Notes: generated by a model not told the origin, from the sequence alone. A stretch of DNA of 64,000 nucleotides from Oscillospiraceae bacterium (GCA_015068865.1 SVJT01000001.1:6040-70039); one strand, 5' to 3'. Numbered from the stretch's first letter, positions 1-64,000 are shown. Numbers and translations are program-made.

Positions 1-1110
1 TTTTTTAATGTTGCTGTTTTCGGTGAACACATAGGTGGAGGCTTTAAATTCGTTGCCATCCCAAAGAACGGTGTGACTGTCCGTTGAACCAACCACCGGC
101 AGATTCACGCCCTGACGCTGGGCTTCATAATAAAGGGCTGTTTGCAGATTGTTTTCTTCTGCATTGCCGCCACCCATAATTTCAAAGGCATCGCAAAGAC
201 CGTCTTTTAAAATAGCCATAGACATTTCATGGCCCACGTGCCAGCGTACTTTTTCAATGTTCCAGTAAGGATGAGGGAAAATCACCAAACCGCCATAGCG
301 TTTGGCTTCTAAATAGACCCACACTCTGTATAAATATTCCTGCTCATCCACATTTTCAGGAACATCCACCGCTTCTTTTAAGGCTTCTACTTCTTTTTTT
401 ATGCGCTCCGGATTTTCTCTGAACACTTCGTTCACACTTTTAGAACTGCCAATGTTCACAATGTGCAAATGACCGCCAAAGCCGTTGTGAATTTCTTCAC
501 CCACCGGCAGGAGAAAATCAGTTTTAAAATCAAACTTTTCCCGGGCATATTGACCAATATCATAAAAATAATGGTCGGTAATAACTGCAAAGTCATAACC
601 CATCTGGCGATAGAGAGCCGCCGTCAGTGCCGGGCTGTCATCCCCGTCGGTCATATTGGTGTGAATATGCAAATCACCACGAAGAACACGGCGGTTATAT
701 AAATCTTCTTTCAAAGAATAAACGGCTACAATGGACCATTGCTCCGGCCGCTCCATAACCCAACCAAAACTCTTGGGATTCATTTGGTGAGTGGTCAGTT
801 CATGCTTATCATGCTCAAAGGTGCGAATGCGGATATTCCATTGTTGTTCCCCTTTAAAAAAATGAGTTACTTCCAGCACCCCATTTTTGGGCTGAATCTT
901 CAGGGTTTCTCTGTGTTTTTCTATGCCCTTTAACGAAAGCGCCTCATCCATGGGCAGTTCATTTTTATCTGCCGGGATAATCTGCACCTCATAGGTTATA
1001 TCATCATAAAAAAGCATCCAGCCATCTAAGGCGCGGATGCTTATTTTGCTTTCACAGTTCGCCGGCACAACGGAAGGCGTAACAGAAAACCGTTTTAATT
1101 CAGATTTCAT
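1..1110 (-). CDS. PHP-domain metal-dependent phosphoesterase (3' end runs off the window)
   Basis: Not in the ORF track because it stays open to position 1. Manual translation from ATG 1110-1108 (SD AGAGGAAG upstream) gives MKSELKRFSVTPSV... with no stop for 370 codons. Contains RGDLHIHTNMTDGDDSP plus later HLHIVN, FPHPYW and GSTDSH His-rich motifs typical of the PHP fold. Confidence 0.7.
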   Translation of the reverse strand, partial: MKSELKRFSVTPSVVPANCESKISIRALDGWMLFYDDITYEVQIIPADKNELPMDEALSLKGIEKHRETLKIQPKNGVLEVTHFFKGEQQWNIRIRTFEHDKHELTTHQMNPKSFGWVMERPEQWSIVAVYSLKEDLYNRRVLRGDLHIHTNMTDGDDSPALTAALYRQMGYDFAVITDHYFYDIGQYAREKFDFKTDFLLPVGEEIHNGFGGHLHIVNIGSSKSVNEVFRENPERIKKEVEALKEAVDVPENVDEQEYLYRVWVYLEAKRYGGLVIFPHPYWNIEKVRWHVGHEMSMAILKDGLCDAFEIMGGGNAEENNLQTALYYEAQRQGVNLPVVGSTDSHTVLWDGNEFKASTYVFTENSNIKK

Positions 1111-1127
1111 AAGGCTTCCTCTTTTCT

Positions 1128-1925
1128 TTACTCTAATGCAAATTCACAACAAATGGGATAATGGTCAGAAAGGAAAATACCGTTTTTGTTATCCTCCCAT
1201 CTATAAACCTTTTGCAGCTTTTGTGCTGTTTCGGGGGAGGTAAATACATAGTCAATTTTCCATCCACGGGAGTATTCTGTATGGCCGGTACCGCCAAAAT
1301 CGTGGAAAGAAACCGGGATGTCTTTTGTTAAATCCACTAAGGGATAGTCCTCATAGTTATTGCAAAAAGCAATGGTTTTGCTATCCGGCTGAGCATTAAA
1401 ATCTCCCAGTATAAAGGAGGGATATGCCATCACTTCATTGTCTTTTTTCATTTTTTCCACAATCTGACGGATGCCTAAAATTCTGGCTTCATCGCTTTCG
1501 TGGTCTAAATGCACATTATATAAACGAATGGGGGCTTTCATGTTTTTATGTTTCACCACCGCATAAATGCAGGTGCGGGGATATTCGCTCTGAATTTCAT
1601 ATCGGGTGCCGGGCACAAAAGGTGTGGGGGAAAGCCAGAATTGTTCTAAGCCGAAAAGCTCTATAGAATCCTTCCTATAGGCAATACCTAAACCCTCAGA
1701 GGAGAAGTCTGCCAGACGCCCGTGACCTACCATATGATAATCCACTAAATATTTTTCCAAAAAAGGACGGATTTGCTCCCCCACTTCCTGAAAACAAATT
1801 ACGTGGGGTTTTTCTTCGTTAATTTTATCTAAAATAAGGCCGGCACGGTGAATGAAGGCATTCATGCCGTCATAAGTATCATATAGCGTGCGTAGATTAA
1901 AGGTGACGATTTTTAAGTTTTCCAT
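1128..1925 (-). CDS. Endonuclease/exonuclease/phosphatase (EEP) family protein
   Basis: 265-aa ORF with SD AGAGGAAAAAAG-ATG. Has N-terminal VTFNLR, CFQEV, NVHLDH, GDFN and a C-terminal SDHYP motif, the characteristic EEP catalytic strings. No signal peptide. Confidence 0.85.
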   Translation of the reverse strand: MENLKIVTFNLRTLYDTYDGMNAFIHRAGLILDKINEEKPHVICFQEVGEQIRPFLEKYLVDYHMVGHGRLADFSSEGLGIAYRKDSIELFGLEQFWLSPTPFVPGTRYEIQSEYPRTCIYAVVKHKNMKAPIRLYNVHLDHESDEARILGIRQIVEKMKKDNEVMAYPSFILGDFNAQPDSKTIAFCNNYEDYPLVDLTKDIPVSFHDFGGTGHTEYSRGWKIDYVFTSPETAQKLQKVYRWEDNKNGIFLSDHYPICCEFALE

Positions 1926-1940
1926 CTTTTTTCCTCTTTC

Positions 1941-2684
1941 TTATAAAGTCAGTTCTGCCACATAGGGCTTGTGGTCGCTGGGTTCAGCCTCTATGGGCAT
2001 CGCCTGTTCCACTTTCATAGACTCATCTGCAAAAATATAGTCAATTTTCATAAAGGGGTCATTGGAAGAAAATGTGTACTGGCTTTTATCAATTTTTTCC
2101 GGTGCCGTGTCTTTTATAAGGGCAGAAAGCTCACGGATTAACTTTTCATCCGGCTCCATATTAAAGTCACCCATTAAAATGCAGGGATAGGGGGATGCCG
2201 CTATGAGCTCTTTCACTTTTTCTACCACCATTTTCTTTTCAGATGGCGCCAAACCAAAGTGCGAAACCAAAAGTGTCACCTTTTGCTCCCCTAAATCAAT
2301 TGTGGCTTTGGCAATGCTTCGCGCCTCTACTCGTTCATCCTCACTGGGGTCACCAGCAGGAATACAGAACGTTTCTGCCTCTAAAATGGGGTATTTCGAC
2401 AAAATGGCGTTGCCATAGGGGCTTTCCCTATCTAAAACGGCCTGAGCAAAATAAAAATAGTCATAGCCGGCTTCTTTGGCAATCCGCTCCGGCTGGTTAT
2501 CAAAAATAAAGCCTGCCTCGTGAACTTCATTCATGCCCACAATATGAGCATTTTGTTCTTTAATTACTTCTGCCACTAAAGAGGGGTTCACCAGGGTGGG
2601 GTCAAGCCACTCTTTCCCTGCGTTCATTTCCGGATAGCTTCTGCCGGACATAATATTATAAGTCATAACTTTTAATTTCATCAT
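1941..2684 (-). CDS. Endonuclease/exonuclease/phosphatase (EEP) family protein, second divergent copy
   Basis: 247-aa ORF. MTYNIMSGR, GMNEV, VSHFGL, GDFN and SDHKP motifs. SD AAGAGGAA upstream. Confidence 0.85.
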   Translation of the reverse strand: MMKLKVMTYNIMSGRSYPEMNAGKEWLDPTLVNPSLVAEVIKEQNAHIVGMNEVHEAGFIFDNQPERIAKEAGYDYFYFAQAVLDRESPYGNAILSKYPILEAETFCIPAGDPSEDERVEARSIAKATIDLGEQKVTLLVSHFGLAPSEKKMVVEKVKELIAASPYPCILMGDFNMEPDEKLIRELSALIKDTAPEKIDKSQYTFSSNDPFMKIDYIFADESMKVEQAMPIEAEPSDHKPYVAELTL

Positions 2685-2708
2685 AATTCCTCTTTCTTCC
2701 TTCGTTTT

Positions 2709-3398
2709 CTATGCGTAAACAATGTTCTCAATTTGACCGAGGTCATCAATTTCATAAGTTACGGGAATATTCAGCGAGTTGGGCTTGTGGTCCGGATTAA
2801 ACCAACAGGTGTCAATGCCTGCCGAAAACCCACCCAACATATCGCTTGTGAGGGAATCGCCAATAAGGAGCACTTCTTTTTTATCGGTTATGCCCATTTT
2901 CTCAAAAACATAATCAAAATAGGTCGTGTTTGGCTTTTCGGCACCTACCAGTTCAGAAATGAAAATGGCATCAAAAATGGTATCTAACCCTGAAAGATGC
3001 AGTTTTTTCTCCTGGGCAACCTTTGTGCCGTTGGTAACCGCAACCAACGTATACTTTCCCTTTTGTGAAAGCAATATGTCCTTTGCTTTATCAACAAACT
3101 CAACATAGTCACCAAGAGTTACCTGATATTCTTGATTAAAGCTTTCTGCAATGGAAACCTCAACACCGATGATGCTGAAAAACTCACGGAATCTGCCAAC
3201 TAAAATCTCCGGTTTGGTGAGCTCGTTTCGCTCTAACATCTGCCAGTATTTTACGTTGATGGCAGAATACTGCTTCAGCATTTCATCGCTGCACTCACCA
3301 AGGTTATATTTTTTGAATAACGTCCGGATGGCATAAGCCTCTGAGGCTAAAAAATCAAGAACTGTTCCGTCTATATCCCACAAAATGTATTGATACAT
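2709..3398 (-). CDS. HAD-superfamily hydrolase, YjjG-like (subfamily IA)
   Basis: DxDxT motif in ILWDIDGTVLDF, VTNG, and GDSLTSDMLGG near the C-terminus. I prefer ATG at 3398 (SD GAAGGA) over the track start at 3425, which is a GTG without SD. Confidence 0.85.
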   Translation of the reverse strand: MYQYILWDIDGTVLDFLASEAYAIRTLFKKYNLGECSDEMLKQYSAINVKYWQMLERNELTKPEILVGRFREFFSIIGVEVSIAESFNQEYQVTLGDYVEFVDKAKDILLSQKGKYTLVAVTNGTKVAQEKKLHLSGLDTIFDAIFISELVGAEKPNTTYFDYVFEKMGITDKKEVLLIGDSLTSDMLGGFSAGIDTCWFNPDHKPNSLNIPVTYEIDDLGQIENIVYA

Positions 3399-3436
3399 AA
3401 TGATTCCTTCACCGCCTATGGGCACTTTTGTCCATT

Positions 3437-4108
3437 TTATTCATTCAGCGTCAGAGTGCAATCACAGTCAAACTTTGAAATCAGTTCGCTTTCTTCCAGT
3501 TGTGGCGGAATCTCAAGGACATAGCGATACTCCACCACATTGTTTTGCATCTCTTTTTTCACGCTCACATCGCTGACGGTAATGCCCAGTTCACGAAAAA
3601 TTACTGTTGCATCCGGTTGACCCTCGTCATTATTTTGATAGCGTAGACACAGAATTTTTACTTTCGGTCTTTTCAGCCAACGCACATTGGCGTGCAGGGC
3701 AAACTGCACCATTAAAATAATCAGTGTAGCAGACAATCCCAGAACATACATACCACTGCCGATGGCAAGACCTACACCGGCCGTTGCCCAGATACCTGCC
3801 GCCGTGGTGAGACCGGAAATGGTGCGCTTATACACGAAAATCATTCCGGCACCCAGAAAACCGATACCGCTGGCCACGCCGGAAGCGATACGGGAGGGGT
3901 CTAACTTAATAAACTCCCCTACCAAATCATCAAAAGCATATTTTGATAAAATCATCATTAAAGCTGAGGCACAAGCCACCAGACAATGGGTGCGGACGCC
4001 GGCTTCTTTGGCTCTTCGTTTTCGTTCTAAGCCTACCAGAATGCCACAAACACCGGCAACAATTAAACGAAAGACAAAATGCAAATCATATCGATAAATA
4101 AACTCCAT
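3437..4108 (-). CDS. MgtC/SapB family membrane protein
   Basis: LIVAGVCGILVGLERKRRAKEAGVRTH signature, four to five TM helices and a C-terminal soluble domain. The track start at 4123 is TTG. ATG at 4108 has GGAG upstream. Confidence 0.85.
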   Translation of the reverse strand: MEFIYRYDLHFVFRLIVAGVCGILVGLERKRRAKEAGVRTHCLVACASALMMILSKYAFDDLVGEFIKLDPSRIASGVASGIGFLGAGMIFVYKRTISGLTTAAGIWATAGVGLAIGSGMYVLGLSATLIILMVQFALHANVRWLKRPKVKILCLRYQNNDEGQPDATVIFRELGITVSDVSVKKEMQNNVVEYRYVLEIPPQLEESELISKFDCDCTLTLNE

Positions 4109-4128
4109 GAAAATGTTCTCCAATCAAA

Positions 4129-5064
4129 TTAATCGGCATAAATTTTTTCAATGGCAGCAATTACCTCTCTGCCATATTCCGGCGTAACGATGTTACTTTC
4201 TTCGCCCTTTAAGAATTTAACAAACTCCACCAGCTGGTCATATAACAAATCGGTCGTGCCGCCGTAATTCACCCACTGGTTATTTTCAAACACGCAGAAA
4301 TCGGAACCGCCGGCAGCTTTTGCCATACCGTTTGTGAAATAAAATACAGTTTCATAAGCACGGGTGTCGGGGCAGCCGCAGTAAGTAACGGTAGCCGTAA
4401 TATTACCTGTAAACTTTAACAAAATCTGTGCATTGATTTCCACATTATCATCAGAAAGAGGGTTAGAAAGGTAAGACGTTGCCTCTACGACCTTCTCCCC
4501 GGAAACATACATAATTTTATCAATGGTGTGAGCACCATAGTTCATCACAATGCCGCCACCGGACAGTTTTTTATCCAAAAACCACTTAGGACGACCGGGC
4601 AGATAGTTTACGTTACGGACTTCGGTAATCATTTTCAGTTCGCCCAGCTTACCGCTTTCTTTAATCTTCTTAATTTCTTCATAGGCTGAATAGTAGCGTT
4701 GTACGTGACCAACCGCCAGCTTGGCACCGCTTTTTTCAGCGGCGGCTATCATACTGTCACACTCTTCAACGCTCATGGCCATAGGCTTTTCTACCAGCAC
4801 ATTTACCCCTTTTTCCAGGAAATAAACCGTTACATCATGATGGAGAAAATGAGGCAGATTTAAAATCACAGCATCCAGCTCCACCTGCTCACACATTTCC
4901 TTGTAATCAGTAAAACTTTTTGCTTTGTGTGCTGCTGCAATTTCTTCGGCACGCTCAAGCACCGTATCACAAACGGCTACCAATTCACAATCTTCATTTC
5001 TCAAAATGGCAGCACTATGGTCTCTACCGATAATACCAGCACCAACAATACCTAATTTAAACAT
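4129..5064 (-). CDS. Gfo/Idh/MocA family NAD(P)-dependent oxidoreductase
   Basis: N-terminal Rossmann motif LGIVGAGIIGRDH and the EKP motif (VLVEKPMAMS). 311 aa. SD GGAGGAA. Confidence 0.85.
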   Translation of the reverse strand: MFKLGIVGAGIIGRDHSAAILRNEDCELVAVCDTVLERAEEIAAAHKAKSFTDYKEMCEQVELDAVILNLPHFLHHDVTVYFLEKGVNVLVEKPMAMSVEECDSMIAAAEKSGAKLAVGHVQRYYSAYEEIKKIKESGKLGELKMITEVRNVNYLPGRPKWFLDKKLSGGGIVMNYGAHTIDKIMYVSGEKVVEATSYLSNPLSDDNVEINAQILLKFTGNITATVTYCGCPDTRAYETVFYFTNGMAKAAGGSDFCVFENNQWVNYGGTTDLLYDQLVEFVKFLKGEESNIVTPEYGREVIAAIEKIYAD

Positions 5065-5076
5065 CTGTCATTCCTC

Positions 5077-6717
5077 CTAAATATGTTTTTTAATCTCGTT
5101 ATTGACAATTTCACGCAAACGCAAAAGGAACGTTTTATCGTGAGGATACTGGTCGAAGCGAATTTCCATCCCCGCTTCTTTTTCAATGAGTTCTACAACC
5201 TTTTCCTTGCCGATAAAGCTTTCTAATAGTTTTAAAGCACGCAAGTCTTGCAGGGCATCGTAGAACACCAAAATACGCAGGGACTCAATGGGTCCTTCCG
5301 GTCCGGGATAAACGGAAAATGCATCACCGGACTGATAGGAGTTAATGGCATCCGTAATCATAAAGGGGTTAATCTGCTTTAAGGAAAGGGCTGAGTTATA
5401 GAAATTATAACCCCAATGCAAAAAGCCGAACACATCGAATTTATAGAACTGCAGACCAATAACACGGTTGCGATAAGAAGGCATTGCCATAAACCGGTTG
5501 CTCACATTAACAGCCTGAGAGCAGCAGTAATATGCCCACATATCCGGCACATTGTTTTCAATAAAGGGTTCAATTCTGTTGGTAGAGGGAATGGGATGGT
5601 CTACCACACCTTTTTTATAATAATCAAAATCGGAAAGAGCATCAATAAACTCATAGCCGGGCAGATACTGTTTCACCTGCTCCTTTAGCATTAAATAACG
5701 CTCTAAGTGCTCGCCGTGAGGCTCATCGGAAATATGGAAGAAGGTGTTTTCGTGAATACCCTCTTCCCGAAGAACTTTATCAAGCGCCGGCAAAAGCTGA
5801 GATAAAAAGTTCATATAACGGGGGTCATCTGAAGCGACATCCCAGCCGAAAATCCGCTTATATTCCCCATTTTCCGTTGCCATAATTTTCGGGGTGAATT
5901 CAAGACCCCACTGGGTGAACATATGCGCCATTTCATAATAACGGATGCCGTTTTTCTTACAAATGGCAATCCAGCGGCGGAGCTTGTCAAAACCGAAGCT
6001 ATAGGTTTCCCCGTCCTTTGTCACATCCACCAGCTGAACAGTGGTACGCTCATGCCCCACCTGAGTGTCAAGAGGCGGTGTGTAAATGGGGGTTAGCATC
6101 ATATTAATGCCGTTATCTGTGGCGGTTTTCATAAATTTATCAATCAGCTCCCAATGCTCTTCGGAGAACACGGGCACCTGATAGTAATTCGCCAGACAAT
6201 CAGCGTGGAACCACTGGGTGAAAACCATCTCCTGTTCGGGAAGCAGGGCATCAATCACCTCAACGGTCATAGTTTTGGAAAAACTACCTTCTTTATCACT
6301 CAGCACCACTTCAATGGGGTATGTACCGGCTTTCACGGAGCCATCTAAGGTCACCGTAATCCACAGGCTGTGCCAAGCGCAGCGAACAACCTCCATAATG
6401 CCTTCTTCCATCGGATAGAGCACGTCGGGGAACAGCCCGGGCTCATAGCGTTCATAATATTCGTCACTCTCTACACGAATGGGATATTCAGAAGGCACAT
6501 TGCCCACCTTGCGGATGGTTACAAAATTCGCCAAAGGGGAATTCACCGTAATATCCATATTCCGGCGCATATAATTGTTGTCACCATTATAGGCAATCTG
6601 ATAAGAAAATTTCTCGTTTTTCATCACCGACATCTGCAGAAATTCTGCTTCGGGCAAGGTGTAATCAAGATACACTTTCTCTAATGAAGAAAGCTGAAAC
6701 AATGTCATTGTGCTCAT
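5077..6717 (-). CDS. DUF4091-type protein, possibly a GH123-like beta-N-acetylhexosaminidase
   Basis: 546 aa, no signal peptide. Overall size and layout recalled as the DUF4091 family. FHISDEPHGEH contains an adjacent Asp-Glu pair like the GH123 catalytic dyad. The assignment is from memory of the family, not a search. Confidence 0.55.
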   Translation of the reverse strand: MSTMTLFQLSSLEKVYLDYTLPEAEFLQMSVMKNEKFSYQIAYNGDNNYMRRNMDITVNSPLANFVTIRKVGNVPSEYPIRVESDEYYERYEPGLFPDVLYPMEEGIMEVVRCAWHSLWITVTLDGSVKAGTYPIEVVLSDKEGSFSKTMTVEVIDALLPEQEMVFTQWFHADCLANYYQVPVFSEEHWELIDKFMKTATDNGINMMLTPIYTPPLDTQVGHERTTVQLVDVTKDGETYSFGFDKLRRWIAICKKNGIRYYEMAHMFTQWGLEFTPKIMATENGEYKRIFGWDVASDDPRYMNFLSQLLPALDKVLREEGIHENTFFHISDEPHGEHLERYLMLKEQVKQYLPGYEFIDALSDFDYYKKGVVDHPIPSTNRIEPFIENNVPDMWAYYCCSQAVNVSNRFMAMPSYRNRVIGLQFYKFDVFGFLHWGYNFYNSALSLKQINPFMITDAINSYQSGDAFSVYPGPEGPIESLRILVFYDALQDLRALKLLESFIGKEKVVELIEKEAGMEIRFDQYPHDKTFLLRLREIVNNEIKKHI

Positions 6718-6733
6718 ATTATTACCTCCTATT

Positions 6734-9193
6734 TTACTCGTTTTCTCTTAAATAGCGCTCTGATTCGTTCCAATAGTTCATAGATTCCACCGGCTCTTCG
6801 TCAAGCTGCCAGTACTGGGTCATCATGCGTTCCTTCTGGGGACCCTCTGCGGCAATGCCGGCAAGATAGTTCTTTAATTCGGTTACTGCCAGGCTGCCCT
6901 CTTTGCCAAAGGCATCGGTATGACAGTAATCAACCAAAGCTTTCAGCATAGCACAGGATGCCGTGTCATAAGAATCCACACCGGTAAAATTCATACCGGT
7001 AACCAAAAGCCGTCCCTTCCCCACTTTTAATGCAAAAGCATAGCTGAAGTGACGCATGGTGCGGTCATACATTAATTCCGGCAGTCTGAATTTTGTGGCA
7101 TCAAACCGGTCACGGCTACTTTTATCCAGGCCACTGACAATGGAATGTACCGCCGTGGGGAAATCGTCTAAATTAATCTTGTCACTATCATCAATTAAGT
7201 TATAATACTGGAAGTTAATCTGACCGTCGGTGACAAAGCCCAAGCGGTTTAAGGTTTTCCCATCCACCGGACCGCCATTGATGGTACCACGGTCCCAGAT
7301 AACCCCTTTATACCGATCCCACACATGACGGAAGGAATATTTTGGTGCTTTCATATCCTTATGGAGCAGATGACGGGTCCAGTCGGTGCGGTAAATGAGC
7401 ATTACATCCTGACCCTGCTCTAACTTTTCAAATAAGGCATCATCCAGCTTATCCGTTAACAATAAGGATGAAGTCTCATTGAATTTACAAACTCTGTCTA
7501 AGTAACTTGCCTCCATATCTGCCTTCGCATCTAAAGAAAGCTCACGGCAGGCAGGCATAACCCACAGCTCCCAGCTGTTTTCGCAAACGGTGCCGTCGGC
7601 AAAATCCAAGCGGCAATCAAGGGTCAAATGGGTACTTTCTGTCGGCATGAACACCTCTAAGCTGCACAGGCTGTATAAGCCGGAGTCACCGGTATCCACA
7701 TCCCGCAGAGTGCCTTTTGTATAAACTTTGCCGCTATCATCCGTCAAGGTATAGGTAAACATCGCTTTTTTAGGCGGATTAATCATAAACTGAGAAAGCA
7801 AAACAGGAATTTTGGCTGTTTCGCCATAGCCATATACCTGCTTGGGGAGTCTGGCTAACAGAACGGTATCGGCATTAAACTTGCGGAATTCCTCTGTGGA
7901 AATACCATGAGGATCATCAAAGCAATCCACCACGCCGTTGGAGTTTTCATACCGGTCGGTATCAGCAAACTGAAGCATATGGAAGCCGGAGAGGAGCTTA
8001 CTGGAACGAATGCCCTCTAATGCTGCCTTCCAGCAACGGAACTGAAAGTCCTTGGTGATCTGCAACGTATCTGCAAAGCCTTCTTTATAGCCCTTTGCCT
8101 CAATCATTTTAATTTCTTCCTCTACCCACCAAGGTGCAGGACGGCCATATTTTGCAAACTTTTCTTTTAGTGCATAAAAATCTCGCCAGGAGGTGTAATG
8201 ACAAACCTCGTGAGCAATCAAGGGGCGGGGGAACTGAATCCCACGACGGATTTTTCCGTTTCCCTCTTCCACCACCATATCCCGGTTATTCACCGTGCCA
8301 AAGCACAAGAGATTATCCGTATTTTCAAACATATCTGCATTCTTGCCGTAAGGGAAGAAATAGCTCATATGCTGCACATCAAAATCCACATAGTCACGGT
8401 CATATTCACCGTGGGCACAGGTATCAATAAACAAACGGTTGGGGTCATTTTCCTTAATAAATTCGCAGATTTCTCGGATCCTGGGTTTCTTCCCCGGCTC
8501 ACGGATTTCATTGCCCACACAATAGACCATAAAAGAGGGATGATTATATAAGGTTTCAATGATTTCCAGTAATCTATCATTATTGATGAAATCATTTTTG
8601 CCGTAAAGCATTTCCTCTAAGTTGTCGTAATCATCATTTTCCTTACGCATTTCAATATGGATTAAAATACCCAAATCGTCGGCAGCACGAAAGCAAGCCT
8701 CCGGCGGAATCACAGAGTGAAAACGAATGGTGTTAAAGCCATAGCTTTTTGCCATTTCTATATTCTTTTTATAAAAATCATATTCAGATAAATTACAGTT
8801 ATTCTCGTGCTCGTGTGCCGCCGCACCGCGAATATAGGCACGCATATAGAAGGGATAACCGTTTAAATAAATGTTTTTAGCATCGGTAGATACATAACGA
8901 AAACCAAAACGGTCTCCCATTTCTTCTGTTTCACCGTCTGCATAGGTAATTGCCAGTGATAATATGTATAAATTCGGCTGCTCTACTGACCACATTTGGG
9001 CATCAAACTGCGCCGAAAGGGTTGCCTCAGCGCCCGTAACCATCGCTTCACCGGTTGCCAGTTCTTTTCCGGCTTTATCTGTGATAGCAAAACGGCAATC
9101 TTTAATCTCTTTTTTTGCAAGAATAACCGCCTGCATTCCCTCTTCAGGGTGGGCAGCTGTTATTTTTAAAACAGTGTGTTTCTCTGTAATCAT
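6734..9193 (-). CDS. Glycoside hydrolase family 2-like (TIM-barrel beta-galactosidase/glucuronidase/mannosidase type), cytoplasmic
   Basis: 819 aa. NIYLNGYPFYMRAYIRG, NTIRFHSVIPP, the CVGNEIREPG (NE acid/base-like) motif and IAHEVCHYTSW (nucleophile-like E-x-x-H) motif. No signal peptide. SD AGGAGAG. Confidence 0.7.
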   Translation of the reverse strand: MITEKHTVLKITAAHPEEGMQAVILAKKEIKDCRFAITDKAGKELATGEAMVTGAEATLSAQFDAQMWSVEQPNLYILSLAITYADGETEEMGDRFGFRYVSTDAKNIYLNGYPFYMRAYIRGAAAHEHENNCNLSEYDFYKKNIEMAKSYGFNTIRFHSVIPPEACFRAADDLGILIHIEMRKENDDYDNLEEMLYGKNDFINNDRLLEIIETLYNHPSFMVYCVGNEIREPGKKPRIREICEFIKENDPNRLFIDTCAHGEYDRDYVDFDVQHMSYFFPYGKNADMFENTDNLLCFGTVNNRDMVVEEGNGKIRRGIQFPRPLIAHEVCHYTSWRDFYALKEKFAKYGRPAPWWVEEEIKMIEAKGYKEGFADTLQITKDFQFRCWKAALEGIRSSKLLSGFHMLQFADTDRYENSNGVVDCFDDPHGISTEEFRKFNADTVLLARLPKQVYGYGETAKIPVLLSQFMINPPKKAMFTYTLTDDSGKVYTKGTLRDVDTGDSGLYSLCSLEVFMPTESTHLTLDCRLDFADGTVCENSWELWVMPACRELSLDAKADMEASYLDRVCKFNETSSLLLTDKLDDALFEKLEQGQDVMLIYRTDWTRHLLHKDMKAPKYSFRHVWDRYKGVIWDRGTINGGPVDGKTLNRLGFVTDGQINFQYYNLIDDSDKINLDDFPTAVHSIVSGLDKSSRDRFDATKFRLPELMYDRTMRHFSYAFALKVGKGRLLVTGMNFTGVDSYDTASCAMLKALVDYCHTDAFGKEGSLAVTELKNYLAGIAAEGPQKERMMTQYWQLDEEPVESMNYWNESERYLRENE

Positions 9194-9214
9194 CCGAAAC
9201 TCTCCTTTTTTCTC

Positions 9215-10003
9215 TTAATAAAATGCACGCCAAAGTGCTTCTTCTACCGTATCGGCTGTCACGGTAAAGCTTCTGCCGTCAATCATCTGCATATAGGGCT
9301 TGCAGGAAGGACGGAACATTTTCGTCCGTTCAATCATCTCCATTTTGCAGGTGATGGGTCCTTCTATCACATAAGGCTGAATGGAATCTGCTTTTTCCAC
9401 AGCCTCTTTTGCTTTTTCATAAATGAGCTTGTGGGCCTTGCCCGGGGGCAACAAAATACCACCTGTGCAGGACAGGCCTTTTTTTACCTCAGCCGTTACC
9501 ACATCGGGCATAATGGCTTTGGCCTCGGCACAAACCTTATCGTCGCCGCTGACCATAATCACCTTAACGCCCTGCTCGCCGGCAATGGCAGCATCTACAG
9601 CGGTTTCACCCACTTTTTCGCCGTTAATGTACATATTCTGCACATCCAGACCAAAGGTGTGCTCCAAAATGGCGCCTTCCGTGCCAGCCATAGCATGATA
9701 ACCCAATAAAACCATAGCGTCAATATCGGTTAAATCACCGTATCGACGGTCACCCACATAACCGCAGATGTACCCATCTGCAAGCGGAATAGCCTGCTCC
9801 CAGTCAAACATCCAACCGCCCCCGTGACAGTCGTGGACAATGACTTTATCGGCACCGCCTGCCTTTAACCCTTCTACGCAGGCATTAATATCTGCCATTA
9901 AGCAACGGCGGCCTTCGGGATTCTGCCAGCGGCCTTCACGAGTCTGATCGTTACTGTAAATCCCGCTGATACCCTCTATATCAACCATAACATAAACATT
10001 CAT
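9215..10003 (-). CDS. Peptidase M55 (DppA-type D-aminopeptidase) family protein, copy A
   Basis: MNVYVMVDIEGISGIY start, VHDCHGGG and LGYHAMAG metal-ligand-like motifs. 262 aa. SD AGGAGGGG. Confidence 0.8.
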   Translation of the reverse strand: MNVYVMVDIEGISGIYSNDQTREGRWQNPEGRRCLMADINACVEGLKAGGADKVIVHDCHGGGWMFDWEQAIPLADGYICGYVGDRRYGDLTDIDAMVLLGYHAMAGTEGAILEHTFGLDVQNMYINGEKVGETAVDAAIAGEQGVKVIMVSGDDKVCAEAKAIMPDVVTAEVKKGLSCTGGILLPPGKAHKLIYEKAKEAVEKADSIQPYVIEGPITCKMEMIERTKMFRPSCKPYMQMIDGRSFTVTADTVEEALWRAFY

Positions 10004-10018
10004 TCTCTGCCCCTCCTA

Positions 10019-10810
10019 TCACCAGAATGCTCTCCAGAGCGCCTGTTCAACCGTGTCACCGGTTACGGTGTAGGTTCTGCCGTCTAAAATCTCCATATAA
10101 GGCTTAACGGAGGGACGGAACAAACGGGTTGCCTCTGTCATTTCCATTTTGCAGGTAATGGGACCGGGAATAACATAAGGCTTGATGGAATCTGCCTTTT
10201 TCACAGCTTCTATGGTCTTTTCATAAATCAGCTGATGAGCCTTTTCCGGCGGTAATAAAGTTCCGCCCAGTCTTGATAATCCTTTTTTCACCTCAGCTGT
10301 GACCACATCGGGCATAATGGCTTTAGCCTCGGCACAAACCTTATCATCACCGCTTACCATAATCACCGGCACGCCCTGCTCACCGGCAATGGCGGCATCT
10401 ACCGCCGTTTCGCCCACTTTAACGCCGTTAATATACATATTCTGCACATCTTTGGAGGAATAAGTATGCTCTAAAATAGCTTCCTGCGTTCCGGCCATAG
10501 CGTGATAACCCAAAAGAATCACCGCATCGAATTCTTCTAAATTAGCATAGCGGCGGTCGCCTACATAACCGCAAACATACCCATCTGCCAAATCGGAGGC
10601 CATTTCCCAGTCAAACATCCAGCCACCACCGTGGCAATCGTGGACATAGACTTTATCCACGCCGGCATCCTTTAAGCCTTTCACGCAGGCATTAATATCG
10701 CCCATTAAATGACGGCGACCCTCCGACACCTGCCAGTGCTCCTCACAGACCTGATCACGGTTATAAATACCGCTGATGCCCTCTATATCAACCATTACAT
10801 ACACATTCAT
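10019..10810 (-). CDS. Peptidase M55 (DppA-type D-aminopeptidase) family protein, copy B
   Basis: Paralogue of 9215..10003 with the same motifs. I place the start at ATG 10810 (SD GGAGGC). The track start at 10864 would overlap a TTGCGA-17-TATAAT promoter. Confidence 0.8.
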   Translation of the reverse strand: MNVYVMVDIEGISGIYNRDQVCEEHWQVSEGRRHLMGDINACVKGLKDAGVDKVYVHDCHGGGWMFDWEMASDLADGYVCGYVGDRRYANLEEFDAVILLGYHAMAGTQEAILEHTYSSKDVQNMYINGVKVGETAVDAAIAGEQGVPVIMVSGDDKVCAEAKAIMPDVVTAEVKKGLSRLGGTLLPPEKAHQLIYEKTIEAVKKADSIKPYVIPGPITCKMEMTEATRLFRPSVKPYMEILDGRTYTVTGDTVEQALWRAFW

Positions 10811-10835
10811 TTTGATAGCCTCCATTCTTTTCTTC

Positions 10836-10864
10836 ATTATATCAACAAAACCGCCTGTTCGCAA
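10836..10864 (-). promoter_or_regulatory. Sigma-A-type promoter of the cytoplasmic enzyme operon (M55-M55-GH2-DUF4091-Gfo-...)
   Basis: Minus strand reads TTGCGA (10864-10859), a 17-nt spacer, then TATAAT (10841-10836), about 25 nt upstream of ATG 10810. Confidence 0.6.
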
Positions 10865-10910
10865 TAAAAAAAGCGGTTTTTACTATTTTTTCATACATAT
10901 TTTAGTATTT

Positions 10911-11459
10911 TTAATTATTTTTTCCTTCTTGAACATTTTCGCCCTTATCATCCTTTTTTCCTTTTACATCTCTTACAATAACAGAAATAATTTGGAAAAT
11001 AAATAAAACAATGTGAGTGAATAAATTTCCGTATGCCGCGGCAAGAAAATCATAGAAAATCCAAATACTTGAATTAACAAAAGCCAGTATGCGATAATAT
11101 TTTGCATTGCTTTGTGCCACGCTCACCACAAAGACCATGGATGCTGCCAAAGCAAATACATCATACCAATGGGCAAAGGTCATTAAATTAATCGAAAGAA
11201 AGATGACCGCATAAACAATGATCAGCCAAAAGGGTACCTTTTTCCCTTTTGAATCAAAAATATAATTAATAAACACTTGCACACAAGCAAAAGCGCAGAT
11301 GGCAGCACCACTGTTTTGCCCTACCATCAGATAGCTTAATCCAACCAAAAAATTCCCTGTAAAGTTCAGGGGCAGGATGGTTTTCATTTTTTTGCCGAAA
11401 GGCTCTATCAGTCCTAAAATTGTTGCTATAAAAGAAGCTATATAAGAAGCGTTTGCCAT
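10911..11459 (-). CDS. Small polytopic membrane protein, YgjV-like
   Basis: 182 aa with five to six hydrophobic helices and a Lys/Asp-rich tail. Length and N-terminal pattern resemble the YgjV (Imp-YgjV) family. SD AGGAGGAA. Confidence 0.5.
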   Translation of the reverse strand: MANASYIASFIATILGLIEPFGKKMKTILPLNFTGNFLVGLSYLMVGQNSGAAICAFACVQVFINYIFDSKGKKVPFWLIIVYAVIFLSINLMTFAHWYDVFALAASMVFVVSVAQSNAKYYRILAFVNSSIWIFYDFLAAAYGNLFTHIVLFIFQIISVIVRDVKGKKDDKGENVQEGKNN

Positions 11460-11520
11460 ATGTTCCTCCTACTAAAAAAATAAACTCATATTCATCAAAG
11501 ATAAATCTATGATGTAAATT

Positions 11521-11549
11521 GCGGGATAAACCTTAAAGGCTTATCCCGC
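11521..11549 (-). terminator. Stem-loop downstream of the first heparinase-like gene (candidate intrinsic terminator)
   Basis: gcgggataa / ttatcccgc 9-bp stem, extendable to about 13 bp with one mismatch, 12 nt after stop codon 11561. The trailing U-tract is weak (AAUUU). Confidence 0.45.
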
Positions 11550-11560
11550 TACTATTACGA

Positions 11561-14500
11561 TTAATAATTTTTAACGTAAATACGTTTTAAGAAGGTTGCC
11601 GCCTGTGCTCTTGTTGCCGTTGCTGCAGGAGCAAAAGTATCTTCGCTCATACCCGCAATGAGACGCATAGCAACCGCTTTTTCTACATAAGGTCTTGCCC
11701 ATTCGGAGGTGGTATCGGCATCTGTGAACTTAGACAAGTCTGCACCGGTGAGCGCTTCGTGGAATTTTTCGTAATACACAACTGCCAGTGCACAAATTTC
11801 TTCACGGGTAATGTTCCGGTCAGGCTTGAAGCCGCCTTCTAACATTGCCGGCGGAATGAGATCTTGTGCCAAAGCACCTTCTATGGCCGGTGTGAACCAG
11901 GATTTTGCACCAATATCGGCAATCTGACCGGTATATTCACCATCGGCAACGCCATATACACGGTTGAGCATGGTGAGGAACGCCGCACGGCTTAAGGTGG
12001 ATTCAGGAGAATATACTCTGTCGGCCACACCGTCTATCATACCGATTTTCGCCATTTCTTCAATGTAACTCTGTGCCCAGCTACCCTCTAAGTCGTCAAA
12101 CATAGTGCCGCTGAAGGGAATGTAGAACTCATTGATGGAGGTCCAGTTGTTCACCGTGTTCTTATAACCGGTTATCTTAATATAACGGGCATAGACTTCA
12201 TCAAAGGTGTAGCTTTCCATCTTATCGGATAAGATGCTTTCGCCTTCCCAGACGGTGGTCCAGTTCTTGTTATCGTTAGAAACCTGAATGTCAAAGGTTT
12301 CTATACGCTTGTTCTGGTTGTTCCAGAACAGCTGAACTTCGCTGACGGGAATGGGTTTACCCATATCGTAACCTACCCACTGGGGACCTTCATTAGACCA
12401 ACCGGAGGACAAGCTACCGTCCAGCATATTGGGAATTTCAACGGCGTTTGCACTGTAGATATAACCCTTAGGTGCATAGGCACTCCAGTTATCTAAGTAT
12501 TCCTGTGCATCGCTGGAGAAGGTGACGGCATAGCCGGTGGTCATTTTGCCGCTTGTAGCTTTCACCACAGCGGTATCTCCCACATTTTCTGCCTGTTCAA
12601 TTTCAATTTTAATGCCGGCACCGGCGGTAGCCGTTAAGGTGCCTACCCGGTCTTCTTTTAAGGTGTAAACGGTTTTATCTTCTGCAAAGCCCTGTAATTT
12701 CACGCCGTCTAAGTAAATGCCGGTGAGCTTCACAGGTTCTTCCAAGAGTGTATCCCACTGATTTAAGGGGATAATTTCATCCATGGTGAAGGTATAAGAT
12801 TTTTCACCGTAATAAGGTGTAAACAACAATGAGAAGGTTGCACTGCCGGAAACATTGGCTGTTACTGCCAACTTGCGGTAACCGGTGTTTGCTTCATTCT
12901 GTACATCCGGCGAGGTGGGCAGAGCTGATGCCTCCATTTCGGACAAGGTTGCATTACAGTTGGACTTTAAGACAACCTTCATCTGCTTGTCGCCCTTTGA
13001 GTTAGTTAAAATGGCTTCCTTGCCGCCCTTTAAGATGTCAATCTTAGCAGCGGTGTGTACAAAGGAATATACTTCGCAAGGCTCAATCACAGAAACTTCA
13101 TCCTGTAATAAGAAGGCATTTCGGCCGTCAATCAGAGCAAAACCACGTCTTGCAGAGGATGCCGTTTTAGAGTAAGCGTCTGTCTGGTCAACAATGGCAT
13201 AACTTGCCCAGGGCTGTGATGCTGTCTTTTCAATGGGAGAAACGTTGTAGTGCTTCTGGTCAACAAAGTCATCACCATCCGCCTGTTTATCCACTTCCCA
13301 AGCCGAACCCTGATCCACACCGGGGCCGATAACCAAGGTGTTCATACCTTCGGCACGGTTTCTGTAATACTGGTAACGCTGGGAACCAAACATACCGGGC
13401 AGATTATAGTTTGCCGTGTTGATAATGGATGCCCAACGGAAGCCCTGAGATTCCAGTACGAAAGTACCGGTATCCAAACGGGCATGGGTTGCAACGTTTG
13501 CATTGTTACCTTTATAGGCAACAAAGAAACCGGTGTTACCCGCATCCCAGCTGGCACGCATAGAACCAACCTGAGCTTCACCTTCGGTGTAGGCAACATC
13601 TAAGGGCATATTGTGGCGCCATTCTTTATATTCTTCTTTGTGTTCGGGGCGGTACATTAAAATACTGTAGGTACTCTTTACCTTTGCTTCATAGATTCGA
13701 CCGGCATCTTCGTTACGGTCAAATACGTGACCGATTAAGAAGTCACCTACTACACTACAGAAACGGGGAGAACCATCATAATAGTTAAAGGAGATGCCGC
13801 CGTTGCCGTGCATATTCACAATAGCACGGGAGCTGTTTTCCATACCGAATTCATCTAAAATGGAGAAACGGAAGTAGAGCTCTTTATCCTCTAAGGTGTT
13901 ATAGAGTGCTTCTTCATAAGCAAAGTAGTTGGTCATACAGTAGTTCCAGTAGTCCAAACCTTCAAAGGGGCTGCCATCCGGCGCATAGTGGCGGAACAGA
14001 ATACGCAGTGCAATGTGCAAACGGTTTAAATACTGGTTGGCAACCATTTCGTAACCCGGTGTATCGGCAATAGCCAATGCACACATACCCACACCGGAGT
14101 TAATGATGGCATTCCAGTTGGTATCCTGGGTTGCCGCACCGTTGTTACGGAGCAGGTTACCCCAGTAGAACTTCAGCGCATATAAAATCATGGCGTTTCT
14201 TGCCATCATACGCTGTTCTTCTGTCCAGTGGTTATACATCAGGTCATAAGAAACAGCCGCACTACGGGAAATATCACCAATGGAAAGTTCAGACTTACCG
14301 CCCGGGTTCCAGGTGCTTGTGCCTTTGGTTAATACCAGCCAGTTTTGCCAGCAGGCATCGGCATATTTCTGGTCGCCGGTTAAATTGTAAGCCAGTGCCA
14401 GATCCATAGCACGACCGCCGGCCGTGTTCGGGCTGGTGGTGGTGGCTTCTGCCGCACCGTTACAGGTTGCTAAAAAGTCCGGGATAATAGCATTTAAATA

Positions 14501-15742
14501 TTCATCGGTTTTATAGTTTTCTTTCATCCAATCAAGCTCTTCCTGAGTTGCTAAAAGACGAGGATGCTGATTGTTGGGGTATTTGTTCTTAATGTGTTCC
14601 GCAAAATCATAAAAGCCTTCTTCCATGGGCGGAATGTTTTCAATATACTGAGGCTCCTGCCACAGAACTTCATAGTCAATATTCTTTAAAGTAATTTTTT
14701 CAATATAGGTCTCTGAGTTGTTCAAGTAGTCACTGGTTTCATACCACCAGAGCTGAATGGCATTAATCTGATCCCATCCTAAGGGCACACCGCCGGCGGA
14801 GAAGGAACCTAACTGCAGCTGCACATCACGCCATTCATCGTCCCAGTCAAGCACTATATCCATGTAGTAATAGTCATTACTTTCGTTGGTATAGTCATCG
14901 GAACGAATGGCAACACGGATGCTGTCACCGGTTGCTACTTTATTATACATTTTAAACTCAATGGTGTTATAAGGCGTGAAGTCGGTAGTCGCCACACTCA
15001 TATCATTAAAGTTAAAGCCGGCAGCACCGATTTTACCTTCGGTTGCTTTATTATCGGTAAAATTAACAGCATAGGTGGTTTTACCCGGTGCTTTCTTTAA
15101 GCTTGCATTTAAAGAACTAAAGCTTGCCATTGACGCCGCCAGACCGGATTGGCTGGTTAAGTCAAAGAGCACCATATCGCCGCTCTGAGTATCACTTACA
15201 GTTTGTTCTACATTGACAAACATACTGTCAATATAAAGGTCAACGGTCGGTTTAATGCTGGTACCTTTATAACCGGGCCACAGTTCTACTCCGGTAACCT
15301 TATCAAATCCCAAAGGATTTCCATTCTTTTCAAAGGATTCTAAGGGCAGGGTGATGAGTTGCCAACCTTTACCCATAATTGATACGGTTGTACCGTAATA
15401 ATCCAAACCGGCAGTTTCTTCATTATCAGAAATAATGCCTAAACCGAAGGAAGAACTTTCTTTAATAGAAGAATAAACCCAAAATTCTAAAAAGGCACCG
15501 GAAGACCAGTCACTTTTAGCCGGTAAGGAAACGGTTTTTGCCAAATCGGCACCACCCCAACGGAGGGTAAATTTAGAACTTTTGGAATACGCGCTGCTGA
15601 CTGCAAGGCCGGTTATTTCAGCCATGGAAGAATCATCCATATCCACAACCTTCACACTTGCTTCATCGGCAAGAACCAACGGTGTGCAAAGACTGAGTAC
15701 AAGCATAACAGTCAAAAGCATTGTTAAAAATCTTTTAAACAT
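11561..15742 (-). CDS. Secreted heparinase II/III-like (polysaccharide-lyase-like) protein with F5/8 type C domain and C-terminal SLH repeats (paralogue P1)
   Basis: Signal peptide MFKRFLTMLLTVMLVLSLCTPLVLADE. Two N-terminal ~170-aa beta-sandwich-like modules. HPRLLATQEELDWM, NWNAIINSG, DYWNY, ATHARLDTGTFVLES and RNRAEGMNTLVIG are heparinase II/III-type strings. The discoidin-like segment ends in NWTSINEF. Three SLH repeats lie at about 11564..12100 (FDDLEGSWAQSYIEEM...). Confidence 0.8.
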   Translation of the reverse strand: MFKRFLTMLLTVMLVLSLCTPLVLADEASVKVVDMDDSSMAEITGLAVSSAYSKSSKFTLRWGGADLAKTVSLPAKSDWSSGAFLEFWVYSSIKESSSFGLGIISDNEETAGLDYYGTTVSIMGKGWQLITLPLESFEKNGNPLGFDKVTGVELWPGYKGTSIKPTVDLYIDSMFVNVEQTVSDTQSGDMVLFDLTSQSGLAASMASFSSLNASLKKAPGKTTYAVNFTDNKATEGKIGAAGFNFNDMSVATTDFTPYNTIEFKMYNKVATGDSIRVAIRSDDYTNESNDYYYMDIVLDWDDEWRDVQLQLGSFSAGGVPLGWDQINAIQLWWYETSDYLNNSETYIEKITLKNIDYEVLWQEPQYIENIPPMEEGFYDFAEHIKNKYPNNQHPRLLATQEELDWMKENYKTDEYLNAIIPDFLATCNGAAEATTTSPNTAGGRAMDLALAYNLTGDQKYADACWQNWLVLTKGTSTWNPGGKSELSIGDISRSAAVSYDLMYNHWTEEQRMMARNAMILYALKFYWGNLLRNNGAATQDTNWNAIINSGVGMCALAIADTPGYEMVANQYLNRLHIALRILFRHYAPDGSPFEGLDYWNYCMTNYFAYEEALYNTLEDKELYFRFSILDEFGMENSSRAIVNMHGNGGISFNYYDGSPRFCSVVGDFLIGHVFDRNEDAGRIYEAKVKSTYSILMYRPEHKEEYKEWRHNMPLDVAYTEGEAQVGSMRASWDAGNTGFFVAYKGNNANVATHARLDTGTFVLESQGFRWASIINTANYNLPGMFGSQRYQYYRNRAEGMNTLVIGPGVDQGSAWEVDKQADGDDFVDQKHYNVSPIEKTASQPWASYAIVDQTDAYSKTASSARRGFALIDGRNAFLLQDEVSVIEPCEVYSFVHTAAKIDILKGGKEAILTNSKGDKQMKVVLKSNCNATLSEMEASALPTSPDVQNEANTGYRKLAVTANVSGSATFSLLFTPYYGEKSYTFTMDEIIPLNQWDTLLEEPVKLTGIYLDGVKLQGFAEDKTVYTLKEDRVGTLTATAGAGIKIEIEQAENVGDTAVVKATSGKMTTGYAVTFSSDAQEYLDNWSAYAPKGYIYSANAVEIPNMLDGSLSSGWSNEGPQWVGYDMGKPIPVSEVQLFWNNQNKRIETFDIQVSNDNKNWTTVWEGESILSDKMESYTFDEVYARYIKITGYKNTVNNWTSINEFYIPFSGTMFDDLEGSWAQSYIEEMAKIGMIDGVADRVYSPESTLSRAAFLTMLNRVYGVADGEYTGQIADIGAKSWFTPAIEGALAQDLIPPAMLEGGFKPDRNITREEICALAVVYYEKFHEALTGADLSKFTDADTTSEWARPYVEKAVAMRLIAGMSEDTFAPAATATRAQAATFLKRIYVKNY

Positions 15743-15760
15743 AATAACGCTCCTTTATCG

Positions 15761-15794
15761 GTTATTCTAACGGCATTGCTGCCGTTAGAATAAC
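15761..15794 (-). promoter_or_regulatory. Perfect 15-bp stem-loop between the P2 stop and the P1 SD
   Basis: gttattctaacggca-ttgc-tgccgttagaataac. On the mRNA it is followed by CCGAUAAAGGAGCGUUAUUAUG with no U-tract. Confidence 0.6.
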
Positions 15795-15811
15795 AAAATC
15801 ACCACTACTTT

Positions 15812-18800
15812 TTAAAACGTTTTAACAAAAATACGTTTTAAGAAGGTTGCCGCTTGTGCACGGGTTGCATTGTCTGCCGGTGCAAAGGTGTCCTCTGTCA
15901 TGCCCGCAATCAAGCGAATGGCAATAGCCTTTTCAACAAAGGGTTTTGCCCATTCTGAGGTACTGTCAGCATCTGTAAACTTTTCGAGACTTGTGCCGGT
16001 AATCTCACCGTGGAATTTTTCATAGTATAAAACTGCCAGTGCACAAATTTCTTCACGGGTAATGTTACGGTTGGGTTTAAAACCACCTTGCAGCATTGCT
16101 TCAGGAATTAAATTTTGTGCATAGGCACCCTCAATGGCTGCTGTATACCAATCACTTTCACCAATGTCTGCAATCTGACCGGTATATTCACCGTCCGAAA
16201 TCTTATAAGCACGGTTCAGCATCGTTACAAATGCTGCACGGCTCAAGGAATCGTCGGGAGAATATACTCTGTCTGCAATACCTTCCACCAAACCGATTTT
16301 TGCCATATCTTCAATATAATCTTTTGCCCAGCACTCGTCTAAATCATCAAAGTTTGTGCCGTCAGATACAACATAGAACTCATTAATGGATGTCCAGTTG
16401 TTGGCTGTATTTTTATAGCCTTCAATTTTAACATAACGGGCATAGACTTCATCAAAGGTATAACTTTCAATTTTTTCGGAAAGGATACTTTCACCTTCCC
16501 AAACAGTGGTCCAGTTTTCATTATCATTAGAAACCTGAATGTCAAAGGTCTCCGTACGCTTATGCTGGTTGTTCCAGAAAAGCTGAACTTCGCGGACCGG
16601 CTTGGATTTGCCTAAATCATAGCCAACCCACTGAGGACCTTCATTGGCCCAGCTGGTGTTCACATCACCATCTAACATCAAAGGAATTTGTGCTAAGTTC
16701 GTGCTGTAAATATACCCTTTAGGCGGATAGGTTTTGTAGTTATCTAAATATTCCTGTGCTGCCGATGCATAGGTTACGGCATAAGTGGTAGAGGTCTTTC
16801 CGTCAGAAGCCTTAATAACTGCGGTACCGCCAATTTTGTTTGCCTGCAGGACTTCAACTCTGATGCCCGGGGCGGCTGTGGCGGTAATGGTACCCAGTCT
16901 ATCCTCTTTCAACGTATAAACCGATTTATTTTCTTTGAAATCCTGTAATTTCACACCATCTAAATAAATGCCGGTAAGCTTGATAGGCTCTGCCAGGAAG
17001 GTATCCCACTGATTAATGGGAACTATTTCTTCCATCTTAAAGGTATATTCGTTAGCACCGTAATACGGTGTGAATAACAACGCAATTTTTGCATTTTTCT
17101 TAACATTTGCCACAACAGCCAATTTACGGTAATGGGGATTTGCCGTGTTCTGCACATTGGGAGATGTGGGCAATTTTTCTGCCGGCATATCCTTTAACTT
17201 GGCATCACAGTCAGATAAAAGGGTTACTTTCATTCTCTTGTTCTGCATGGTTAGGATGGCTTCTTTTTCACCAGGCATAATGATAATATCTGCCGCTGTG
17301 TGAGCAAAAGAATATACATCACAAGGCTGTTTTACCGTAATTTCATCCTGCAGCAAGAATGCATTTCGACCGTCAATTAACGCAAAACCACGTTTAACGG
17401 AGTTTGCTGTTACACTATATGTATCTGTTAAATTTAAGACCGCATAAGATGCCCAGTCTCTTGCACCTGTTTTTTCGATGGGGGCAATGCTGTAAGTCTT
17501 CTGATCAACAAAGTCATCGCCATCGGCCTGGTTGTCACCGCCTGCTCTGTTGGTACCCTGATGAACACCGGGACCAATGACCAGAGTGTTCATGCCTTCG
17601 GCACGGTTTCTGTAATACTGATAACGCTGAGACCCGAACATACCGGGCAGGTTATAGTTTTCCGTATCAATAACGGATACCCAACGCTGACCCTGAGATT
17701 CCAGTACATAACAACCGGCATCTAAGCGACCATGGGTTGCCGCATTGGCATTGTTGCCTTTATAACCGATATAAAAACCCTGATTGCCGGCATCCCAGCT
17801 GGTACGGATAGAACCTACCTGAGCTTCACCTTCGGTGTAAGCACGGTCAATCTGCATATTGTCACGCCAGGTTTTATAAGCTTCAATATTTTCAGGGACA
17901 TACTGCAAAATACCGTAAGTTGATACTTCTTTGGTTTCAAAGGCTCGACCGGCATCCTGAGGACGGTCAAAGAGATTTGCTACGAAAAAGTCTCCCGGCA
18001 CCGTACAGTTACGGGGACGGCCGTCGAAATAGTTAAAGGAGTTTCCGCTGGGACCATGCATATACTGCACCGCTTCAATGCTGTTTTCCATTCCGTATTC
18101 ATCCAGCATAGAGAACCGGAAAAAGAGGTCTTTATCCCCTAAGGTGTTATAGAGCGCTTCTTCATAAGCAAAGTAGTTATTCATACAGTAGTTCCAGTAG
18201 TCAAGACCTTCAAAGGGGCTGCCATCTGAATCATAGTGCTGGAACAACAGGCGAAGGGCATTGGGAATGCGGTTTAAATACTGGTTTGCCACCCCTTCAT
18301 AGCCCGGATCGTCAGCAATAGCTAAAGCACACATACCCACACCGGAGTTAATGATGGCGTTCCAGTTGGTTTCCTGTGTGGCCGCACCATTGGTACGGAG
18401 CAGAGTACCCCAGCGATGTTCAAGAGCATAAATCATCATAGCATTTCTTGCCATCATGCGCTGTTCTTCTGTCCAATAATTGTACATCAAGTCATAACAC
18501 ACTGCCGCTGTACGAGAGGTATCACCAATCTGCAGCATGGATTTTCCGCCCGGATCCCAACTGCTGGTGCCTTTTGTCATGACCTCCCACTTGTCCCAGC
18601 AGGCATCGGCATATTTCTCATCGCCTGTCAGGTGATAGGCCAATGCCAGGGCTGCTGCGTTACTGGAGGTGGCATCCATATCATTGGGGTCGGCTACTTT
18701 TTCTGCATAACCGTCACAAAGATTTAAGAAGTTGGGAACAACTTCACTTAGATATTCATCGGTTTTATAGTTGTCCCGAATCCAGTCCAGCTCTTCCTGA

Positions 18801-19996
18801 GTTGCCAGAAGTCGGGGATGCTGATTGTTGGGGAATTTTTCTTTAATGTGTTCCGCAAAGTCGAACCAGCCCTCGTCCATGGGTGGTACGTTTTCGATAT
18901 AACGGGGACTCTCCCACCGTTTGTTATAATCTACATTACGAAGAATAAAGTGTTCAATATAAACTTCAGAATCGTGTTTCTTATCCTCAGACTCATACCA
19001 CCAAATCTGGACAGCATTAATCTGATCCCAACCTAAGGGTACGCCACCGGCAGATAAAGAATCAAGCTTAAACTGAACGGTTTTCCATTCTTCTTCCCAG
19101 TCTAAAACAATCTCACCCACATAATAGTCGTTGGCTTCTGTGTTCACATCATCAGAACGCATTGCAATACGCAGCGCATCGTTGGTGGCACGTTTATTAT
19201 AAATCGAAACTTCCAGAGTGTTATAAGGGGTAAAGTCGGAGGTGGCAACGCTCATATCGTCAAAATATACACCACCGGCTGTACCTGTTCCTTCTGTTCT
19301 TTTTACATCGGTTAAGTGCAGTGCATTTGTGTTCTTACCCGGTGCTTTCTTCAAATTACAGTTTAATGTGTTGAAAGATGCCCGTGAAGCTGCAACCCCT
19401 GCCTGACTGGTTAAGTCAAACAGCACAAAGTCGCCTGATTGTATCTCTGTCACAGAGGGATACTTCACAACAAACATACTGTCAAAATAAAGCTCAATGG
19501 TAGACTTCATTTTAGCTCCTTTATAACCGGGCCATAATTCCACTCTGTCTACACAATCAAACCCTGCCGGCTCACCGCTTTTTTCAAAGGACTCAAAAGG
19601 CAGATTAATCAGTTGCCAACCCTTATCTAAAACGGATACCGTTGCTACATAATAATCTAATCCTTCTGTTGCAGCATTATCAGAAATAATGCTTAAGCCG
19701 AAGGAAGTTTTTTCTTTCACGGAGGAATAAATCCAAAATTCTAAATAGTTACCTGCAGACCAATCGCTTTTGGCCGGAAGCGAAACTGTTTTTGTTAAAT
19801 CAACACCACTCCAACGAAGGGTGAATTTAGAACTTTTGGAATAAGCACTGCTGACTGCAAGACCGGTAAGCTCTGCCATGGAAGAATCATCCATATCCAC
19901 AACCTTTACACTGGTCTCATCTGCATTGGCAAAGGGTATGCAAAGACCTAAAACAAGCACGACTGTCAACAGCATCGTTAAAAATCTTTTAAACAT
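15812..19996 (-). CDS. Secreted heparinase II/III-like protein with F5/8 type C domain and C-terminal SLH repeats (paralogue P2)
   Basis: Same architecture and motifs as P1 (NWNAIINSG, DYWNY, ATHGRLDAGCYVLES, NWTSINEF, SLH repeats at about 15815..16350). Start moved to ATG 19996 (MFKRFLTMLL, SD AAAGGAG). The track start at 20023 lies inside the upstream stem-loop. Confidence 0.8.
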   Translation of the reverse strand: MFKRFLTMLLTVVLVLGLCIPFANADETSVKVVDMDDSSMAELTGLAVSSAYSKSSKFTLRWSGVDLTKTVSLPAKSDWSAGNYLEFWIYSSVKEKTSFGLSIISDNAATEGLDYYVATVSVLDKGWQLINLPFESFEKSGEPAGFDCVDRVELWPGYKGAKMKSTIELYFDSMFVVKYPSVTEIQSGDFVLFDLTSQAGVAASRASFNTLNCNLKKAPGKNTNALHLTDVKRTEGTGTAGGVYFDDMSVATSDFTPYNTLEVSIYNKRATNDALRIAMRSDDVNTEANDYYVGEIVLDWEEEWKTVQFKLDSLSAGGVPLGWDQINAVQIWWYESEDKKHDSEVYIEHFILRNVDYNKRWESPRYIENVPPMDEGWFDFAEHIKEKFPNNQHPRLLATQEELDWIRDNYKTDEYLSEVVPNFLNLCDGYAEKVADPNDMDATSSNAAALALAYHLTGDEKYADACWDKWEVMTKGTSSWDPGGKSMLQIGDTSRTAAVCYDLMYNYWTEEQRMMARNAMMIYALEHRWGTLLRTNGAATQETNWNAIINSGVGMCALAIADDPGYEGVANQYLNRIPNALRLLFQHYDSDGSPFEGLDYWNYCMNNYFAYEEALYNTLGDKDLFFRFSMLDEYGMENSIEAVQYMHGPSGNSFNYFDGRPRNCTVPGDFFVANLFDRPQDAGRAFETKEVSTYGILQYVPENIEAYKTWRDNMQIDRAYTEGEAQVGSIRTSWDAGNQGFYIGYKGNNANAATHGRLDAGCYVLESQGQRWVSVIDTENYNLPGMFGSQRYQYYRNRAEGMNTLVIGPGVHQGTNRAGGDNQADGDDFVDQKTYSIAPIEKTGARDWASYAVLNLTDTYSVTANSVKRGFALIDGRNAFLLQDEITVKQPCDVYSFAHTAADIIIMPGEKEAILTMQNKRMKVTLLSDCDAKLKDMPAEKLPTSPNVQNTANPHYRKLAVVANVKKNAKIALLFTPYYGANEYTFKMEEIVPINQWDTFLAEPIKLTGIYLDGVKLQDFKENKSVYTLKEDRLGTITATAAPGIRVEVLQANKIGGTAVIKASDGKTSTTYAVTYASAAQEYLDNYKTYPPKGYIYSTNLAQIPLMLDGDVNTSWANEGPQWVGYDLGKSKPVREVQLFWNNQHKRTETFDIQVSNDNENWTTVWEGESILSEKIESYTFDEVYARYVKIEGYKNTANNWTSINEFYVVSDGTNFDDLDECWAKDYIEDMAKIGLVEGIADRVYSPDDSLSRAAFVTMLNRAYKISDGEYTGQIADIGESDWYTAAIEGAYAQNLIPEAMLQGGFKPNRNITREEICALAVLYYEKFHGEITGTSLEKFTDADSTSEWAKPFVEKAIAIRLIAGMTEDTFAPADNATRAQAATFLKRIFVKTF

Positions 19997-20003
19997 AATA
20001 ATG

Positions 20004-20040
20004 CTCCTTTTACATGTTACCATAACGGCAAAATACCGTT
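20004..20040 (-). promoter_or_regulatory. Perfect 15-bp stem-loop between the P3 stop and the P2 SD
   Basis: atgttaccataacgg-caaaata-ccgttatggtaacat. On the mRNA it is followed by GUAAAAGGAGCAUUAUUAUG with no U-tract. It shares the UAACGG...CCGUUA core with 15761..15794. Confidence 0.6.
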
Positions 20041-20070
20041 ATGGTAACATAAATCGTTATCCTTCAGAAC

Positions 20071-23000
20071 TTACTGCAAGCCATCCCAACTGCTGATGGC
20101 CGACATGGAGCTCATAGTAAAGTTACTGTTTTGGGGTGTAAAGAGCAACGCAAACTTAATGCTGCCGCTTGCATCCTCCTTACAAACCGTTAGTTTCTTC
20201 ATGGAGCCGTTAGAGGTGTTCTGTACCTTAGGAGATGTTTCAAAAGGCACCGCATCACGAAGGCTCAAAGTTGCATTACAATCAGATAATAAGGTTACCT
20301 TCATTGTCTTATCCCCAATGGTCATAACAGCAGATTGACCGTCAGCTGCTATTGTTACTGTTGCATCTGTGTGCATAAAGGAATATACATCATGGGTTTC
20401 GCCGGATTTAATCGTAATCTCATCCTGTAACAGGAATGCATTTCTGTTATCTAAGAGAGCATAGCCGCGGGTTGCCGTTGCTGCCGTCTTATTATAAGCA
20501 CCGGTTAAATCCACCACCGCATAAGATGCTGTTGATAAGGTCTTGTGCGTTGTAATTTTAGCCACAGAACGGAACACCTGGTCTACCATATCGTCTGCCT
20601 GTGCCTGAGACGATTCGATATTGGAGCCCTGGTCAACACCGGGGCCGATTACCAACGTGTTAGAACCTTCGGCACGGTTTCTGTAATACTGATAACGTTT
20701 TTCGCCGAACATAGCATCAAGACCGTAATCCTCGTTCTTCGGAAGAGCCACCCAACGGCTGCCGAGAGCATCCAGTACAAAAGCACCGGCATCCAAACGG
20801 CCGTGGGTTGCCACGTTGGCATTGTTACCCTTGTAGCCTACCGAGAAGCCCATATTGCCTTTTGCCCAACTGGTACGCATAGAACCGTTCTGAGATTCGC
20901 CTTGGTCGAAGGCATAATCCAAAGGCATTTTTTCGCGCCAATTTGCATACGCCGGGTTCGGTCTGTACATTAAAATTTCATAGGGCGAATATCCGTGACG
21001 ACCTTCGTAGCTCATACCTGCCAGTTCAGGACGATCAAAGATTCTTGCCAGCCAGAAGGAACCGGCACCGGAACATTTACGGGCACTACCGTCATAGTAG
21101 TTAAAGGAAGTTTCCGTTGTACCATGGATATGGAGCAAATAGTCACCGGTATATTCCAGACCGAATTCATCCAAAAGACTGAAGTTAAAGTATTCATCCA
21201 CGTTACCAATGGAGTTATACAAAGCGTTTTCATATGCTAAGTAGTTGTTCATCATATAGCTCCAGTAGTCCGGACCTTCAAAACCGTTGCCGTCAGGGCC
21301 GAAGTGCTTGAAGCAATTCCGCATGGCAATGTGAATGCGGTTTAAGTACTGGTTAGCCACATCTTCATAGCCCGGTGTATCGGCAATAGCAAGAGCCGCC
21401 ATGCCAAGACCTGAATTGATGATGGGGTTCCAGTTAGTTGCCTGAGTATCGCCGCCGTTTGTTGTAATCAATTCACCATAGCAAGGCTCTAATGCATAGA
21501 GAATCATAGCATTGCGAACAATCTGACGCTGCTCTTCTGTCCAGTGATTATACATCAGGTCATAGGTTACAGCCACGGTTCTTGCCGTGTCACCTACAGA
21601 CAACATAGAATGTGCCGGATCCCATGACATGGCGTTTTTGGTGATGGCCTCCATCTGTTTCCAGCAGGCATCGGCATATTTCTGCTCATCTGTCAGATTA
21701 TAGGCAAGAGCCATTGTCATCGCATTGAAGGAGCCGCCGGAAGTGTCCAATGCAGTTACCACTTCGTTCATACGGGTTCTTGCATAGTAACCAAGGAAGC
21801 CTCTGTTGGTTTTATGTCTGTCTAAAGTTTGTTGTAAGTACTCATCAGTATCCATATTCTGTTTCATCCAGTCCAGTTCACTCTGGTTGATGAGCAAACG
21901 GGGATGTGTATTGTTGGGATACATCAATTTGATTCTCTTGGCAAAATCAAATTCATTTTCTACTTTCGGACCATTTTCCAGATAGATAGGAGCAGACCAA
22001 CGGTCGCTGTAATCCACGTTCTTTAAGGTAAAGCTCTCCACATAGGTCGTGGAGTTAATGGCTTTATCAGCCTCGTTCCACCAGAAGCTGATGCCGCTGA
22101 TTTTATCCAGACCTCGGGGTCTACCACCGGTAGAAGCGCCGGTTAACTTAATTTGTTTGTTTTTCCAACTACCGGCCCAGTCTAACAGAATTTTACCGTA
22201 GTAATAGTCGTTAGAGCCATCTTTATTGTCGTTGCCCTCATCTGACCAAACGATAACCTGAATGGTATCAAAGCTGGCTTTTTCGCTGTACATACTGATT
22301 TCTAAGGTGTTAAAGCCTGTGAAATCGGTGGTGGCAAAAGAATCTAAATTAGATAAATTTAAACCGTTTGCAGTCTTATTAGTTTCCAGATAGTAAGGGG
22401 TTTTATAGTCTGAGAACTTAATAACCGGTGTTGTTTTACCGTGAATACCATCAGCTACGATACCCACATTCTTATATTGATCTCCTGTGCTGTTAAAACC
22501 GCCGGTGGCTTTAAGACTTTCTTCCGTGGAAAAATCAAACAGAGCTATATCTGTGCGAGTCGCCGCTACTTCAGCCTGCTCTGAGCTTACATAGATGCTG
22601 TCTAAATACAGCTCCAGCTCCGGATCGATGGTATAAGCACCGTAAATGGGCCACAGCTCTACTCGGTCAATGCTGTTCCAGCCCTTAGGAGAATGTACTG
22701 TCTGCATATCGGCCAGAGGGACGGAAACCAGGTTCCATCCCTTTGTTTTTGCCGGAACAAAGATCTCATAATAGTCCGTTGCCGGCGTTTCGACATTATC
22801 CGAAATCATCACCAGACCAAAGCCGGATTCGCTGTCTTTGCTGGCATAGAACCAGAATTCCAGATAGGTACCGGTGGACCAATCGGTCTCAGTCGGTAAC
22901 GACAGCGTCTTCGTGGAGCCTGCCGGCTGCCACTTTAATGAAAGCTTTGCATTTTGTGTATATGTGCTCACCGGTGTTAAGCCGGAAGCCTTAATGGTCG

Positions 23001-23124
23001 CACTATTGGTTGTATCCATAACAACCTTGTGCACCGGAGCAGATGTTTCCTCTGCCATCGCCGGGACACAAAGTCCCGTAAGAAGCATCACCGCAAGCAA
23101 TAAAGAGAATATTTTTTTACTCAT
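20071..23124 (-). CDS. Secreted heparinase II/III-like protein lacking discoidin and SLH modules (paralogue P3)
   Basis: Signal peptide MSKKIFSLLLAVMLLTGLCVPAMAEE. NWNPIINSG, DYWSY, ATHGRLDAGAFVLDA, RNRAEGSNTLVIG. Ends shortly after the LLFTP strand where P1 and P2 continue. Confidence 0.8.
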   Translation of the reverse strand: MSKKIFSLLLAVMLLTGLCVPAMAEETSAPVHKVVMDTTNSATIKASGLTPVSTYTQNAKLSLKWQPAGSTKTLSLPTETDWSTGTYLEFWFYASKDSESGFGLVMISDNVETPATDYYEIFVPAKTKGWNLVSVPLADMQTVHSPKGWNSIDRVELWPIYGAYTIDPELELYLDSIYVSSEQAEVAATRTDIALFDFSTEESLKATGGFNSTGDQYKNVGIVADGIHGKTTPVIKFSDYKTPYYLETNKTANGLNLSNLDSFATTDFTGFNTLEISMYSEKASFDTIQVIVWSDEGNDNKDGSNDYYYGKILLDWAGSWKNKQIKLTGASTGGRPRGLDKISGISFWWNEADKAINSTTYVESFTLKNVDYSDRWSAPIYLENGPKVENEFDFAKRIKLMYPNNTHPRLLINQSELDWMKQNMDTDEYLQQTLDRHKTNRGFLGYYARTRMNEVVTALDTSGGSFNAMTMALAYNLTDEQKYADACWKQMEAITKNAMSWDPAHSMLSVGDTARTVAVTYDLMYNHWTEEQRQIVRNAMILYALEPCYGELITTNGGDTQATNWNPIINSGLGMAALAIADTPGYEDVANQYLNRIHIAMRNCFKHFGPDGNGFEGPDYWSYMMNNYLAYENALYNSIGNVDEYFNFSLLDEFGLEYTGDYLLHIHGTTETSFNYYDGSARKCSGAGSFWLARIFDRPELAGMSYEGRHGYSPYEILMYRPNPAYANWREKMPLDYAFDQGESQNGSMRTSWAKGNMGFSVGYKGNNANVATHGRLDAGAFVLDALGSRWVALPKNEDYGLDAMFGEKRYQYYRNRAEGSNTLVIGPGVDQGSNIESSQAQADDMVDQVFRSVAKITTHKTLSTASYAVVDLTGAYNKTAATATRGYALLDNRNAFLLQDEITIKSGETHDVYSFMHTDATVTIAADGQSAVMTIGDKTMKVTLLSDCNATLSLRDAVPFETSPKVQNTSNGSMKKLTVCKEDASGSIKFALLFTPQNSNFTMSSMSAISSWDGLQ

Positions 23125-23138
23125 CGTTTTGCTCCTTC

Positions 23139-25868
23139 TTATTCGCTTTTATAGATGACGAAGCCCTGACCAACACCCCAACGGAAGTGCATCATAACTT
23201 TATCACCGGGGAAGATTTCCGCTGAAGTCAATTTCTTAACACCATGGTCACGGAAGTTAAATTCCACCACAGAACCGCTGGGCTTAATACGAATTAAATC
23301 GTTGCCAGAAGCATCGGGGAAGCCGTCACCACCCAATACCTTACACTCAAATACGGCACCATCTGTCTTCACGATTTCACAGGTAACCGTATCAAACAGG
23401 CCAGCAGAATAGCTGTCGGTACGGGTGTTGATGTCCTGGCCCAGTTCACCGTCATAGTAAACGTGCAATGCCGAAATTTTACCGTTTTTGGTTGCAATAC
23501 CAACCATGTCGCCGGGTTCAACTCTGGTTTTACCGGCAGGCAGTTCAGCCTGTACGCCCAGATGCTTTTCGTTCATTGCATTTGCCTGTGCAATCAAAGT
23601 GGCACTTTCAATCAATTCATCTTTTTCCAGAGGCAGCTGAGAAATACCACCGGAGCCGCTTACCAGTTTTAAAACAGTTTCCACTTCTTTGGTATCTTCA
23701 TCAACGGCCTGAATAATGTCTGCTACCAGATAGCGGGTAAAACCGTAACCATCTGCATTGGGCCAGCTGAAGTTGCTAACGGAATTATAATCAATGTCAA
23801 GAACCATCAGGGGCACGCCTAATTTATTCTTGGTTTCGCTGTAGAATTTCAGTTTGGTCACATTGGCTGTAAAGTCACCGGAACCACGCAAGGTCCATTT
23901 CCAGGTATGTACATCATCATCAGAATAGCTTGCACCGTTAACGGTGGGCACCTTGAAGATTCTAAGCCCGGCAATATCCATCCAGTTGTCAAACAAGCCG
24001 GTGCTGGATTTATAGGTAATGGTGGTGCCGGACAAGCCGCCGTTGGGCCACTGAGACGGTGTGCTGTAATGAGACTGATAAATCAGCGGATAGTCGCTGT
24101 GCATATTTTCAAATTTAGCACGGGTATCAGCTTCATAAGCAATTAAAATTTCTGTTACCTGACCTGCTTCGTTTCTGCCCAGCTTCATCAGCTGACGGTT
24201 AGTAACATCGCCGGGAGCCAAAAGGTCATAAGCGGCTTCTTTCTTAATTCTCTGGGGTTGATTATCATAAGTATACCAAACCACATAATCAGCCAGCTCA
24301 TAAACGAAAATTTCATCGGTTGCTTCCAGACCCTTAATGAATACACCGGAATGTAAACCTGAGGTCTCTTTCTTGGCATCCATCAGATAGAATAAATCCA
24401 TATCCCAGTTTGCTGCCAGATAAACCACTTCGTTCCAATGGTTTAAGTAGAACACATAACGCTGACCAACAGTTAATGTGCTCAGAGGCAGTCTGTAGTC
24501 ATCAGATAACTTATAGCTGTTGCCTTCAATGGTAATCTGATTGCTGCCGCTATCTACTTGCTCTAACAGCATAGTCATGGTTTTGCCGGAAACATAAGCT
24601 TCTGCAGAAGTGCCGTCTGCACTTTTGTAAACAGTCAAAACAGTATCTGCCTTTAATGCATCCAGTTCCATTTTTTCATTGGACTCAGAATACAAAGTAA
24701 AGCTTTCAAAAGCTTCTGTATCGATGTTACGACCGGCATCCAGCATATCATAAATAATACCGTTGCTTACGTTACGACCCTTCACCAGCACGTTGGTGAA
24801 CTCACGAATAATAACAACTTCATAATAGCCGTCGTTATCATTGTCAATCAAAGTAATCTGACCGGTAGCCGGCTGCATTAAGTTTTTATCAAAGCAGGGA
24901 ACGCCGTTATAAGCCACCATGGTGTTGATTTCCATCGGCAGCTTCATGGTTTTACCGTTTTTATCAGTTGTGTAGCGGTTATTGGCATAATCATACACAG
25001 CCTCATCAGCAGTAAGAACGATTTCGGTGTTCTTTCTCTTTTCCAGATGGATAATGATTGGCTCATTATCTTCAACTTTGTAATAATAGCGAATGTTAGA
25101 ACCGACTAAGTTCTTAGTTTCCAGATTTGCATAGCTCAATAAGCCGTCTTCAAAACGGAGATACCCTTCTCTGGGCTTTTCTCCGTAAACAGAAGTCATG
25201 GGATCGGCCAATAAAACAGATTCTCTGTTATAAATACCAAAGTACTCTGTTAAAATGGTTTCACGTTCAGTACCTTCTGTTAAGAGACCGCCTTCTGCAA
25301 TCCCGACAATCTGCATAACCTGTACATCCAGAGCATTGTACATAATCTGCAGTGCATCGTCACGGCGCAGGAATGTTCCGTTGCCTGTTAAATCGTCTAA
25401 CAGGCCCAGGGTTGTAATGATATTGCTGTTTTTCTCCAGGCGCTGACCATAACCCAGCACGCGGGCGACAGCTTTTGCCGCCCACAGTGTCTGTGCTTTG
25501 TCTTCAGGATGAAAATATGCGGAAACGGAATTGCCGAACAGCCCAAGCTCTGTTGCCAGCAGGATTTCTGCCGCATACGTAGTACCGGAATTTACATCAC
25601 GATAAATATTTTTCATTTCAACCATATCGGATGCAATGTTCTTATAACCCAACATTCTCACCAAAACACGGGCAAATTCCGCATGGGTTACATCTAATTC
25701 TTCTGTCATAACAAAGGGATCGTTTTTTGCTAAAATGCCGGTTGCTTCAAATAATGCAATTTTTTCGGAAGAAAGCTTTGCATTGAAGCTTTCGGCTGCC
25801 AGTGCCATACTGGGCAAACAGGTTACAAATAAAAGTGCACAAAGGCATATGCTGATAATCTTTTTCAT
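23139..25868 (-). CDS. Secreted 909-aa protein of unknown function with degenerate N-terminal SLH-like repeats
   Basis: Signal peptide MKKIISICLCALLFVTCLPSMALAAE. The N-terminal ~170 aa carry SLH-like strings (THAEFARVLVRMLG; YRDVNSGTTYAAEILLATELGLFG...). The rest has no motif I recognise. Its SD overlaps the end of the upstream gene. Confidence 0.6.
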   Translation of the reverse strand: MKKIISICLCALLFVTCLPSMALAAESFNAKLSSEKIALFEATGILAKNDPFVMTEELDVTHAEFARVLVRMLGYKNIASDMVEMKNIYRDVNSGTTYAAEILLATELGLFGNSVSAYFHPEDKAQTLWAAKAVARVLGYGQRLEKNSNIITTLGLLDDLTGNGTFLRRDDALQIMYNALDVQVMQIVGIAEGGLLTEGTERETILTEYFGIYNRESVLLADPMTSVYGEKPREGYLRFEDGLLSYANLETKNLVGSNIRYYYKVEDNEPIIIHLEKRKNTEIVLTADEAVYDYANNRYTTDKNGKTMKLPMEINTMVAYNGVPCFDKNLMQPATGQITLIDNDNDGYYEVVIIREFTNVLVKGRNVSNGIIYDMLDAGRNIDTEAFESFTLYSESNEKMELDALKADTVLTVYKSADGTSAEAYVSGKTMTMLLEQVDSGSNQITIEGNSYKLSDDYRLPLSTLTVGQRYVFYLNHWNEVVYLAANWDMDLFYLMDAKKETSGLHSGVFIKGLEATDEIFVYELADYVVWYTYDNQPQRIKKEAAYDLLAPGDVTNRQLMKLGRNEAGQVTEILIAYEADTRAKFENMHSDYPLIYQSHYSTPSQWPNGGLSGTTITYKSSTGLFDNWMDIAGLRIFKVPTVNGASYSDDDVHTWKWTLRGSGDFTANVTKLKFYSETKNKLGVPLMVLDIDYNSVSNFSWPNADGYGFTRYLVADIIQAVDEDTKEVETVLKLVSGSGGISQLPLEKDELIESATLIAQANAMNEKHLGVQAELPAGKTRVEPGDMVGIATKNGKISALHVYYDGELGQDINTRTDSYSAGLFDTVTCEIVKTDGAVFECKVLGGDGFPDASGNDLIRIKPSGSVVEFNFRDHGVKKLTSAEIFPGDKVMMHFRWGVGQGFVIYKSE

Positions 25869-25875
25869 ATGCTGA

Positions 25876-28800
25876 CTACCTCCTTAACGCATTGGTAATG
25901 ACTTGTGCACACTGAGCACGTGTCATGGTGTTCTTCGGATAATATTTACCGTCTTCCATACCGTTAATTAAACCAATGGCCTGCAACTGCGCTACAGCAG
26001 ACTGAGCATATTCGGAAATGGAATCCTGGTCAACCACACCGGCACCGCCTTCGGGGAATTCCTCGCCCAACAGTTCCAGTACACGGTGTAACATTACAGC
26101 TGCATCTTCACGGGTAATCTGTGCATCCGGCATAAAGTTGCCGTCGCTGCCCTGAACAATACCCATACCGCCTGCGATGGCTGCATAACTAGCATACCAC
26201 GCACCGCCGGGCACATCGTTAAAGCTTGCACGCTCTGTGCTCTTCAGCTGGAAAGCAGAGCAAAGAATTTTTACAAATTCAGCACGGGTAATGCTGTCTT
26301 CAGGACCAAAACTGCCGTCAGGACGACCGCTTAATACGTTGATGGAGCTTAAGTAGCTGATGGCTTCATCTGCCCAATGTTCGGGAGCAACATCATAATA
26401 AACATATCCTGTTACCGTTGTGGAAGCGCCGCTCTGAATTGTGGGTACGCCGCCACCGGCTGTGCCGCCGGAAACAGCACCGCCACCGCCGCCAACGATA
26501 GTACCGCCGCCCAAACCGGGTGCGGGAACATAACCGTTGATGGCTGCTTTCAATTCAGCCAGCGTTGCATAAAGCTTACCGCCAACCAGGTTGCAGATAT
26601 CTGCTTTATAAGCACTGTTCGGATAGTTTGTATCGGTTAATTCTTTTAAGAAGGAGTCTGCTTCCATGCTGTTTCTCACATGGTATACACCGTATAATAA
26701 TGCGGTGTCATAAACCTGAGGTAATAAGTCCTCGAAATTCGTCCAGGGTTTTACCAAAATAACTGCACCGGTTTTGTTGGGCAGTGCATCATACTGCATT
26801 AAGGTTACACCGGCTACATCCAGACTGCGTGCATTAAGTTCAGCCTTTAAGCGATTGAACTGAGTCTGGTCAAAGCTTTCGTTTTCAAAATAACGGATGA
26901 GGCATGCTGCCAGATCAAATTCACGAACTTCATAGCCGGCACCTACCAGCAGTCTCTCAACATTTGCTTTGCCGCCTGCGGAAAGACTCAAGTATAAACT
27001 GTAAATGGTTTCAACTTCGCTGTCTGCCTTATCGGAATACAGTTTTAATACATTTAAGAAGCCGGGCAGATTCATAACTGTCGGAGTTAAAGCAGCCTGA
27101 GGATCCATCATAAAGAGATATTCAACTGCTTCGCCGCTTCTGGGAATAAAGTCTAAGCGGTAAGAACCGTCTGAAAGAGTCGGCAGAGAAATCACTGCAT
27201 GACCGGTTCCATCCAGCTCTACGATGGTTGCATAAGCCAGCTTGCCGGCTTCAGAAAGACCTGCGGTTCTTTCGTAAACATCGCTGTAAGCAACAGTTAC
27301 ATCAGAGCCGTCCGTACCATGACCGTAAAACAATACGGTTGCCATGGTGTTTGCTGCACCGTAGAGATATAAATTGCCGCCACGGGCATAAATTTCAGTT
27401 TTTGTCACGCTTTCGCTGACAATTTCTGAAGGAACTGTTCCGGCTGTCTTATAAGGAGCAATCGGTTTTAAGTCGCTTGCTGCAAAGAGAGAAACCTTTG
27501 CTGCATCACAGCCGCTTGCATCGGTTGTCCAGGTGTAAGAAGAGCCGCTGAAGCTGATTTTTTCTACAACTGTCTTCTGCAGATCACCATTGTTATACAA
27601 AGCTGCTGCAACATAAATATCTGCATCGCTCAGAACATTCTGAACTTCTGCTGTCAGCGTGTTGCCGGAAAGGGTTACAGAGTAAACATCTTTAATTAAT
27701 ACCGGAGCAGATTCAACCAGACTACTGGTCTTCTTACCGTCGGTTACAGTAATCGTATATTTTGCATACTGACCGGCGTGTGACTGCTGGGGAACCCAGG
27801 TTTCGCCGGTTCCTGCCTGAACATAGGTACCGTCAGCTGTCGGTGCTACATACCAGGTAATGGTGCTGCCGGTTTTAGCAGCCTGCCAGGGAGAATAATA
27901 GGTATAATCAGCCTTGAGCTCCTGACCAACTGCGGCTACACCTGCGATAGTAGGTGAAAGAGCATAAGGTTCCGTAACATTCATGCTGGAAACAACCAAA
28001 GCATCCGGATTGCCGCCGGTTACGGAGATGCCGGTTAACGCACCGGAGGATAACACACCTTCGCCAATGAGCTTATCATTAAAGATGGCTTTATAGGTTC
28101 CGGTTTTGGTATTCGCCGCAATCATAACCTTTTTAGCTTCTGCCGGATCTTCCGTAGCAGAAATTACTTTAGAGCCGCCGGCTGTTGTCAAGGTTACACT
28201 GAAGGGACCGTCTGCTGTGAAGGTGATTAATATATCGCCTGTCATATCGGGCAGAGTCTTGGAAGTACCTTCATCGAAGCCCTCTGTAATCGTTGAACGA
28301 CTAATCGTTGCTACACGATTCAAACCATAAAGAGAATCTTCAGATGTAATGGTTACATTGGAGATGCCATAGGGTACATACAATTTATTACCCTGAGCGG
28401 TAACTCCTACGCCAAAGTATGATACTTTATCAGGGAAGGGATAAATGCCTAAGTATACATTGTTATCTACATTAATAACGGCCTGCTGACGGCTTGTTGT
28501 GTAATACAGAGCCTCCGGCAGAGAATCGGGCAATGTGGGCGCCTGCAGAGAGCCGGCATAGGCATAAATGTTATCTATAGCTGCACCTACTGCAAAGCTT
28601 GTAATACTGCCACTGGGACAAGCAAAATCATTAACCATTAATTTGTTGTCCACATAAATATCAATGGTGCCTGCCACATGATCCTTTTCAATACGCACAT
28701 TAAACCATGTATCGGCGGGAACTCTCATCATTTCTGCACGGCTATTGTTTGAGCAGTTATAAATAACAGCTTCATTGTCAGAAACCTTTTTATAGGAAAG

Positions 28801-31686
28801 GTTAACGCCTGCATCACTACCATAGAACAGAGAGAATTCGCTGCTACCATCCATTTTGTCGGTTAAGGTTGCCGATTCAATCATAAAGTCTGCTTCAACA
28901 GTTGCAACAGATGCATAGCCGGAGCCAAACCAACTACCACCAATACCGGTCTGGCCGGCATAACGGCTGGCTGAAAGAGTAACGTTCAAACCGGAGCCGG
29001 TTGAATCCCAGGCTTTCTGACCAAAAGCAGAAACATATTTATCACCATCTGCTTTTGTTTTAACAGTACCTGCATTGCCTGCATAACTTGCATTAGATGC
29101 CTGTTTGCTGCCGGGCTGGATCAGATAGTCATCCCAACCGGCCTGACCAAACATTCTGCGGCTTAAGTTGTTGATACCTACGTCATACATTTCAAAGTCC
29201 ATTTTAAAGCCAAGTGCAGTATAGTCAGTCCAGTAGTAGAAGTCACTGTTTGCATTACCGCTGGCTGTTCTGACGCCTCGAACTTCTTTTTCTGCCAGCA
29301 CTTCGCCGGCAGCGTTCTTAGCCTGAACAATGAATTTCTTATCTTTTACCTTGTTGCCGGTAATTAAAAGTCCACCATCTTCGCGAATCTCTACACCGGC
29401 AGGAAGTGTGCCACCTTCTACAGCCGCTACACTCCACACAACATCGGTTACACCGGTGTCATTCAGTTTATAAGGCACACGCATAATGCCGTTTTCTCTT
29501 TCCACAGGCAGAATAACATCATCACCCACGATAGCAAGAGCCGGAGCCGGGGTCGCGGTTGCAACGGGCGTTGCCGTGGGAGCCGGAGTTGCGGTTGCCG
29601 CAGGTGTTGCAGTTGCCGCAGGTGTTGCCGTCGGGGATGCCGTGGGCACGGGAGTGGGTGTCGGGGTTGGAGCCGGTGTTGGAGTTGCTGCCGGCGTATA
29701 GGTTCCTTCCCCAACAAAAGCGGCTACCTTGGTGCCGGAATAAATATTGATATTATCTACAAAGCTTTCAAAACCAATAGAGGTAATGCCTGTTTCGGCT
29801 GTATTGTTCTCCGCAACCACAACCGAACTTGTATGGGAGTTTGCCGTAACGCTTACAGTTTTATTATCTTCAATAACAACCTTAAGGGGAATCATCTGAT
29901 AATAAAAATCAGCACCATAACCGGTTAAACCTGCGTTTGCCTTCCATGTACCGCCTACGCGAGTTTCTACCTTATTGTTAGCAAGATTAACTGTGAAGCC
30001 GCCGCTACCAAAGTTAACAACAATAGGATAATTCATGGCAGGCCACCAAACACTTGCACCAAAATCGCTTTGCTTATGTACAGCAACTGTTGCTTCAATG
30101 GTGATTTTTTCTGATTTCATATTATCCGGACGAACGGCCAACGAATAAGCATCGCCTGTTGCTTTGTGGTGACCATGACCGATTTTGTTGGTTTTTGCTG
30201 TATCTTCTGCTTCAAAATTATAAACCGATTTCATCTGACCTTCCGTAATGGTTTGTGCAGTTGTACCGGCAAAAATGGAATTTGCTACTGTTTGACCAAC
30301 AACTTCATCTTCAAAATCTGAACTGTAAGAAACGCTGTTGGTGGTTATCTGAAATTCTGCAGAACCGCTTGCATCTGTAGCCTTGATTTTAAAGGTTTCG
30401 CCTAAAGCTACAGCATTAACGGTTAACACACCGGTTGCTGCATCAATTTTAGCATAGGATTTCACTCTGCCGTCGTCAACTAAGCTCCAGGTTACACCCT
30501 CTGTGATGGGTGTACCGTCTAACTTGGTTGCGGCATAAGCAACTTCAATCGCACCGGAAGAAGGCAGGAACAATTTAGCATCGCCTGCTACCTTAATATC
30601 CGGTTCAGCAGGAACCGGGGGATAGGTACCTTCTCCGGCGAAAGCTTCTACTTTCACGCCGGTGTAAATTTCAAGATCATCAACGGGTGCTGCTAACATA
30701 ATTTTGCTAACATTATAGTTTGCAACGCTGTCATTTAAAATGCCAACGAAGTAATAACCATTTTGGCCTTTATAAACAGTGGTAGGTGTGCCATTGTTTA
30801 CGGTTGTGGTGAAGTCTGTGCCCATAACTTCAAGTTTAACGGGAACAAACTCATCAGCAACATAGGTATATGTGCTGTTAGCAACTGCAGGAGCGGTGGG
30901 GAAATATAATTTGTTCAGATAAGTACCCTGAGTTGATAAATCCCACTTGGTTCTGGTTAAGCCGATTTCATCACCATTTGCTTTAGCAGTTAAACCTAAC
31001 TGATAATTATGAGTTGCCAGTGTAGTGCCTTGCCAACCGGTTACACCTTCAACCTGTTTATCCCACAAAATGTTGAATAACTGATGGATACCGGAAGGCT
31101 TCGCTACACCATCGGACATATACTTAGCTTCTACGGTTAAATGGTTGCTTTTAAGACCTAAGTCTAAAAGGTCAATGTAGCTTGCCATGCCCCAACCGGT
31201 AGTTGCTGTAATGTAAGCATATTTATTACCATTGCCCTGTGCTTGAACAGCAAAGGCGCCGGTTGTATTGGTGCCGTGATAGAAGTTTGCGGGCATTTCA
31301 CCATCTTCAAAATCGTAGCTTAAAGACGTGTTATGAATGCTTACCGGAAATTCTACAGAGCCTTCTGCGGTTTCAGCTTTAATTTTAAAGCTTTCACCCA
31401 AAGCCACAGCATTAACGGTTACTTTACCGGTTGCCGCATCAATTTTAGCATAGGTTTTTACTCTGCCATCATCAACCAGGCTCCAGGTTACGCCCTCTGT
31501 AATGGGTGTGCCGTCTAATTGTGCAGCCGAATATTCAACTTCGATTGCACCGTCAGAAGGCAGGAACAGCTTCGCGTCACCTACGATTTGTAAGTCTGCT
31601 ACTGCAAATACGTTTGTGGGGATAAAGGTCAACATCATCATAATGACCAAACAGAATCCCAACAGTCTCTTCATTGTCTGTTTCAT
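25876..31686 (-). CDS. Giant (1936 aa) cell-surface protein: repeated Ig-like (Big_2-type) plus LamG/ConA-like modules, Pro/Thr/Ala linker, Gly-rich linker, C-terminal SLH repeats
   Basis: Signal peptide. The duplicated module VGDAKLFLPS(D/S)GAIEV..TEGVTWSLVDDGRVK..YAKIDAATG.. occurs at aa 31-113 and 363-445. Module ends VDDLEIYTG, VDNINIYSG and IDNIYAYAG resemble the terminal strand of Laminin_G_3 domains. SLH repeats lie at about 25879..26400 (YYDVAPEHWADEAISYL...). Confidence 0.75.
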   Translation of the reverse strand: MKQTMKRLLGFCLVIMMMLTFIPTNVFAVADLQIVGDAKLFLPSDGAIEVEYSAAQLDGTPITEGVTWSLVDDGRVKTYAKIDAATGKVTVNAVALGESFKIKAETAEGSVEFPVSIHNTSLSYDFEDGEMPANFYHGTNTTGAFAVQAQGNGNKYAYITATTGWGMASYIDLLDLGLKSNHLTVEAKYMSDGVAKPSGIHQLFNILWDKQVEGVTGWQGTTLATHNYQLGLTAKANGDEIGLTRTKWDLSTQGTYLNKLYFPTAPAVANSTYTYVADEFVPVKLEVMGTDFTTTVNNGTPTTVYKGQNGYYFVGILNDSVANYNVSKIMLAAPVDDLEIYTGVKVEAFAGEGTYPPVPAEPDIKVAGDAKLFLPSSGAIEVAYAATKLDGTPITEGVTWSLVDDGRVKSYAKIDAATGVLTVNAVALGETFKIKATDASGSAEFQITTNSVSYSSDFEDEVVGQTVANSIFAGTTAQTITEGQMKSVYNFEAEDTAKTNKIGHGHHKATGDAYSLAVRPDNMKSEKITIEATVAVHKQSDFGASVWWPAMNYPIVVNFGSGGFTVNLANNKVETRVGGTWKANAGLTGYGADFYYQMIPLKVVIEDNKTVSVTANSHTSSVVVAENNTAETGITSIGFESFVDNINIYSGTKVAAFVGEGTYTPAATPTPAPTPTPTPVPTASPTATPAATATPAATATPAPTATPVATATPAPALAIVGDDVILPVERENGIMRVPYKLNDTGVTDVVWSVAAVEGGTLPAGVEIREDGGLLITGNKVKDKKFIVQAKNAAGEVLAEKEVRGVRTASGNANSDFYYWTDYTALGFKMDFEMYDVGINNLSRRMFGQAGWDDYLIQPGSKQASNASYAGNAGTVKTKADGDKYVSAFGQKAWDSTGSGLNVTLSASRYAGQTGIGGSWFGSGYASVATVEADFMIESATLTDKMDGSSEFSLFYGSDAGVNLSYKKVSDNEAVIYNCSNNSRAEMMRVPADTWFNVRIEKDHVAGTIDIYVDNKLMVNDFACPSGSITSFAVGAAIDNIYAYAGSLQAPTLPDSLPEALYYTTSRQQAVINVDNNVYLGIYPFPDKVSYFGVGVTAQGNKLYVPYGISNVTITSEDSLYGLNRVATISRSTITEGFDEGTSKTLPDMTGDILITFTADGPFSVTLTTAGGSKVISATEDPAEAKKVMIAANTKTGTYKAIFNDKLIGEGVLSSGALTGISVTGGNPDALVVSSMNVTEPYALSPTIAGVAAVGQELKADYTYYSPWQAAKTGSTITWYVAPTADGTYVQAGTGETWVPQQSHAGQYAKYTITVTDGKKTSSLVESAPVLIKDVYSVTLSGNTLTAEVQNVLSDADIYVAAALYNNGDLQKTVVEKISFSGSSYTWTTDASGCDAAKVSLFAASDLKPIAPYKTAGTVPSEIVSESVTKTEIYARGGNLYLYGAANTMATVLFYGHGTDGSDVTVAYSDVYERTAGLSEAGKLAYATIVELDGTGHAVISLPTLSDGSYRLDFIPRSGEAVEYLFMMDPQAALTPTVMNLPGFLNVLKLYSDKADSEVETIYSLYLSLSAGGKANVERLLVGAGYEVREFDLAACLIRYFENESFDQTQFNRLKAELNARSLDVAGVTLMQYDALPNKTGAVILVKPWTNFEDLLPQVYDTALLYGVYHVRNSMEADSFLKELTDTNYPNSAYKADICNLVGGKLYATLAELKAAINGYVPAPGLGGGTIVGGGGGAVSGGTAGGGVPTIQSGASTTVTGYVYYDVAPEHWADEAISYLSSINVLSGRPDGSFGPEDSITRAEFVKILCSAFQLKSTERASFNDVPGGAWYASYAAIAGGMGIVQGSDGNFMPDAQITREDAAVMLHRVLELLGEEFPEGGAGVVDQDSISEYAQSAVAQLQAIGLINGMEDGKYYPKNTMTRAQCAQVITNALRR
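29539..29697. repeat. Low-complexity Pro/Thr/Ala linker coding region with 18-nt tandem units
   Basis: Encodes TPAATPTPAPTPTPTPVPTASPTATPAATATPAATATPAPTATPVATATPAP. Two adjacent 18-nt units differ at only two positions: 29596..29613 (tgccgcaggtgttgcagt) and 29614..29631 (tgccgcaggtgttgccgt). Confidence 0.85.
30352..30600. repeat. Intragenic duplicated Ig-like module, copy 2 (aa 363-445 of the 1936-aa protein)
   Basis: Nucleotide and protein similarity to 31348..31596 is visible by eye over about 250 nt, for example the shared runs gcatcaattttagcatagg and acagcattaacggtta. Confidence 0.8.
31348..31596. repeat. Intragenic duplicated Ig-like module, copy 1 (aa 31-113 of the 1936-aa protein)
   Basis: See 30352..30600. 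The N-terminus of the 1144-aa protein (36964..40398) carries a related module (LVGDAKLFLPSTGPIKVQY). Confidence 0.8.
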
Positions 31687-31761
31687 AGATATCCTCCTTA
31701 AAACATTTTCCTTTTGACAATCTATATATAAGAAGTCTTTAACAACTTGACTTCAAAGGAA

Positions 31762-32544
31762 CTAGATAATGTCCTTTAACAACTTTTTCGCATTTTCACC
31801 AAAAATCTTGATTTTGTCGCTGTCACTCAGCTTAGAAAGCGCCAGCTTACCCACATTATGACTGCAGTCATAGAAGGGAAGGTCAGTACCAAATAGCACT
31901 CTGTCTACCCCCACCTGACCTACAATCCATTCAATGGCACCGTCGTAGGTGCTGGAAATGGCTGTATCCACAAAAATATTCTCTGTGGATTTGCAGGCCT
32001 GGATGGCGATTTGCTTAGAGGCAAAGCTGGTAAAGCCGCTATGACCGATAATCACCGGCGCATCCTTATAGGTTTTGCCGATGGCAACAGCCTGTTCTAC
32101 CTCAAAGGGCTCCCAGGTGTGAAACAAAATGGGGAGCTTGTTTTTGTTGGCAAATTCCAGAGCCGGAATGTATGACGGATTGTTCAGCGCCGTCATTTGT
32201 TCACAGGCGTGCATTTTAATACCAATCACGCCGGGGGCAGAGTCAAAATACTTGGTTACATCAAAATCCGCATAATAGGGATTGGGTACAACGTAAGCAT
32301 AAATTCTGCCGGGGTTTTCCTTTGCCGCCTGCACCGTCAGGTCGTTTCCCAACCAGGGGTCGCTCTGCAGTGCCGGATTCGAAGAAAGAGCAATGGCGTT
32401 CACGCCCATCCGATCCAGCTTCGCTATAATGCCCTTGGCATCATATTCTGCGGTGTGAATCACGCGGGATTGCTCAATGTGACCGTGAATATCAAAGATA
32501 AAAATGTCATCTAAGGGCAAACCCTCTAATGCTCGCCTAATCAT
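31762..32544 (-). CDS. Amidohydrolase-2 (PF04909-like) family metal-dependent hydrolase
   Basis: 260 aa. DIHGHI (HxH), IKMH, ILFHTW, IIGHSG and FGTDLPF (beta-8 Asp) give the complete metal-ligand set. The start ATG overlaps the upstream stop (ATGA). Confidence 0.75.
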   Translation of the reverse strand: MIRRALEGLPLDDIFIFDIHGHIEQSRVIHTAEYDAKGIIAKLDRMGVNAIALSSNPALQSDPWLGNDLTVQAAKENPGRIYAYVVPNPYYADFDVTKYFDSAPGVIGIKMHACEQMTALNNPSYIPALEFANKNKLPILFHTWEPFEVEQAVAIGKTYKDAPVIIGHSGFTSFASKQIAIQACKSTENIFVDTAISSTYDGAIEWIVGQVGVDRVLFGTDLPFYDCSHNVGKLALSKLSDSDKIKIFGENAKKLLKDII

Positions 32545-33293
32545 AACGCCACCTCCTCTAACAATCTCAAAATATTGCCGGAGGCAATGAGCTGTTTTTC
32601 TTCATCGCTGATGTCTGCATAGCGAATGAGAGATGTTGCGGCCGCTGCCGAAGCGTTGGGCATACCGGAGCCGAAGAGCATCCGCTCGGCACCAACATAC
32701 TGGCAGAATCTTGCCACCGCGTTGTGAATGATGAAGTTGCTGGAATCTAAATAGATGTTGTCGCAGCTTTCAAAAATCGGTGCTAAGAATCGCACCGTGC
32801 GGTAGCCGGGGTCGCAAATGACGAATTTTGCCTTGGGATAGTTTTTGCATAAATCATAAATGTTGGCCGCACCCTGCATTTCAGCATAGTTTACGAAAAT
32901 GGGCACGTTACATTCAGAAAGAGCATCAATCATAGAGCCTGCCGAATAAGGCGCCATGGAATATTGCTTGGAGAAGGGGAAAAAGCGAACCGTTTTCACA
33001 CTATGCTTTTTCATTTCGGCTAACAACATCTGAGGCGTCATAAACTCATCCCAGATGTTGGGCTGCACCACCCACTGCTTCATCAGTCTGTCTTCATACC
33101 CTGTCACGGTTTTTTCCAACTCGGGAATGCCCAACAGACAGCTATTTTCCACTCCTACACTATGGTAGCAAATGGCTTGTTCGATGCCCACACGGTCCAT
33201 AATCTCCAAAAAATCTCCTGTGGTCACCGGAGAGCCCTCACGGGGCGCCATACGGTTGCCAATCATACAGTTGGCATCAATAAATTTTATCAT
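32541..33293 (-). CDS. Degenerate amidohydrolase-2-like protein (metal ligands lost; probable pseudo-enzyme or partner subunit)
   Basis: 250 aa, collinear with the neighbouring amidohydrolase. It has IDANCMIG in place of HxH, VRFFP, IFVNY and VICDPG in place of the His positions, and FGSGMP in place of FGTDLP. There is a 4-nt ATGA overlap with the next gene. Confidence 0.65.
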   Translation of the reverse strand: MIKFIDANCMIGNRMAPREGSPVTTGDFLEIMDRVGIEQAICYHSVGVENSCLLGIPELEKTVTGYEDRLMKQWVVQPNIWDEFMTPQMLLAEMKKHSVKTVRFFPFSKQYSMAPYSAGSMIDALSECNVPIFVNYAEMQGAANIYDLCKNYPKAKFVICDPGYRTVRFLAPIFESCDNIYLDSSNFIIHNAVARFCQYVGAERMLFGSGMPNASAAAATSLIRYADISDEEKQLIASGNILRLLEEVAL

Positions 33294-33305
33294 TTAACCG
33301 CCCCC

Positions 33306-34553
33306 TTACAGAACCTCGGCAGCTACCTTTTTAACCGCCTTAATCATATCCTCTAAATCCTGATCCGTAAAGGTGGGGTCAATATATGTAAATACATTGC
33401 GGGGCATAACGCTGATCGCATTGGGACACATATCTTCTGTGTAAACGATTTCTTCATCAAACTGATTGAAGGGGAAACCGTTTGCATCAACCGTCTTTTT
33501 ATAGAAAACCTGAGGGATCATATATACGGGGCGACCGCCATAGAGAGAGTTAAATGCCACATTTTCTGCCCACATAGCCTGACAGAAGGCATCACTTTTT
33601 TCTTTGCTTTCCACAAACATCATCAGGGATGAAGCAGCATCGCCTTCGTCATCAATAATGCGTCTGAAAGTTAAACCGGGCACATCTTTTAACTCGTTTT
33701 TCAAAATGGCTTTGTTCCGCTTCATCTTGGCAATAATATCATCAAGTTTCGAAAGCTGAACACAGGCCACGGCACCGGTCAGTTCGCTCATACGGTAGTT
33801 CTGCCCGACAAACACACGGTCAGGGTTATTGGTTAAGCGTCCCTCCACCTTGCGGTACTGTCCCTGGTCGTGGTAACGGACCGCACGCTCATAAAGCTCG
33901 TCGTTATTGGTCACTACCACACCGCCTTCACCGGTGGTTAAGATTTTATTCATCTGCATGGAGTAAACACCAATGTCGCCCCATGTACCCATGGGCTTGC
34001 CATTTAAGGAGGAGCCCATAGACTGTGCCACGTCTTCAATAACAATCAGATTATATTTTTTCGCTTCTTTTACTACTTCATCCATCTGGCAGGGGCTACC
34101 CAAAAGGGGCACCGCAATCACAGCCTTGGTGTATTTATCAACCAAGCCACCGATGGCTTTGGGGTCGATGTTCTGTGTGTCATCCACATCGGCAAACACA
34201 GGCACCGCACCGGCACAAATTACCGCACCGGCAGTTGCCAAAAAGGTGCAGGCAGGCACAATAACCTTGTGACCGGGACCAATGCCGGCAGCTTTTAACG
34301 CTACTACCAGACCGGCGGTACAGCTGGTAACACCCAAAACGTGCTTCACGCCCATACGCTTTGCAAATGCTTCTTCAAACTGGTCTACTTTGCCCAACAC
34401 ATTAGGGCCGTAATATCTGAACGGCGACTGTGCCATACAAACCTCATAAACCGCCTTGGCTTCTTCCTCGCCATAGACCATAGCACCGGGAAAGCCACCA
34501 TTTAACAAGGTTTCGCGCACAGGCGTTCCACCGTTAATTGCTAATTTGCTCAT
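33306..34553 (-). CDS. DegT/DnrJ/EryC1/StrS family PLP-dependent aminotransferase
   Basis: MSKLAINGGTPV start, IEDVAQSMG, and the PLP-lysine motif YSMQMNKILTTGEGGVVVT. 415 aa, no signal peptide. Confidence 0.85.
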   Translation of the reverse strand: MSKLAINGGTPVRETLLNGGFPGAMVYGEEEAKAVYEVCMAQSPFRYYGPNVLGKVDQFEEAFAKRMGVKHVLGVTSCTAGLVVALKAAGIGPGHKVIVPACTFLATAGAVICAGAVPVFADVDDTQNIDPKAIGGLVDKYTKAVIAVPLLGSPCQMDEVVKEAKKYNLIVIEDVAQSMGSSLNGKPMGTWGDIGVYSMQMNKILTTGEGGVVVTNNDELYERAVRYHDQGQYRKVEGRLTNNPDRVFVGQNYRMSELTGAVACVQLSKLDDIIAKMKRNKAILKNELKDVPGLTFRRIIDDEGDAASSLMMFVESKEKSDAFCQAMWAENVAFNSLYGGRPVYMIPQVFYKKTVDANGFPFNQFDEEIVYTEDMCPNAISVMPRNVFTYIDPTFTDQDLEDMIKAVKKVAAEVL

Positions 34554-34635
34554 CTTTTTCTACTCCTTTTAATGCTACTATATAAAGACGGTTATAGGAA
34601 CGGCGATTTCGTCGTCCCCTATATGAACTTTTTTA

Positions 34636-35535
34636 TTAACCCTTAACAGAGCCAATCATAATACCCTTAACAAAGTATTTCTGCACCATAGGATAGATGA
34701 GAACCATGGGCAAGCTAGCCACAATAACCAGTGAGTATTTTAAAAGCTCACTCATGAGTCGAGCCTGAGATTCTTCCATTGCATTGGTGGCATTTAATTC
34801 ATCCACCTGACCAAGCAACAGGATTTCACGCAATACAATCTGAATGGGATATAATCTCTGATCCTGAATGTAGAGATAAGCACTCATAAACACGTTCCAG
34901 TAAGCAACCATGTAGTAAAGCGCGATAACTGCCAGAGAGGGTTTCGCCAGCGGAACGGCAATCTGCAACAGATAACGGAAATCGTCACAGCCGTCCAGCT
35001 TTGCCGACTCTAAAATTTCACCGGCAACATTGGTCTGGAAGTAGGTTCTGATGATAATCATATTCCAAACGCTCATGGCAGAGGGAATGATTAAAGACCA
35101 ACGGGAGTTAAACAGACCTAAGTTTTTAACCAACAGGTAGGTAGGAATTAAACCGCCGGAGAACCACATGGTAAAAGCAAACAGCAAGGAAATGAGGCCG
35201 CCGATAGTAAAGTCCTTACGGGACAGGGGGTAAGCCGCCATAACGGTTACAATCATGCTGACAACCGTACCAACAACTGTGTAAATAACGGAGTTATACA
35301 TACCGGTCCAAACCTGTTTGTGCCGAAGCACCGCGTAATAACCTGCCACCGTGGGTTTAACAGGCAGGAACCAGACTTTACCTGCCATCAGTGCTTTTGC
35401 ATCACTGAAGGAAGAGCTTAATACAATGATAACGGGATATAAAATAATCAATAAACACAATGTAGCAAAAATTACGTTAAAAACGTCGAACGCTTTGTCT
35501 GCGCGTGTTTCTTTCAAATGATTACGTTTTGCCAT
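34636..35535 (-). CDS. Carbohydrate ABC transporter permease (LplC/YtcP-like)
   Basis: 299 aa, six TM helices. Binding-protein-dependent transporter EAA-like loop (ESAKLDGCDDFRYLLQIAVPLAKP). Confidence 0.85.
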   Translation of the reverse strand: MAKRNHLKETRADKAFDVFNVIFATLCLLIILYPVIIVLSSSFSDAKALMAGKVWFLPVKPTVAGYYAVLRHKQVWTGMYNSVIYTVVGTVVSMIVTVMAAYPLSRKDFTIGGLISLLFAFTMWFSGGLIPTYLLVKNLGLFNSRWSLIIPSAMSVWNMIIIRTYFQTNVAGEILESAKLDGCDDFRYLLQIAVPLAKPSLAVIALYYMVAYWNVFMSAYLYIQDQRLYPIQIVLREILLLGQVDELNATNAMEESQARLMSELLKYSLVIVASLPMVLIYPMVQKYFVKGIMIGSVKG

Positions 35536-35571
35536 AATAACAATCTCCTTTTCTCTTTTTAGGGTCAGCGT

Positions 35572-36534
35572 TTACCACAAACCAACTTCGGTAATCTTCT
35601 TGGAAATTTTGTTCGTGGTCATAATCATCAGGAAGGAAACCACAGAAGCCATCAAACCGATAGCAGCAGGATAAGAATAGCTGGGAATACCGCCGCCGAT
35701 ACCGATTTTATACTCATAGGTGCTCAGCACTTCAGAAATTTCTAAGTTGGTGGGGTTCTGCATCATAAAGGTTTTATCAAAACCAACGCTGATGATAGAG
35801 CCTAAGTTCATAATGGTCATAATGGCCACGGTGGGCAGAATGCCTGCCAGGTCGATATGCCAGATTCGTCTGATTTTATTGGCACCGTCAATAATAGCCG
35901 CTTCGTGGAGCTGAGGGTCAACACCGGCCAGCGCAGAAATATACATAATGGAGCCCCAACCTGTGCTCTGCCAAACGCCGGACCATACATATAAGTGACG
36001 GAAGTATTTGGAAAGACCTAAAATGTTCACCTTTTCACCGGTAAGCAGCTGAATAACATTGTTAACGATACCGGACTGGGTGTTAAACAACAGCTGAATC
36101 AGGCTGACAATGATAACGGTGGATAAGAAGTGAGGCAGATAGGTTACCATCTGTACTGTTTTCTTAAACCGTTCATTTTTCAGGTAGTTCAGGCTGACAG
36201 CCAGCAGAATGGGGAAGGGAATGTTAATGGCCAGCGAATACAGGCTGATTGCCAGCGTGTTTCTGATTAACGGCCAGAACTGAGAGGAATTAATGAATCG
36301 GATAAAGTGTTTAAGACCAACCCATTCGCTGCCCATATAACCCAAACGGGGTTTATAGTCAATAAAGGAAATTCGCGCACCGTACATGGGCACATATTTA
36401 AATACAATTATGTATGCCAGCGGTATCAGAATCAAAACATAAAGCTGCCAGTTGGTTTTAATGTCAGAAAAATAACCGGTATACTTCTTTTTCTTCTTGG
36501 GTGTTGTTTCTGACGTAGTTGCTGTTTTTTTCAT
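35572..36534 (-). CDS. Carbohydrate ABC transporter permease (LplB/YteP-like)
   Basis: 320 aa with a Lys-rich N-terminus. EAA-like loop (HEAAIIDGANKIRRIWHIDLAGILP). The SD GGAGCG sits in the loop of a cagatt/aatctg hairpin. Confidence 0.85.
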   Translation of the reverse strand: MKKTATTSETTPKKKKKYTGYFSDIKTNWQLYVLILIPLAYIIVFKYVPMYGARISFIDYKPRLGYMGSEWVGLKHFIRFINSSQFWPLIRNTLAISLYSLAINIPFPILLAVSLNYLKNERFKKTVQMVTYLPHFLSTVIIVSLIQLLFNTQSGIVNNVIQLLTGEKVNILGLSKYFRHLYVWSGVWQSTGWGSIMYISALAGVDPQLHEAAIIDGANKIRRIWHIDLAGILPTVAIMTIMNLGSIISVGFDKTFMMQNPTNLEISEVLSTYEYKIGIGGGIPSYSYPAAIGLMASVVSFLMIMTTNKISKKITEVGLW

Positions 36535-36678
36535 AACAGATTCGCTCCAATCTGCCGCTCTGCCCGGCGAATAATGTAAATATAATGTATATGAGTCCCT
36601 TTTCGCGCAGAGAGGAAAATGAAAAGAGATTTACATTCAAAGTTATAAAGGGTTTTTGCCAGATTATTGGTTATTATA

Positions 36679-36728
36679 GCCTCCCTTGCCTAAAGGGAGG
36701 GGGACCACCGAAGGTGGTGGAGGGATTC
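36679..36728. repeat. REP/MITE-like repeat unit (type 1, forward)
   Basis: gcctcccttgcctaaagggagggggaccaccgaaggtggtggagggattc. It contains two mini-hairpins (ctccctt/aagggag and ccacc/ggtgg). 48 of 50 nt match the reverse complement of 40606..40655. Confidence 0.85.
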
Positions 36729-36756
36729 ATAACATAAGTATGTATAAAAATCATAA

Positions 36757-36831
36757 GAATCCCCCAGACTTCTCGTTTTCACTCGAAGCCAGCCCACTCG
36801 CGTGCCCAGAATGGGTATTAGGCAAGGGGCC
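36757..36831. repeat. REP/MITE-like repeat unit (divergent type, inverted partner of 36679..36728)
   Basis: The reverse complement reads ggccccttgcctaa...gggggattc, sharing the CCCTTGCCTAA head and GGGATTC tail with the other units. It is separated from the forward unit by a 28-nt AT-rich spacer. Confidence 0.6.
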
Positions 36832-36963
36832 ATTTTGTGTTTCGCCCGGTGCGGTGCAGTGCCCCGCACCGGACAATGGATATTTAATAATTCATAAAAA
36901 GGTCTTTTTTATAGTTGCTAATTAAATAGGAAGAAACTCCTATTTTTTCACCCCTAAAGCCTA

Positions 36964-39900
36964 TTATTTAACAGGCTGCAGAGTACCCCAATTCCATAAG
37001 AACGCTTTCACCGTGTCGCCTGCTGCATATTCTGCAGTTAAAGCTGCACAGCCATAGAGCTTGCCGTTTACAACAGTTACGGGAACAGATGTCATTTTAA
37101 CCATTTTGTCGCCACTGTATTGAGCAATAATCAGCTTAGCATCGGAAGATACGCCGGCAGGAGCAGCTTCACCTAAGGTTACGCTGACAACATTTTTGCC
37201 TGCTGCCACTGCATATTCTGTTGCAAAGCCAACATTCTGTACTGCGTTACCAACTTTGAATTCGGTGTTAGCTGCAGCTGCAGTTGCAGAACCGGAGTAA
37301 AGCTGAATGTTATCTACAGAAGCACCAATCCACCACTGGTGGTTAGCCAGATTAGAAGTCATTTTTGTTACAACAACATTTTCCGCTACTAAACGACCAT
37401 TAATGTAAACATTAATTGCTTTGGTTGCATTGTTCTGTTCCAACTTCAAGGAGAACCATGTGTCAACAGGCATAACAGCAATTAACGGTGCGCCGGTTTC
37501 TGCAACAACACCATCTACCACACCGAGATAAACACCAACGGTCTCATCTGTCAGCTTCTTATAGAAAATATCAAACGTATCGCTGTTGCTGGTGATTACA
37601 GATGCCGTAGAGTAAACGGGATCCATTTTGGTAACCCATTCACCGTCAAACATAAAGTCTGCTTCTAAGTTCACGGTTTCTTCACCTGCAAAGTACTCAC
37701 CGAGATAAGTCTGTTCTTTAGTTGTGTCGGTGTATTTATTATCATTGATGTCAAGATATAAGCCGGAACCATCAGCACTGGAGGTCCACCATTTGCGACC
37801 AAAGGAAGAAATGTATTTGTTGCCGCTTCCATCCTGTACAATAGTCGCTACACCTTTAGAAGGAGCATTGCTACCCGGCACGATTAAGAAGTCGTTCCAG
37901 TTGGATTCACCAATTAGAGAACCATCATCGTCACCGTTACCCATACGGCCGTCTAAGTCCTTAGAGCCAACATCATATTTTTCAAAATCCTGTAAGAAGG
38001 TTCTGTTATCAATCCAGTAATAGGTGTTCTTCTGACCTCTGAAGATTTCCAGTGTCTTTTCACCTATAACTGTGCCATTTGCATCTTTTGCCTGAATGGT
38101 GATGTTGCCGGTGGGAGTGTCACCGGTAATGGTTAATTTACCGTTTGCATCAATGCTTGTGCCTGCATAGTTAGAAGCTAAGCCCCAAGTTACGGTAGCA
38201 TTCTGATCTGCCCAGGGCAGTTCAGGTGTTGCAGAATAGTTAAAGCTTGTAGCAGATGTGCTCTTATAAGGAGCAATTAAGAAATCGTCACCGGAAATGG
38301 TCCATGCACCAGCAACCTTTTCACCGGAATAGATTTCCAAATCATCAACAGGTGTACCAAACTTAATGCTGGTGATGGGAACGCCGATAACGCTCACTTC
38401 TTCACCTGTTTCAATATCGTTTACATCGGAGACAAATTCTTCAGCAGTAAACGCAGAACCGTTAATGCTTACAAAAATCTTATCATCTTTAACAACCAAC
38501 TTCATATTGGTAAAGCTGAAATCATCAGAGAAACTTGAGCCGTAACCATTAACGTCACCTCTTGTGTAAGTACCGGTATAGTTATAGGTACCAACCGTTT
38601 TCCAACGAGAAGCATCATCAATATGAGCACCGATTTCACTACCGATGGTATAATTTCTGTAATCCTGTGCTAATACTTTTGCAGCACCTTCTCCGGTGTT
38701 GGCTGCGCGTAGGTTAACATATACCGGCCAGGATTTATGAGCACCATCGTTCCAATAGGTATTACCCATAAAGGATTTATCATAATGAACCTGGACAGGC
38801 GTTACAGGGTTATAAATAGAATTACTTGAGAGATCAGCCATACCGGCAGAACGGAATTTTAATTCAACGCTTAATACCTGGGGTGCAAACTCTCCGTTTG
38901 CAAAGTTGACAGCAGCATTGCCTGGATTGCTCCAGGAACCTGCCTTAAAGGGGGCATAATTGTTACCATTGTTTAAGGTAGCAACACTTACGTTGTTGCC
39001 GTTTGTAATGAAGGACGGAATGGTACCATCTTCAAAGTTTGCACTGAGGCTGGTTGCATTTGTTGTAACTTCCATAGTAGCTTCTGCATCAGCAGTCGCT
39101 GCTTTTACGGTAAAGGTTTTACCCTTTGCCTGAGAGTCAATTAATAATTCACCGGTAGCAGGATTCATTTGTGCATAAGAAGCTACATTATCACCGGAAA
39201 CAGAATAAGTTACGCCTTCAGTAACAGCTTCACCTGCTTTGGTTTCCATACCGTACTGTACTTTAATAGTACCGGAAGAAGGCAGGAACAGTTTGCTGTC
39301 GCCTGTAACTTTAACAGCATCAAACATAGTAGCAGAAGCTTTTACACCGGTGTAGATTTCCAAATCATCAATAGGAGAACCGATACCAGCTGATAACAAA
39401 TTAACATTAGATACCGTCTCGGTTCCATCCTGAAGGAACCAAGTGCTGGTTGTTACACCGCTAATGGTGGTATTAATGGAGTTTCCTAACACTTCAAAAC
39501 GTGCAGGAACAAATTCGAAATCACTAAAGGTACAGGTTGCTTCGTCATAAGTTCCTACAATGTTAAATGTACCGGATTTATCTGTACCGGAAGGAATAAT
39601 GTAACCATGGTAGTCGCCTTTTGTAACATAGTCATAACGAGTTACATTTAACTGTGCCGGATTGCTATTGGATACAACAGACCAACCATTGGTAATTCTC
39701 CAGTTACCTACTTTACTACCATTATAGTCTCCTGCACCCACAAGGACTTTATCCCAATTTAATGTAAAGGGTTTATAAGGATGATGAGTACTTGCTGTGT
39801 TTGCAATGTTGGAAGCAATAAATTTTAAGTCAACCGTAATGTGACTGGATGCAAAGTTTGCACCTTCAAAACTTAAGGTCGTGTTGGGTGTACCCCAAGT

Positions 39901-40398
39901 GCCGTTGTAAACATTTAAGTATTTATTGCCCTTATTCTCCATAATAGTCAAACGACCATTGGAAGTTGTGGTAATATCAGACGGAACAGCACCATCTTCA
40001 AAGTCATAGAAATAAACTTTTTCACTAACTACAACAGATTTTGAACCTGTGTAATCGGCAGAAGTTGCAGACAGGAAGATTTCCTTGCCTTTTGCTGCCT
40101 GGCTCACATAGAGTGCGCCGGTTGCAGCATCAATCTGTGCATACTTCCAAATGTCGTCTGCAGCAATTTCGCTGTTATCAGCATTTTCTACTTTTGTAAT
40201 TGCGTAGGTTGCACCGTCTACTGTTGTGGTGCCGTCGGTTGTTAATGTGTACTGCACTTTAATGGGGCCGGTGGAGGGCAAAAACAGTTTTGCATCACCA
40301 ACCAGCTGACCTTCTGCAGCTGCAGCAGGCACAACTGCCATACCGCAGATGAGCATTAGTGTCAGTACCAAAGCTAATAAGCTTTTTACGTGTTTCAT
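36964..40398 (-). CDS. Secreted 1144-aa Ig-like plus LamG/ConA-like multi-module protein (paralogous in module grammar to the 1936-aa protein, no SLH)
   Basis: Signal peptide MKHVKSLLALVLTLMLICGMAVVPAAAAE. LVGDAKLFLPSTGPIKVQY and VTGDSKLFLPSSGTIKVQY modules. Module ends IDDLEIYTG, VDDLEIYSG and VDNIQLYSG. SD AAGGAGCG. Confidence 0.75.
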   Translation of the reverse strand: MKHVKSLLALVLTLMLICGMAVVPAAAAEGQLVGDAKLFLPSTGPIKVQYTLTTDGTTTVDGATYAITKVENADNSEIAADDIWKYAQIDAATGALYVSQAAKGKEIFLSATSADYTGSKSVVVSEKVYFYDFEDGAVPSDITTTSNGRLTIMENKGNKYLNVYNGTWGTPNTTLSFEGANFASSHITVDLKFIASNIANTASTHHPYKPFTLNWDKVLVGAGDYNGSKVGNWRITNGWSVVSNSNPAQLNVTRYDYVTKGDYHGYIIPSGTDKSGTFNIVGTYDEATCTFSDFEFVPARFEVLGNSINTTISGVTTSTWFLQDGTETVSNVNLLSAGIGSPIDDLEIYTGVKASATMFDAVKVTGDSKLFLPSSGTIKVQYGMETKAGEAVTEGVTYSVSGDNVASYAQMNPATGELLIDSQAKGKTFTVKAATADAEATMEVTTNATSLSANFEDGTIPSFITNGNNVSVATLNNGNNYAPFKAGSWSNPGNAAVNFANGEFAPQVLSVELKFRSAGMADLSSNSIYNPVTPVQVHYDKSFMGNTYWNDGAHKSWPVYVNLRAANTGEGAAKVLAQDYRNYTIGSEIGAHIDDASRWKTVGTYNYTGTYTRGDVNGYGSSFSDDFSFTNMKLVVKDDKIFVSINGSAFTAEEFVSDVNDIETGEEVSVIGVPITSIKFGTPVDDLEIYSGEKVAGAWTISGDDFLIAPYKSTSATSFNYSATPELPWADQNATVTWGLASNYAGTSIDANGKLTITGDTPTGNITIQAKDANGTVIGEKTLEIFRGQKNTYYWIDNRTFLQDFEKYDVGSKDLDGRMGNGDDDGSLIGESNWNDFLIVPGSNAPSKGVATIVQDGSGNKYISSFGRKWWTSSADGSGLYLDINDNKYTDTTKEQTYLGEYFAGEETVNLEADFMFDGEWVTKMDPVYSTASVITSNSDTFDIFYKKLTDETVGVYLGVVDGVVAETGAPLIAVMPVDTWFSLKLEQNNATKAINVYINGRLVAENVVVTKMTSNLANHQWWIGASVDNIQLYSGSATAAAANTEFKVGNAVQNVGFATEYAVAAGKNVVSVTLGEAAPAGVSSDAKLIIAQYSGDKMVKMTSVPVTVVNGKLYGCAALTAEYAAGDTVKAFLWNWGTLQPVK

Positions 40399-40502
40399 GA
40401 TATCGCTCCTTTTTTAAATTTACGGAAACTCATCCGTTATTATATTGTAAGGTTCGAACCGCGAACCATTTGGAACTAATTTCAGGCTTCCCCTTCCTTC
40501 AA

Positions 40503-40554
40503 GGCTCCCTTGCCTAAAGGGAGCTGGATCGGCGTAGCCGGGACTGAGGGATTC
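40503..40554. repeat. REP/MITE-like repeat unit (type 2, forward)
   Basis: ggctcccttgcctaaagggagctggatcggcgtagccgggactgagggattc. Same head hairpin and GAGGGATTC tail as type 1, with a different core. Confidence 0.8.
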
Positions 40555-40605
40555 AAAAACATTCACGTTTTAAGTTTCGTCGTCTTTTGTCTTCCTCTTT
40601 CTTTG

Positions 40606-40655
40606 GAATCCCTCCACCACCTGCGGTGGTCCCCCTCCCTTTAGGCGAGGGAGGC
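40606..40655. repeat. REP/MITE-like repeat unit (type 1, reverse)
   Basis: gaatccctccaccacctgcggtggtccccctccctttaggcgagggaggc. Forms an inverted pair with 40503..40554 across a 51-nt spacer, and a long-range inverted pair with 36679..36728. Confidence 0.85.
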
Positions 40656-40744
40656 TAACAGGGGAAGACTTGCGGCAAATCGATGAAGAGCCGGCGGGTA
40701 GAAATCCGACTCCTCACCTTTTGCCTGTATATCTAAGCGTTACC

Positions 40745-42370
40745 TTAGTCTAAGGTGTCAATCCAGTTCTGGACGATTTCAGTGTAACGCTCAAGACCTA
40801 AATCATAGAAATTCTGAACATATGCATCCCATTCGGTGTCGATATCTTTTTCACCGATGATAAAGCCTACCATACCGGCACTGATTGCATTTTCGAAAGT
40901 TGTGCGGAACTCTAAGTATTCTTCAGCCACTTCAGAAGGCATGGGGAAGTCGTCGATAACTACATCGAAAACTTTATAAGGCTCATAGAGCTTATAGGCT
41001 TCATAAGAGGTTGCCAGACGGTCTTTATCAATGGTGTAGTCCTTAACCTTAATAGCCTTGTCAATATTGGCGTAGCTGCCAACGAAGTTCCAACGGGTAT
41101 TCTGAATGCCATCAAAGGTTTCACCGGTTCCGGCATCTTCAATAGCAACAACAGCCTGTGTACCATCTAAACCGATTTCGCCTTCTTTAGCAGGACGGGT
41201 ACCGGGGTTAGCCTTTGCCCACCATGCTTCATCAGATAAGAACCAGTCGTACCATTTCAAAGCAACAGCAGGATCTTCACAGTCGGTCGTAATGCTGAAG
41301 CTTGATGTGCCACCGTAACCACCGCTTGCAGGTGTTCCACGGTAACCATTGGGACCTTCCAACGGTGGAATGGGAATATATTCATTCATACGGTTGCTGG
41401 TGCCGGCTGCGGTGAACTGTGTGGTCCAACGACCGGGTGCTGCACCTAAGATGGGCACTTCGTTTTCACCAAGGGCGGTTACACGGGCACGATCCATAAC
41501 AAAGCTATCAGTATGGATTAAGCCTTCATCATACAGCTTCTTCATATAACGGAAGCCTTCTCTTGCTGCATCCTGAATGGGAGCGAAGACTGCCTTACCA
41601 TCAATGTTGGTAAAACCAAATCTGCCCCAGGGAAGGAAGCAGTTCATCATGAACAGATCCAAACCAATTTCAGAACCACGCTGACCTCTTGCAGCCAAAG
41701 GCACTTCATCGGCTTTGCCGTTGCCGTTGGGATCTTGTTCCTTAAAGGCTTTTAACACCTGATAGAACTCTTCGGTGGTTTGAGGAATTTCTAAGCCAAG
41801 CTTATCCATCCAGGGTTTATATACCCACATTTTGTAAGGTGCTTTACCTTCAAAGCCCTCTGTATGACCCTTTAAGCCTAACAGCATATCCTCAGTATGG
41901 CGGAGTCCCTTTTCCAAACCGGGGTGTTCTTCAAACATTTTCTTTATGTAGTAACCATGTTCGTTTACCACATCAGACAGTTCAATGAACACGCCCTGGT
42001 CGTAATAAGCAGTCTGTTCACTGGCTGCAAAGCCAAAGCCTAAGAACACATCAGAATAGTCATCACTGGCTATTTTAATGTTGATGGCCTGACGAACATC
42101 ACCGCTGATTAAATCCCATTTAACTTTAACATTTGTCTTTTCTTCGTAGGTTTTTGTAAAGGTATTGGTTTCAAGGTTTTCAATGCCGGTAGGCTTCTGC
42201 ATAAAGATAGACAATTCATAAGGTTCTTCCACAATGGGGAACTCGTTAGGCTTGGAAACCTCAACAGTGCCTTTTGATCCTGTGTTGGCTGTTTTTCTTC
42301 CGTCACCGGCACAACCGGATAACAAAAGCATGGCAGCAAGCAACCCTGCACCAAAACGTTTAGCTTTCAT
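40745..42370 (-). CDS. ABC transporter extracellular solute-binding lipoprotein (LplA-like), copy 1
   Basis: 541 aa with lipobox LLLSGCAG. Large family-1-type sugar-binding protein layout. Paralogue of 42777..44423. Confidence 0.85.
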   Translation of the reverse strand: MKAKRFGAGLLAAMLLLSGCAGDGRKTANTGSKGTVEVSKPNEFPIVEEPYELSIFMQKPTGIENLETNTFTKTYEEKTNVKVKWDLISGDVRQAINIKIASDDYSDVFLGFGFAASEQTAYYDQGVFIELSDVVNEHGYYIKKMFEEHPGLEKGLRHTEDMLLGLKGHTEGFEGKAPYKMWVYKPWMDKLGLEIPQTTEEFYQVLKAFKEQDPNGNGKADEVPLAARGQRGSEIGLDLFMMNCFLPWGRFGFTNIDGKAVFAPIQDAAREGFRYMKKLYDEGLIHTDSFVMDRARVTALGENEVPILGAAPGRWTTQFTAAGTSNRMNEYIPIPPLEGPNGYRGTPASGGYGGTSSFSITTDCEDPAVALKWYDWFLSDEAWWAKANPGTRPAKEGEIGLDGTQAVVAIEDAGTGETFDGIQNTRWNFVGSYANIDKAIKVKDYTIDKDRLATSYEAYKLYEPYKVFDVVIDDFPMPSEVAEEYLEFRTTFENAISAGMVGFIIGEKDIDTEWDAYVQNFYDLGLERYTEIVQNWIDTLD

Positions 42371-42449
42371 AAAATCCTCTCCTTTTATTAGAATAAATTA
42401 TTCTCTTTTATATTGCACTTCGAAAAACGCAGACTATTTTGTTAATTCT

Positions 42450-42517
42450 ATTATAGCCCTGCGAAATACTGGTTTCAACAAACAATTTCTGCCAAGCAAA
42501 CAGATTGTGGACTTTTT
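42450..42517 (-). promoter_or_regulatory. Promoter (TTGAAA-17-TATAAT) plus conserved upstream operator of solute-binding protein gene 1
   Basis: Minus-strand -10 TATAAT at 42455-42450 and -35 TTGAAA at 42478-42473. The 45-nt block 42473..42517 matches 44526..44570 at 43 of 45 positions, while the -10/-35 spacer and flanks have diverged. Confidence 0.7.
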
Positions 42518-42721
42518 TTGAATTTTTTTGAATTTTTAACCAATTTTCTTTTTGCGGCCAGCCAAAAGTGGCTTGAATACTGGCTTTTAGGCCTCTCCAC
42601 TTTTTGTTTGTATGCACATTTTTCCATTAAAAATTTTTCTTTCTTTAGCTACTGATTTTTTCATATACAACATGTGGTAGGCGCTCATTTTCAGACACAC
42701 AACGGTTCTTAAAAACCAGCA

Positions 42722-42754
42722 TAAAAAAAGAGTCGCCGTTTAAAACGACAACTC
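42722..42754 (-). terminator. Intrinsic terminator after solute-binding protein gene 2
   Basis: The minus-strand RNA forms GAGUUGUCG-UUUUAAA-CGGCGACUC (9-bp stem including two G-U pairs) followed by U7. It lies 23 nt after stop 42777. Confidence 0.7.
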
Positions 42755-42776
42755 TTTTTTGCAATTTAATTCTTAA

Positions 42777-44423
42777 TTATTTCTGAGCATCAATTGCATA
42801 TTCCTGAATAATTTCAGTATAGCGTTCAAGACCGATGTTTTCAAAGTTTGCTACATAAGCATCCCAGTCTTTATCAATATCTTTTTCACCGATAATGAAA
42901 CCAACCACGCCGCTGCTGATAGCAGACATGAAGTTTGTACGGAGTTCAAGATATTCTTCACCAACTTCTGTGGGCATGGGGAAGTCATTAATAACTACGC
43001 CGCGTTCTTCGAAAGGCTTGTAAAGCTGATATGCTCCATAAGAAGTCTTTTTACGTTCTGCATCAGCCGTGAAGTCTGCCGTTTTAAAAGAAACCTCTTC
43101 AGCCAGATAGCCGGGGATAAAGTTACCGGACCAACGAACATTCTGAATACCATCAAAAGTTGCACCGCTTTCAGCAGGCTCAACAGTCAGGATAGCCTGT
43201 GTACCATCCAAACCAATTTCGCCTTCTTTAGCTAAACGAGTGCCGTCTGTTGACTTGGAAGCTAAATAACCATCCATAGAATAGAACCAGTCAATCCACT
43301 TAACAGCTACAGCAGGTTCTTCACAGTCGGTAGTGATGCTGAAGGTGGTGCATCCGCCGGAACCGCCTGCACCGGTTGTACGAGCCTTACTAACAGGGCT
43401 GGAAAGCGGAGGCATGGGAATATATTCATTCATACGATTGCTGGTGCCGGCTGCGGTGAACTGTGTGGTCCAGCGACCGGTAGCAGCACCTAAGATGGGC
43501 ACTTCGTTTTCAGCCAGTGCTGTTACACGGGAACGATCCATAACAAAGCTATCAGTATGAATCAAACCTTCATCATACAGCTTTTTGATGTAACGAATAC
43601 CTTCTTTTGCTTCTTCCTGAATGGGTGCAAACACTGCTTTGCCATCTATGTTAGTAAAGCCATATCTGCCCCAAGGCAAGAAAGCATTCATTAAGAAAAT
43701 GTCAAGACCGATTTCAGAACCGAACTGGCCTCTGGCTGCCAGAGGAATTTCATCTGCTTTGCCGTTGCCGTTGGGGTCTTTTTCTTTAAATGCCTTCAGC
43801 ACTTCATAGAGTTCATCGGTTGTAGTGGGCACTTCTAAGCCCAGTTTATCCATCCAGGGTTTGTACAGCCACATTTTGTGAGGTGCAGAACCTTCAAAGT
43901 TGCCGACCTCATCGGAAAGACCAAGCAGCATATTATCTGTGTGGCGCAGTTCCTTTTCAATGGAAGGATTTTCTTCAAACATTTTCTTGATGTAATAACC
44001 GTGTTTATCTACTACATCGGTCATATCAATGTAAACACCTTGATCATAATATGTAGACTGTTCGCTCTTTGCAAAGCTGAAGCCTAAGAAAATATCAGAG
44101 TAATCATCGCTGGCTAACTTAATGTTGATCGCCTGACGGGCATCACCGCTGATTAAATCCCATTTAATTTTAACATTTGTTTTTTCTTCATACCATTTGG
44201 TAAATTCGTTGGTTGTAATGTCTTCAACACCGGTGGGCTTGGTCGTGAAGATAGCCAATTCAACAGGTTCTTCTACGATAGGAAACTCATTGGGCTTGGA
44301 AACCTTAGCGGTACCCTCTGCATTACCGGAGCTGCCGGCTTTTCTGCCATCCATTCCGCAACCGGTAAAGAGTAGCATTGCAGCCAACAAACCTGCACCA
44401 AAGCGAATTACGCTCTTTTTCAT
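42777..44423 (-). CDS. ABC transporter extracellular solute-binding lipoprotein (LplA-like), copy 2
   Basis: 548 aa with lipobox LLFTGCG. Collinear with copy 1 and sharing long identical peptide runs, for example NRMNEYIP and KPNEFPIVEEP. Confidence 0.85.
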   Translation of the reverse strand: MKKSVIRFGAGLLAAMLLFTGCGMDGRKAGSSGNAEGTAKVSKPNEFPIVEEPVELAIFTTKPTGVEDITTNEFTKWYEEKTNVKIKWDLISGDARQAINIKLASDDYSDIFLGFSFAKSEQSTYYDQGVYIDMTDVVDKHGYYIKKMFEENPSIEKELRHTDNMLLGLSDEVGNFEGSAPHKMWLYKPWMDKLGLEVPTTTDELYEVLKAFKEKDPNGNGKADEIPLAARGQFGSEIGLDIFLMNAFLPWGRYGFTNIDGKAVFAPIQEEAKEGIRYIKKLYDEGLIHTDSFVMDRSRVTALAENEVPILGAATGRWTTQFTAAGTSNRMNEYIPMPPLSSPVSKARTTGAGGSGGCTTFSITTDCEEPAVAVKWIDWFYSMDGYLASKSTDGTRLAKEGEIGLDGTQAILTVEPAESGATFDGIQNVRWSGNFIPGYLAEEVSFKTADFTADAERKKTSYGAYQLYKPFEERGVVINDFPMPTEVGEEYLELRTNFMSAISSGVVGFIIGEKDIDKDWDAYVANFENIGLERYTEIIQEYAIDAQK

Positions 44424-44502
44424 AAAAACCTCTCCTTTTATTAAAATAAATGATTCTCTTTTTTATCGTGCGCCGCCAAACGCAGATAAAGCTTCTGATT
44501 TT

Positions 44503-44570
44503 ATTATAGAGGCTAAGGTTCTGAATTTCAACAAACAATTTCTGCCAACCAAACAAATTGTGGACTTTTT
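44503..44570 (-). promoter_or_regulatory. Promoter (TTGAAA-17-TATAAT) plus conserved upstream operator of solute-binding protein gene 2
   Basis: -10 at 44508-44503, -35 at 44531-44526, operator block at 44526..44570. Same spacing to the start codon as at 42450..42517. Confidence 0.7.
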
Positions 44571-44583
44571 GACACAAATATTG

Positions 44584-44621
44584 AAAAAAGTCCCGAAACT
44601 GTTTGTTTTCAGGACTTTTTT
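44584..44621 (-). terminator. Intrinsic terminator after the AraC-family regulator gene
   Basis: aaaaaagtcc...ggactttttt long imperfect hairpin immediately after stop 44623, followed by a U-tract on the minus-strand RNA. Confidence 0.7.
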
Positions 44622-44622
44622 G

Positions 44623-46878
44623 TTAATTCTTCTTTTGTTGATTGATATATTCCGAAGGACTCATCCCCAGCCGTTTTTTGAATACGCGGCGAAAGCTGAT
44701 GTCACTCAGGTAGCCTACCGCTTCGGCAACATCCTTAACCGGCATCCGGCTATCCAATAATTGACATGCCTTTTCTATGCGGATTCGCTCCAGATAAGAA
44801 GAGAAATTCTCTCCCATAAACTTTTTAAACATTTTGGAGATATATGTGCTGTCACTCATACCAAAGGCGGCAGCCAATGTATCACGAGATAACTCATTAC
44901 TGGTATAGTTCTCCTGGATATACTCCAGCATTTTGTTAAATTGACCGTTGTGGGAACTCTCTTCAAAAACTTTCACATTTTCACAAGCCGCAAACACAAA
45001 GTCACGAGCATATTCAAAGAAGCTTTTGATAGTGAAGTCACCCAAACGGTAACTCACACGTTCTTCGTCTTTAAAATAGGTCTGACGAACCTTGTTAAGG
45101 GAAGAATATATTTCGCTCAACAGCTCCTCCATTCGCAAGCAAGACAAACTTCTCTTAACAAAATTTTCTTCATATATTAAATCCAGAATCTTAGTTGCCT
45201 CGTTTACTTTTCCTGCCGCAATCGCTGTAATTAAGCCATTTTCAACCTCCAACGGGAAATGATACATCGTCTGGTCCTGAGGCAGTTCCTCATAAAACAG
45301 CTTATCCTTCGTGCCGGTCATATGGTTATAAGACACAATTTCACGCGCACAGCGATATGCCTCCGCAATATCGCAAAGACGGTCTGTGGACGTTCCGACA
45401 CCCAACAAAACTTCCATCCGGTAGCGATAGAAGACTTCCAGATTCATATTGACCAGCTGGTTTTTCAATCGCCGCAAAAATACCTTCGGTTCTTCATCAA
45501 AACCCAGCAAAACAGCCAGTGTTTTGGCATCTGCAATATAAATATACAGATTGTCACCTAAAAATTCTTCCAAAGCATGGGTTAAGAATATGTTTTTATT
45601 GCTCTCGCCCTCCACATTATAAACCGCCGCAGAACGCAATGCCAACACCGTAAAATGCTTGTAGTTCAGTTTCAGGCCGCTGTCTGCCACCAGACGCTCC
45701 GCCGCCGCCTCATCCTCTAGCGAGCCGGAAAGCAAAAAGTGCAACACTTTATAGTCACTTCGGTCATCCAATTTGTCCATACTTTCCTTAATTTGGCGGT
45801 TCTGATCTAACAAATCGCCAATATAAGGCTGCCAAAAATCAAACTCATTGGTTTTCAGCGCAGACACTAAGGGTCTTTTTTCAATTCCTAACATATGCAT
45901 GAGCCGTTGATAGGATTTATTACGACCATAGGTAAAATAAACGCAAAGAAGGCATCCAAGCAAAAAGGCAAGAATATTAATTGCACTTAAAATGCCGTTA
46001 ACGGAAACCATATCCTGCATAATATAATCGTAGTCAATAAAAATATGATACTGCCAACGACGTTGTGAACCGTGCAGAACAAAATGATACAGTTTCTTTC
46101 CGTCTATTTCAATAGACCGGTAGCTATCTTTTCCCTCTGTTTTCTGCACCGCATCTCTATATTTCTCTCCTTGGCTCAAAAGCAGCTCTCCATCGTTGGT
46201 TGTGACATAAATTTCGCCATTTCCTTCTGATAAAATAGCATCGAAGGAAGAAAGCAGCTGTTCCACATTGATTACTGCCGTTATGCTTCCTTCCTGTTGG
46301 GAAGGAGAATTCAGCGGCATAACACGGCTATAGGTCAAAAAAGGATATCGGCTTCTGTTCACCATCAAATCTCTCTGCTTTCCATAGCCATTTTCCCAAA
46401 GTTTCTCTTCAAAATCCTGTTTCCATTCTTCTGCTGTTTCCAAATCCGCCGGATGATATGACAGCAAAAAATCCTCCGGCTTTGAATAATAGTTTGAAGT
46501 ATCAATCAAAATATTGGAACCGGCACTGTACATATACAATTTTTCCGTTACACCATCTTCAATGTAATACGATGCCAGTCCTTTTTGAAGCTCTTTAATT
46601 TCAAAATAAGACAGATCTTCTTTCTCATAAAAAACACGGAATGCATCATTCAGCGAAATGCGGTAAATTACATCTTCAATCTGTTTCAGATTGGCTTCTG
46701 TCATATTAATATTATTGGTCAAGCTGTTATCAACCATCGCCAACATTCTTTTTTCATTATTCTGAATAACATACGCATTAGAAAACCACCAAATCAAAAT
46801 CGGCACAAGTAAAACGCAGGCATATGGCAGAATTAAATTGATGAATACACGAGTGTTTGAATCTTTCGCTTTTTTCAT
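44623..46878 (-). CDS. Transmembrane one-component regulator: N-terminal TM - extracytoplasmic sensor domain - TM - cytoplasmic linker - C-terminal AraC/XylS HTH
   Basis: C-terminal AraC HTH pair (YISKMFKKFMGENFSSYLERIRIEKACQLL ... VAEAVGYLSDISFRRVFKKRLGMSPSEY). Two hydrophobic helices (VFINLILPYACVLLVPILIWWF and ILSAINILAFLLGCLLCVYFTY) flank about 270 aa. Start moved to ATG 46878 (SD AGGAGCAG), making 751 aa. Confidence 0.8.
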   Translation of the reverse strand: MKKAKDSNTRVFINLILPYACVLLVPILIWWFSNAYVIQNNEKRMLAMVDNSLTNNINMTEANLKQIEDVIYRISLNDAFRVFYEKEDLSYFEIKELQKGLASYYIEDGVTEKLYMYSAGSNILIDTSNYYSKPEDFLLSYHPADLETAEEWKQDFEEKLWENGYGKQRDLMVNRSRYPFLTYSRVMPLNSPSQQEGSITAVINVEQLLSSFDAILSEGNGEIYVTTNDGELLLSQGEKYRDAVQKTEGKDSYRSIEIDGKKLYHFVLHGSQRRWQYHIFIDYDYIMQDMVSVNGILSAINILAFLLGCLLCVYFTYGRNKSYQRLMHMLGIEKRPLVSALKTNEFDFWQPYIGDLLDQNRQIKESMDKLDDRSDYKVLHFLLSGSLEDEAAAERLVADSGLKLNYKHFTVLALRSAAVYNVEGESNKNIFLTHALEEFLGDNLYIYIADAKTLAVLLGFDEEPKVFLRRLKNQLVNMNLEVFYRYRMEVLLGVGTSTDRLCDIAEAYRCAREIVSYNHMTGTKDKLFYEELPQDQTMYHFPLEVENGLITAIAAGKVNEATKILDLIYEENFVKRSLSCLRMEELLSEIYSSLNKVRQTYFKDEERVSYRLGDFTIKSFFEYARDFVFAACENVKVFEESSHNGQFNKMLEYIQENYTSNELSRDTLAAAFGMSDSTYISKMFKKFMGENFSSYLERIRIEKACQLLDSRMPVKDVAEAVGYLSDISFRRVFKKRLGMSPSEYINQQKKN

Positions 46879-46996
46879 GCTCTCTGCTCCTCTTGATGCA
46901 TAAATCTCAATTTTGAGCATAGAAAAATAAAGCTCATGCCCAAAATCGCACAGCTTTATCCATGTTGGCGGCAAATTTTCAGTTCAACTATTTTTG

Positions 46997-47025
46997 ATTA
47001 TAACAAACTTTCTGACGATAGTCAA
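46997..47025 (-). promoter_or_regulatory. Sigma-A-type promoter of the AraC-family regulator gene
   Basis: Minus strand reads TTGACT (47025-47020), a 17-nt spacer, then TATAAT (47002-46997). This leaves a 5' UTR of about 110 nt. Confidence 0.65.
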
Positions 47026-47037
47026 GAAGAAAAAACA

Positions 47038-47080
47038 AGAAAAGGAAGGTCTGTTGCCTCACGGTCAATGCCTTCCTTTT
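47038..47080 (-). terminator. Candidate terminator after the M23 peptidase gene
   Basis: aaggaagg / ccttcctt stem with a large (~21 nt) loop directly after stop 47083, followed by a T-rich run on the minus strand. Confidence 0.4.
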
Positions 47081-47082
47081 TC

Positions 47083-48708
47083 TTAATTTATACTGCTGTA
47101 ATATTGTGTTGGATCCACAGGACAGCCGTTCTTATGCACTTCAAAATGAAGATGGGGACCGGTGCTTCGCCCTGTATTTCCGACTGTTGCAATCACATCG
47201 CCCTTGGCGACAACGGCACCTGCCGGCACCAATAATTCATTACAATGTGCATAGTATGTGACCACACCGTTTCCATGGTCTATCTGAAGCAGATAGCCGA
47301 ATCCGCCATCATTATATTGCGAATAAATCACCGTTCCGTTATCGGCCGCATAAATATTTGTGCCTACATCGGCAGAAATATCAATACCGTTATGCTTTCT
47401 GCCCCAGCGACTGCCAAAACGGGATGTCAAAACCCCGTCAGAGGGCATCGTCATCCGACCGCTTCCTATAGAAGGCGGCAATTCTTTTGTCCCCTTTGTG
47501 ACAACTCGGTCCACTGCCGCAGAAAGTGTTTGTTCGGATATGACTTTACGGTCCGTTTCGACACCGTTTACCGCTGTGATATATGCTTCTACCGTTCTCG
47601 CACCGGGTGCACCCTCCTGTTCTACCGTGATGCTGCCCTGATATTTGGTATTATCTTCATTTTCAATGGTTTTAAAGGGAATTTCTTCCTGAATCCTCTG
47701 TAATTCGACGGTTTTAACCGACAGCAGAGCTTCCCCTGTGCGGATAACCAGTCGGTCGTTATGGATATTCTCTTCGTCTGCTATATAGTTTGAACGCAAA
47801 ATGCTCTCTACCGTAACACCATACGTTGCTGCTACCTGATCGATTGTTTCATTCTCCGAAAGAAGATGAACTGTTTCCCGTCCTGTAAGCAACGCCTCCA
47901 TAGCACTGTCGGTTGTTTTTAATGCTTTTTTCGGAACAAATCGGTGCGCCACTGTTACCTGCTCACAAAATTCTGCCTGTACTCCTTCGCGACCGCCTGT
48001 AAATTCAGTTTTATAGTCTTCCAGCACCGAAAGTGCAGATTCTTTATTCGGCAACGCAAACAAAATTTCTTCGTTGGCATACACCGCATAGGCAGGAATC
48101 ATTGTTTCGTCTGTAGCTTTTAATCGTTCTTTTATATCTCTTTCATCGCTGAAGCCGTTTTTAGGAACAAGTTTAGTTGCAAAAGAAACCGTACCAGGAT
48201 GAAAAGAGTCTGCCCCAACATAGGCAAGCTCACCGTTAATTTCATCCAACAAACGTTGACAATCTGCTTTCTGTCTTAAAACACCAACGGTTTCACCGTC
48301 GACGGTTGCAACATAACCGATACTGCAGGTGCTGACCAGCAGCCCAATGGCAATCACTGCCACCGCGGCCGAAACACCACCGGCGAACGCCAGCTCCTTG
48401 ACTTTTTCCTGCAACTGCGCCCGGAGCGCCGAGACGCCGCTTACAAATGCTGTTTTTGTTTTAGCAAGCCAATGCTTTATCGTTCCCATAAAACCGCCTG
48501 AGAAATCTTTTCCCAAAGCCGGACGGAATCGAAGGGCATCGCTGAGCCGTGTATGCTGGGCTAAAAGCGAACAATCAATCGATGTTTTTGCTTTTTTCTT
48601 TACTTTTAATACGGTATGGGATCCTTGCGCATAAAACTGCGACGGTACTTTTTCAATTCGTTTAACCGTAACAAACATTCGACTGTTCACTTTCTCACCC
48701 CTTTTCAT
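47083..48708 (-). CDS. M23 family peptidoglycan DD-metalloendopeptidase with LysM-like and G5-like modules
   Basis: C-terminal HNGIDISADVGTNIYAADNGTV ... IDHGNGVVTYYAHCN ... GNTGRSTGPHLHFEV (M23 HxxxD / HxH motifs). The start is uncertain: ATG 48708 has no SD, whereas GTG 48690 follows GGGGTGAG. Confidence 0.8.
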   Translation of the reverse strand: MKRGEKVNSRMFVTVKRIEKVPSQFYAQGSHTVLKVKKKAKTSIDCSLLAQHTRLSDALRFRPALGKDFSGGFMGTIKHWLAKTKTAFVSGVSALRAQLQEKVKELAFAGGVSAAVAVIAIGLLVSTCSIGYVATVDGETVGVLRQKADCQRLLDEINGELAYVGADSFHPGTVSFATKLVPKNGFSDERDIKERLKATDETMIPAYAVYANEEILFALPNKESALSVLEDYKTEFTGGREGVQAEFCEQVTVAHRFVPKKALKTTDSAMEALLTGRETVHLLSENETIDQVAATYGVTVESILRSNYIADEENIHNDRLVIRTGEALLSVKTVELQRIQEEIPFKTIENEDNTKYQGSITVEQEGAPGARTVEAYITAVNGVETDRKVISEQTLSAAVDRVVTKGTKELPPSIGSGRMTMPSDGVLTSRFGSRWGRKHNGIDISADVGTNIYAADNGTVIYSQYNDGGFGYLLQIDHGNGVVTYYAHCNELLVPAGAVVAKGDVIATVGNTGRSTGPHLHFEVHKNGCPVDPTQYYSSIN

Positions 48709-48770
48709 CGGTTATTATCAGTATATGCAAATATTAACAAAATTATTACAAAATTATTAAATACCTTCTT

Positions 48771-48799
48771 ATTTTACAATACTTTTTTAATAATTGCAA
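48771..48799 (-). promoter_or_regulatory. Sigma-A-type promoter of the M23 peptidase gene
   Basis: Minus strand reads TTGCAA (48799-48794), a 17-nt spacer, then TAAAAT (48776-48771). Confidence 0.6.
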
Positions 48800-48851
48800 G
48801 CTTTTTGATGTAAATTCTTTATGAACAGCCGTTTTTTTCCTTATATAATAG

Positions 48852-48875
48852 AAAAAACCGCCAAAATGACGGTTT
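48852..48875 (-). terminator. Intrinsic terminator ending the housekeeping operon (after the pseudouridine synthase gene)
   Basis: The minus-strand RNA forms AAACCGUC-AUUUU-GGCGGUUU followed by a U-run. Confidence 0.6.
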
Positions 48876-48981
48876 CAGACTGTCGAAAAAGTCAGGTCTA
48901 CCACAAGCAACAGAAGAAAAAAAGAAAATTAAGCCAAAACTAAAAGAAATACGTTTTTATCCAAAACAGAGCGGTTTTTCA

Positions 48982-49893
48982 TTAAACAAACGGATTATTA
49001 TTTTCCAAGGCAATCCTTTTTCCCTTAAGATATTGCAAAATGCCGGCATCCGTTTCAAAACAAAACGTCAGGCTGTAGGCGCAAAGAGCCTGATAGCGAT
49101 AACGGCTGTCTTTTTGGGCACCATACTTGGTGTCGCCCACCAGAGGATGTCCCAAAGCCGCCAGCTGCACTCTGATTTGATGCTTGCGACCTGTTATGAG
49201 CTTTATATGCAAAAGACTTTCTTTTGCCCGTTCTTCCAACACCTCATACTCTAAAATGGCTTCTTTGGCATTTCGGGTGCCCTTTGGCACAACAGAGACC
49301 TTGTTTTCCGTTTCGCTGATTAAAAGCCAGTTTGTGAGCTTTTTTTTCTTCGCTTTCGGCACGCCGTTGACAAGGCAAAGATATTCTTTGGTCACCTGAC
49401 CCTCTTTTATTTTTTCGTTGAGTTCTCTTTGTGCCTGTGCATTTTTGGCAAGCAACACAAGTCCGGCTGTGTTCCGGTCTAACCGATTGGATAAAGCCGG
49501 TGTGAAGCTTTGTTCCTTTTGCGGATTATACTCACCCTTTTGATATAAATAGCTTTGTAATTGGGATAACAGCGAGGTTTCGTCTCCGTGAGCCTTTTGA
49601 CCGACCGGCTTATAAGCCGCGAGAATATTATCATCCTCATACACCACCAAAAGACCTTCCGATTCGGCTTTCGGAACTGCTTTTTCTGTAAAAAACTCAT
49701 CATTAATGTACAGATACAGCTCATCCCCTGCCGAAAGAACATCTTGTGCCGTCAGCGCCTTTTTGTTACGTTTAATGCGCTTTTTGCGAAGCTGTTTATA
49801 TAAAAGACTTTTGGGCATTGCAGGCAAAAATTTTGTTAAAAACTTATCCACACGCTGCCCGCTGTCGTTTTCGTTTACCGTAATTATTTTCAT
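48982..49893 (-). CDS. RluA-family 23S rRNA pseudouridine synthase (S4 domain plus catalytic domain)
   Basis: GQRVDKFLTKFLP... S4-like N-terminus, NRLDRNTAGLVLLAKN (catalytic Asp motif), and HQIRVQLAALGHPLVGDTKYG. ATG 49893 is preferred over the GTG at 49920. Confidence 0.85.
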   Translation of the reverse strand: MKIITVNENDSGQRVDKFLTKFLPAMPKSLLYKQLRKKRIKRNKKALTAQDVLSAGDELYLYINDEFFTEKAVPKAESEGLLVVYEDDNILAAYKPVGQKAHGDETSLLSQLQSYLYQKGEYNPQKEQSFTPALSNRLDRNTAGLVLLAKNAQAQRELNEKIKEGQVTKEYLCLVNGVPKAKKKKLTNWLLISETENKVSVVPKGTRNAKEAILEYEVLEERAKESLLHIKLITGRKHQIRVQLAALGHPLVGDTKYGAQKDSRYRYQALCAYSLTFCFETDAGILQYLKGKRIALENNNPFV

Positions 49894-49961
49894 CCTATCA
49901 CATCCACCGTTAAAAGACACGCACCAAAAAAATGCCGTGAATATGTATAATCTTTCGTCAA

Positions 49962-50579
49962 TTATCTCGGGAGCACTATTTTATCAGGGTATAAATCAGC
50001 CATGGAAATAAACAGAGGCTTTAATTGTTTTTTTGTTGTTTTGATTCTAAAGGCCTTATCCCCGTCATAGTAAACATTGACTCCATAGGTCACCGAATTC
50101 CTATTCCGTCCAACCGATGGCTCAATTTTCCGCACTGTATCCGCTTTCACAAGGAAGACATTCAAGCCTTCAAAATATAATAAAAAATTCCTGCAGCACC
50201 ACAAGTCTGCACCTTTAACATGGGGATTTTTCCCCACCTCCGAAAACAGCGAATCAATTTCTTCCGGATGACCAAATTGCTCTGCGGTTTTTATCAGCTT
50301 CTTATATTCATCATCGCATATAAACGATTTAGTTTTGTCATATACAAAATACAGAAAAATACACCCCAAAAGCACGCCCACCGAAGACAATAACCAGGAC
50401 GGAATAGGTATCCCACCGTCAATGCCTTTTAAGCCCAGTCTCCAATGGGCTTCTGTTGAAAAACCCTCATCCACTGCAAACACAATCATCAGAATTGCAA
50501 AGAATAACAGAAATAACGCCCACATTAAATTTCTCATTTTAAGTTTTCCCTTAATCCAGGTAAAACAGCTTTTTTTCAT
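49962..50579 (-). CDS. Hypothetical membrane protein (two TM helices plus a cytoplasmic domain)
   Basis: ATG 50579 is preceded by GGAGGG. The track start at 50594 is TTG. No recognisable motif. Confidence 0.6.
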   Translation of the reverse strand: MKKSCFTWIKGKLKMRNLMWALFLLFFAILMIVFAVDEGFSTEAHWRLGLKGIDGGIPIPSWLLSSVGVLLGCIFLYFVYDKTKSFICDDEYKKLIKTAEQFGHPEEIDSLFSEVGKNPHVKGADLWCCRNFLLYFEGLNVFLVKADTVRKIEPSVGRNRNSVTYGVNVYYDGDKAFRIKTTKKQLKPLFISMADLYPDKIVLPR

Positions 50580-50644
50580 ATGTTTTCCCTCCAAAAAAAT
50601 TTAGAATATATTTGAAATCTTCCGCCGAACCGCAAATCCCTTTG

Positions 50645-52171
50645 TTACATAAGCGGCGCAAGCAAGCGCAACACCATTTGCAAAATTCGTTTAAACAGAC
50701 CCAATTTACAATCTGATACTTCAATTTTTTTGCACTTTTTTAAAGTTTCAGTAAAGTCTTTGCGAATATGCCGAATGGCTCTGCAGCCACATAGCCAGGT
50801 TGCACATTCAAAATGCAAAAACAGGCTGCGACAATCCATATTCACGGTTCCCACCACGGCAACTGCATCATCGGCGGCCATTACTTTAGAATGAATAAAC
50901 CCGGGAGTATATTCATAAATTGCAACGCCACCCTCCAAAAGCTCACGATAATAAGAACGGGTGGTCATATGGGCATACCATTTATCCGGTACACCGGGCG
51001 TCATAATACGGACATCCACGCCGTTTTTCGCCGCCAGAATTAATGCCGCCACCATAGCATCATCTATAATCAAATACGGGGTTTCTATATACAGATATTC
51101 TCTGGCTCCATGAATCAGATTCATATAGGCTCGCTCGTTGACATATTCCCCATCCACAGGACTGTCACAAAAAGGAATGACAAAGCCTTCATCCATGTCC
51201 GGAGCCGGTAGGGATAAAAATACTTCCGGTTTCACTTCTTCACCGGTCAAGGTCTGCCACATGGTTAAAAACATAAGGGTAAAGCTGTTGACTGCGTGCC
51301 CTCTGTGCATCACCGCCGCATCTTTCCAATGCTTAAACCGTTCAATTTCATTGATATACTCATCTGCCAGATTGATGCCGCCGGTAAAGGCCACCCGACC
51401 GTCTATCACCATAATTTTTCGGTGATCCCGGTGATTTTGCAAGGTGCTGAGCACCGGTCGGAATTTGTTAAACACCACACAACGTATGCCGAAAGCCTCC
51501 AGCTGCTTCTGATAATCAAGAGGCAGCAGCATAAAACAACCCATATCATCATAAATCAGCCGCACATCCACACCGCAAGCCGCTTTGCGTTTTAAAACAT
51601 CTAAAATGGAATTCCAGAAACGTCCTTCCTGAATGATAAAATACTCTAAAAAAATAAATTTTTCCGCCTGCTCTAATTCTGCAAGCATCTTTTCAAAACA
51701 ACGCTCACCGGGAGACAGATATTCTGTCCCTCCGTTTTCATAGGCACGAAAACCACAGGTTTTTGTTAAATAGCTGTATTGATTGGCATAAACAGGCCAT
51801 TTTGCCGATAACTGTTTATATGTTTTAACATCCTGCACAAAATGAGGCTCCATCACTTGCTCCGTTGCGGAAAGCCGCCGTTTAAAGGACATGGTAAAGC
51901 CCTGCAATTCCACCATAAGATATAGCAGTCCGCCAAAGAGAGGAAAGGTCAGAATGATGACCGACCACAGCAGTTTCGTTCCGCTGCGGGCACCGGTTGA
52001 AATGATGTGTAAAACCGTCACCGTGCTGATCAGCGTTAATCCTTGATGAATCCAATGATAGGTGCGGCTGGAGCTATACACCATAAAAATCATTAAAATA
52101 ACTTGCAACAAAAGAGACAAAACTACCGCTACACGGCGGCGGAACAATAACCGAATCCATTTTTTCTGCAT
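50645..52171 (-). CDS. cls: Cardiolipin synthase (PLD superfamily)
   Basis: Two HKD motifs: HRKIMVIDGRVAFTGGINLADEY and HSKVMAADDAVAVVGTVNMDCRS. N-terminal TM helices. 508 aa. Confidence 0.9.
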   Translation of the reverse strand: MQKKWIRLLFRRRVAVVLSLLLQVILMIFMVYSSSRTYHWIHQGLTLISTVTVLHIISTGARSGTKLLWSVIILTFPLFGGLLYLMVELQGFTMSFKRRLSATEQVMEPHFVQDVKTYKQLSAKWPVYANQYSYLTKTCGFRAYENGGTEYLSPGERCFEKMLAELEQAEKFIFLEYFIIQEGRFWNSILDVLKRKAACGVDVRLIYDDMGCFMLLPLDYQKQLEAFGIRCVVFNKFRPVLSTLQNHRDHRKIMVIDGRVAFTGGINLADEYINEIERFKHWKDAAVMHRGHAVNSFTLMFLTMWQTLTGEEVKPEVFLSLPAPDMDEGFVIPFCDSPVDGEYVNERAYMNLIHGAREYLYIETPYLIIDDAMVAALILAAKNGVDVRIMTPGVPDKWYAHMTTRSYYRELLEGGVAIYEYTPGFIHSKVMAADDAVAVVGTVNMDCRSLFLHFECATWLCGCRAIRHIRKDFTETLKKCKKIEVSDCKLGLFKRILQMVLRLLAPLM

Positions 52172-52197
52172 GGTTTCACACTCCTTTTAAAGAGCCA

Positions 52198-53310
52198 TCA
52201 CACAAATTCACAAAATACGCCGTTTGAAACGTCAATCCCCCGTTCCGTCAGCCGGATTCTGTCATTCTCTTCTTCTAATAATCCCAAACGGCACAGTTTT
52301 TCAAGCTGTTTACCGTAAATTTCATCTATCAAAACACCAAAAACCCGTAAAAACTCTTGTTTGGAAATACCTTCCTTTGTCATTCTGAGACCTAAAAACA
52401 TAAACTCTGCCATGGCATCTTTTTCTGTTATAGCTTCGCCGACTCTTTCCTTTTCTTTTCGGCACACTGCATAATAACCAGAGAAAGAGGAGGGGTTTTC
52501 AAACCGCCTGCCCTCCCAAAAGGAGTGGGCCGCCGCCCCTAAGCCGATATATGGCTCACGGGTCCAGTATTTGGTGTTGTGTCGAGCCTCTTTGCCCGGT
52601 TTTGAAAAATTGGAAATTTCATAGCGCTCATAACCGGCTTCTTCTAACGTTTCCACTAAAAGAGCATAAAAGTCCCGGTCTTCATCCTCATCAGGCAATA
52701 ACAGTTTACCCTGAGAAACCGCCTGTTCTATGGGGGTATTTTCGCAAACAATTAAAGAATAGCTTGAAATGTGGGTTGGCTGTAAGCCTATTGCCTCATT
52801 AATACTGTATAAAAAGCTCTCTTTGGTTTGCAACGGAATGGAAAACATTAAATCAAGGCTCACATTTAAAATACCGGCATCTTTGGCACTTTGAACTGCC
52901 ATTTTTGCCTCTTTAGCCGAATGAATTCTGCCTAAGGCTTTCAGTTCTTCATCCACAAAAGACTGCACTCCCAGGCTGACGCGATTTACCCCTATTTGCC
53001 TGAGCTTTTCAAAATATGCCCCATCACAGGTACCGGGGTTTGCCTCCACGGTGATTTCAGCATCGGGCAAAATAATAAAATTTTCTTTCACGCCCAAAAG
53101 AATCCGGATAAGCAAATGAGGCGGAAGCACTGTCGGCGTCCCGCCCCCTATATACACTGTATCCACGGCTGTGCCTTTATATGCTTTCATCTCTAAAAGC
53201 AGGGCGTTAACATAGTTTTCTCCCTCTGCCAACCGGTTCTCGTAGGACACGAAGTCACAATAGGCACATTTTTTAAGGCAAAAGGGAATGTGAATATATA
53301 AACCGTTCAT
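52198..53310 (-). CDS. hemW: Radical SAM heme chaperone HemW (HemN-like, oxygen-independent coproporphyrinogen oxidase family)
   Basis: [20 protein letters not shown] CxxxCxxC motif. 370 aa. Conserved position immediately downstream of lepA, with a 1-nt overlap (TAATG). Confidence 0.9.
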   Translation of the reverse strand: MNGLYIHIPFCLKKCAYCDFVSYENRLAEGENYVNALLLEMKAYKGTAVDTVYIGGGTPTVLPPHLLIRILLGVKENFIILPDAEITVEANPGTCDGAYFEKLRQIGVNRVSLGVQSFVDEELKALGRIHSAKEAKMAVQSAKDAGILNVSLDLMFSIPLQTKESFLYSINEAIGLQPTHISSYSLIVCENTPIEQAVSQGKLLLPDEDEDRDFYALLVETLEEAGYERYEISNFSKPGKEARHNTKYWTREPYIGLGAAAHSFWEGRRFENPSSFSGYYAVCRKEKERVGEAITEKDAMAEFMFLGLRMTKEGISKQEFLRVFGVLIDEIYGKQLEKLCRLGLLEEENDRIRLTERGIDVSNGVFCEFV

Positions 53311-55115
53311 TATTCGTCCAGCTTCAAAACGGACATAAACGCCTCCTGCGGCACCTCTACGCTGCCCACCTGGCGCATCCGCTTTTTACCTTCCTTCTGT
53401 TTTTCCAGCAGTTTTTTCTTACGGGTAATATCACCGCCATAGCACTTAGCAAGCACGTCTTTACGCATGGCTTTAACTGTTTCTCTGGCAATGATTTTGT
53501 TGCCTATAGCCGCCTGAATGGGAATTTCAAACAGCTGACGGGGAATGGATGCCTTTAATTTTTCTGCAATCTTTCGACCACGGGCATAAGACTTGGTGTT
53601 ATGCACAATGAAAGAAAGAGCATCTACCATATCACCGTTTAACAGAATGTCAAGCTTCACCAGATCAGACTGGGTGTAGCCTGCCAGTTCATAGTCAAAG
53701 CTGGCATAACCGCGGGTGCGGGATTTTAAAGCATCAAAAAAGTCATAAATAATTTCATTTAACGGTAAATCGTAATGGAGCTGAGCGCGGTCGGTATCAA
53801 TATAGGTCATATTGTGGTAAATACCGCGACGGTCCTGACACAGTTCCATCACACTGCCCACAAACTCTGTAGGCGTCATAATATCTGCCTTTACCATAGG
53901 CTCTTCCATATACAGAATTTCGCTGGGGTTGGGCAGATTGGTGGGATTGGAAATCCACAGCTCCTCCCCGTTGGTTTTCTTAACCTTATACACAACACTG
54001 GGGGCGGTGGTGACCAAATCTAAATTATATTCACGCTCTAAGCGCTCCTGAATAATTTCCATGTGAAGCAGCCCCAAAAAGCCGCAGCGGAAACCGAAGC
54101 CCAACGCTACCGAAGTCTCCGGCTCAAAGGCTAAAGAGGCATCGTTTAACTGGAGCTTTGAGAGTGCATCACGCAAATCGTCATACCTTGCACCGTCTGC
54201 CGGATAAATACCACAGAACACCATGGGGTTAACCTGTTTGTAACCGGCTAATGGTTTTTCCACCGGACGTTCCTTTAAGGTAATGGTATCGCCCACACGG
54301 GTATCGGATACATTTTTAATGGAAGCGGTTAAATAGCCCACTTCGCCGGCGGAAAGAGAATCGCACTTTAAAAAGCCGTTGGGATGCAAGTACCCCACTT
54401 CCACAACTTCAAATTCCTTTCCTGTTGCCATCAAGCGAATGGTATCGCCGGTTTTCAAGGTGCCGTCTACCACACGGAAGTAAATAATAACGCCCTTATA
54501 AGGGTCATAAAAACTATCAAAAATCAAGGCAGAAAGAGGTGCCGAGGCATCACCCTTGGGCGGCGGAATAACCTCTACAATCTGCTCTAGCACTTCTTCA
54601 ATGCCAATGCCGTTTTTAGCAGAAATCTTAGGTGCATCCTCCGCCGGAATGCCGATAATATTTTCTATTTCATTAATGACCACCTCAGGCTGTGCCGCCG
54701 GCAGGTCAATTTTGTTGATAACAGGCATAATCTCTAAGTCGTGGTCTAAGGCTAAATACGTATTAGCCAAAGTCTGCGCCTCAATGCCCTGAGCCGCATC
54801 CACAACTAAAATAGCTCCCTCGCAAGCCGCTAAGCTACGAGATACTTCATAGTTAAAGTCCACGTGACCCGGTGTATCAATTAAATTCAAAACATAGTCT
54901 TCACCGTTTTGCGCGCGGTATAACAGACGGACTGCGCGGGCTTTAATGGTAATGCCCCGCTCACGCTCCAAATCCATATTATCCAGCACCTGGGCTTCCA
55001 TTTCCCGCTCGGTTAAAAGACCGGTCTTTTCTAAAAGACGGTCTGCCAGAGTGGATTTGCCGTGGTCAATATGGGCAATAATCGAAAAATTTCTGATATG
55101 GTCTTGATTAATCAT
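53310..55115 (-). CDS. lepA: Translation elongation factor 4 (LepA)
   Basis: [23 protein letters not shown]1 motif, [13 protein letters not shown], and a characteristic LepA C-terminal domain. 601 aa. Confidence 0.97.
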
Positions 55116-55132
55116 AGGTTCCTCCTATGGGT

Positions 55133-55933
55133 TTATAGTGCCTTAATCATTTCACTGATTAAGAGTTTAAAATTTTCTATCGCAGTTTTGCTAAAGTCTA
55201 AATGCTCAATTTTTTTGCACAATCCGGCAGCCATATTCACACAGAAGGAAATGCCGAACACATCCATGCCGCTATGGGCGGCGGTAATTACCTCCGGCAC
55301 GGTGGACATGCCCACCGCATCGGCACCCAAAATGCCAAGCATTCTGATTTCTGCCGGGGTTTCATAGCAAGGACCGGGCATATAGGCATACACGCCTTGT
55401 TGTAAGTCGATGCCCTTTTCATCTGCTATTTTCTGCGCCAAACCCTGCAGAGCCGGGGTATAGGCTGTGGACATATCATTAAACCGGGGACCGAAGGCAT
55501 CTATATTCTGCCCTCGTAATGGGGTATCATTAAAAAACTTAATGTGGTCGGTCATCATCATTAAATCGCCCACACGGTAGCTTTCGTTAATGGCACCTGC
55601 CGCATTGGAAACAAAAAGAGTTTTAATGCCCAACAACTTTAAAACACGAATGGGGAAGCCGATTTCCTGCATGGAATAGCCTTCATAATAATGAAAGCGA
55701 CCCTGCATAACGAGAACATATTTTTCGCCAATAGTTCCTGCCACCAGCTGCCCCTTATGGTAAGGGGCAGTGCTGACGGGGAAATGAGGAATATCGCCAT
55801 AAGGGATGGTTACCGCATCTTGCATCAAATCGGCAAAGTCGCCTAAGCCGGTGCCCAAAATCAGAGCAATGGCAGGCTGCGCTGTCAGCCTTGCTTTGAT
55901 ATAAGCAACCGATTGGTTGAGCCGCTCCATCAT
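55133..55933 (-). CDS. punA: Purine nucleoside phosphorylase (trimeric PNP/MTAP family)
   Basis: GRFHYYEGY, GPRFNDMSTAY and VGMSTVPE motifs. 266 aa. Confidence 0.9.
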   Translation of the reverse strand: MMERLNQSVAYIKARLTAQPAIALILGTGLGDFADLMQDAVTIPYGDIPHFPVSTAPYHKGQLVAGTIGEKYVLVMQGRFHYYEGYSMQEIGFPIRVLKLLGIKTLFVSNAAGAINESYRVGDLMMMTDHIKFFNDTPLRGQNIDAFGPRFNDMSTAYTPALQGLAQKIADEKGIDLQQGVYAYMPGPCYETPAEIRMLGILGADAVGMSTVPEVITAAHSGMDVFGISFCVNMAAGLCKKIEHLDFSKTAIENFKLLISEMIKAL

Positions 55934-55957
55934 GGAAAAAATTCCTCCTAACGTTTA

Positions 55958-58900
55958 TTAACCGAAATATTTCACGCCGGACAGGAAGATTTTTTGATCC
56001 TGTTCGCCATAAATATTTTTAGCAATTTCATTGCCGCGACGCTCAGAATGCGCCATTTTACCCAAAATACGACCGTCGGGACTGGTGATACCCTCAATGG
56101 CACAAACAGAACCGTTGGGGTTAAAGGCTGTTTCATAGGTAGGATTACCGGAAAGGTCAACATACTGAGTAGCAATCTGACCGTTAGCCGAAAGTTTTTC
56201 AACCCACTCTTTGCTTGCCACAAAGCGACCTTCACCGTGAGAAACGGGTACCGCGTGAATATCGCCAACATTTGCCTCACTGAGCCAGGGAGACAGGCAA
56301 GATGCCACGCGAGTGTAAACCATTTGAGAAACGTGACGACCAATAGCATTATAGGTCAGGGTAGGGGAATCACCCTCTAAGTCACAAATCTTGCCATAAG
56401 GCACAAGACCCAGTTTGATAAGAGCCTGGAAGCCGTTACAGATACCCAGCATTAAACCGTCGCGCTGTTCTAACAGCTCGGTTACTGCATCACGGATGGC
56501 AGGGTTTCTGAACACCGTTGCAATAAACTTACCGGAGCCTTCCGGTTCGTCACCGGCAGAGAAACCGCCGGGCAGCATAATAATCTGGCTGTTTTTGATT
56601 CGTTTCACAAATTCAGAAACTGAATCGGTAATATCAGCCGGAGTCAGATTCTTCAGAACGAAAATATCACTCTCAGCACCGGCATTGTTAAATGCCTTGG
56701 CAGAATCATATTCACAGTTTGTCCCGGGGAATACGGGAATAAACACACGGGGGCGGGCAATCTTTGATTTTGCCACAATGGGGCAACTTGCTTTGCCGTT
56801 AAATACAGGAATTTCGCCATTGCCGGCAAAAGCCTTGGTGGGGAAAATGCCTTCTAAAGGCGCACGCCAGATGGTGAGCATTTCATCAATCGCAAGGCTT
56901 GTTTCACCAATGGAAATGGTGGCATCGGCACAGGTTTCACCGATTTTCTTGCCAAAGGGCACTTCACAATCTGCCGCTGTTTCAATTAAAATTGCGCCAA
57001 GATTGGGCACAAACAAGGTATCTTTCACACATTCGCACAGCTTTGCGCCGATTTTGTTACCAAATGCCATTTTGGAAACAGCTGCCGCAATGCCGCCTTC
57101 TTTAATTGTGTAAGCTGCACGGACGAGACCTTTCTGAATCAGGTCATACAGAGCATCGTATTTTGCCTTTACATCGTCGAAATTGGGCAGACCGTCTGCC
57201 AAACGCTGGGGCGCAATGAGCCACAGAGCGCTGTTTGTTTCTTTAAACGCACCAGACACAACGGTTTTGGCTGAAGTGGGCACCACAGCAAAGGAAACCA
57301 AGGTGGGCGGTACATCCAAATCGTTAAAGGAGCCGGACATAGAGTCCTTACCGCCGATGGCACCAATGCCTAAAGCGGTCTGGGCACGATACGCGCCTAA
57401 GAGCGCTGCAAAGGGCAGACCCCAACGAGCCGGGTCCTCATGGAGACGGGGGAAATATTCCTGGAAGGTGAGATACACTTCCTTGCGGTCACCACCGGCA
57501 GCCACGATTTTAGCCAAGGATTCAATGACGGCATAAACAGCACCATCAAAGGGGCTTTCTTTAGCTAAGCGAGGCTGATAACCGAAGGACATTAAGGTTG
57601 CCGTATCGGTCTGACCGGGGGTGGGCACTTTCGCCGCCATGCAATCTTCCGGCGTTAACTGATATTTGCCGCCAAAAGGCATGAGCACCGTACCGGCACC
57701 AATGGAAGCATCAAACCGTTCGCAAAGACCTTTCTGTGAGCAAACGTTTAAGCTGGAAAGCGTATCGAGCCAGGTCTTTTTCAGGTCAGCCACCGGCTGC
57801 GCTTTAAAGTATGCCGGTGTTTCCGGTGCGGAAAGCGCCACATTGGTGTGCTTCGTAGCACCGTTGGTATTTAAAAATTCACGGGAAATATCGCAAATCA
57901 GCTTGCCGCGCCACTGCATTTTCAGGCGAGGTTCTTCTGTTACCACCGCAACGCGGGTTGCTTCTAAGTTTTCTTCACGGGCAAGGTCGAAGAAACGCTG
58001 TTCATTTTCAGGGGCAATGACAACTGCCATACGTTCCTGGGATTCGCTGATGGCAAGCTCTGTGCCGTCTAAGCCCTCATACTTCTTAGGTACCTTGTCT
58101 AAGTCAATAAAGAGACCGTCTGCCAGTTCGCCAACAGCAACGGATACACCACCGGCGCCAAAGTCGTTACAACGCTTGATAAGCTGAGCCGCTTCTTCCT
58201 TACGGAACAGGCGCTGGAGCTTTCTTTCCACAGGGGCATTACCCTTCTGCACTTCAGCACCGCAGGACTCTAAGGAATGGTCATCGTGTGCTTTGGAAGA
58301 ACCAGTAGCACCACCACAGCCGTCACGACCGGTGCGGCCGCCTAAGAGAATGATGATATCCCCGGCAGCGGGACGTTCACGAACAACATTTTTCTTGGGG
58401 GCAGCAGCAATAACAGCACCGATTTCCATACGTTTTGCCACATAGCCCTCATCATAAATTTCAGTTACCTGACCGGTGGCAAGACCAATCTGGTTGCCGT
58501 AAGAACTATAACCGGCAGCAGCACCGGTGGTAATTTTTCTCTGCATGAGTTTCCCCGGCAGGGTTTCAGAAAGAGTCTTTCTCGGGTCACCGGAGCCGGT
58601 GACACGCATCGCCTGGTACACATAAGAACGGCCGGACAGGGGATCACGAATGGCACCACCTAAGCAGGTTGCCGCACCACCAAAGGGTTCAATTTCTGTG
58701 GGGTGGTTATGGGTTTCGTTTTTAAACATAATGAGCCAGGGCTCTTTTTTACCGTCGATATCCACCATCACTTCAATGCTGCAGGCATTGATTTCTTCTG
58801 ACTGGTCAAGCTTGGTGAGGTATCCATCTTTTTTCAGCTTTTTAACGGCAATGGTGGCTAAATCCATTAAGCACAGTGTCTTATTTTTGCCAACATAGAG

Positions 58901-59683
58901 CTCTTTTCTTGCCGCCTGATAATCAGACAGTGCCGCCTTCACACGTTCAGGCGCCTTGCTGTCATCAATATTTTCAATTTCTGTTGCAAAGGTGGTGTGA
59001 CGGCAATGGTCAGACCAATAGGTATCAATCATTCTAAGCTCTGTTAAAGAGGGGTCACGTTTTTCGGTGTTTTTAAAATAATCACGGCAGAAACGCAGGT
59101 CCTCATCATCCATGGCAAAACCATAGGTTTTTAAAAGGCCGGATAAAGCTTCTTCATCCATAGTGATAAAACCTGTTACAGTTGCCACATCAGCGGGCAC
59201 TTCTGCCACCTGATCCAGAGTTTCCGGTTTTTCATCAGAAACCTCGTGGGCTTCCACCGGGTTAATATAATATTTTTTAACAGCGGCTAATGTTTCAGCA
59301 GAAACATTACCTTCCAGCACAATCACACGGGCATTTAATACCGTAGGGCGTTCCTGCTGGGTTAAGAGCTGAACACACTCTGCGGCAGAATCGGCACGCT
59401 GGTCATACTGACCGGGGAGGTATGCCACGTTAAAATATACCGCTTTCTCCGGCAGCGGACAAACCTCATCATAGACCACATCCACCGGCGGTTCGCTGAA
59501 AATGGTGGTGCGGGCAGCGGCAAATGCTTCATCGGAAACGCCCTGTACATCATAGCGCTGGATAATCCGCACACCGGTAAGCTCCGTTAAGTTCAAATTC
59601 TCTTTTAAATCGTGAAAAAGGTGATTTGCTTCAACATCGAAGCCTTTTTTCTTTTCTACATAAATTCTTCTGACTCTGTTCAT
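55958..59683 (-). CDS. purL: Phosphoribosylformylglycinamidine (FGAM) synthase, single-chain large form
   Basis: 1241 aa. THNHPTEIEPFGGAATCLGGAIRD, the AIR-synthase-like duplication, and a C-terminal glutaminase domain with GICNGFQAL (catalytic Cys) and SHGEGRF. Confidence 0.95.
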   Translation of the reverse strand: MNRVRRIYVEKKKGFDVEANHLFHDLKENLNLTELTGVRIIQRYDVQGVSDEAFAAARTTIFSEPPVDVVYDEVCPLPEKAVYFNVAYLPGQYDQRADSAAECVQLLTQQERPTVLNARVIVLEGNVSAETLAAVKKYYINPVEAHEVSDEKPETLDQVAEVPADVATVTGFITMDEEALSGLLKTYGFAMDDEDLRFCRDYFKNTEKRDPSLTELRMIDTYWSDHCRHTTFATEIENIDDSKAPERVKAALSDYQAARKELYVGKNKTLCLMDLATIAVKKLKKDGYLTKLDQSEEINACSIEVMVDIDGKKEPWLIMFKNETHNHPTEIEPFGGAATCLGGAIRDPLSGRSYVYQAMRVTGSGDPRKTLSETLPGKLMQRKITTGAAAGYSSYGNQIGLATGQVTEIYDEGYVAKRMEIGAVIAAAPKKNVVRERPAAGDIIILLGGRTGRDGCGGATGSSKAHDDHSLESCGAEVQKGNAPVERKLQRLFRKEEAAQLIKRCNDFGAGGVSVAVGELADGLFIDLDKVPKKYEGLDGTELAISESQERMAVVIAPENEQRFFDLAREENLEATRVAVVTEEPRLKMQWRGKLICDISREFLNTNGATKHTNVALSAPETPAYFKAQPVADLKKTWLDTLSSLNVCSQKGLCERFDASIGAGTVLMPFGGKYQLTPEDCMAAKVPTPGQTDTATLMSFGYQPRLAKESPFDGAVYAVIESLAKIVAAGGDRKEVYLTFQEYFPRLHEDPARWGLPFAALLGAYRAQTALGIGAIGGKDSMSGSFNDLDVPPTLVSFAVVPTSAKTVVSGAFKETNSALWLIAPQRLADGLPNFDDVKAKYDALYDLIQKGLVRAAYTIKEGGIAAAVSKMAFGNKIGAKLCECVKDTLFVPNLGAILIETAADCEVPFGKKIGETCADATISIGETSLAIDEMLTIWRAPLEGIFPTKAFAGNGEIPVFNGKASCPIVAKSKIARPRVFIPVFPGTNCEYDSAKAFNNAGAESDIFVLKNLTPADITDSVSEFVKRIKNSQIIMLPGGFSAGDEPEGSGKFIATVFRNPAIRDAVTELLEQRDGLMLGICNGFQALIKLGLVPYGKICDLEGDSPTLTYNAIGRHVSQMVYTRVASCLSPWLSEANVGDIHAVPVSHGEGRFVASKEWVEKLSANGQIATQYVDLSGNPTYETAFNPNGSVCAIEGITSPDGRILGKMAHSERRGNEIAKNIYGEQDQKIFLSGVKYFG

Positions 59684-59703
59684 AATTTGCTCCCCTCGGT
59701 TTT

Positions 59704-60300
59704 CTAAAATTCGTTAAACGCAGTTAAAACTGCATAAGCATTTTCATCAATCCGCAAGCGACAGATTTTTCCGTTATCCACCGAAAAATGCCAGGCACCC
59801 TCGATACCCATTCCCAACAGATAGGCTATCATATTGCGAATGCAGCCTAAATGGCTCACCACAACAATTTTTCCCTCTGTGTGACGGCGAACAACTTCCT
59901 CAAGAAAACGGACATTGCGGTCATAGGCTTCCCGTGCACTTTCGCCCTGCGGAATCACATACCCCGGCAAATCTGCTTGCCAAGCCATATATTCAGGCTC
60001 GTATTTAGCACGGATTTCTTCCACAGGCAAGTTCTCCCAGATACCAAAATGGCGTTCTTCCAAATCCAGCATTGTTTCCGCCATCATATGATGGGGTTTT
60101 GCGATGATTTCAGCTGTTTCCACCGCACGCTTTAACGGGCTGGTGTAAATCGCGGTGGGTTTCTCCAACGAAAGCAACCGCGAAAGGGTAGATGCTTGCC
60201 TTTTGCCTCGTTCCGTTAATAATAAATCTGTTGTGCCCAAGGCCGTGGGGCGAAAATTTCCGGCTGTTTCACCGTGCCGGACTAAAATCAATTCCAGCAT
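59704..60300 (-). CDS. Histidine phosphatase (phosphoglycerate mutase-like) family protein
   Basis: LILVRHGET catalytic motif and a downstream VVSHLG. 198 aa. Confidence 0.85.
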   Translation of the reverse strand: MLELILVRHGETAGNFRPTALGTTDLLLTERGKRQASTLSRLLSLEKPTAIYTSPLKRAVETAEIIAKPHHMMAETMLDLEERHFGIWENLPVEEIRAKYEPEYMAWQADLPGYVIPQGESAREAYDRNVRFLEEVVRRHTEGKIVVVSHLGCIRNMIAYLLGMGIEGAWHFSVDNGKICRLRIDENAYAVLTAFNEF

Positions 60301-60330
60301 AAAAACGCCTCCTTGCAGACATATATTTTA

Positions 60331-60359
60331 ATTTTATCATATTTTAGCAATTTTCGCAA
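60331..60359 (-). promoter_or_regulatory. Sigma-A-type promoter heading the phosphatase-purL-punA-lepA-hemW-cls-...-rluA gene string
   Basis: Minus strand reads TTGCGA (60359-60354), a 17-nt spacer, then TAAAAT (60336-60331). The 5' UTR is short (~25 nt). Confidence 0.6.
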
Positions 60360-60371
60360 GATATATATAAG

Positions 60372-60412
60372 AAAAAAGGAGATGTAAAAAAATTTTTTAC
60401 ATCTCCTTTTTT
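60372..60412. terminator. Bidirectional-looking intrinsic terminator after the EamA transporter gene
   Basis: aaaaaaggagatgtaaaaaa-a-ttttttacatctcctttttt, a near-perfect long palindrome flanked by A and T runs. Confidence 0.75.
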
Positions 60413-60426
60413 GCATCCCCTTTAAA

Positions 60427-61329
60427 TCAATCAATCAAATCGCCACTATCCATTCCGTGAGCATCACTACGGCTAAGCAATAAAACCGAACCCAAAATCA
60501 ATATAATGCCGCAAACAGAATAAAACGAAAGCTTTTCACCATACAAAACAACGCTGAAAACCGTTGCTGCCATGGGCTCTAAAATCCCCAGCGCAGAGGC
60601 CGTTCCAGCCGGCAAGTCCTTTAGCGCAAGGGTATACAGAAAATAAGGCAAAAGACAAACACAAACACCCAAGCCAACAAAAAGCAGAATAATGACCCCG
60701 GGGTTTTGAGCTGTTAATGTAACCAGCGAAGGCAAATCTGCCGCACCAAGCGCTACAATCGACATAAAAATGAAACAATACATAGAAGCCGAAATCGGAT
60801 TGCTTCTGTTACGCATTTGTATTTTGGTAAAAATGTTATAGGCACTATAAAAAATACCGGAAGCAAGACCTGTTACGATACCTAATGTATTGATTTTTGT
60901 TCCGCCCAAAACGCCGGAGACAAAACAGCAACCTACGAGCATACCGATTAAGGCAGCAAGCTTCATTTTCGTTAACCGTTCTTTAAAAAACAAAACCGAA
61001 TAGATCATAACAAAAATGGGCGCTGTGTACATCAGCATAACCGCCATAGAAACAGAAGAAGCCTGCATGGAAATGTAATAACAGCTGGCCGTACCAAACA
61101 TACTAAGACCGCTGCAGGCAAACAAAATGATTTCTTTTAAGCTTGCTTTAAACAGCTTTCGATTTGCGAATACGGAATATGCCGACATCCCCAGAGCTGC
61201 CACCAAACCGCGCATTGAAACCATTTGCACCGACGTAAACCCAAAGGGTGCAAGCGCGTTAACAAAAATGCAGGAGCTGCCCCAAAAAACACAGGCAATC
61301 ACGATATATAACAACGATTTCCTTTTCAT
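60427..61329 (-). CDS. EamA/DMT-family transporter
   Basis: 300 aa, ten predicted TM helices, duplicated EamA-like halves. Confidence 0.8.
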   Translation of the reverse strand: MKRKSLLYIVIACVFWGSSCIFVNALAPFGFTSVQMVSMRGLVAALGMSAYSVFANRKLFKASLKEIILFACSGLSMFGTASCYYISMQASSVSMAVMLMYTAPIFVMIYSVLFFKERLTKMKLAALIGMLVGCCFVSGVLGGTKINTLGIVTGLASGIFYSAYNIFTKIQMRNRSNPISASMYCFIFMSIVALGAADLPSLVTLTAQNPGVIILLFVGLGVCVCLLPYFLYTLALKDLPAGTASALGILEPMAATVFSVVLYGEKLSFYSVCGIILILGSVLLLSRSDAHGMDSGDLID

Positions 61330-61341
61330 ACTTTTTCCTTC

Positions 61342-62649
61342 TTAGCGATAAAAATTACGACGCGCTTCGTTTCTGCGACGTTCCCGCTCCTTGCGTTCTT
61401 TTTTTGCTTCTGCATATCGTCGCAACAGCAAAAATGCTACAATAATGGCGAGAGGCGTAATAACCCACGCATTAAAAATCCAGCTCCAGAGAGTGGAAAA
61501 AACCATTTTTGCTGTGCTTTTTTCCACATCCTTTTGCGCGATTAAATCAACATTGCCCACTTCTTCCCCATCATAAAAATAAACAAGTCGGCCCAAAACA
61601 TCTCCCTTTTTCACAGGAGCTTCGAGGTATTCTTCCACAAAAACTTCTTTTGTCAGTTTTTCTTGGTCATATTGCTTCGGCAACAGCACTTCCATCGGTT
61701 CTTTAGCAGATAAAACCACCTGTCCGTCACCTTTTGCCCATTTTGCCTCTCGAACTGAAACAATTTCATTAATATCCGAAATGGTTTTCAGCGAAAAATC
61801 GTTAAAGCCGTGGTTAAACAGGGCTATCGTATCTAAAAACGAATAATTTCCGTCATATTCCACAGGAGCGTTTAATACCACACTAAAAAGCCCTACCCCG
61901 TCCCGCTGGGCATAAGACACCAGGCAGGCACCGGCATCGCTGGTGTGACCGGTTTTTATGCCGGCTGCTCCATCATAAACATACCGATGGTTTCTGTAGG
62001 GATTTACCATACTGTTGCTGTTCGACAACACTCTGGTTTCTTTATATTTGTTGGTCGGCGGAATTTCATACAACGCCGTGGACACAATTTGCCGTATCAA
62101 ATCGTGCTCCATAACTTGAGTTGACAATTTTGCCAAATCTCTTGCGGTGGTATAATGATTTTCATTATGGTAACCGTGAGCATTCATAAAATGGGTGCCT
62201 GTCATCCCCAGCTCTGCCGCACGGGCATTCATTTTTTCTACAAACGACGGAATGTCACCGGCAACAGCCTCAGCCAAAACATTGGCAGCATCATTGGCAG
62301 AAGCCACCAAAAGAGCATATAAATATTGCTCCACGGTCATTTCTTCACCGCTTAAAATACCGATATTACTTCCGTCACGTTCAATATCAATAGCCGTTTC
62401 ACTGGCCGTAAGTACTGCTTGCATATCCAGATTTTCCACAGCTAAAAGCGCCGTCATAATTTTCGTTGTGCTGGCCGGATACATCTTTGCGTCAGCATTT
62501 TTTTCATAAAAAACTCTGCCGCTTCCTTCATGCAACAAAATTGCCGAAGTTGCCCGAATCTCCGGACCGTTTTCCCCTTCAGCAAACACATTGCAAAAGG
62601 ACATTATGATCAAGCAGAAACACAATACTACACAACTAATTTTTCGCAC
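61342..62649 (-). CDS. Serine-type D-alanyl-D-alanine carboxypeptidase (S11, PBP5-like) with a C-terminal TM anchor
   Basis: SxxK (ASTTKIMT), SxN (SANDAA) and KTG (IKTGHT) motifs. GTG start at 62649 with SD GGGAGGAA. Confidence 0.9.
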   Translation of the reverse strand: MRKISCVVLCFCLIIMSFCNVFAEGENGPEIRATSAILLHEGSGRVFYEKNADAKMYPASTTKIMTALLAVENLDMQAVLTASETAIDIERDGSNIGILSGEEMTVEQYLYALLVASANDAANVLAEAVAGDIPSFVEKMNARAAELGMTGTHFMNAHGYHNENHYTTARDLAKLSTQVMEHDLIRQIVSTALYEIPPTNKYKETRVLSNSNSMVNPYRNHRYVYDGAAGIKTGHTSDAGACLVSYAQRDGVGLFSVVLNAPVEYDGNYSFLDTIALFNHGFNDFSLKTISDINEIVSVREAKWAKGDGQVVLSAKEPMEVLLPKQYDQEKLTKEVFVEEYLEAPVKKGDVLGRLVYFYDGEEVGNVDLIAQKDVEKSTAKMVFSTLWSWIFNAWVITPLAIIVAFLLLRRYAEAKKERKERERRRNEARRNFYR

Positions 62650-62704
62650 CGTTTTTCCTCCCGGTTTATCAAAATTTATTTATCAGCAATATTCATAATA
62701 TTAA

Positions 62705-62733
62705 ATTATATCATTCCATGTATTTTCTGTCAA
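62705..62733 (-). promoter_or_regulatory. Consensus sigma-A promoter of the DD-carboxypeptidase gene
   Basis: Minus strand reads TTGACA (62733-62728), a 17-nt spacer, then TATAAT (62710-62705). Confidence 0.7.
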
Positions 62734-62848
62734 CAAAAAGCCTGTTGGCTTTTGTCGAAACCCCTCTAAAAGGACACTTTTTTATGATAATTCCATATAC
62801 TGTTTGTTAAAATTAAACAAAACTTTTTTAAATGATTTGTCAATTTCG

Positions 62849-62929
62849 TTAAATGAGTATATTGAAAAATTTGTCGAAACGTGGTAATATAATAATACAC
62901 AAACAACACAACAACCAAACTTTTTTCAT
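62849..62929 (-). CDS. Candidate 26-aa hydrophobic peptide MKKVWLLCCLCIIILPRFDKFFNILI
   Basis: An internal ATG of the 76-aa track ORF is preceded by a near-consensus SD (AAAGGAGGGAAA-ATG). The peptide has a hydrophobic helix followed by a charged tail. No convincing promoter was found on its own strand. Confidence 0.3.
   Translation of the reverse strand: MKKVWLLCCLCIIILPRFDKFFNILI
62862..62890 (+). promoter_or_regulatory. Plus-strand promoter antisense to the small ORF
   Basis: TTGAAA (62862-62867), a 17-nt spacer ending in TGg (extended -10), then TAATAT (62885-62890). Confidence 0.5.
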
Positions 62930-62996
62930 TTTCCCTCCTTTAGTAATAAAGGAAACCTTACTAGAAAAGCGGGCTGCGAGAGCAGTCCGTTTTTTC
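62897..62996 (+). ncRNA. Candidate ~100-nt cis-antisense small RNA (or a terminated leader)
   Basis: Bounded by the promoter at 62862..62890 and the terminator at 62970..62996. It has a CA-rich 5' end and a UCCCUCC anti-SD stretch, and is complementary to the SD, start codon and first ~11 codons of the 26-aa ORF. It has no credible ORF of its own. Confidence 0.3.
62970..62996 (+). terminator. Strand-specific intrinsic terminator (plus strand)
   Basis: cgggctgc-GAGA-gcagtccg: an 8-bp stem with one G-U pair and a GNRA loop, followed by T6. On the minus strand the G-U becomes a C/A mismatch, so the plus orientation is favoured. Confidence 0.65.
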
Positions 62997-63001
62997 TTTA
63001 T

Positions 63002-63030
63002 TTGACTTGTCTTTAAATTACTGATATAAT
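63002..63030 (+). promoter_or_regulatory. Sigma-A promoter of the plus-strand membrane protein gene
   Basis: TTGACT (63002-63007), a 17-nt spacer, then TATAAT (63025-63030), 37 nt upstream of ATG 63068. Confidence 0.7.
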
Positions 63031-63067
63031 GAATGTATACATTTTTCAGAAAGGCAGGTGCCACAGG

Positions 63068-64000
63068 ATGAAACAACAATATAAGCTTTTTTTTGGATTG
63101 ACCGCTATGGCACTGGTGCCCTATTTACTGTACGGATTTCAATATTTTCCGATTTTAGATGATTATATCCAATATTGGGGGTATCCTGCCCGGGGGGACC
63201 TTATGTATGTCTATACCGTTATCGGCACCCTTGCCACAAGACCGATGGCATCCCTGTTAGACCCTCTCTTTTGGGGAAGATTCTGGTCTTGCCTTTCCAT
63301 CGCTCTTTTAGTCATTACGATATTGCACGTTTTATCCTTATTGCTGCTGCGCCGCACCTTAAACCGGTATCATATCTCTGTTAGCCCTTTGTTTAGCCTG
63401 CTTTATCTTCTGTTGCCTTTGGGCATGGAAGGAAGATTCTGGCTTTCGGCATCTACCCGTTTGGTGGTGGGCTTGTTTTTTGCAAGTCTTTCTCTCTATT
63501 TCCTCAGCCGTTTTACAGAAGAAAAAAAGAGCTTGCTCTCCTTTATTCTGTTTGCACTTTTTCAGTTAATCGCCTGTGGTTTTTATGAAGCAGTTGCTGT
63601 TTTTACCGGCGCTGCCGCTATTCTTTTAGCCATTATAAGCTATGCAAAAAAACGGGATAAGATTCTGTTTGCGGTACCTGTAACATCTTTTCTTTCCGTT
63701 GGCGCGCTCTTTGTTTATTATAAGCTCTGCACAGGCATCAGTTCATTAAGCAGCCGTGTCTCCGGCGGCGAATCCATCCCTCTATACCGCAATATTGGTG
63801 CCTTGTTCACACAACTTGGCGAAGTATTTGCCCTTACCTACCACCGTACCGTTTTAGGTTGTATAAACGGCGTGAAGGTTTTATTTTCCAATGGTCTTTG
63901 GGGGATCTTTGTGCTTTTCTCCATTCTTCTTGTTGCCTTTCTGTTCTCCCGAAGTAAATTTCACCATCATAAAAAAAGCGTTCCGGAAATCCTGATTTTT
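63068..64000 (+). CDS. Polytopic integral membrane protein (3' end beyond the window), function unknown
   Basis: Not in the ORF track because it is open to the window end. Manual translation from ATG 63068 gives MKQQYKLFFGLTAMALVPYLLYGFQYFPILDDYIQYWGY... with at least seven hydrophobic segments and no stop through 64000. The layout is reminiscent of large membrane glycosyltransferase or polymerase-like proteins, but I recognise no motif. Confidence 0.65.
   Translation, partial: MKQQYKLFFGLTAMALVPYLLYGFQYFPILDDYIQYWGYPARGDLMYVYTVIGTLATRPMASLLDPLFWGRFWSCLSIALLVITILHVLSLLLLRRTLNRYHISVSPLFSLLYLLLPLGMEGRFWLSASTRLVVGLFFASLSLYFLSRFTEEKKSLLSFILFALFQLIACGFYEAVAVFTGAAAILLAIISYAKKRDKILFAVPVTSFLSVGALFVYYKLCTGISSLSSRVSGGESIPLYRNIGALFTQLGEVFALTYHRTVLGCINGVKVLFSNGLWGIFVLFSILLVAFLFSRSKFHHHKKSVPEILIF

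Follow-up and report, generated by a model that had tools for sequence, protein, structure and literature searches.

A probable Gram-positive utilization locus for an acidic glycan in uncultured Clostridia

The closest described systems are the Gram-positive PULs (gpPULs) of gut Firmicutes and those systems in which SLH-anchored depolymerases are combined with ABC importers, as in xylan/aldouronate utilization by Paenibacillus. Like gpPULs, the locus described here co-localizes degradative enzymes, a CUT1-type ABC importer with lipoprotein solute-binding proteins (SBPs), and a regulator, and it would likewise couple depolymerization at the surface with subsequent cytoplasmic exo-glycosidases. 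It differs from them in its three-copy lyase front end and two paralogous SBPs, in three conserved surface protein families of unassigned function, and in a back end of transaminase, oxidoreductase, amidohydrolase pair, and M55 proteins, where sugar kinases and isomerases are usual. Our literature search found no published account of such a locus, in line with a first-pass annotation of this DNA that had called it uncharacterized, and several of its protein families lack any prior characterization.

Using an ORF listing together with Pfam, NCBIfam, and PDB searches, we found one uninterrupted run of genes from 46974 to 4129, all on the minus strand, that occupies ~43 kb of the 64-kb window (the whole stretch of DNA that was analyzed; the Pfam and NCBIfam searches of it took in ORFs of at least 150 aa). 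Intergenic gaps measure −4 to 101 nt between 36534 and 4129, and 199-429 nt for the four gaps upstream (Table 1). The first-pass annotation had described a single contiguous same-strand block, which the ORF listing bears out; its transmembrane AraC sensor, two SBP lipoproteins, and two permeases were recovered through Pfam matches and lipoboxes, and its cytoplasmic DegT protein, amidohydrolase/pseudo-amidohydrolase pair, two M55 proteins, DUF4091/GH123-like protein, and Gfo/Idh/MocA protein through profile searches, the cytoplasmic set amounting to eight proteins that all lack a signal peptide. Its size range of 909-1936 aa for the signal-peptide proteins held, whereas its count of five did not, as there are six (1144, 1936, 909, 1017, 1403, and 1393 aa), four of them SLH-anchored. 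Pfam SLH matches agreed with the C-terminal anchors that it had placed on three proteins (1936, 1403, and 1393 aa), and the N-terminal SLH-like region that it had seen in the 909-aa protein was corroborated by an AlphaFold model matching SpaA-SLH (probability 1.0, TM 0.6-0.69). The block thus holds what defines a Gram-positive PUL, namely PL35-like lyases, GH123-like and GH2-like enzymes, SBPs and permeases, and an AraC regulator on one strand. We consider it probable that block 46974-4129 is, as a whole, one Gram-positive PUL for an acidic glycan in uncultured rumen/caecum Clostridia (Oscillospirales-type).

Table 1. Features of the block, in the direction of transcription, with the matches on which the assignments are based.
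Feature	Coordinates	Strand	Basis
Membrane-bound AraC-family sensor-regulator, 783 aa in the ORF listing	44623..46974	-	HTH_18 E 3.9e-20; hydrophobic N-terminal segment
Solute-binding lipoprotein 1 (SBP1), 548 aa	42777..44423	-	SBP_bac_1 E 1e-15; lipobox LFTGC
Conserved promoter region	42450..42530	-	direct repeats AATCTGTTTG...AAATTGTTTG abutting -35 hexamer
Solute-binding lipoprotein 2 (SBP2), 541 aa	40745..42370	-	SBP_bac_1, lipobox; SBP1 paralogue, 71% identity
FamA, secreted, 1144 aa, unanchored	36964..40398	-	Ig-like repeats and probable LamG/ConA-like units
52-nt double-hairpin repeat element	36677..36728	.	inverted partner 40606-40657
ABC permease 1	35572..36534	-	BPD_transp_1
ABC permease 2	34636..35535	-	BPD_transp_1, slightly under curated cut-off
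DegT-family aminotransferase, free-sugar (KdnA / inosose aminotransferase) type	33306..34553	-	Pfam E 1.3e-83
Amidohydro_2-like protein, 250 aa, pseudo-enzyme partner	32541..33293	-	Pfam match; metal ligands absent
Amidohydro_2 metal-dependent hydrolase, 260 aa	31762..32544	-	Pfam E 2.3e-18
1936-aa SLH-anchored surface protein	25876..31686	-	FamA-like N-terminal half, conserved C-terminal module, three SLH; SLH E 4e-28
909-aa protein	23139..25868	-	N-terminal SLH trimer fold, then ~700 aa of beta domains
PL35-like lyase, secreted, 1017 aa, without CBM32 or SLH	20071..23124	-	8khv E 8.6e-32
PL35-like lyase with CBM32 and SLH, 1403 aa	15812..20023	-	Pfam/PDB matches, motif alignment
PL35-like lyase with CBM32 and SLH, 1393 aa	11561..15742	-	Pfam/PDB matches, motif alignment
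YgjV-family small membrane protein	10911..11459	-	Imp-YgjV E 3.8e-15
M55 (DppA-like) metallopeptidase homologue 1	10019..10864	-	Pfam E 4e-68; 1hi9 E 4e-28
M55 homologue 2	9215..10003	-	78% identity to M55 homologue 1
GH2-like cytoplasmic glycosidase	6734..9193	-	Ig-like domain and first half of TIM barrel match
Exo-beta-N-acetylgalactosaminidase, DUF4091/GH123-related 'Group 4'	5077..6717	-	8k2l E 4.5e-162; 8k2n E 1.1e-113
Gfo/Idh/MocA sugar oxidoreductase	4129..5064	-	Pfam/NCBIfam/PDB searches

The AraC regulator probably starts at the internal Met 33, and its Pfam matches to dCache_1 and GGDEF_2 are both weak. A promoter scan placed a promoter-like site before its gene at 47025-46997 and a terminator-like hairpin after it at 44621-44584, and similar promoter-like sites precede SBP1 (44531-44503, 11/12 matches) and SBP2 (42478-42450). 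Alignment showed that the two SBP genes have ~150 nt of upstream sequence in common, the second copy of the promoter region lying at ~44503-44580, upstream of SBP1, and this region, with its shared direct repeats, is a candidate AraC operator. Permease 1 is 100% identical in three other loci (L003, L005, and L006) and permease 2 69-98% identical in related loci, while the YgjV-family protein is possibly a small-molecule transporter.

FamA gave no match in Pfam or NCBIfam and only five homologues in a word-indexed search; its structure model is poor overall, with Ig-like domains as the confident parts, and a homologue in L035 has a weak Laminin_G_3 match. It is a paralogue of the 1936-aa protein (28% identity over ~1100 aa), whose residues ~735-1936 share 33-46% identity with 1208-1248-aa proteins of four related loci (L029, L031, L033, and L034). 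The central part of FamA is hypervariable among strains and allelic replacement was seen: the 52-nt elements flank the variable gene, homology to sister strains breaks there, and the 19-nt hairpin core occurs once more at 40505-40523. A goat-caecum Clostridia MAG provided the nearest sister loci, and the 1144-aa protein is identical to one listed by NCBI under a Ruminococcaceae/Oscillospiraceae MAG. Between near-identical strains, identity is 41-43% for FamA, 77% for AraC, and 86% for SBP2, whereas the permeases and cytoplasmic enzymes reach 97-100%.

The family of the 909-aa protein has no Pfam model except SLH and is large, with at least 150 full-length cluster representatives matching and up to ~6,000 passing E 1e-30. 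In all nine sampled relatives, its gene lies beside carbohydrate-locus genes, including those for PL35, GH3, GH5/GH39-like, and CBM4_9 enzymes, ABC sugar transporters, and AraC regulators, and start/stop coupling usually joins it to the surface-protein gene just before it. As the family also occurs in loci with other enzymes (PL35 here, CBM4_9/GH3/WbsX-like in L036, and GH5/39-like in L040), it seems to be a general-purpose surface element of glycan loci in Gram-positive bacteria. This constancy argues against viewing the large SLH proteins as S-layer or adhesion components that have no nutritional role and sit beside the enzymes by chance, which we deem highly improbable even though an N-terminal SLH region followed by beta domains resembles S-layer proteins and sequence and structure searches detected no recognizable catalytic domain in the 909-aa and 1936-aa proteins. 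Within the glycan-utilization reading that we prefer, the start/stop-coupled long SLH protein and 909-aa family may be a glycan-capture platform of SLH-bearing Firmicutes, and, if so, a functional counterpart of the SusC/D-associated surface machinery of Bacteroidota that is reused with different enzymes. We offer this platform, and the linked idea of an amino-sugar route through the amidohydrolase, DegT, and Gfo proteins (see below), as a tentative and rather doubtful pair of proposals.

Three proteins had been annotated in the first pass as heparinase II/III-like paralogues. Their paralogy stood (47-70% mutual identity), but the Pfam Hepar_II_III_C matches are sub-threshold and the sole significant PDB matches of the catalytic domains are instead the PL35 structures 8khv, 8khw, and 9o3q (E 1e-19 to 1e-32), with no other PL family matched; the 1017-aa lyase is 25% identical to 8khv over 518 aligned residues. 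All three share the motifs TNWN, DYW, and ATHxRLD without variation, and these line up with Asn192, Tyr246, and His401 of GAGase II; Asp405 is also kept, while no Asp or His aligned at the Asp421 and His457 equivalents, where the alignment is unreliable. These alignments point to divergent PL35-type lyases with the catalytic Asn/Tyr/His triad kept. Their CBM32 modules are most like uronate-binding CBM32s, that of the 1393-aa lyase being closest to the modules of AlyQ (an alginate lyase) and YeCBM32. Set against our best explanation are the ~25% identity to characterized PL35 enzymes and the replacement of His403, a Mn ligand in GAGase II, by Arg in all three lyases.

The GH123-like protein matches GH123_cat over profile positions 1-324 of 324 (E 1.6e-110) and aligns its SDEP to the SDEP of 8k2l (catalytic DE motif), which marks it, at the level of sequence, as a close relative of the crystallized exo-beta-N-acetylgalactosaminidases; Group 4 consists of monosaccharide-releasing beta-N-acetylgalactosaminidases (PMC11087588). 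GH123- or GH20-type genes recur near PL35-type cassettes in L031 and L038. For the protein annotated earlier as GH2, a GH2-like match was retained, the sugar-binding domain that normally forms the N-terminus is missing, and the translation contains VGNE and IAHEV motifs with candidate acid/base and nucleophile Glu residues. The M55 pair scored 149 and 137 bits with NCBIfam DppA, short of the equivalog level at its cut-off of 430. Among ORFs of at least 150 aa in the window, we obtained no Pfam or NCBIfam match for GH88/GH105, KduI/KduD, or DhuI/DhuD, the first four of which the first-pass annotation had also reported missing; this counts against our best explanation and leaves the principal product of the lyases without an assigned next step. 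The acidic, amino-sugar-bearing substrate that had been suggested is reasonable given the retained lyase triad, the resemblance of the CBM32 modules to uronate-binding ones, and the strength of the GH123-like match (E 4.5e-162). By contrast, the suggestion that downstream phosphoesterases signal phosphodiester decoration found no support: the HAD protein clears the curated threshold for YjjG-type pyrimidine nucleotidase, both EEP proteins bear only a weak resemblance to exonuclease III, and none of the three belongs to the conserved core of related loci.

That core, which consists of SBP, FamA, two permeases, long SLH protein, 909-aa family, and PL35 lyase, is kept in six divergent relatives at 33-54% identity (L029, L031, L033, L034, L035, and L038), and directly behind the lyase gene follow, in varying order, M55 (L029), GH123 and GH2-like (L031), or DegT and two amidohydrolase genes (L034). 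Since the core is kept while the cytoplasmic enzymes are attached in varying orders, the surface and cytoplasmic sets are linked, which supports the earlier view of a coherent system. It also bears on whether this is an ordinary glycosaminoglycan (chondroitin/hyaluronan/heparosan) locus, with GH88, KduI/KduD, or DhuI/DhuD encoded elsewhere and the DegT/amidohydrolase/Gfo and M55 genes forming an independent portable module nearby. Characterized PL35 enzymes do degrade HA, CS, and HS (PMC12088678), a beta-N-acetylgalactosaminidase and a GH2-like enzyme would suit chondroitin oligosaccharides, and the trio of DegT and two amidohydrolases stands alone among housekeeping genes in L007 and, together with Gfo, among such genes in L011 and L014. 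Yet the recurrence of the trio (L034) and M55 (L029) directly after the lyase gene, in rearranged loci of 33-50% identity, makes chance adjacency hard to accept, the window contains no sulfatase (ORFs of at least 150 aa), and the strong divergence of recognition proteins among near-identical strains would not be expected if the substrate were a host polymer that does not vary. We regard this explanation as possible, though unlikely.

The best PDB match of the DegT protein is KdnA (5k8b, E 5.9e-66, full length), which acts on a free sugar. The 260-aa amidohydrolase, whose gene begins 4 nt before the end of the one ahead of it, conserves its metal ligands (HxH, His, His, Asp) and has as nearest PDB entry 3cjp, of unknown function, while the 250-aa partner lacks the HxH and the strand-8 Asp in all seven orthologues from the loci examined; as a further point against our best explanation, no Amidohydro_2 enzyme is known to act as a sugar N-deacetylase. 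Nearest to the Gfo protein among solved structures are glycoside 3-dehydrogenases and 1,5-anhydrofructose reductase, and a homologue adjoins the DegT orthologue in five loci (L009, L010, L011, L013, and L014) and lies within ~1 kb of it in two more (L008 and L012). In Paenibacillus (L013), a NagA-like Amidohydro_1 protein replaces the amidohydrolase pair, in a sugar locus with SBP and GH78. Pairs of DegT and Gfo/Idh/MocA are classic enzymes of amino-sugar biosynthesis, and together with M55 and the amidohydrolases they could make or remodel an amino sugar that enters a wall polymer or S-layer glycan of the cell itself, to which the SLH proteins bind, as would fit the trio's occurrence among housekeeping genes and the NCBIfam matches to PseC, LegC, and UDP-GlcNAc 3-dehydrogenase, all far under their cut-offs. 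We judge such a role improbable: profile searches found no glycosyltransferase, nucleotidyltransferase, flippase, or polymerase in the locus, the nearest solved DegT relative uses a free sugar instead of a nucleotide-sugar, the genes share an operon-like block with those for an importer and for exo-glycosidases of the cytoplasm, and the Paenibacillus Gfo-DegT pair belongs to a clearly catabolic sugar locus. A point against our best explanation is that, with the trio also found among housekeeping genes, its purpose may be unrelated to the imported glycan. Returning to the catabolic reading, we propose the reverse (deaminating) direction, because the DegT/dehydrogenase pair sits in an import/degradation locus. 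A phosphorylation-independent route may be formed by the conserved module of amidohydrolase, pseudo-amidohydrolase, KdnA-like aminotransferase, and Gfo/Idh/MocA reductase; if true, it would lead from an N-acyl amino sugar set free from the glycan (e.g. GalNAc) to a neutral hexose, with deacylation, transamination, and keto-reduction as its steps.

From the gene content, paralogy, retained catalytic motifs, and conserved linkage across loci, we infer the following biochemical steps. The membrane-bound AraC-type sensor would detect breakdown products and activate the near-identical promoters ahead of both SBP genes. The polymer would be held at the surface by the SLH-anchored 1936-aa and 909-aa proteins and the unanchored 1144-aa Ig/LamG-like protein, and cut by beta-elimination beside uronic acid residues by the three PL35-type lyases, two of them SLH-anchored with CBM32 and one released. 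Oligosaccharides would pass from the two lipoprotein SBPs to a two-permease ABC importer, with its ATPase presumably encoded elsewhere, and the exo-beta-N-acetylgalactosaminidase and GH2-like exo-glycosidase would strip monosaccharides from them in the cytoplasm. Our guess for the M55 pair is that it probably takes off an aminoacyl group or some other amide substituent, and the amidohydrolase pair, KdnA-like aminotransferase, and Gfo/Idh/MocA protein would take an (N-acyl)amino sugar through a keto intermediate to an ordinary sugar. Our best guess for the substrate is a non-sulfated acidic glycan with 4-linked uronate and beta-GalNAc, whether chondroitin-, teichuronic-, or capsule-like.

Several component systems provide a comparison. 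With the PL35 lyases GAGase II/VII (8KHV/8KHW) and a chondroitinase (9O3Q), the lyases share the Asn/Tyr/His triad and, as the alignment implies, the order of toroid followed by beta-sheet, but they differ in their low identity, an ~400-aa N-terminal extension, the CBM32 and SLH modules, and the Arg at the Mn-ligand position. Unlike the chondroitin PUL of Bacteroides caccae, the locus belongs to a Gram-positive host, uses an ABC importer instead of SusC/D, and has neither GH88 nor sulfatases nearby. The Group 4 enzymes NgaLy and NgaP2 (8K2L-8K2N; PMC11087588) resemble the GH123-like protein in a full-length match, the DE motif, and a cytoplasmic exo-acting character, whereas the natural substrates of Group 4 are unknown and the enzyme here lies within a lyase locus. 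Compared to Bacillus subtilis DppA (1HI9), the M55 proteins have the full-length Pfam match and the N-terminal D-x-E motif, but are duplicated, reach at best 149 of the 430 bits, and are encoded within a glycan locus, not in an operon for peptide transport. Finally, KdnB/KdnA (Kdo8N), NtdC/NtdA (kanosamine), and inositol dehydrogenase with inosose aminotransferase likewise combine a dehydrogenase with a DegT-family aminotransferase on a non-nucleotide substrate; those pairs are biosynthetic, whereas the pair described here is found with an amidohydrolase pair in an import/degradation locus.

The locus is best read as a Gram-positive polysaccharide utilisation locus (gpPUL) with a divergent PL35 front end. 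In the ORF listing, every credible gene among the ORFs of at least 150 aa between 1128 and 62649 lies on the minus strand, and from 46974 down to 4129 these genes form a single unbroken block, with intergenic gaps of -4 to 101 nt across 36534-4129 and of 199-429 nt for four gaps at the block's upstream end. Products were assigned through Pfam, NCBIfam and PDB sequence searches.

Gene products of the minus-strand block, in gene order
Feature	Coordinates in the window	Strand	Remarks
Membrane AraC-type regulator	46974-44623	-	
Lipoprotein SBPs (solute-binding proteins SBP1 and SBP2)	44423-42777 and 42370-40745	-	mutually 71% identical
FamA, secreted, 1144 aa	40398-36964	-	no family
ABC permeases, two	36534-35572 and 35535-34636	-	
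DegT aminotransferase	34553-33306	-	
Amidohydro_2 proteins, two	33293-32541 and 32544-31762	-	
1936-aa protein	31686-25876	-	SLH at C-terminus
909-aa protein	25868-23139	-	
Lyase-like paralogues of 1017, 1403 and 1393 aa	23124-20071, 20023-15812 and 15742-11561	-	CBM32 + SLH on the 1403- and 1393-aa proteins
YgjV-type membrane protein	11459-10911	-	
M55 proteins, two	10864-10019 and 10003-9215	-	mutually 78% identical
GH2-like protein	9193-6734	-	
GH123_cat protein	6717-5077	-	
Gfo/Idh/MocA oxidoreductase (Gfo)	5064-4129	-	

The first-pass annotation had described this locus correctly overall, except that the large secreted proteins number six, not five, and that two of them, of 1144 and 1936 aa, turn out to be paralogous (28% identity over ~1100 aa). 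All six carry typical signal peptides, and none was found on proteins of the cytoplasmic set. Within 34636-46974 the two permeases and two SBPs have no ABC ATPase gene beside them, and the energising subunit of the importer must be encoded outside the locus. Upstream, beyond 47083, lie housekeeping genes (M23 peptidase, PseudoU_synth_2 pseudouridine synthase, PLD-type, radical-SAM/HemN-like, LepA and PurL) as well as, at 49962-50594, a predicted membrane protein of 210 aa without a family match. Downstream, past 4129, follow genes for MgtC, for one HAD and two EEP proteins and, finally, a partial ORF running off the window edge (1-1110, minus strand), which contains a CehA/McbA-type metallohydrolase domain and has no Pfam match.

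The AraC gene and both SBP genes are each preceded by a promoter-like site that agrees with the consensus at 11 of 12 positions, and downstream of the AraC gene and of SBP1 lie hairpins resembling terminators; as the scan overall found such sites no more often than in shuffled sequence, it is only their placement that is suggestive. SBP1 and SBP2 have ~150 nt of upstream sequence in common, with near-identical promoters (44503-44580 and 42450-42530) and 5' leaders, and the direct repeats AAT(T/C)TGTTTG and AAATTGTTTG abut the -35 hexamer on its upstream side, where they may represent a candidate AraC operator. An Rfam search of the window yielded no riboswitch or other RNA family.

The catalytic region of the lyase-like paralogues matched only PL35 structures in the PDB, namely 8khw (E 3.8e-26), 9o3q (3.3e-24) and 8khv (3.6e-19) for the 1393-aa protein, and 8khv (E 8.6e-32) and 9o3q (7.4e-27) for the 1017-aa protein, with 25% identity over 518 aligned residues between 8khv and the 1017-aa protein. 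Once the shift in residue numbering of the deposited PL35 chain is taken into account, the catalytic residues of GAGase II, Asn192, Tyr246 and His401 (PMC12088678), correspond to the motifs TNWN, DYW and ATH(G/A)RLD, which are invariant in all three paralogues. Among the GAGase II Mn ligands His403, Asp405, Asp421 and His457 (PMC12088678), the equivalent of His403 is an arginine in every paralogue. The CBM32 modules most resemble those of AlyQ (E 1.5e-17) and YeCBM32 (1.9e-13). The paralogues look like a divergent offshoot on the margin of PL35 and are probably active beta-eliminating enzymes acting on a uronate-containing polymer. The canonical steps for unsaturated uronates, noted earlier as missing, are indeed absent within this window.

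The 909-aa protein proved to belong to a large family. Word-indexed searches had returned 5 homologues for FamA and 12 for the 909-aa protein, counts that made both families appear extremely rare; for the 909 family this was overturned by an exhaustive HMMER profile search, which gave at least 150 full-length matches with E below 1e-90 and 5,958 cluster representatives at E <=1e-30, some of the weaker ones possibly matching the SLH region only. Besides SLH, no Pfam model covers the family. In a structural model (mean pLDDT 76) for which 12 sequences were aligned, residues ~34-180 match the SpaA SLH trimer (probability 1.0), and the remaining beta domains gave no meaningful PDB match. We sampled four distant members, which lie next to an SBP, a LamG protein, an SLH protein and a PL35-like enzyme (L035); permeases, CBM4_9/Big_5 proteins, a WbsX-like protein and GH3 (L036); a 545-aa protein and an AraC regulator (L039); and a 1230-aa SLH protein and a GH5/39-like enzyme (L040). 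Because these glycan-locus contexts are so varied, and because most members are translationally coupled, their start codon overlapping the stop of a preceding surface-protein gene, the 909 family appears to be a generic part of the cell-surface apparatus in SLH-type Gram-positive glycan loci.

FamA was modeled poorly (6 sequences, pLDDT 54), its confident parts being Ig-like; it contains internal repeats at a 996-nt spacing, and one of its homologues shows a weak Laminin_G_3 match. FamA, like the N-terminal half of the 1936-aa protein, may consist of non-catalytic binding modules. Comparison with a sister strain (loci L003/L006) revealed a strongly uneven divergence: the permeases, DegT and both amidohydrolases are 97-100% identical and SBP1 99%, followed by SBP2 and the 909-aa protein (both 86%), the 1936-aa protein (82%) and the AraC regulator (77%), down to 41-43% for FamA. 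Across the FamA gene body (40081-37187), DNA similarity to the sister strain is undetectable, with both gene ends still similar, and the surrounding intergenic homology ends at 40654 and 36672. These breakpoints coincide with a 52-nt double-hairpin element that flanks FamA as an inverted pair (36677-36728 and 40606-40657, 96% complementary); its 19-nt hairpin core has a further copy at 40505-40523, and the full element occurs nowhere else in the window and had no exact match among the loci compared with it. An invertible FamA segment, considered because of the inverted repeats around the gene, is not supported: these repeats are short double-hairpin elements, and Pfam scans found no recombinase gene in the window. 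At the sequence level, FamA looks like an exposed recognition protein that undergoes allelic cassette replacement. A substrate of variable structure, for instance bacterial capsules or EPS, would be in keeping with this, and phage or immune pressure behind the replacement of alleles would fit equally well.

The match of the GH123_cat protein to exo-beta-GalNAc-ases is the strongest single clue to substrate composition. It aligns over its full length with 8k2l (E 4.5e-162) and also matches 8k2n (E 1.1e-113), both described as 'monosaccharide-releasing beta-N-acetylgalactosaminidases', with the catalytic DE motif (SDEP) aligned. The 'Group 4' enzymes NgaLy and NgaP2 have been crystallised and are strict exo-enzymes, acting only on linear oligosaccharides with terminal beta-GalNAc (PMC11087588). 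The GH2-like protein matches GH2 Ig-like and TIM-barrel domains as well as the C-terminal part of BT4151-type enzymes, and inspection placed candidate sites of the two catalytic Glu in the VGNE and IAHEV motifs. In a further amendment to the first-pass annotation, the protein begins at the Ig-like domain, lacking the ~220-aa N-terminal sugar-binding domain of its relatives, for which the upstream region offers no coding space; an orthologue in the related locus L031 has equal length and 67% identity.

The nearest solved relative of DegT is KdnA (5k8b, E 5.9e-66, full length), followed by inosose aminotransferases, all of which use free sugars or cyclitols as substrates, not nucleotide-sugars. 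Nearest to Gfo are DgpA glycoside 3-dehydrogenases, a 1,5-anhydrofructose reductase and a glucuronide 3-dehydrogenase. The proposed amidohydrolase/pseudo-amidohydrolase pair was borne out: the 260-aa Amidohydro_2 protein (31762-32544) keeps the HxH/His/His/Asp metal ligands, whereas its 250-aa neighbour, with a 4-nt gene overlap, is without HxH and Asp in 7/7 orthologous pairs examined (window, L007, L009, L011, L014, L024 and L034). As the active-looking protein is always paired with a ligand-less paralogue, this constancy suggests an obligate enzyme/pseudo-enzyme heteromer. The M55 proteins are clear family members (E 4e-68), with scores far below the DppA equivalog threshold; a metagenome scan with the M55 protein returned 3 loci only, none of them syntenic. 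A search of the literature on this gene combination found nothing relevant, and the cytoplasmic back end of the locus is unprecedented.

The main evidence that surface and cytoplasmic parts belong together is that the same accessory genes recur in varying order in related loci. FamA is identical to a protein that NCBI names from a Ruminococcaceae/Oscillospiraceae MAG, and a goat-caecum Clostridia MAG as well as other gut metagenomes contain sister loci. More distant relatives, found via the 909-aa protein, share a core of [AraC] - SBP - short FamA (765-804 aa) - permease - permease, then a long SLH protein (1208-1248 aa, corresponding to ~735-1936 of the 1936-aa protein) - 909 family - PL35-like/CBM32/SLH, with identities to the window of 33-54% for surface proteins and 59-77% for SBP and permeases. 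Differing members of the window's cytoplasmic set are placed after the lyase gene. The genes attached to the core comprise M55 in L029, GH123-like and GH2-like in L031, DegT and two amidohydrolases in L034, GH3 and DUF4432 in L037, and GH20 and GH123, upstream of the core, in L038. The core cassette stands in tandem on one metagenome contig (L033, 1-21119), and a single MAG (GCA_052831105.1) has at least two cassettes, L037 with GH3 and L038 with GH20 and GH123. Between the GH123-like and GH2-like genes of L031 lie fragments (18750-19038) of a homologue of the window EEP gene (1128-1925), 65-67% identical and covering its first ~96 codons only, which look like what decay has left of an earlier gene order.

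In genomes scanned with the DegT protein, DegT and both amidohydrolases occur together in L007, L024 and L034, and all four genes including Gfo in L009, L011 and L014. Gfo adjoins DegT in L009, L010, L011, L013 and L014 and lies at most ~1 kb off in L008 and L012. In L014, a xylose-isomerase-like TIM barrel follows Gfo, with a second DegT and a TRAP transporter further downstream; in Paenibacillus sp. Root444D2 (L013), the Gfo-DegT pair sits within a sugar locus that also encodes an SBP, a NagA-like Amidohydro_1 protein, a xylose-isomerase-like TIM barrel, GH78 and a class-III aminotransferase. As housekeeping genes surround the DegT/amidohydrolase module in L007, L011 and L014, it is not exclusive to lyase loci, and DegT with the amidohydrolase pair, joined by Gfo in some loci, constitutes a portable module. 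In the window, Gfo lies at the block's far end, 27 kb from DegT, a separation that favours treating the entire block as a single unit.

What was observed directly is which genes are present, how their motifs are conserved and how they are linked, and the chemistry of the following scheme is wholly deduced from this. The sensor-regulator would turn the locus on, SLH-anchored binding proteins and lyases would bind the polymer at the cell surface and cleave it there, and the SBPs and ABC importer would take up the oligosaccharides. In the cytoplasm, the exo-GalNAc-ase and GH2-like enzyme could trim these, the amidohydrolase pair, DegT and Gfo could interconvert amine and hydroxyl on the released amino sugar via a keto intermediate, and the M55 proteins could remove an amide-linked substituent. 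Degradation of glycosphingolipid or GIPC head groups was also considered, given the EEP proteins, a weak ceramidase match in L031, the GalNAc-ase and the inositol-dehydrogenase-like Gfo protein. We rejected it as the main reading because the EEP and HAD genes lie outside the conserved core and because the score of the HAD protein exceeds the curated cut-off for a YjjG-type pyrimidine nucleotidase. The earlier argument from downstream phosphoesterases is not supported either.

Overall, the gpPUL and its relatives point to a conserved surface-protein set without assigned function, a divergent PL35 lyase branch and a recurring cytoplasmic transaminase/reductase/amidohydrolase module without assigned pathway, all in uncultured Clostridia of the rumen and hindgut. 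Identifying the substrate and the chemistry of the module could define a new catabolic route for amino sugars or uronates, and the locus could yield new enzymes for acidic polysaccharides. Compared with the Sus-like systems of Bacteroidota, much less is understood about how Gram-positive cells capture glycans at their surface.
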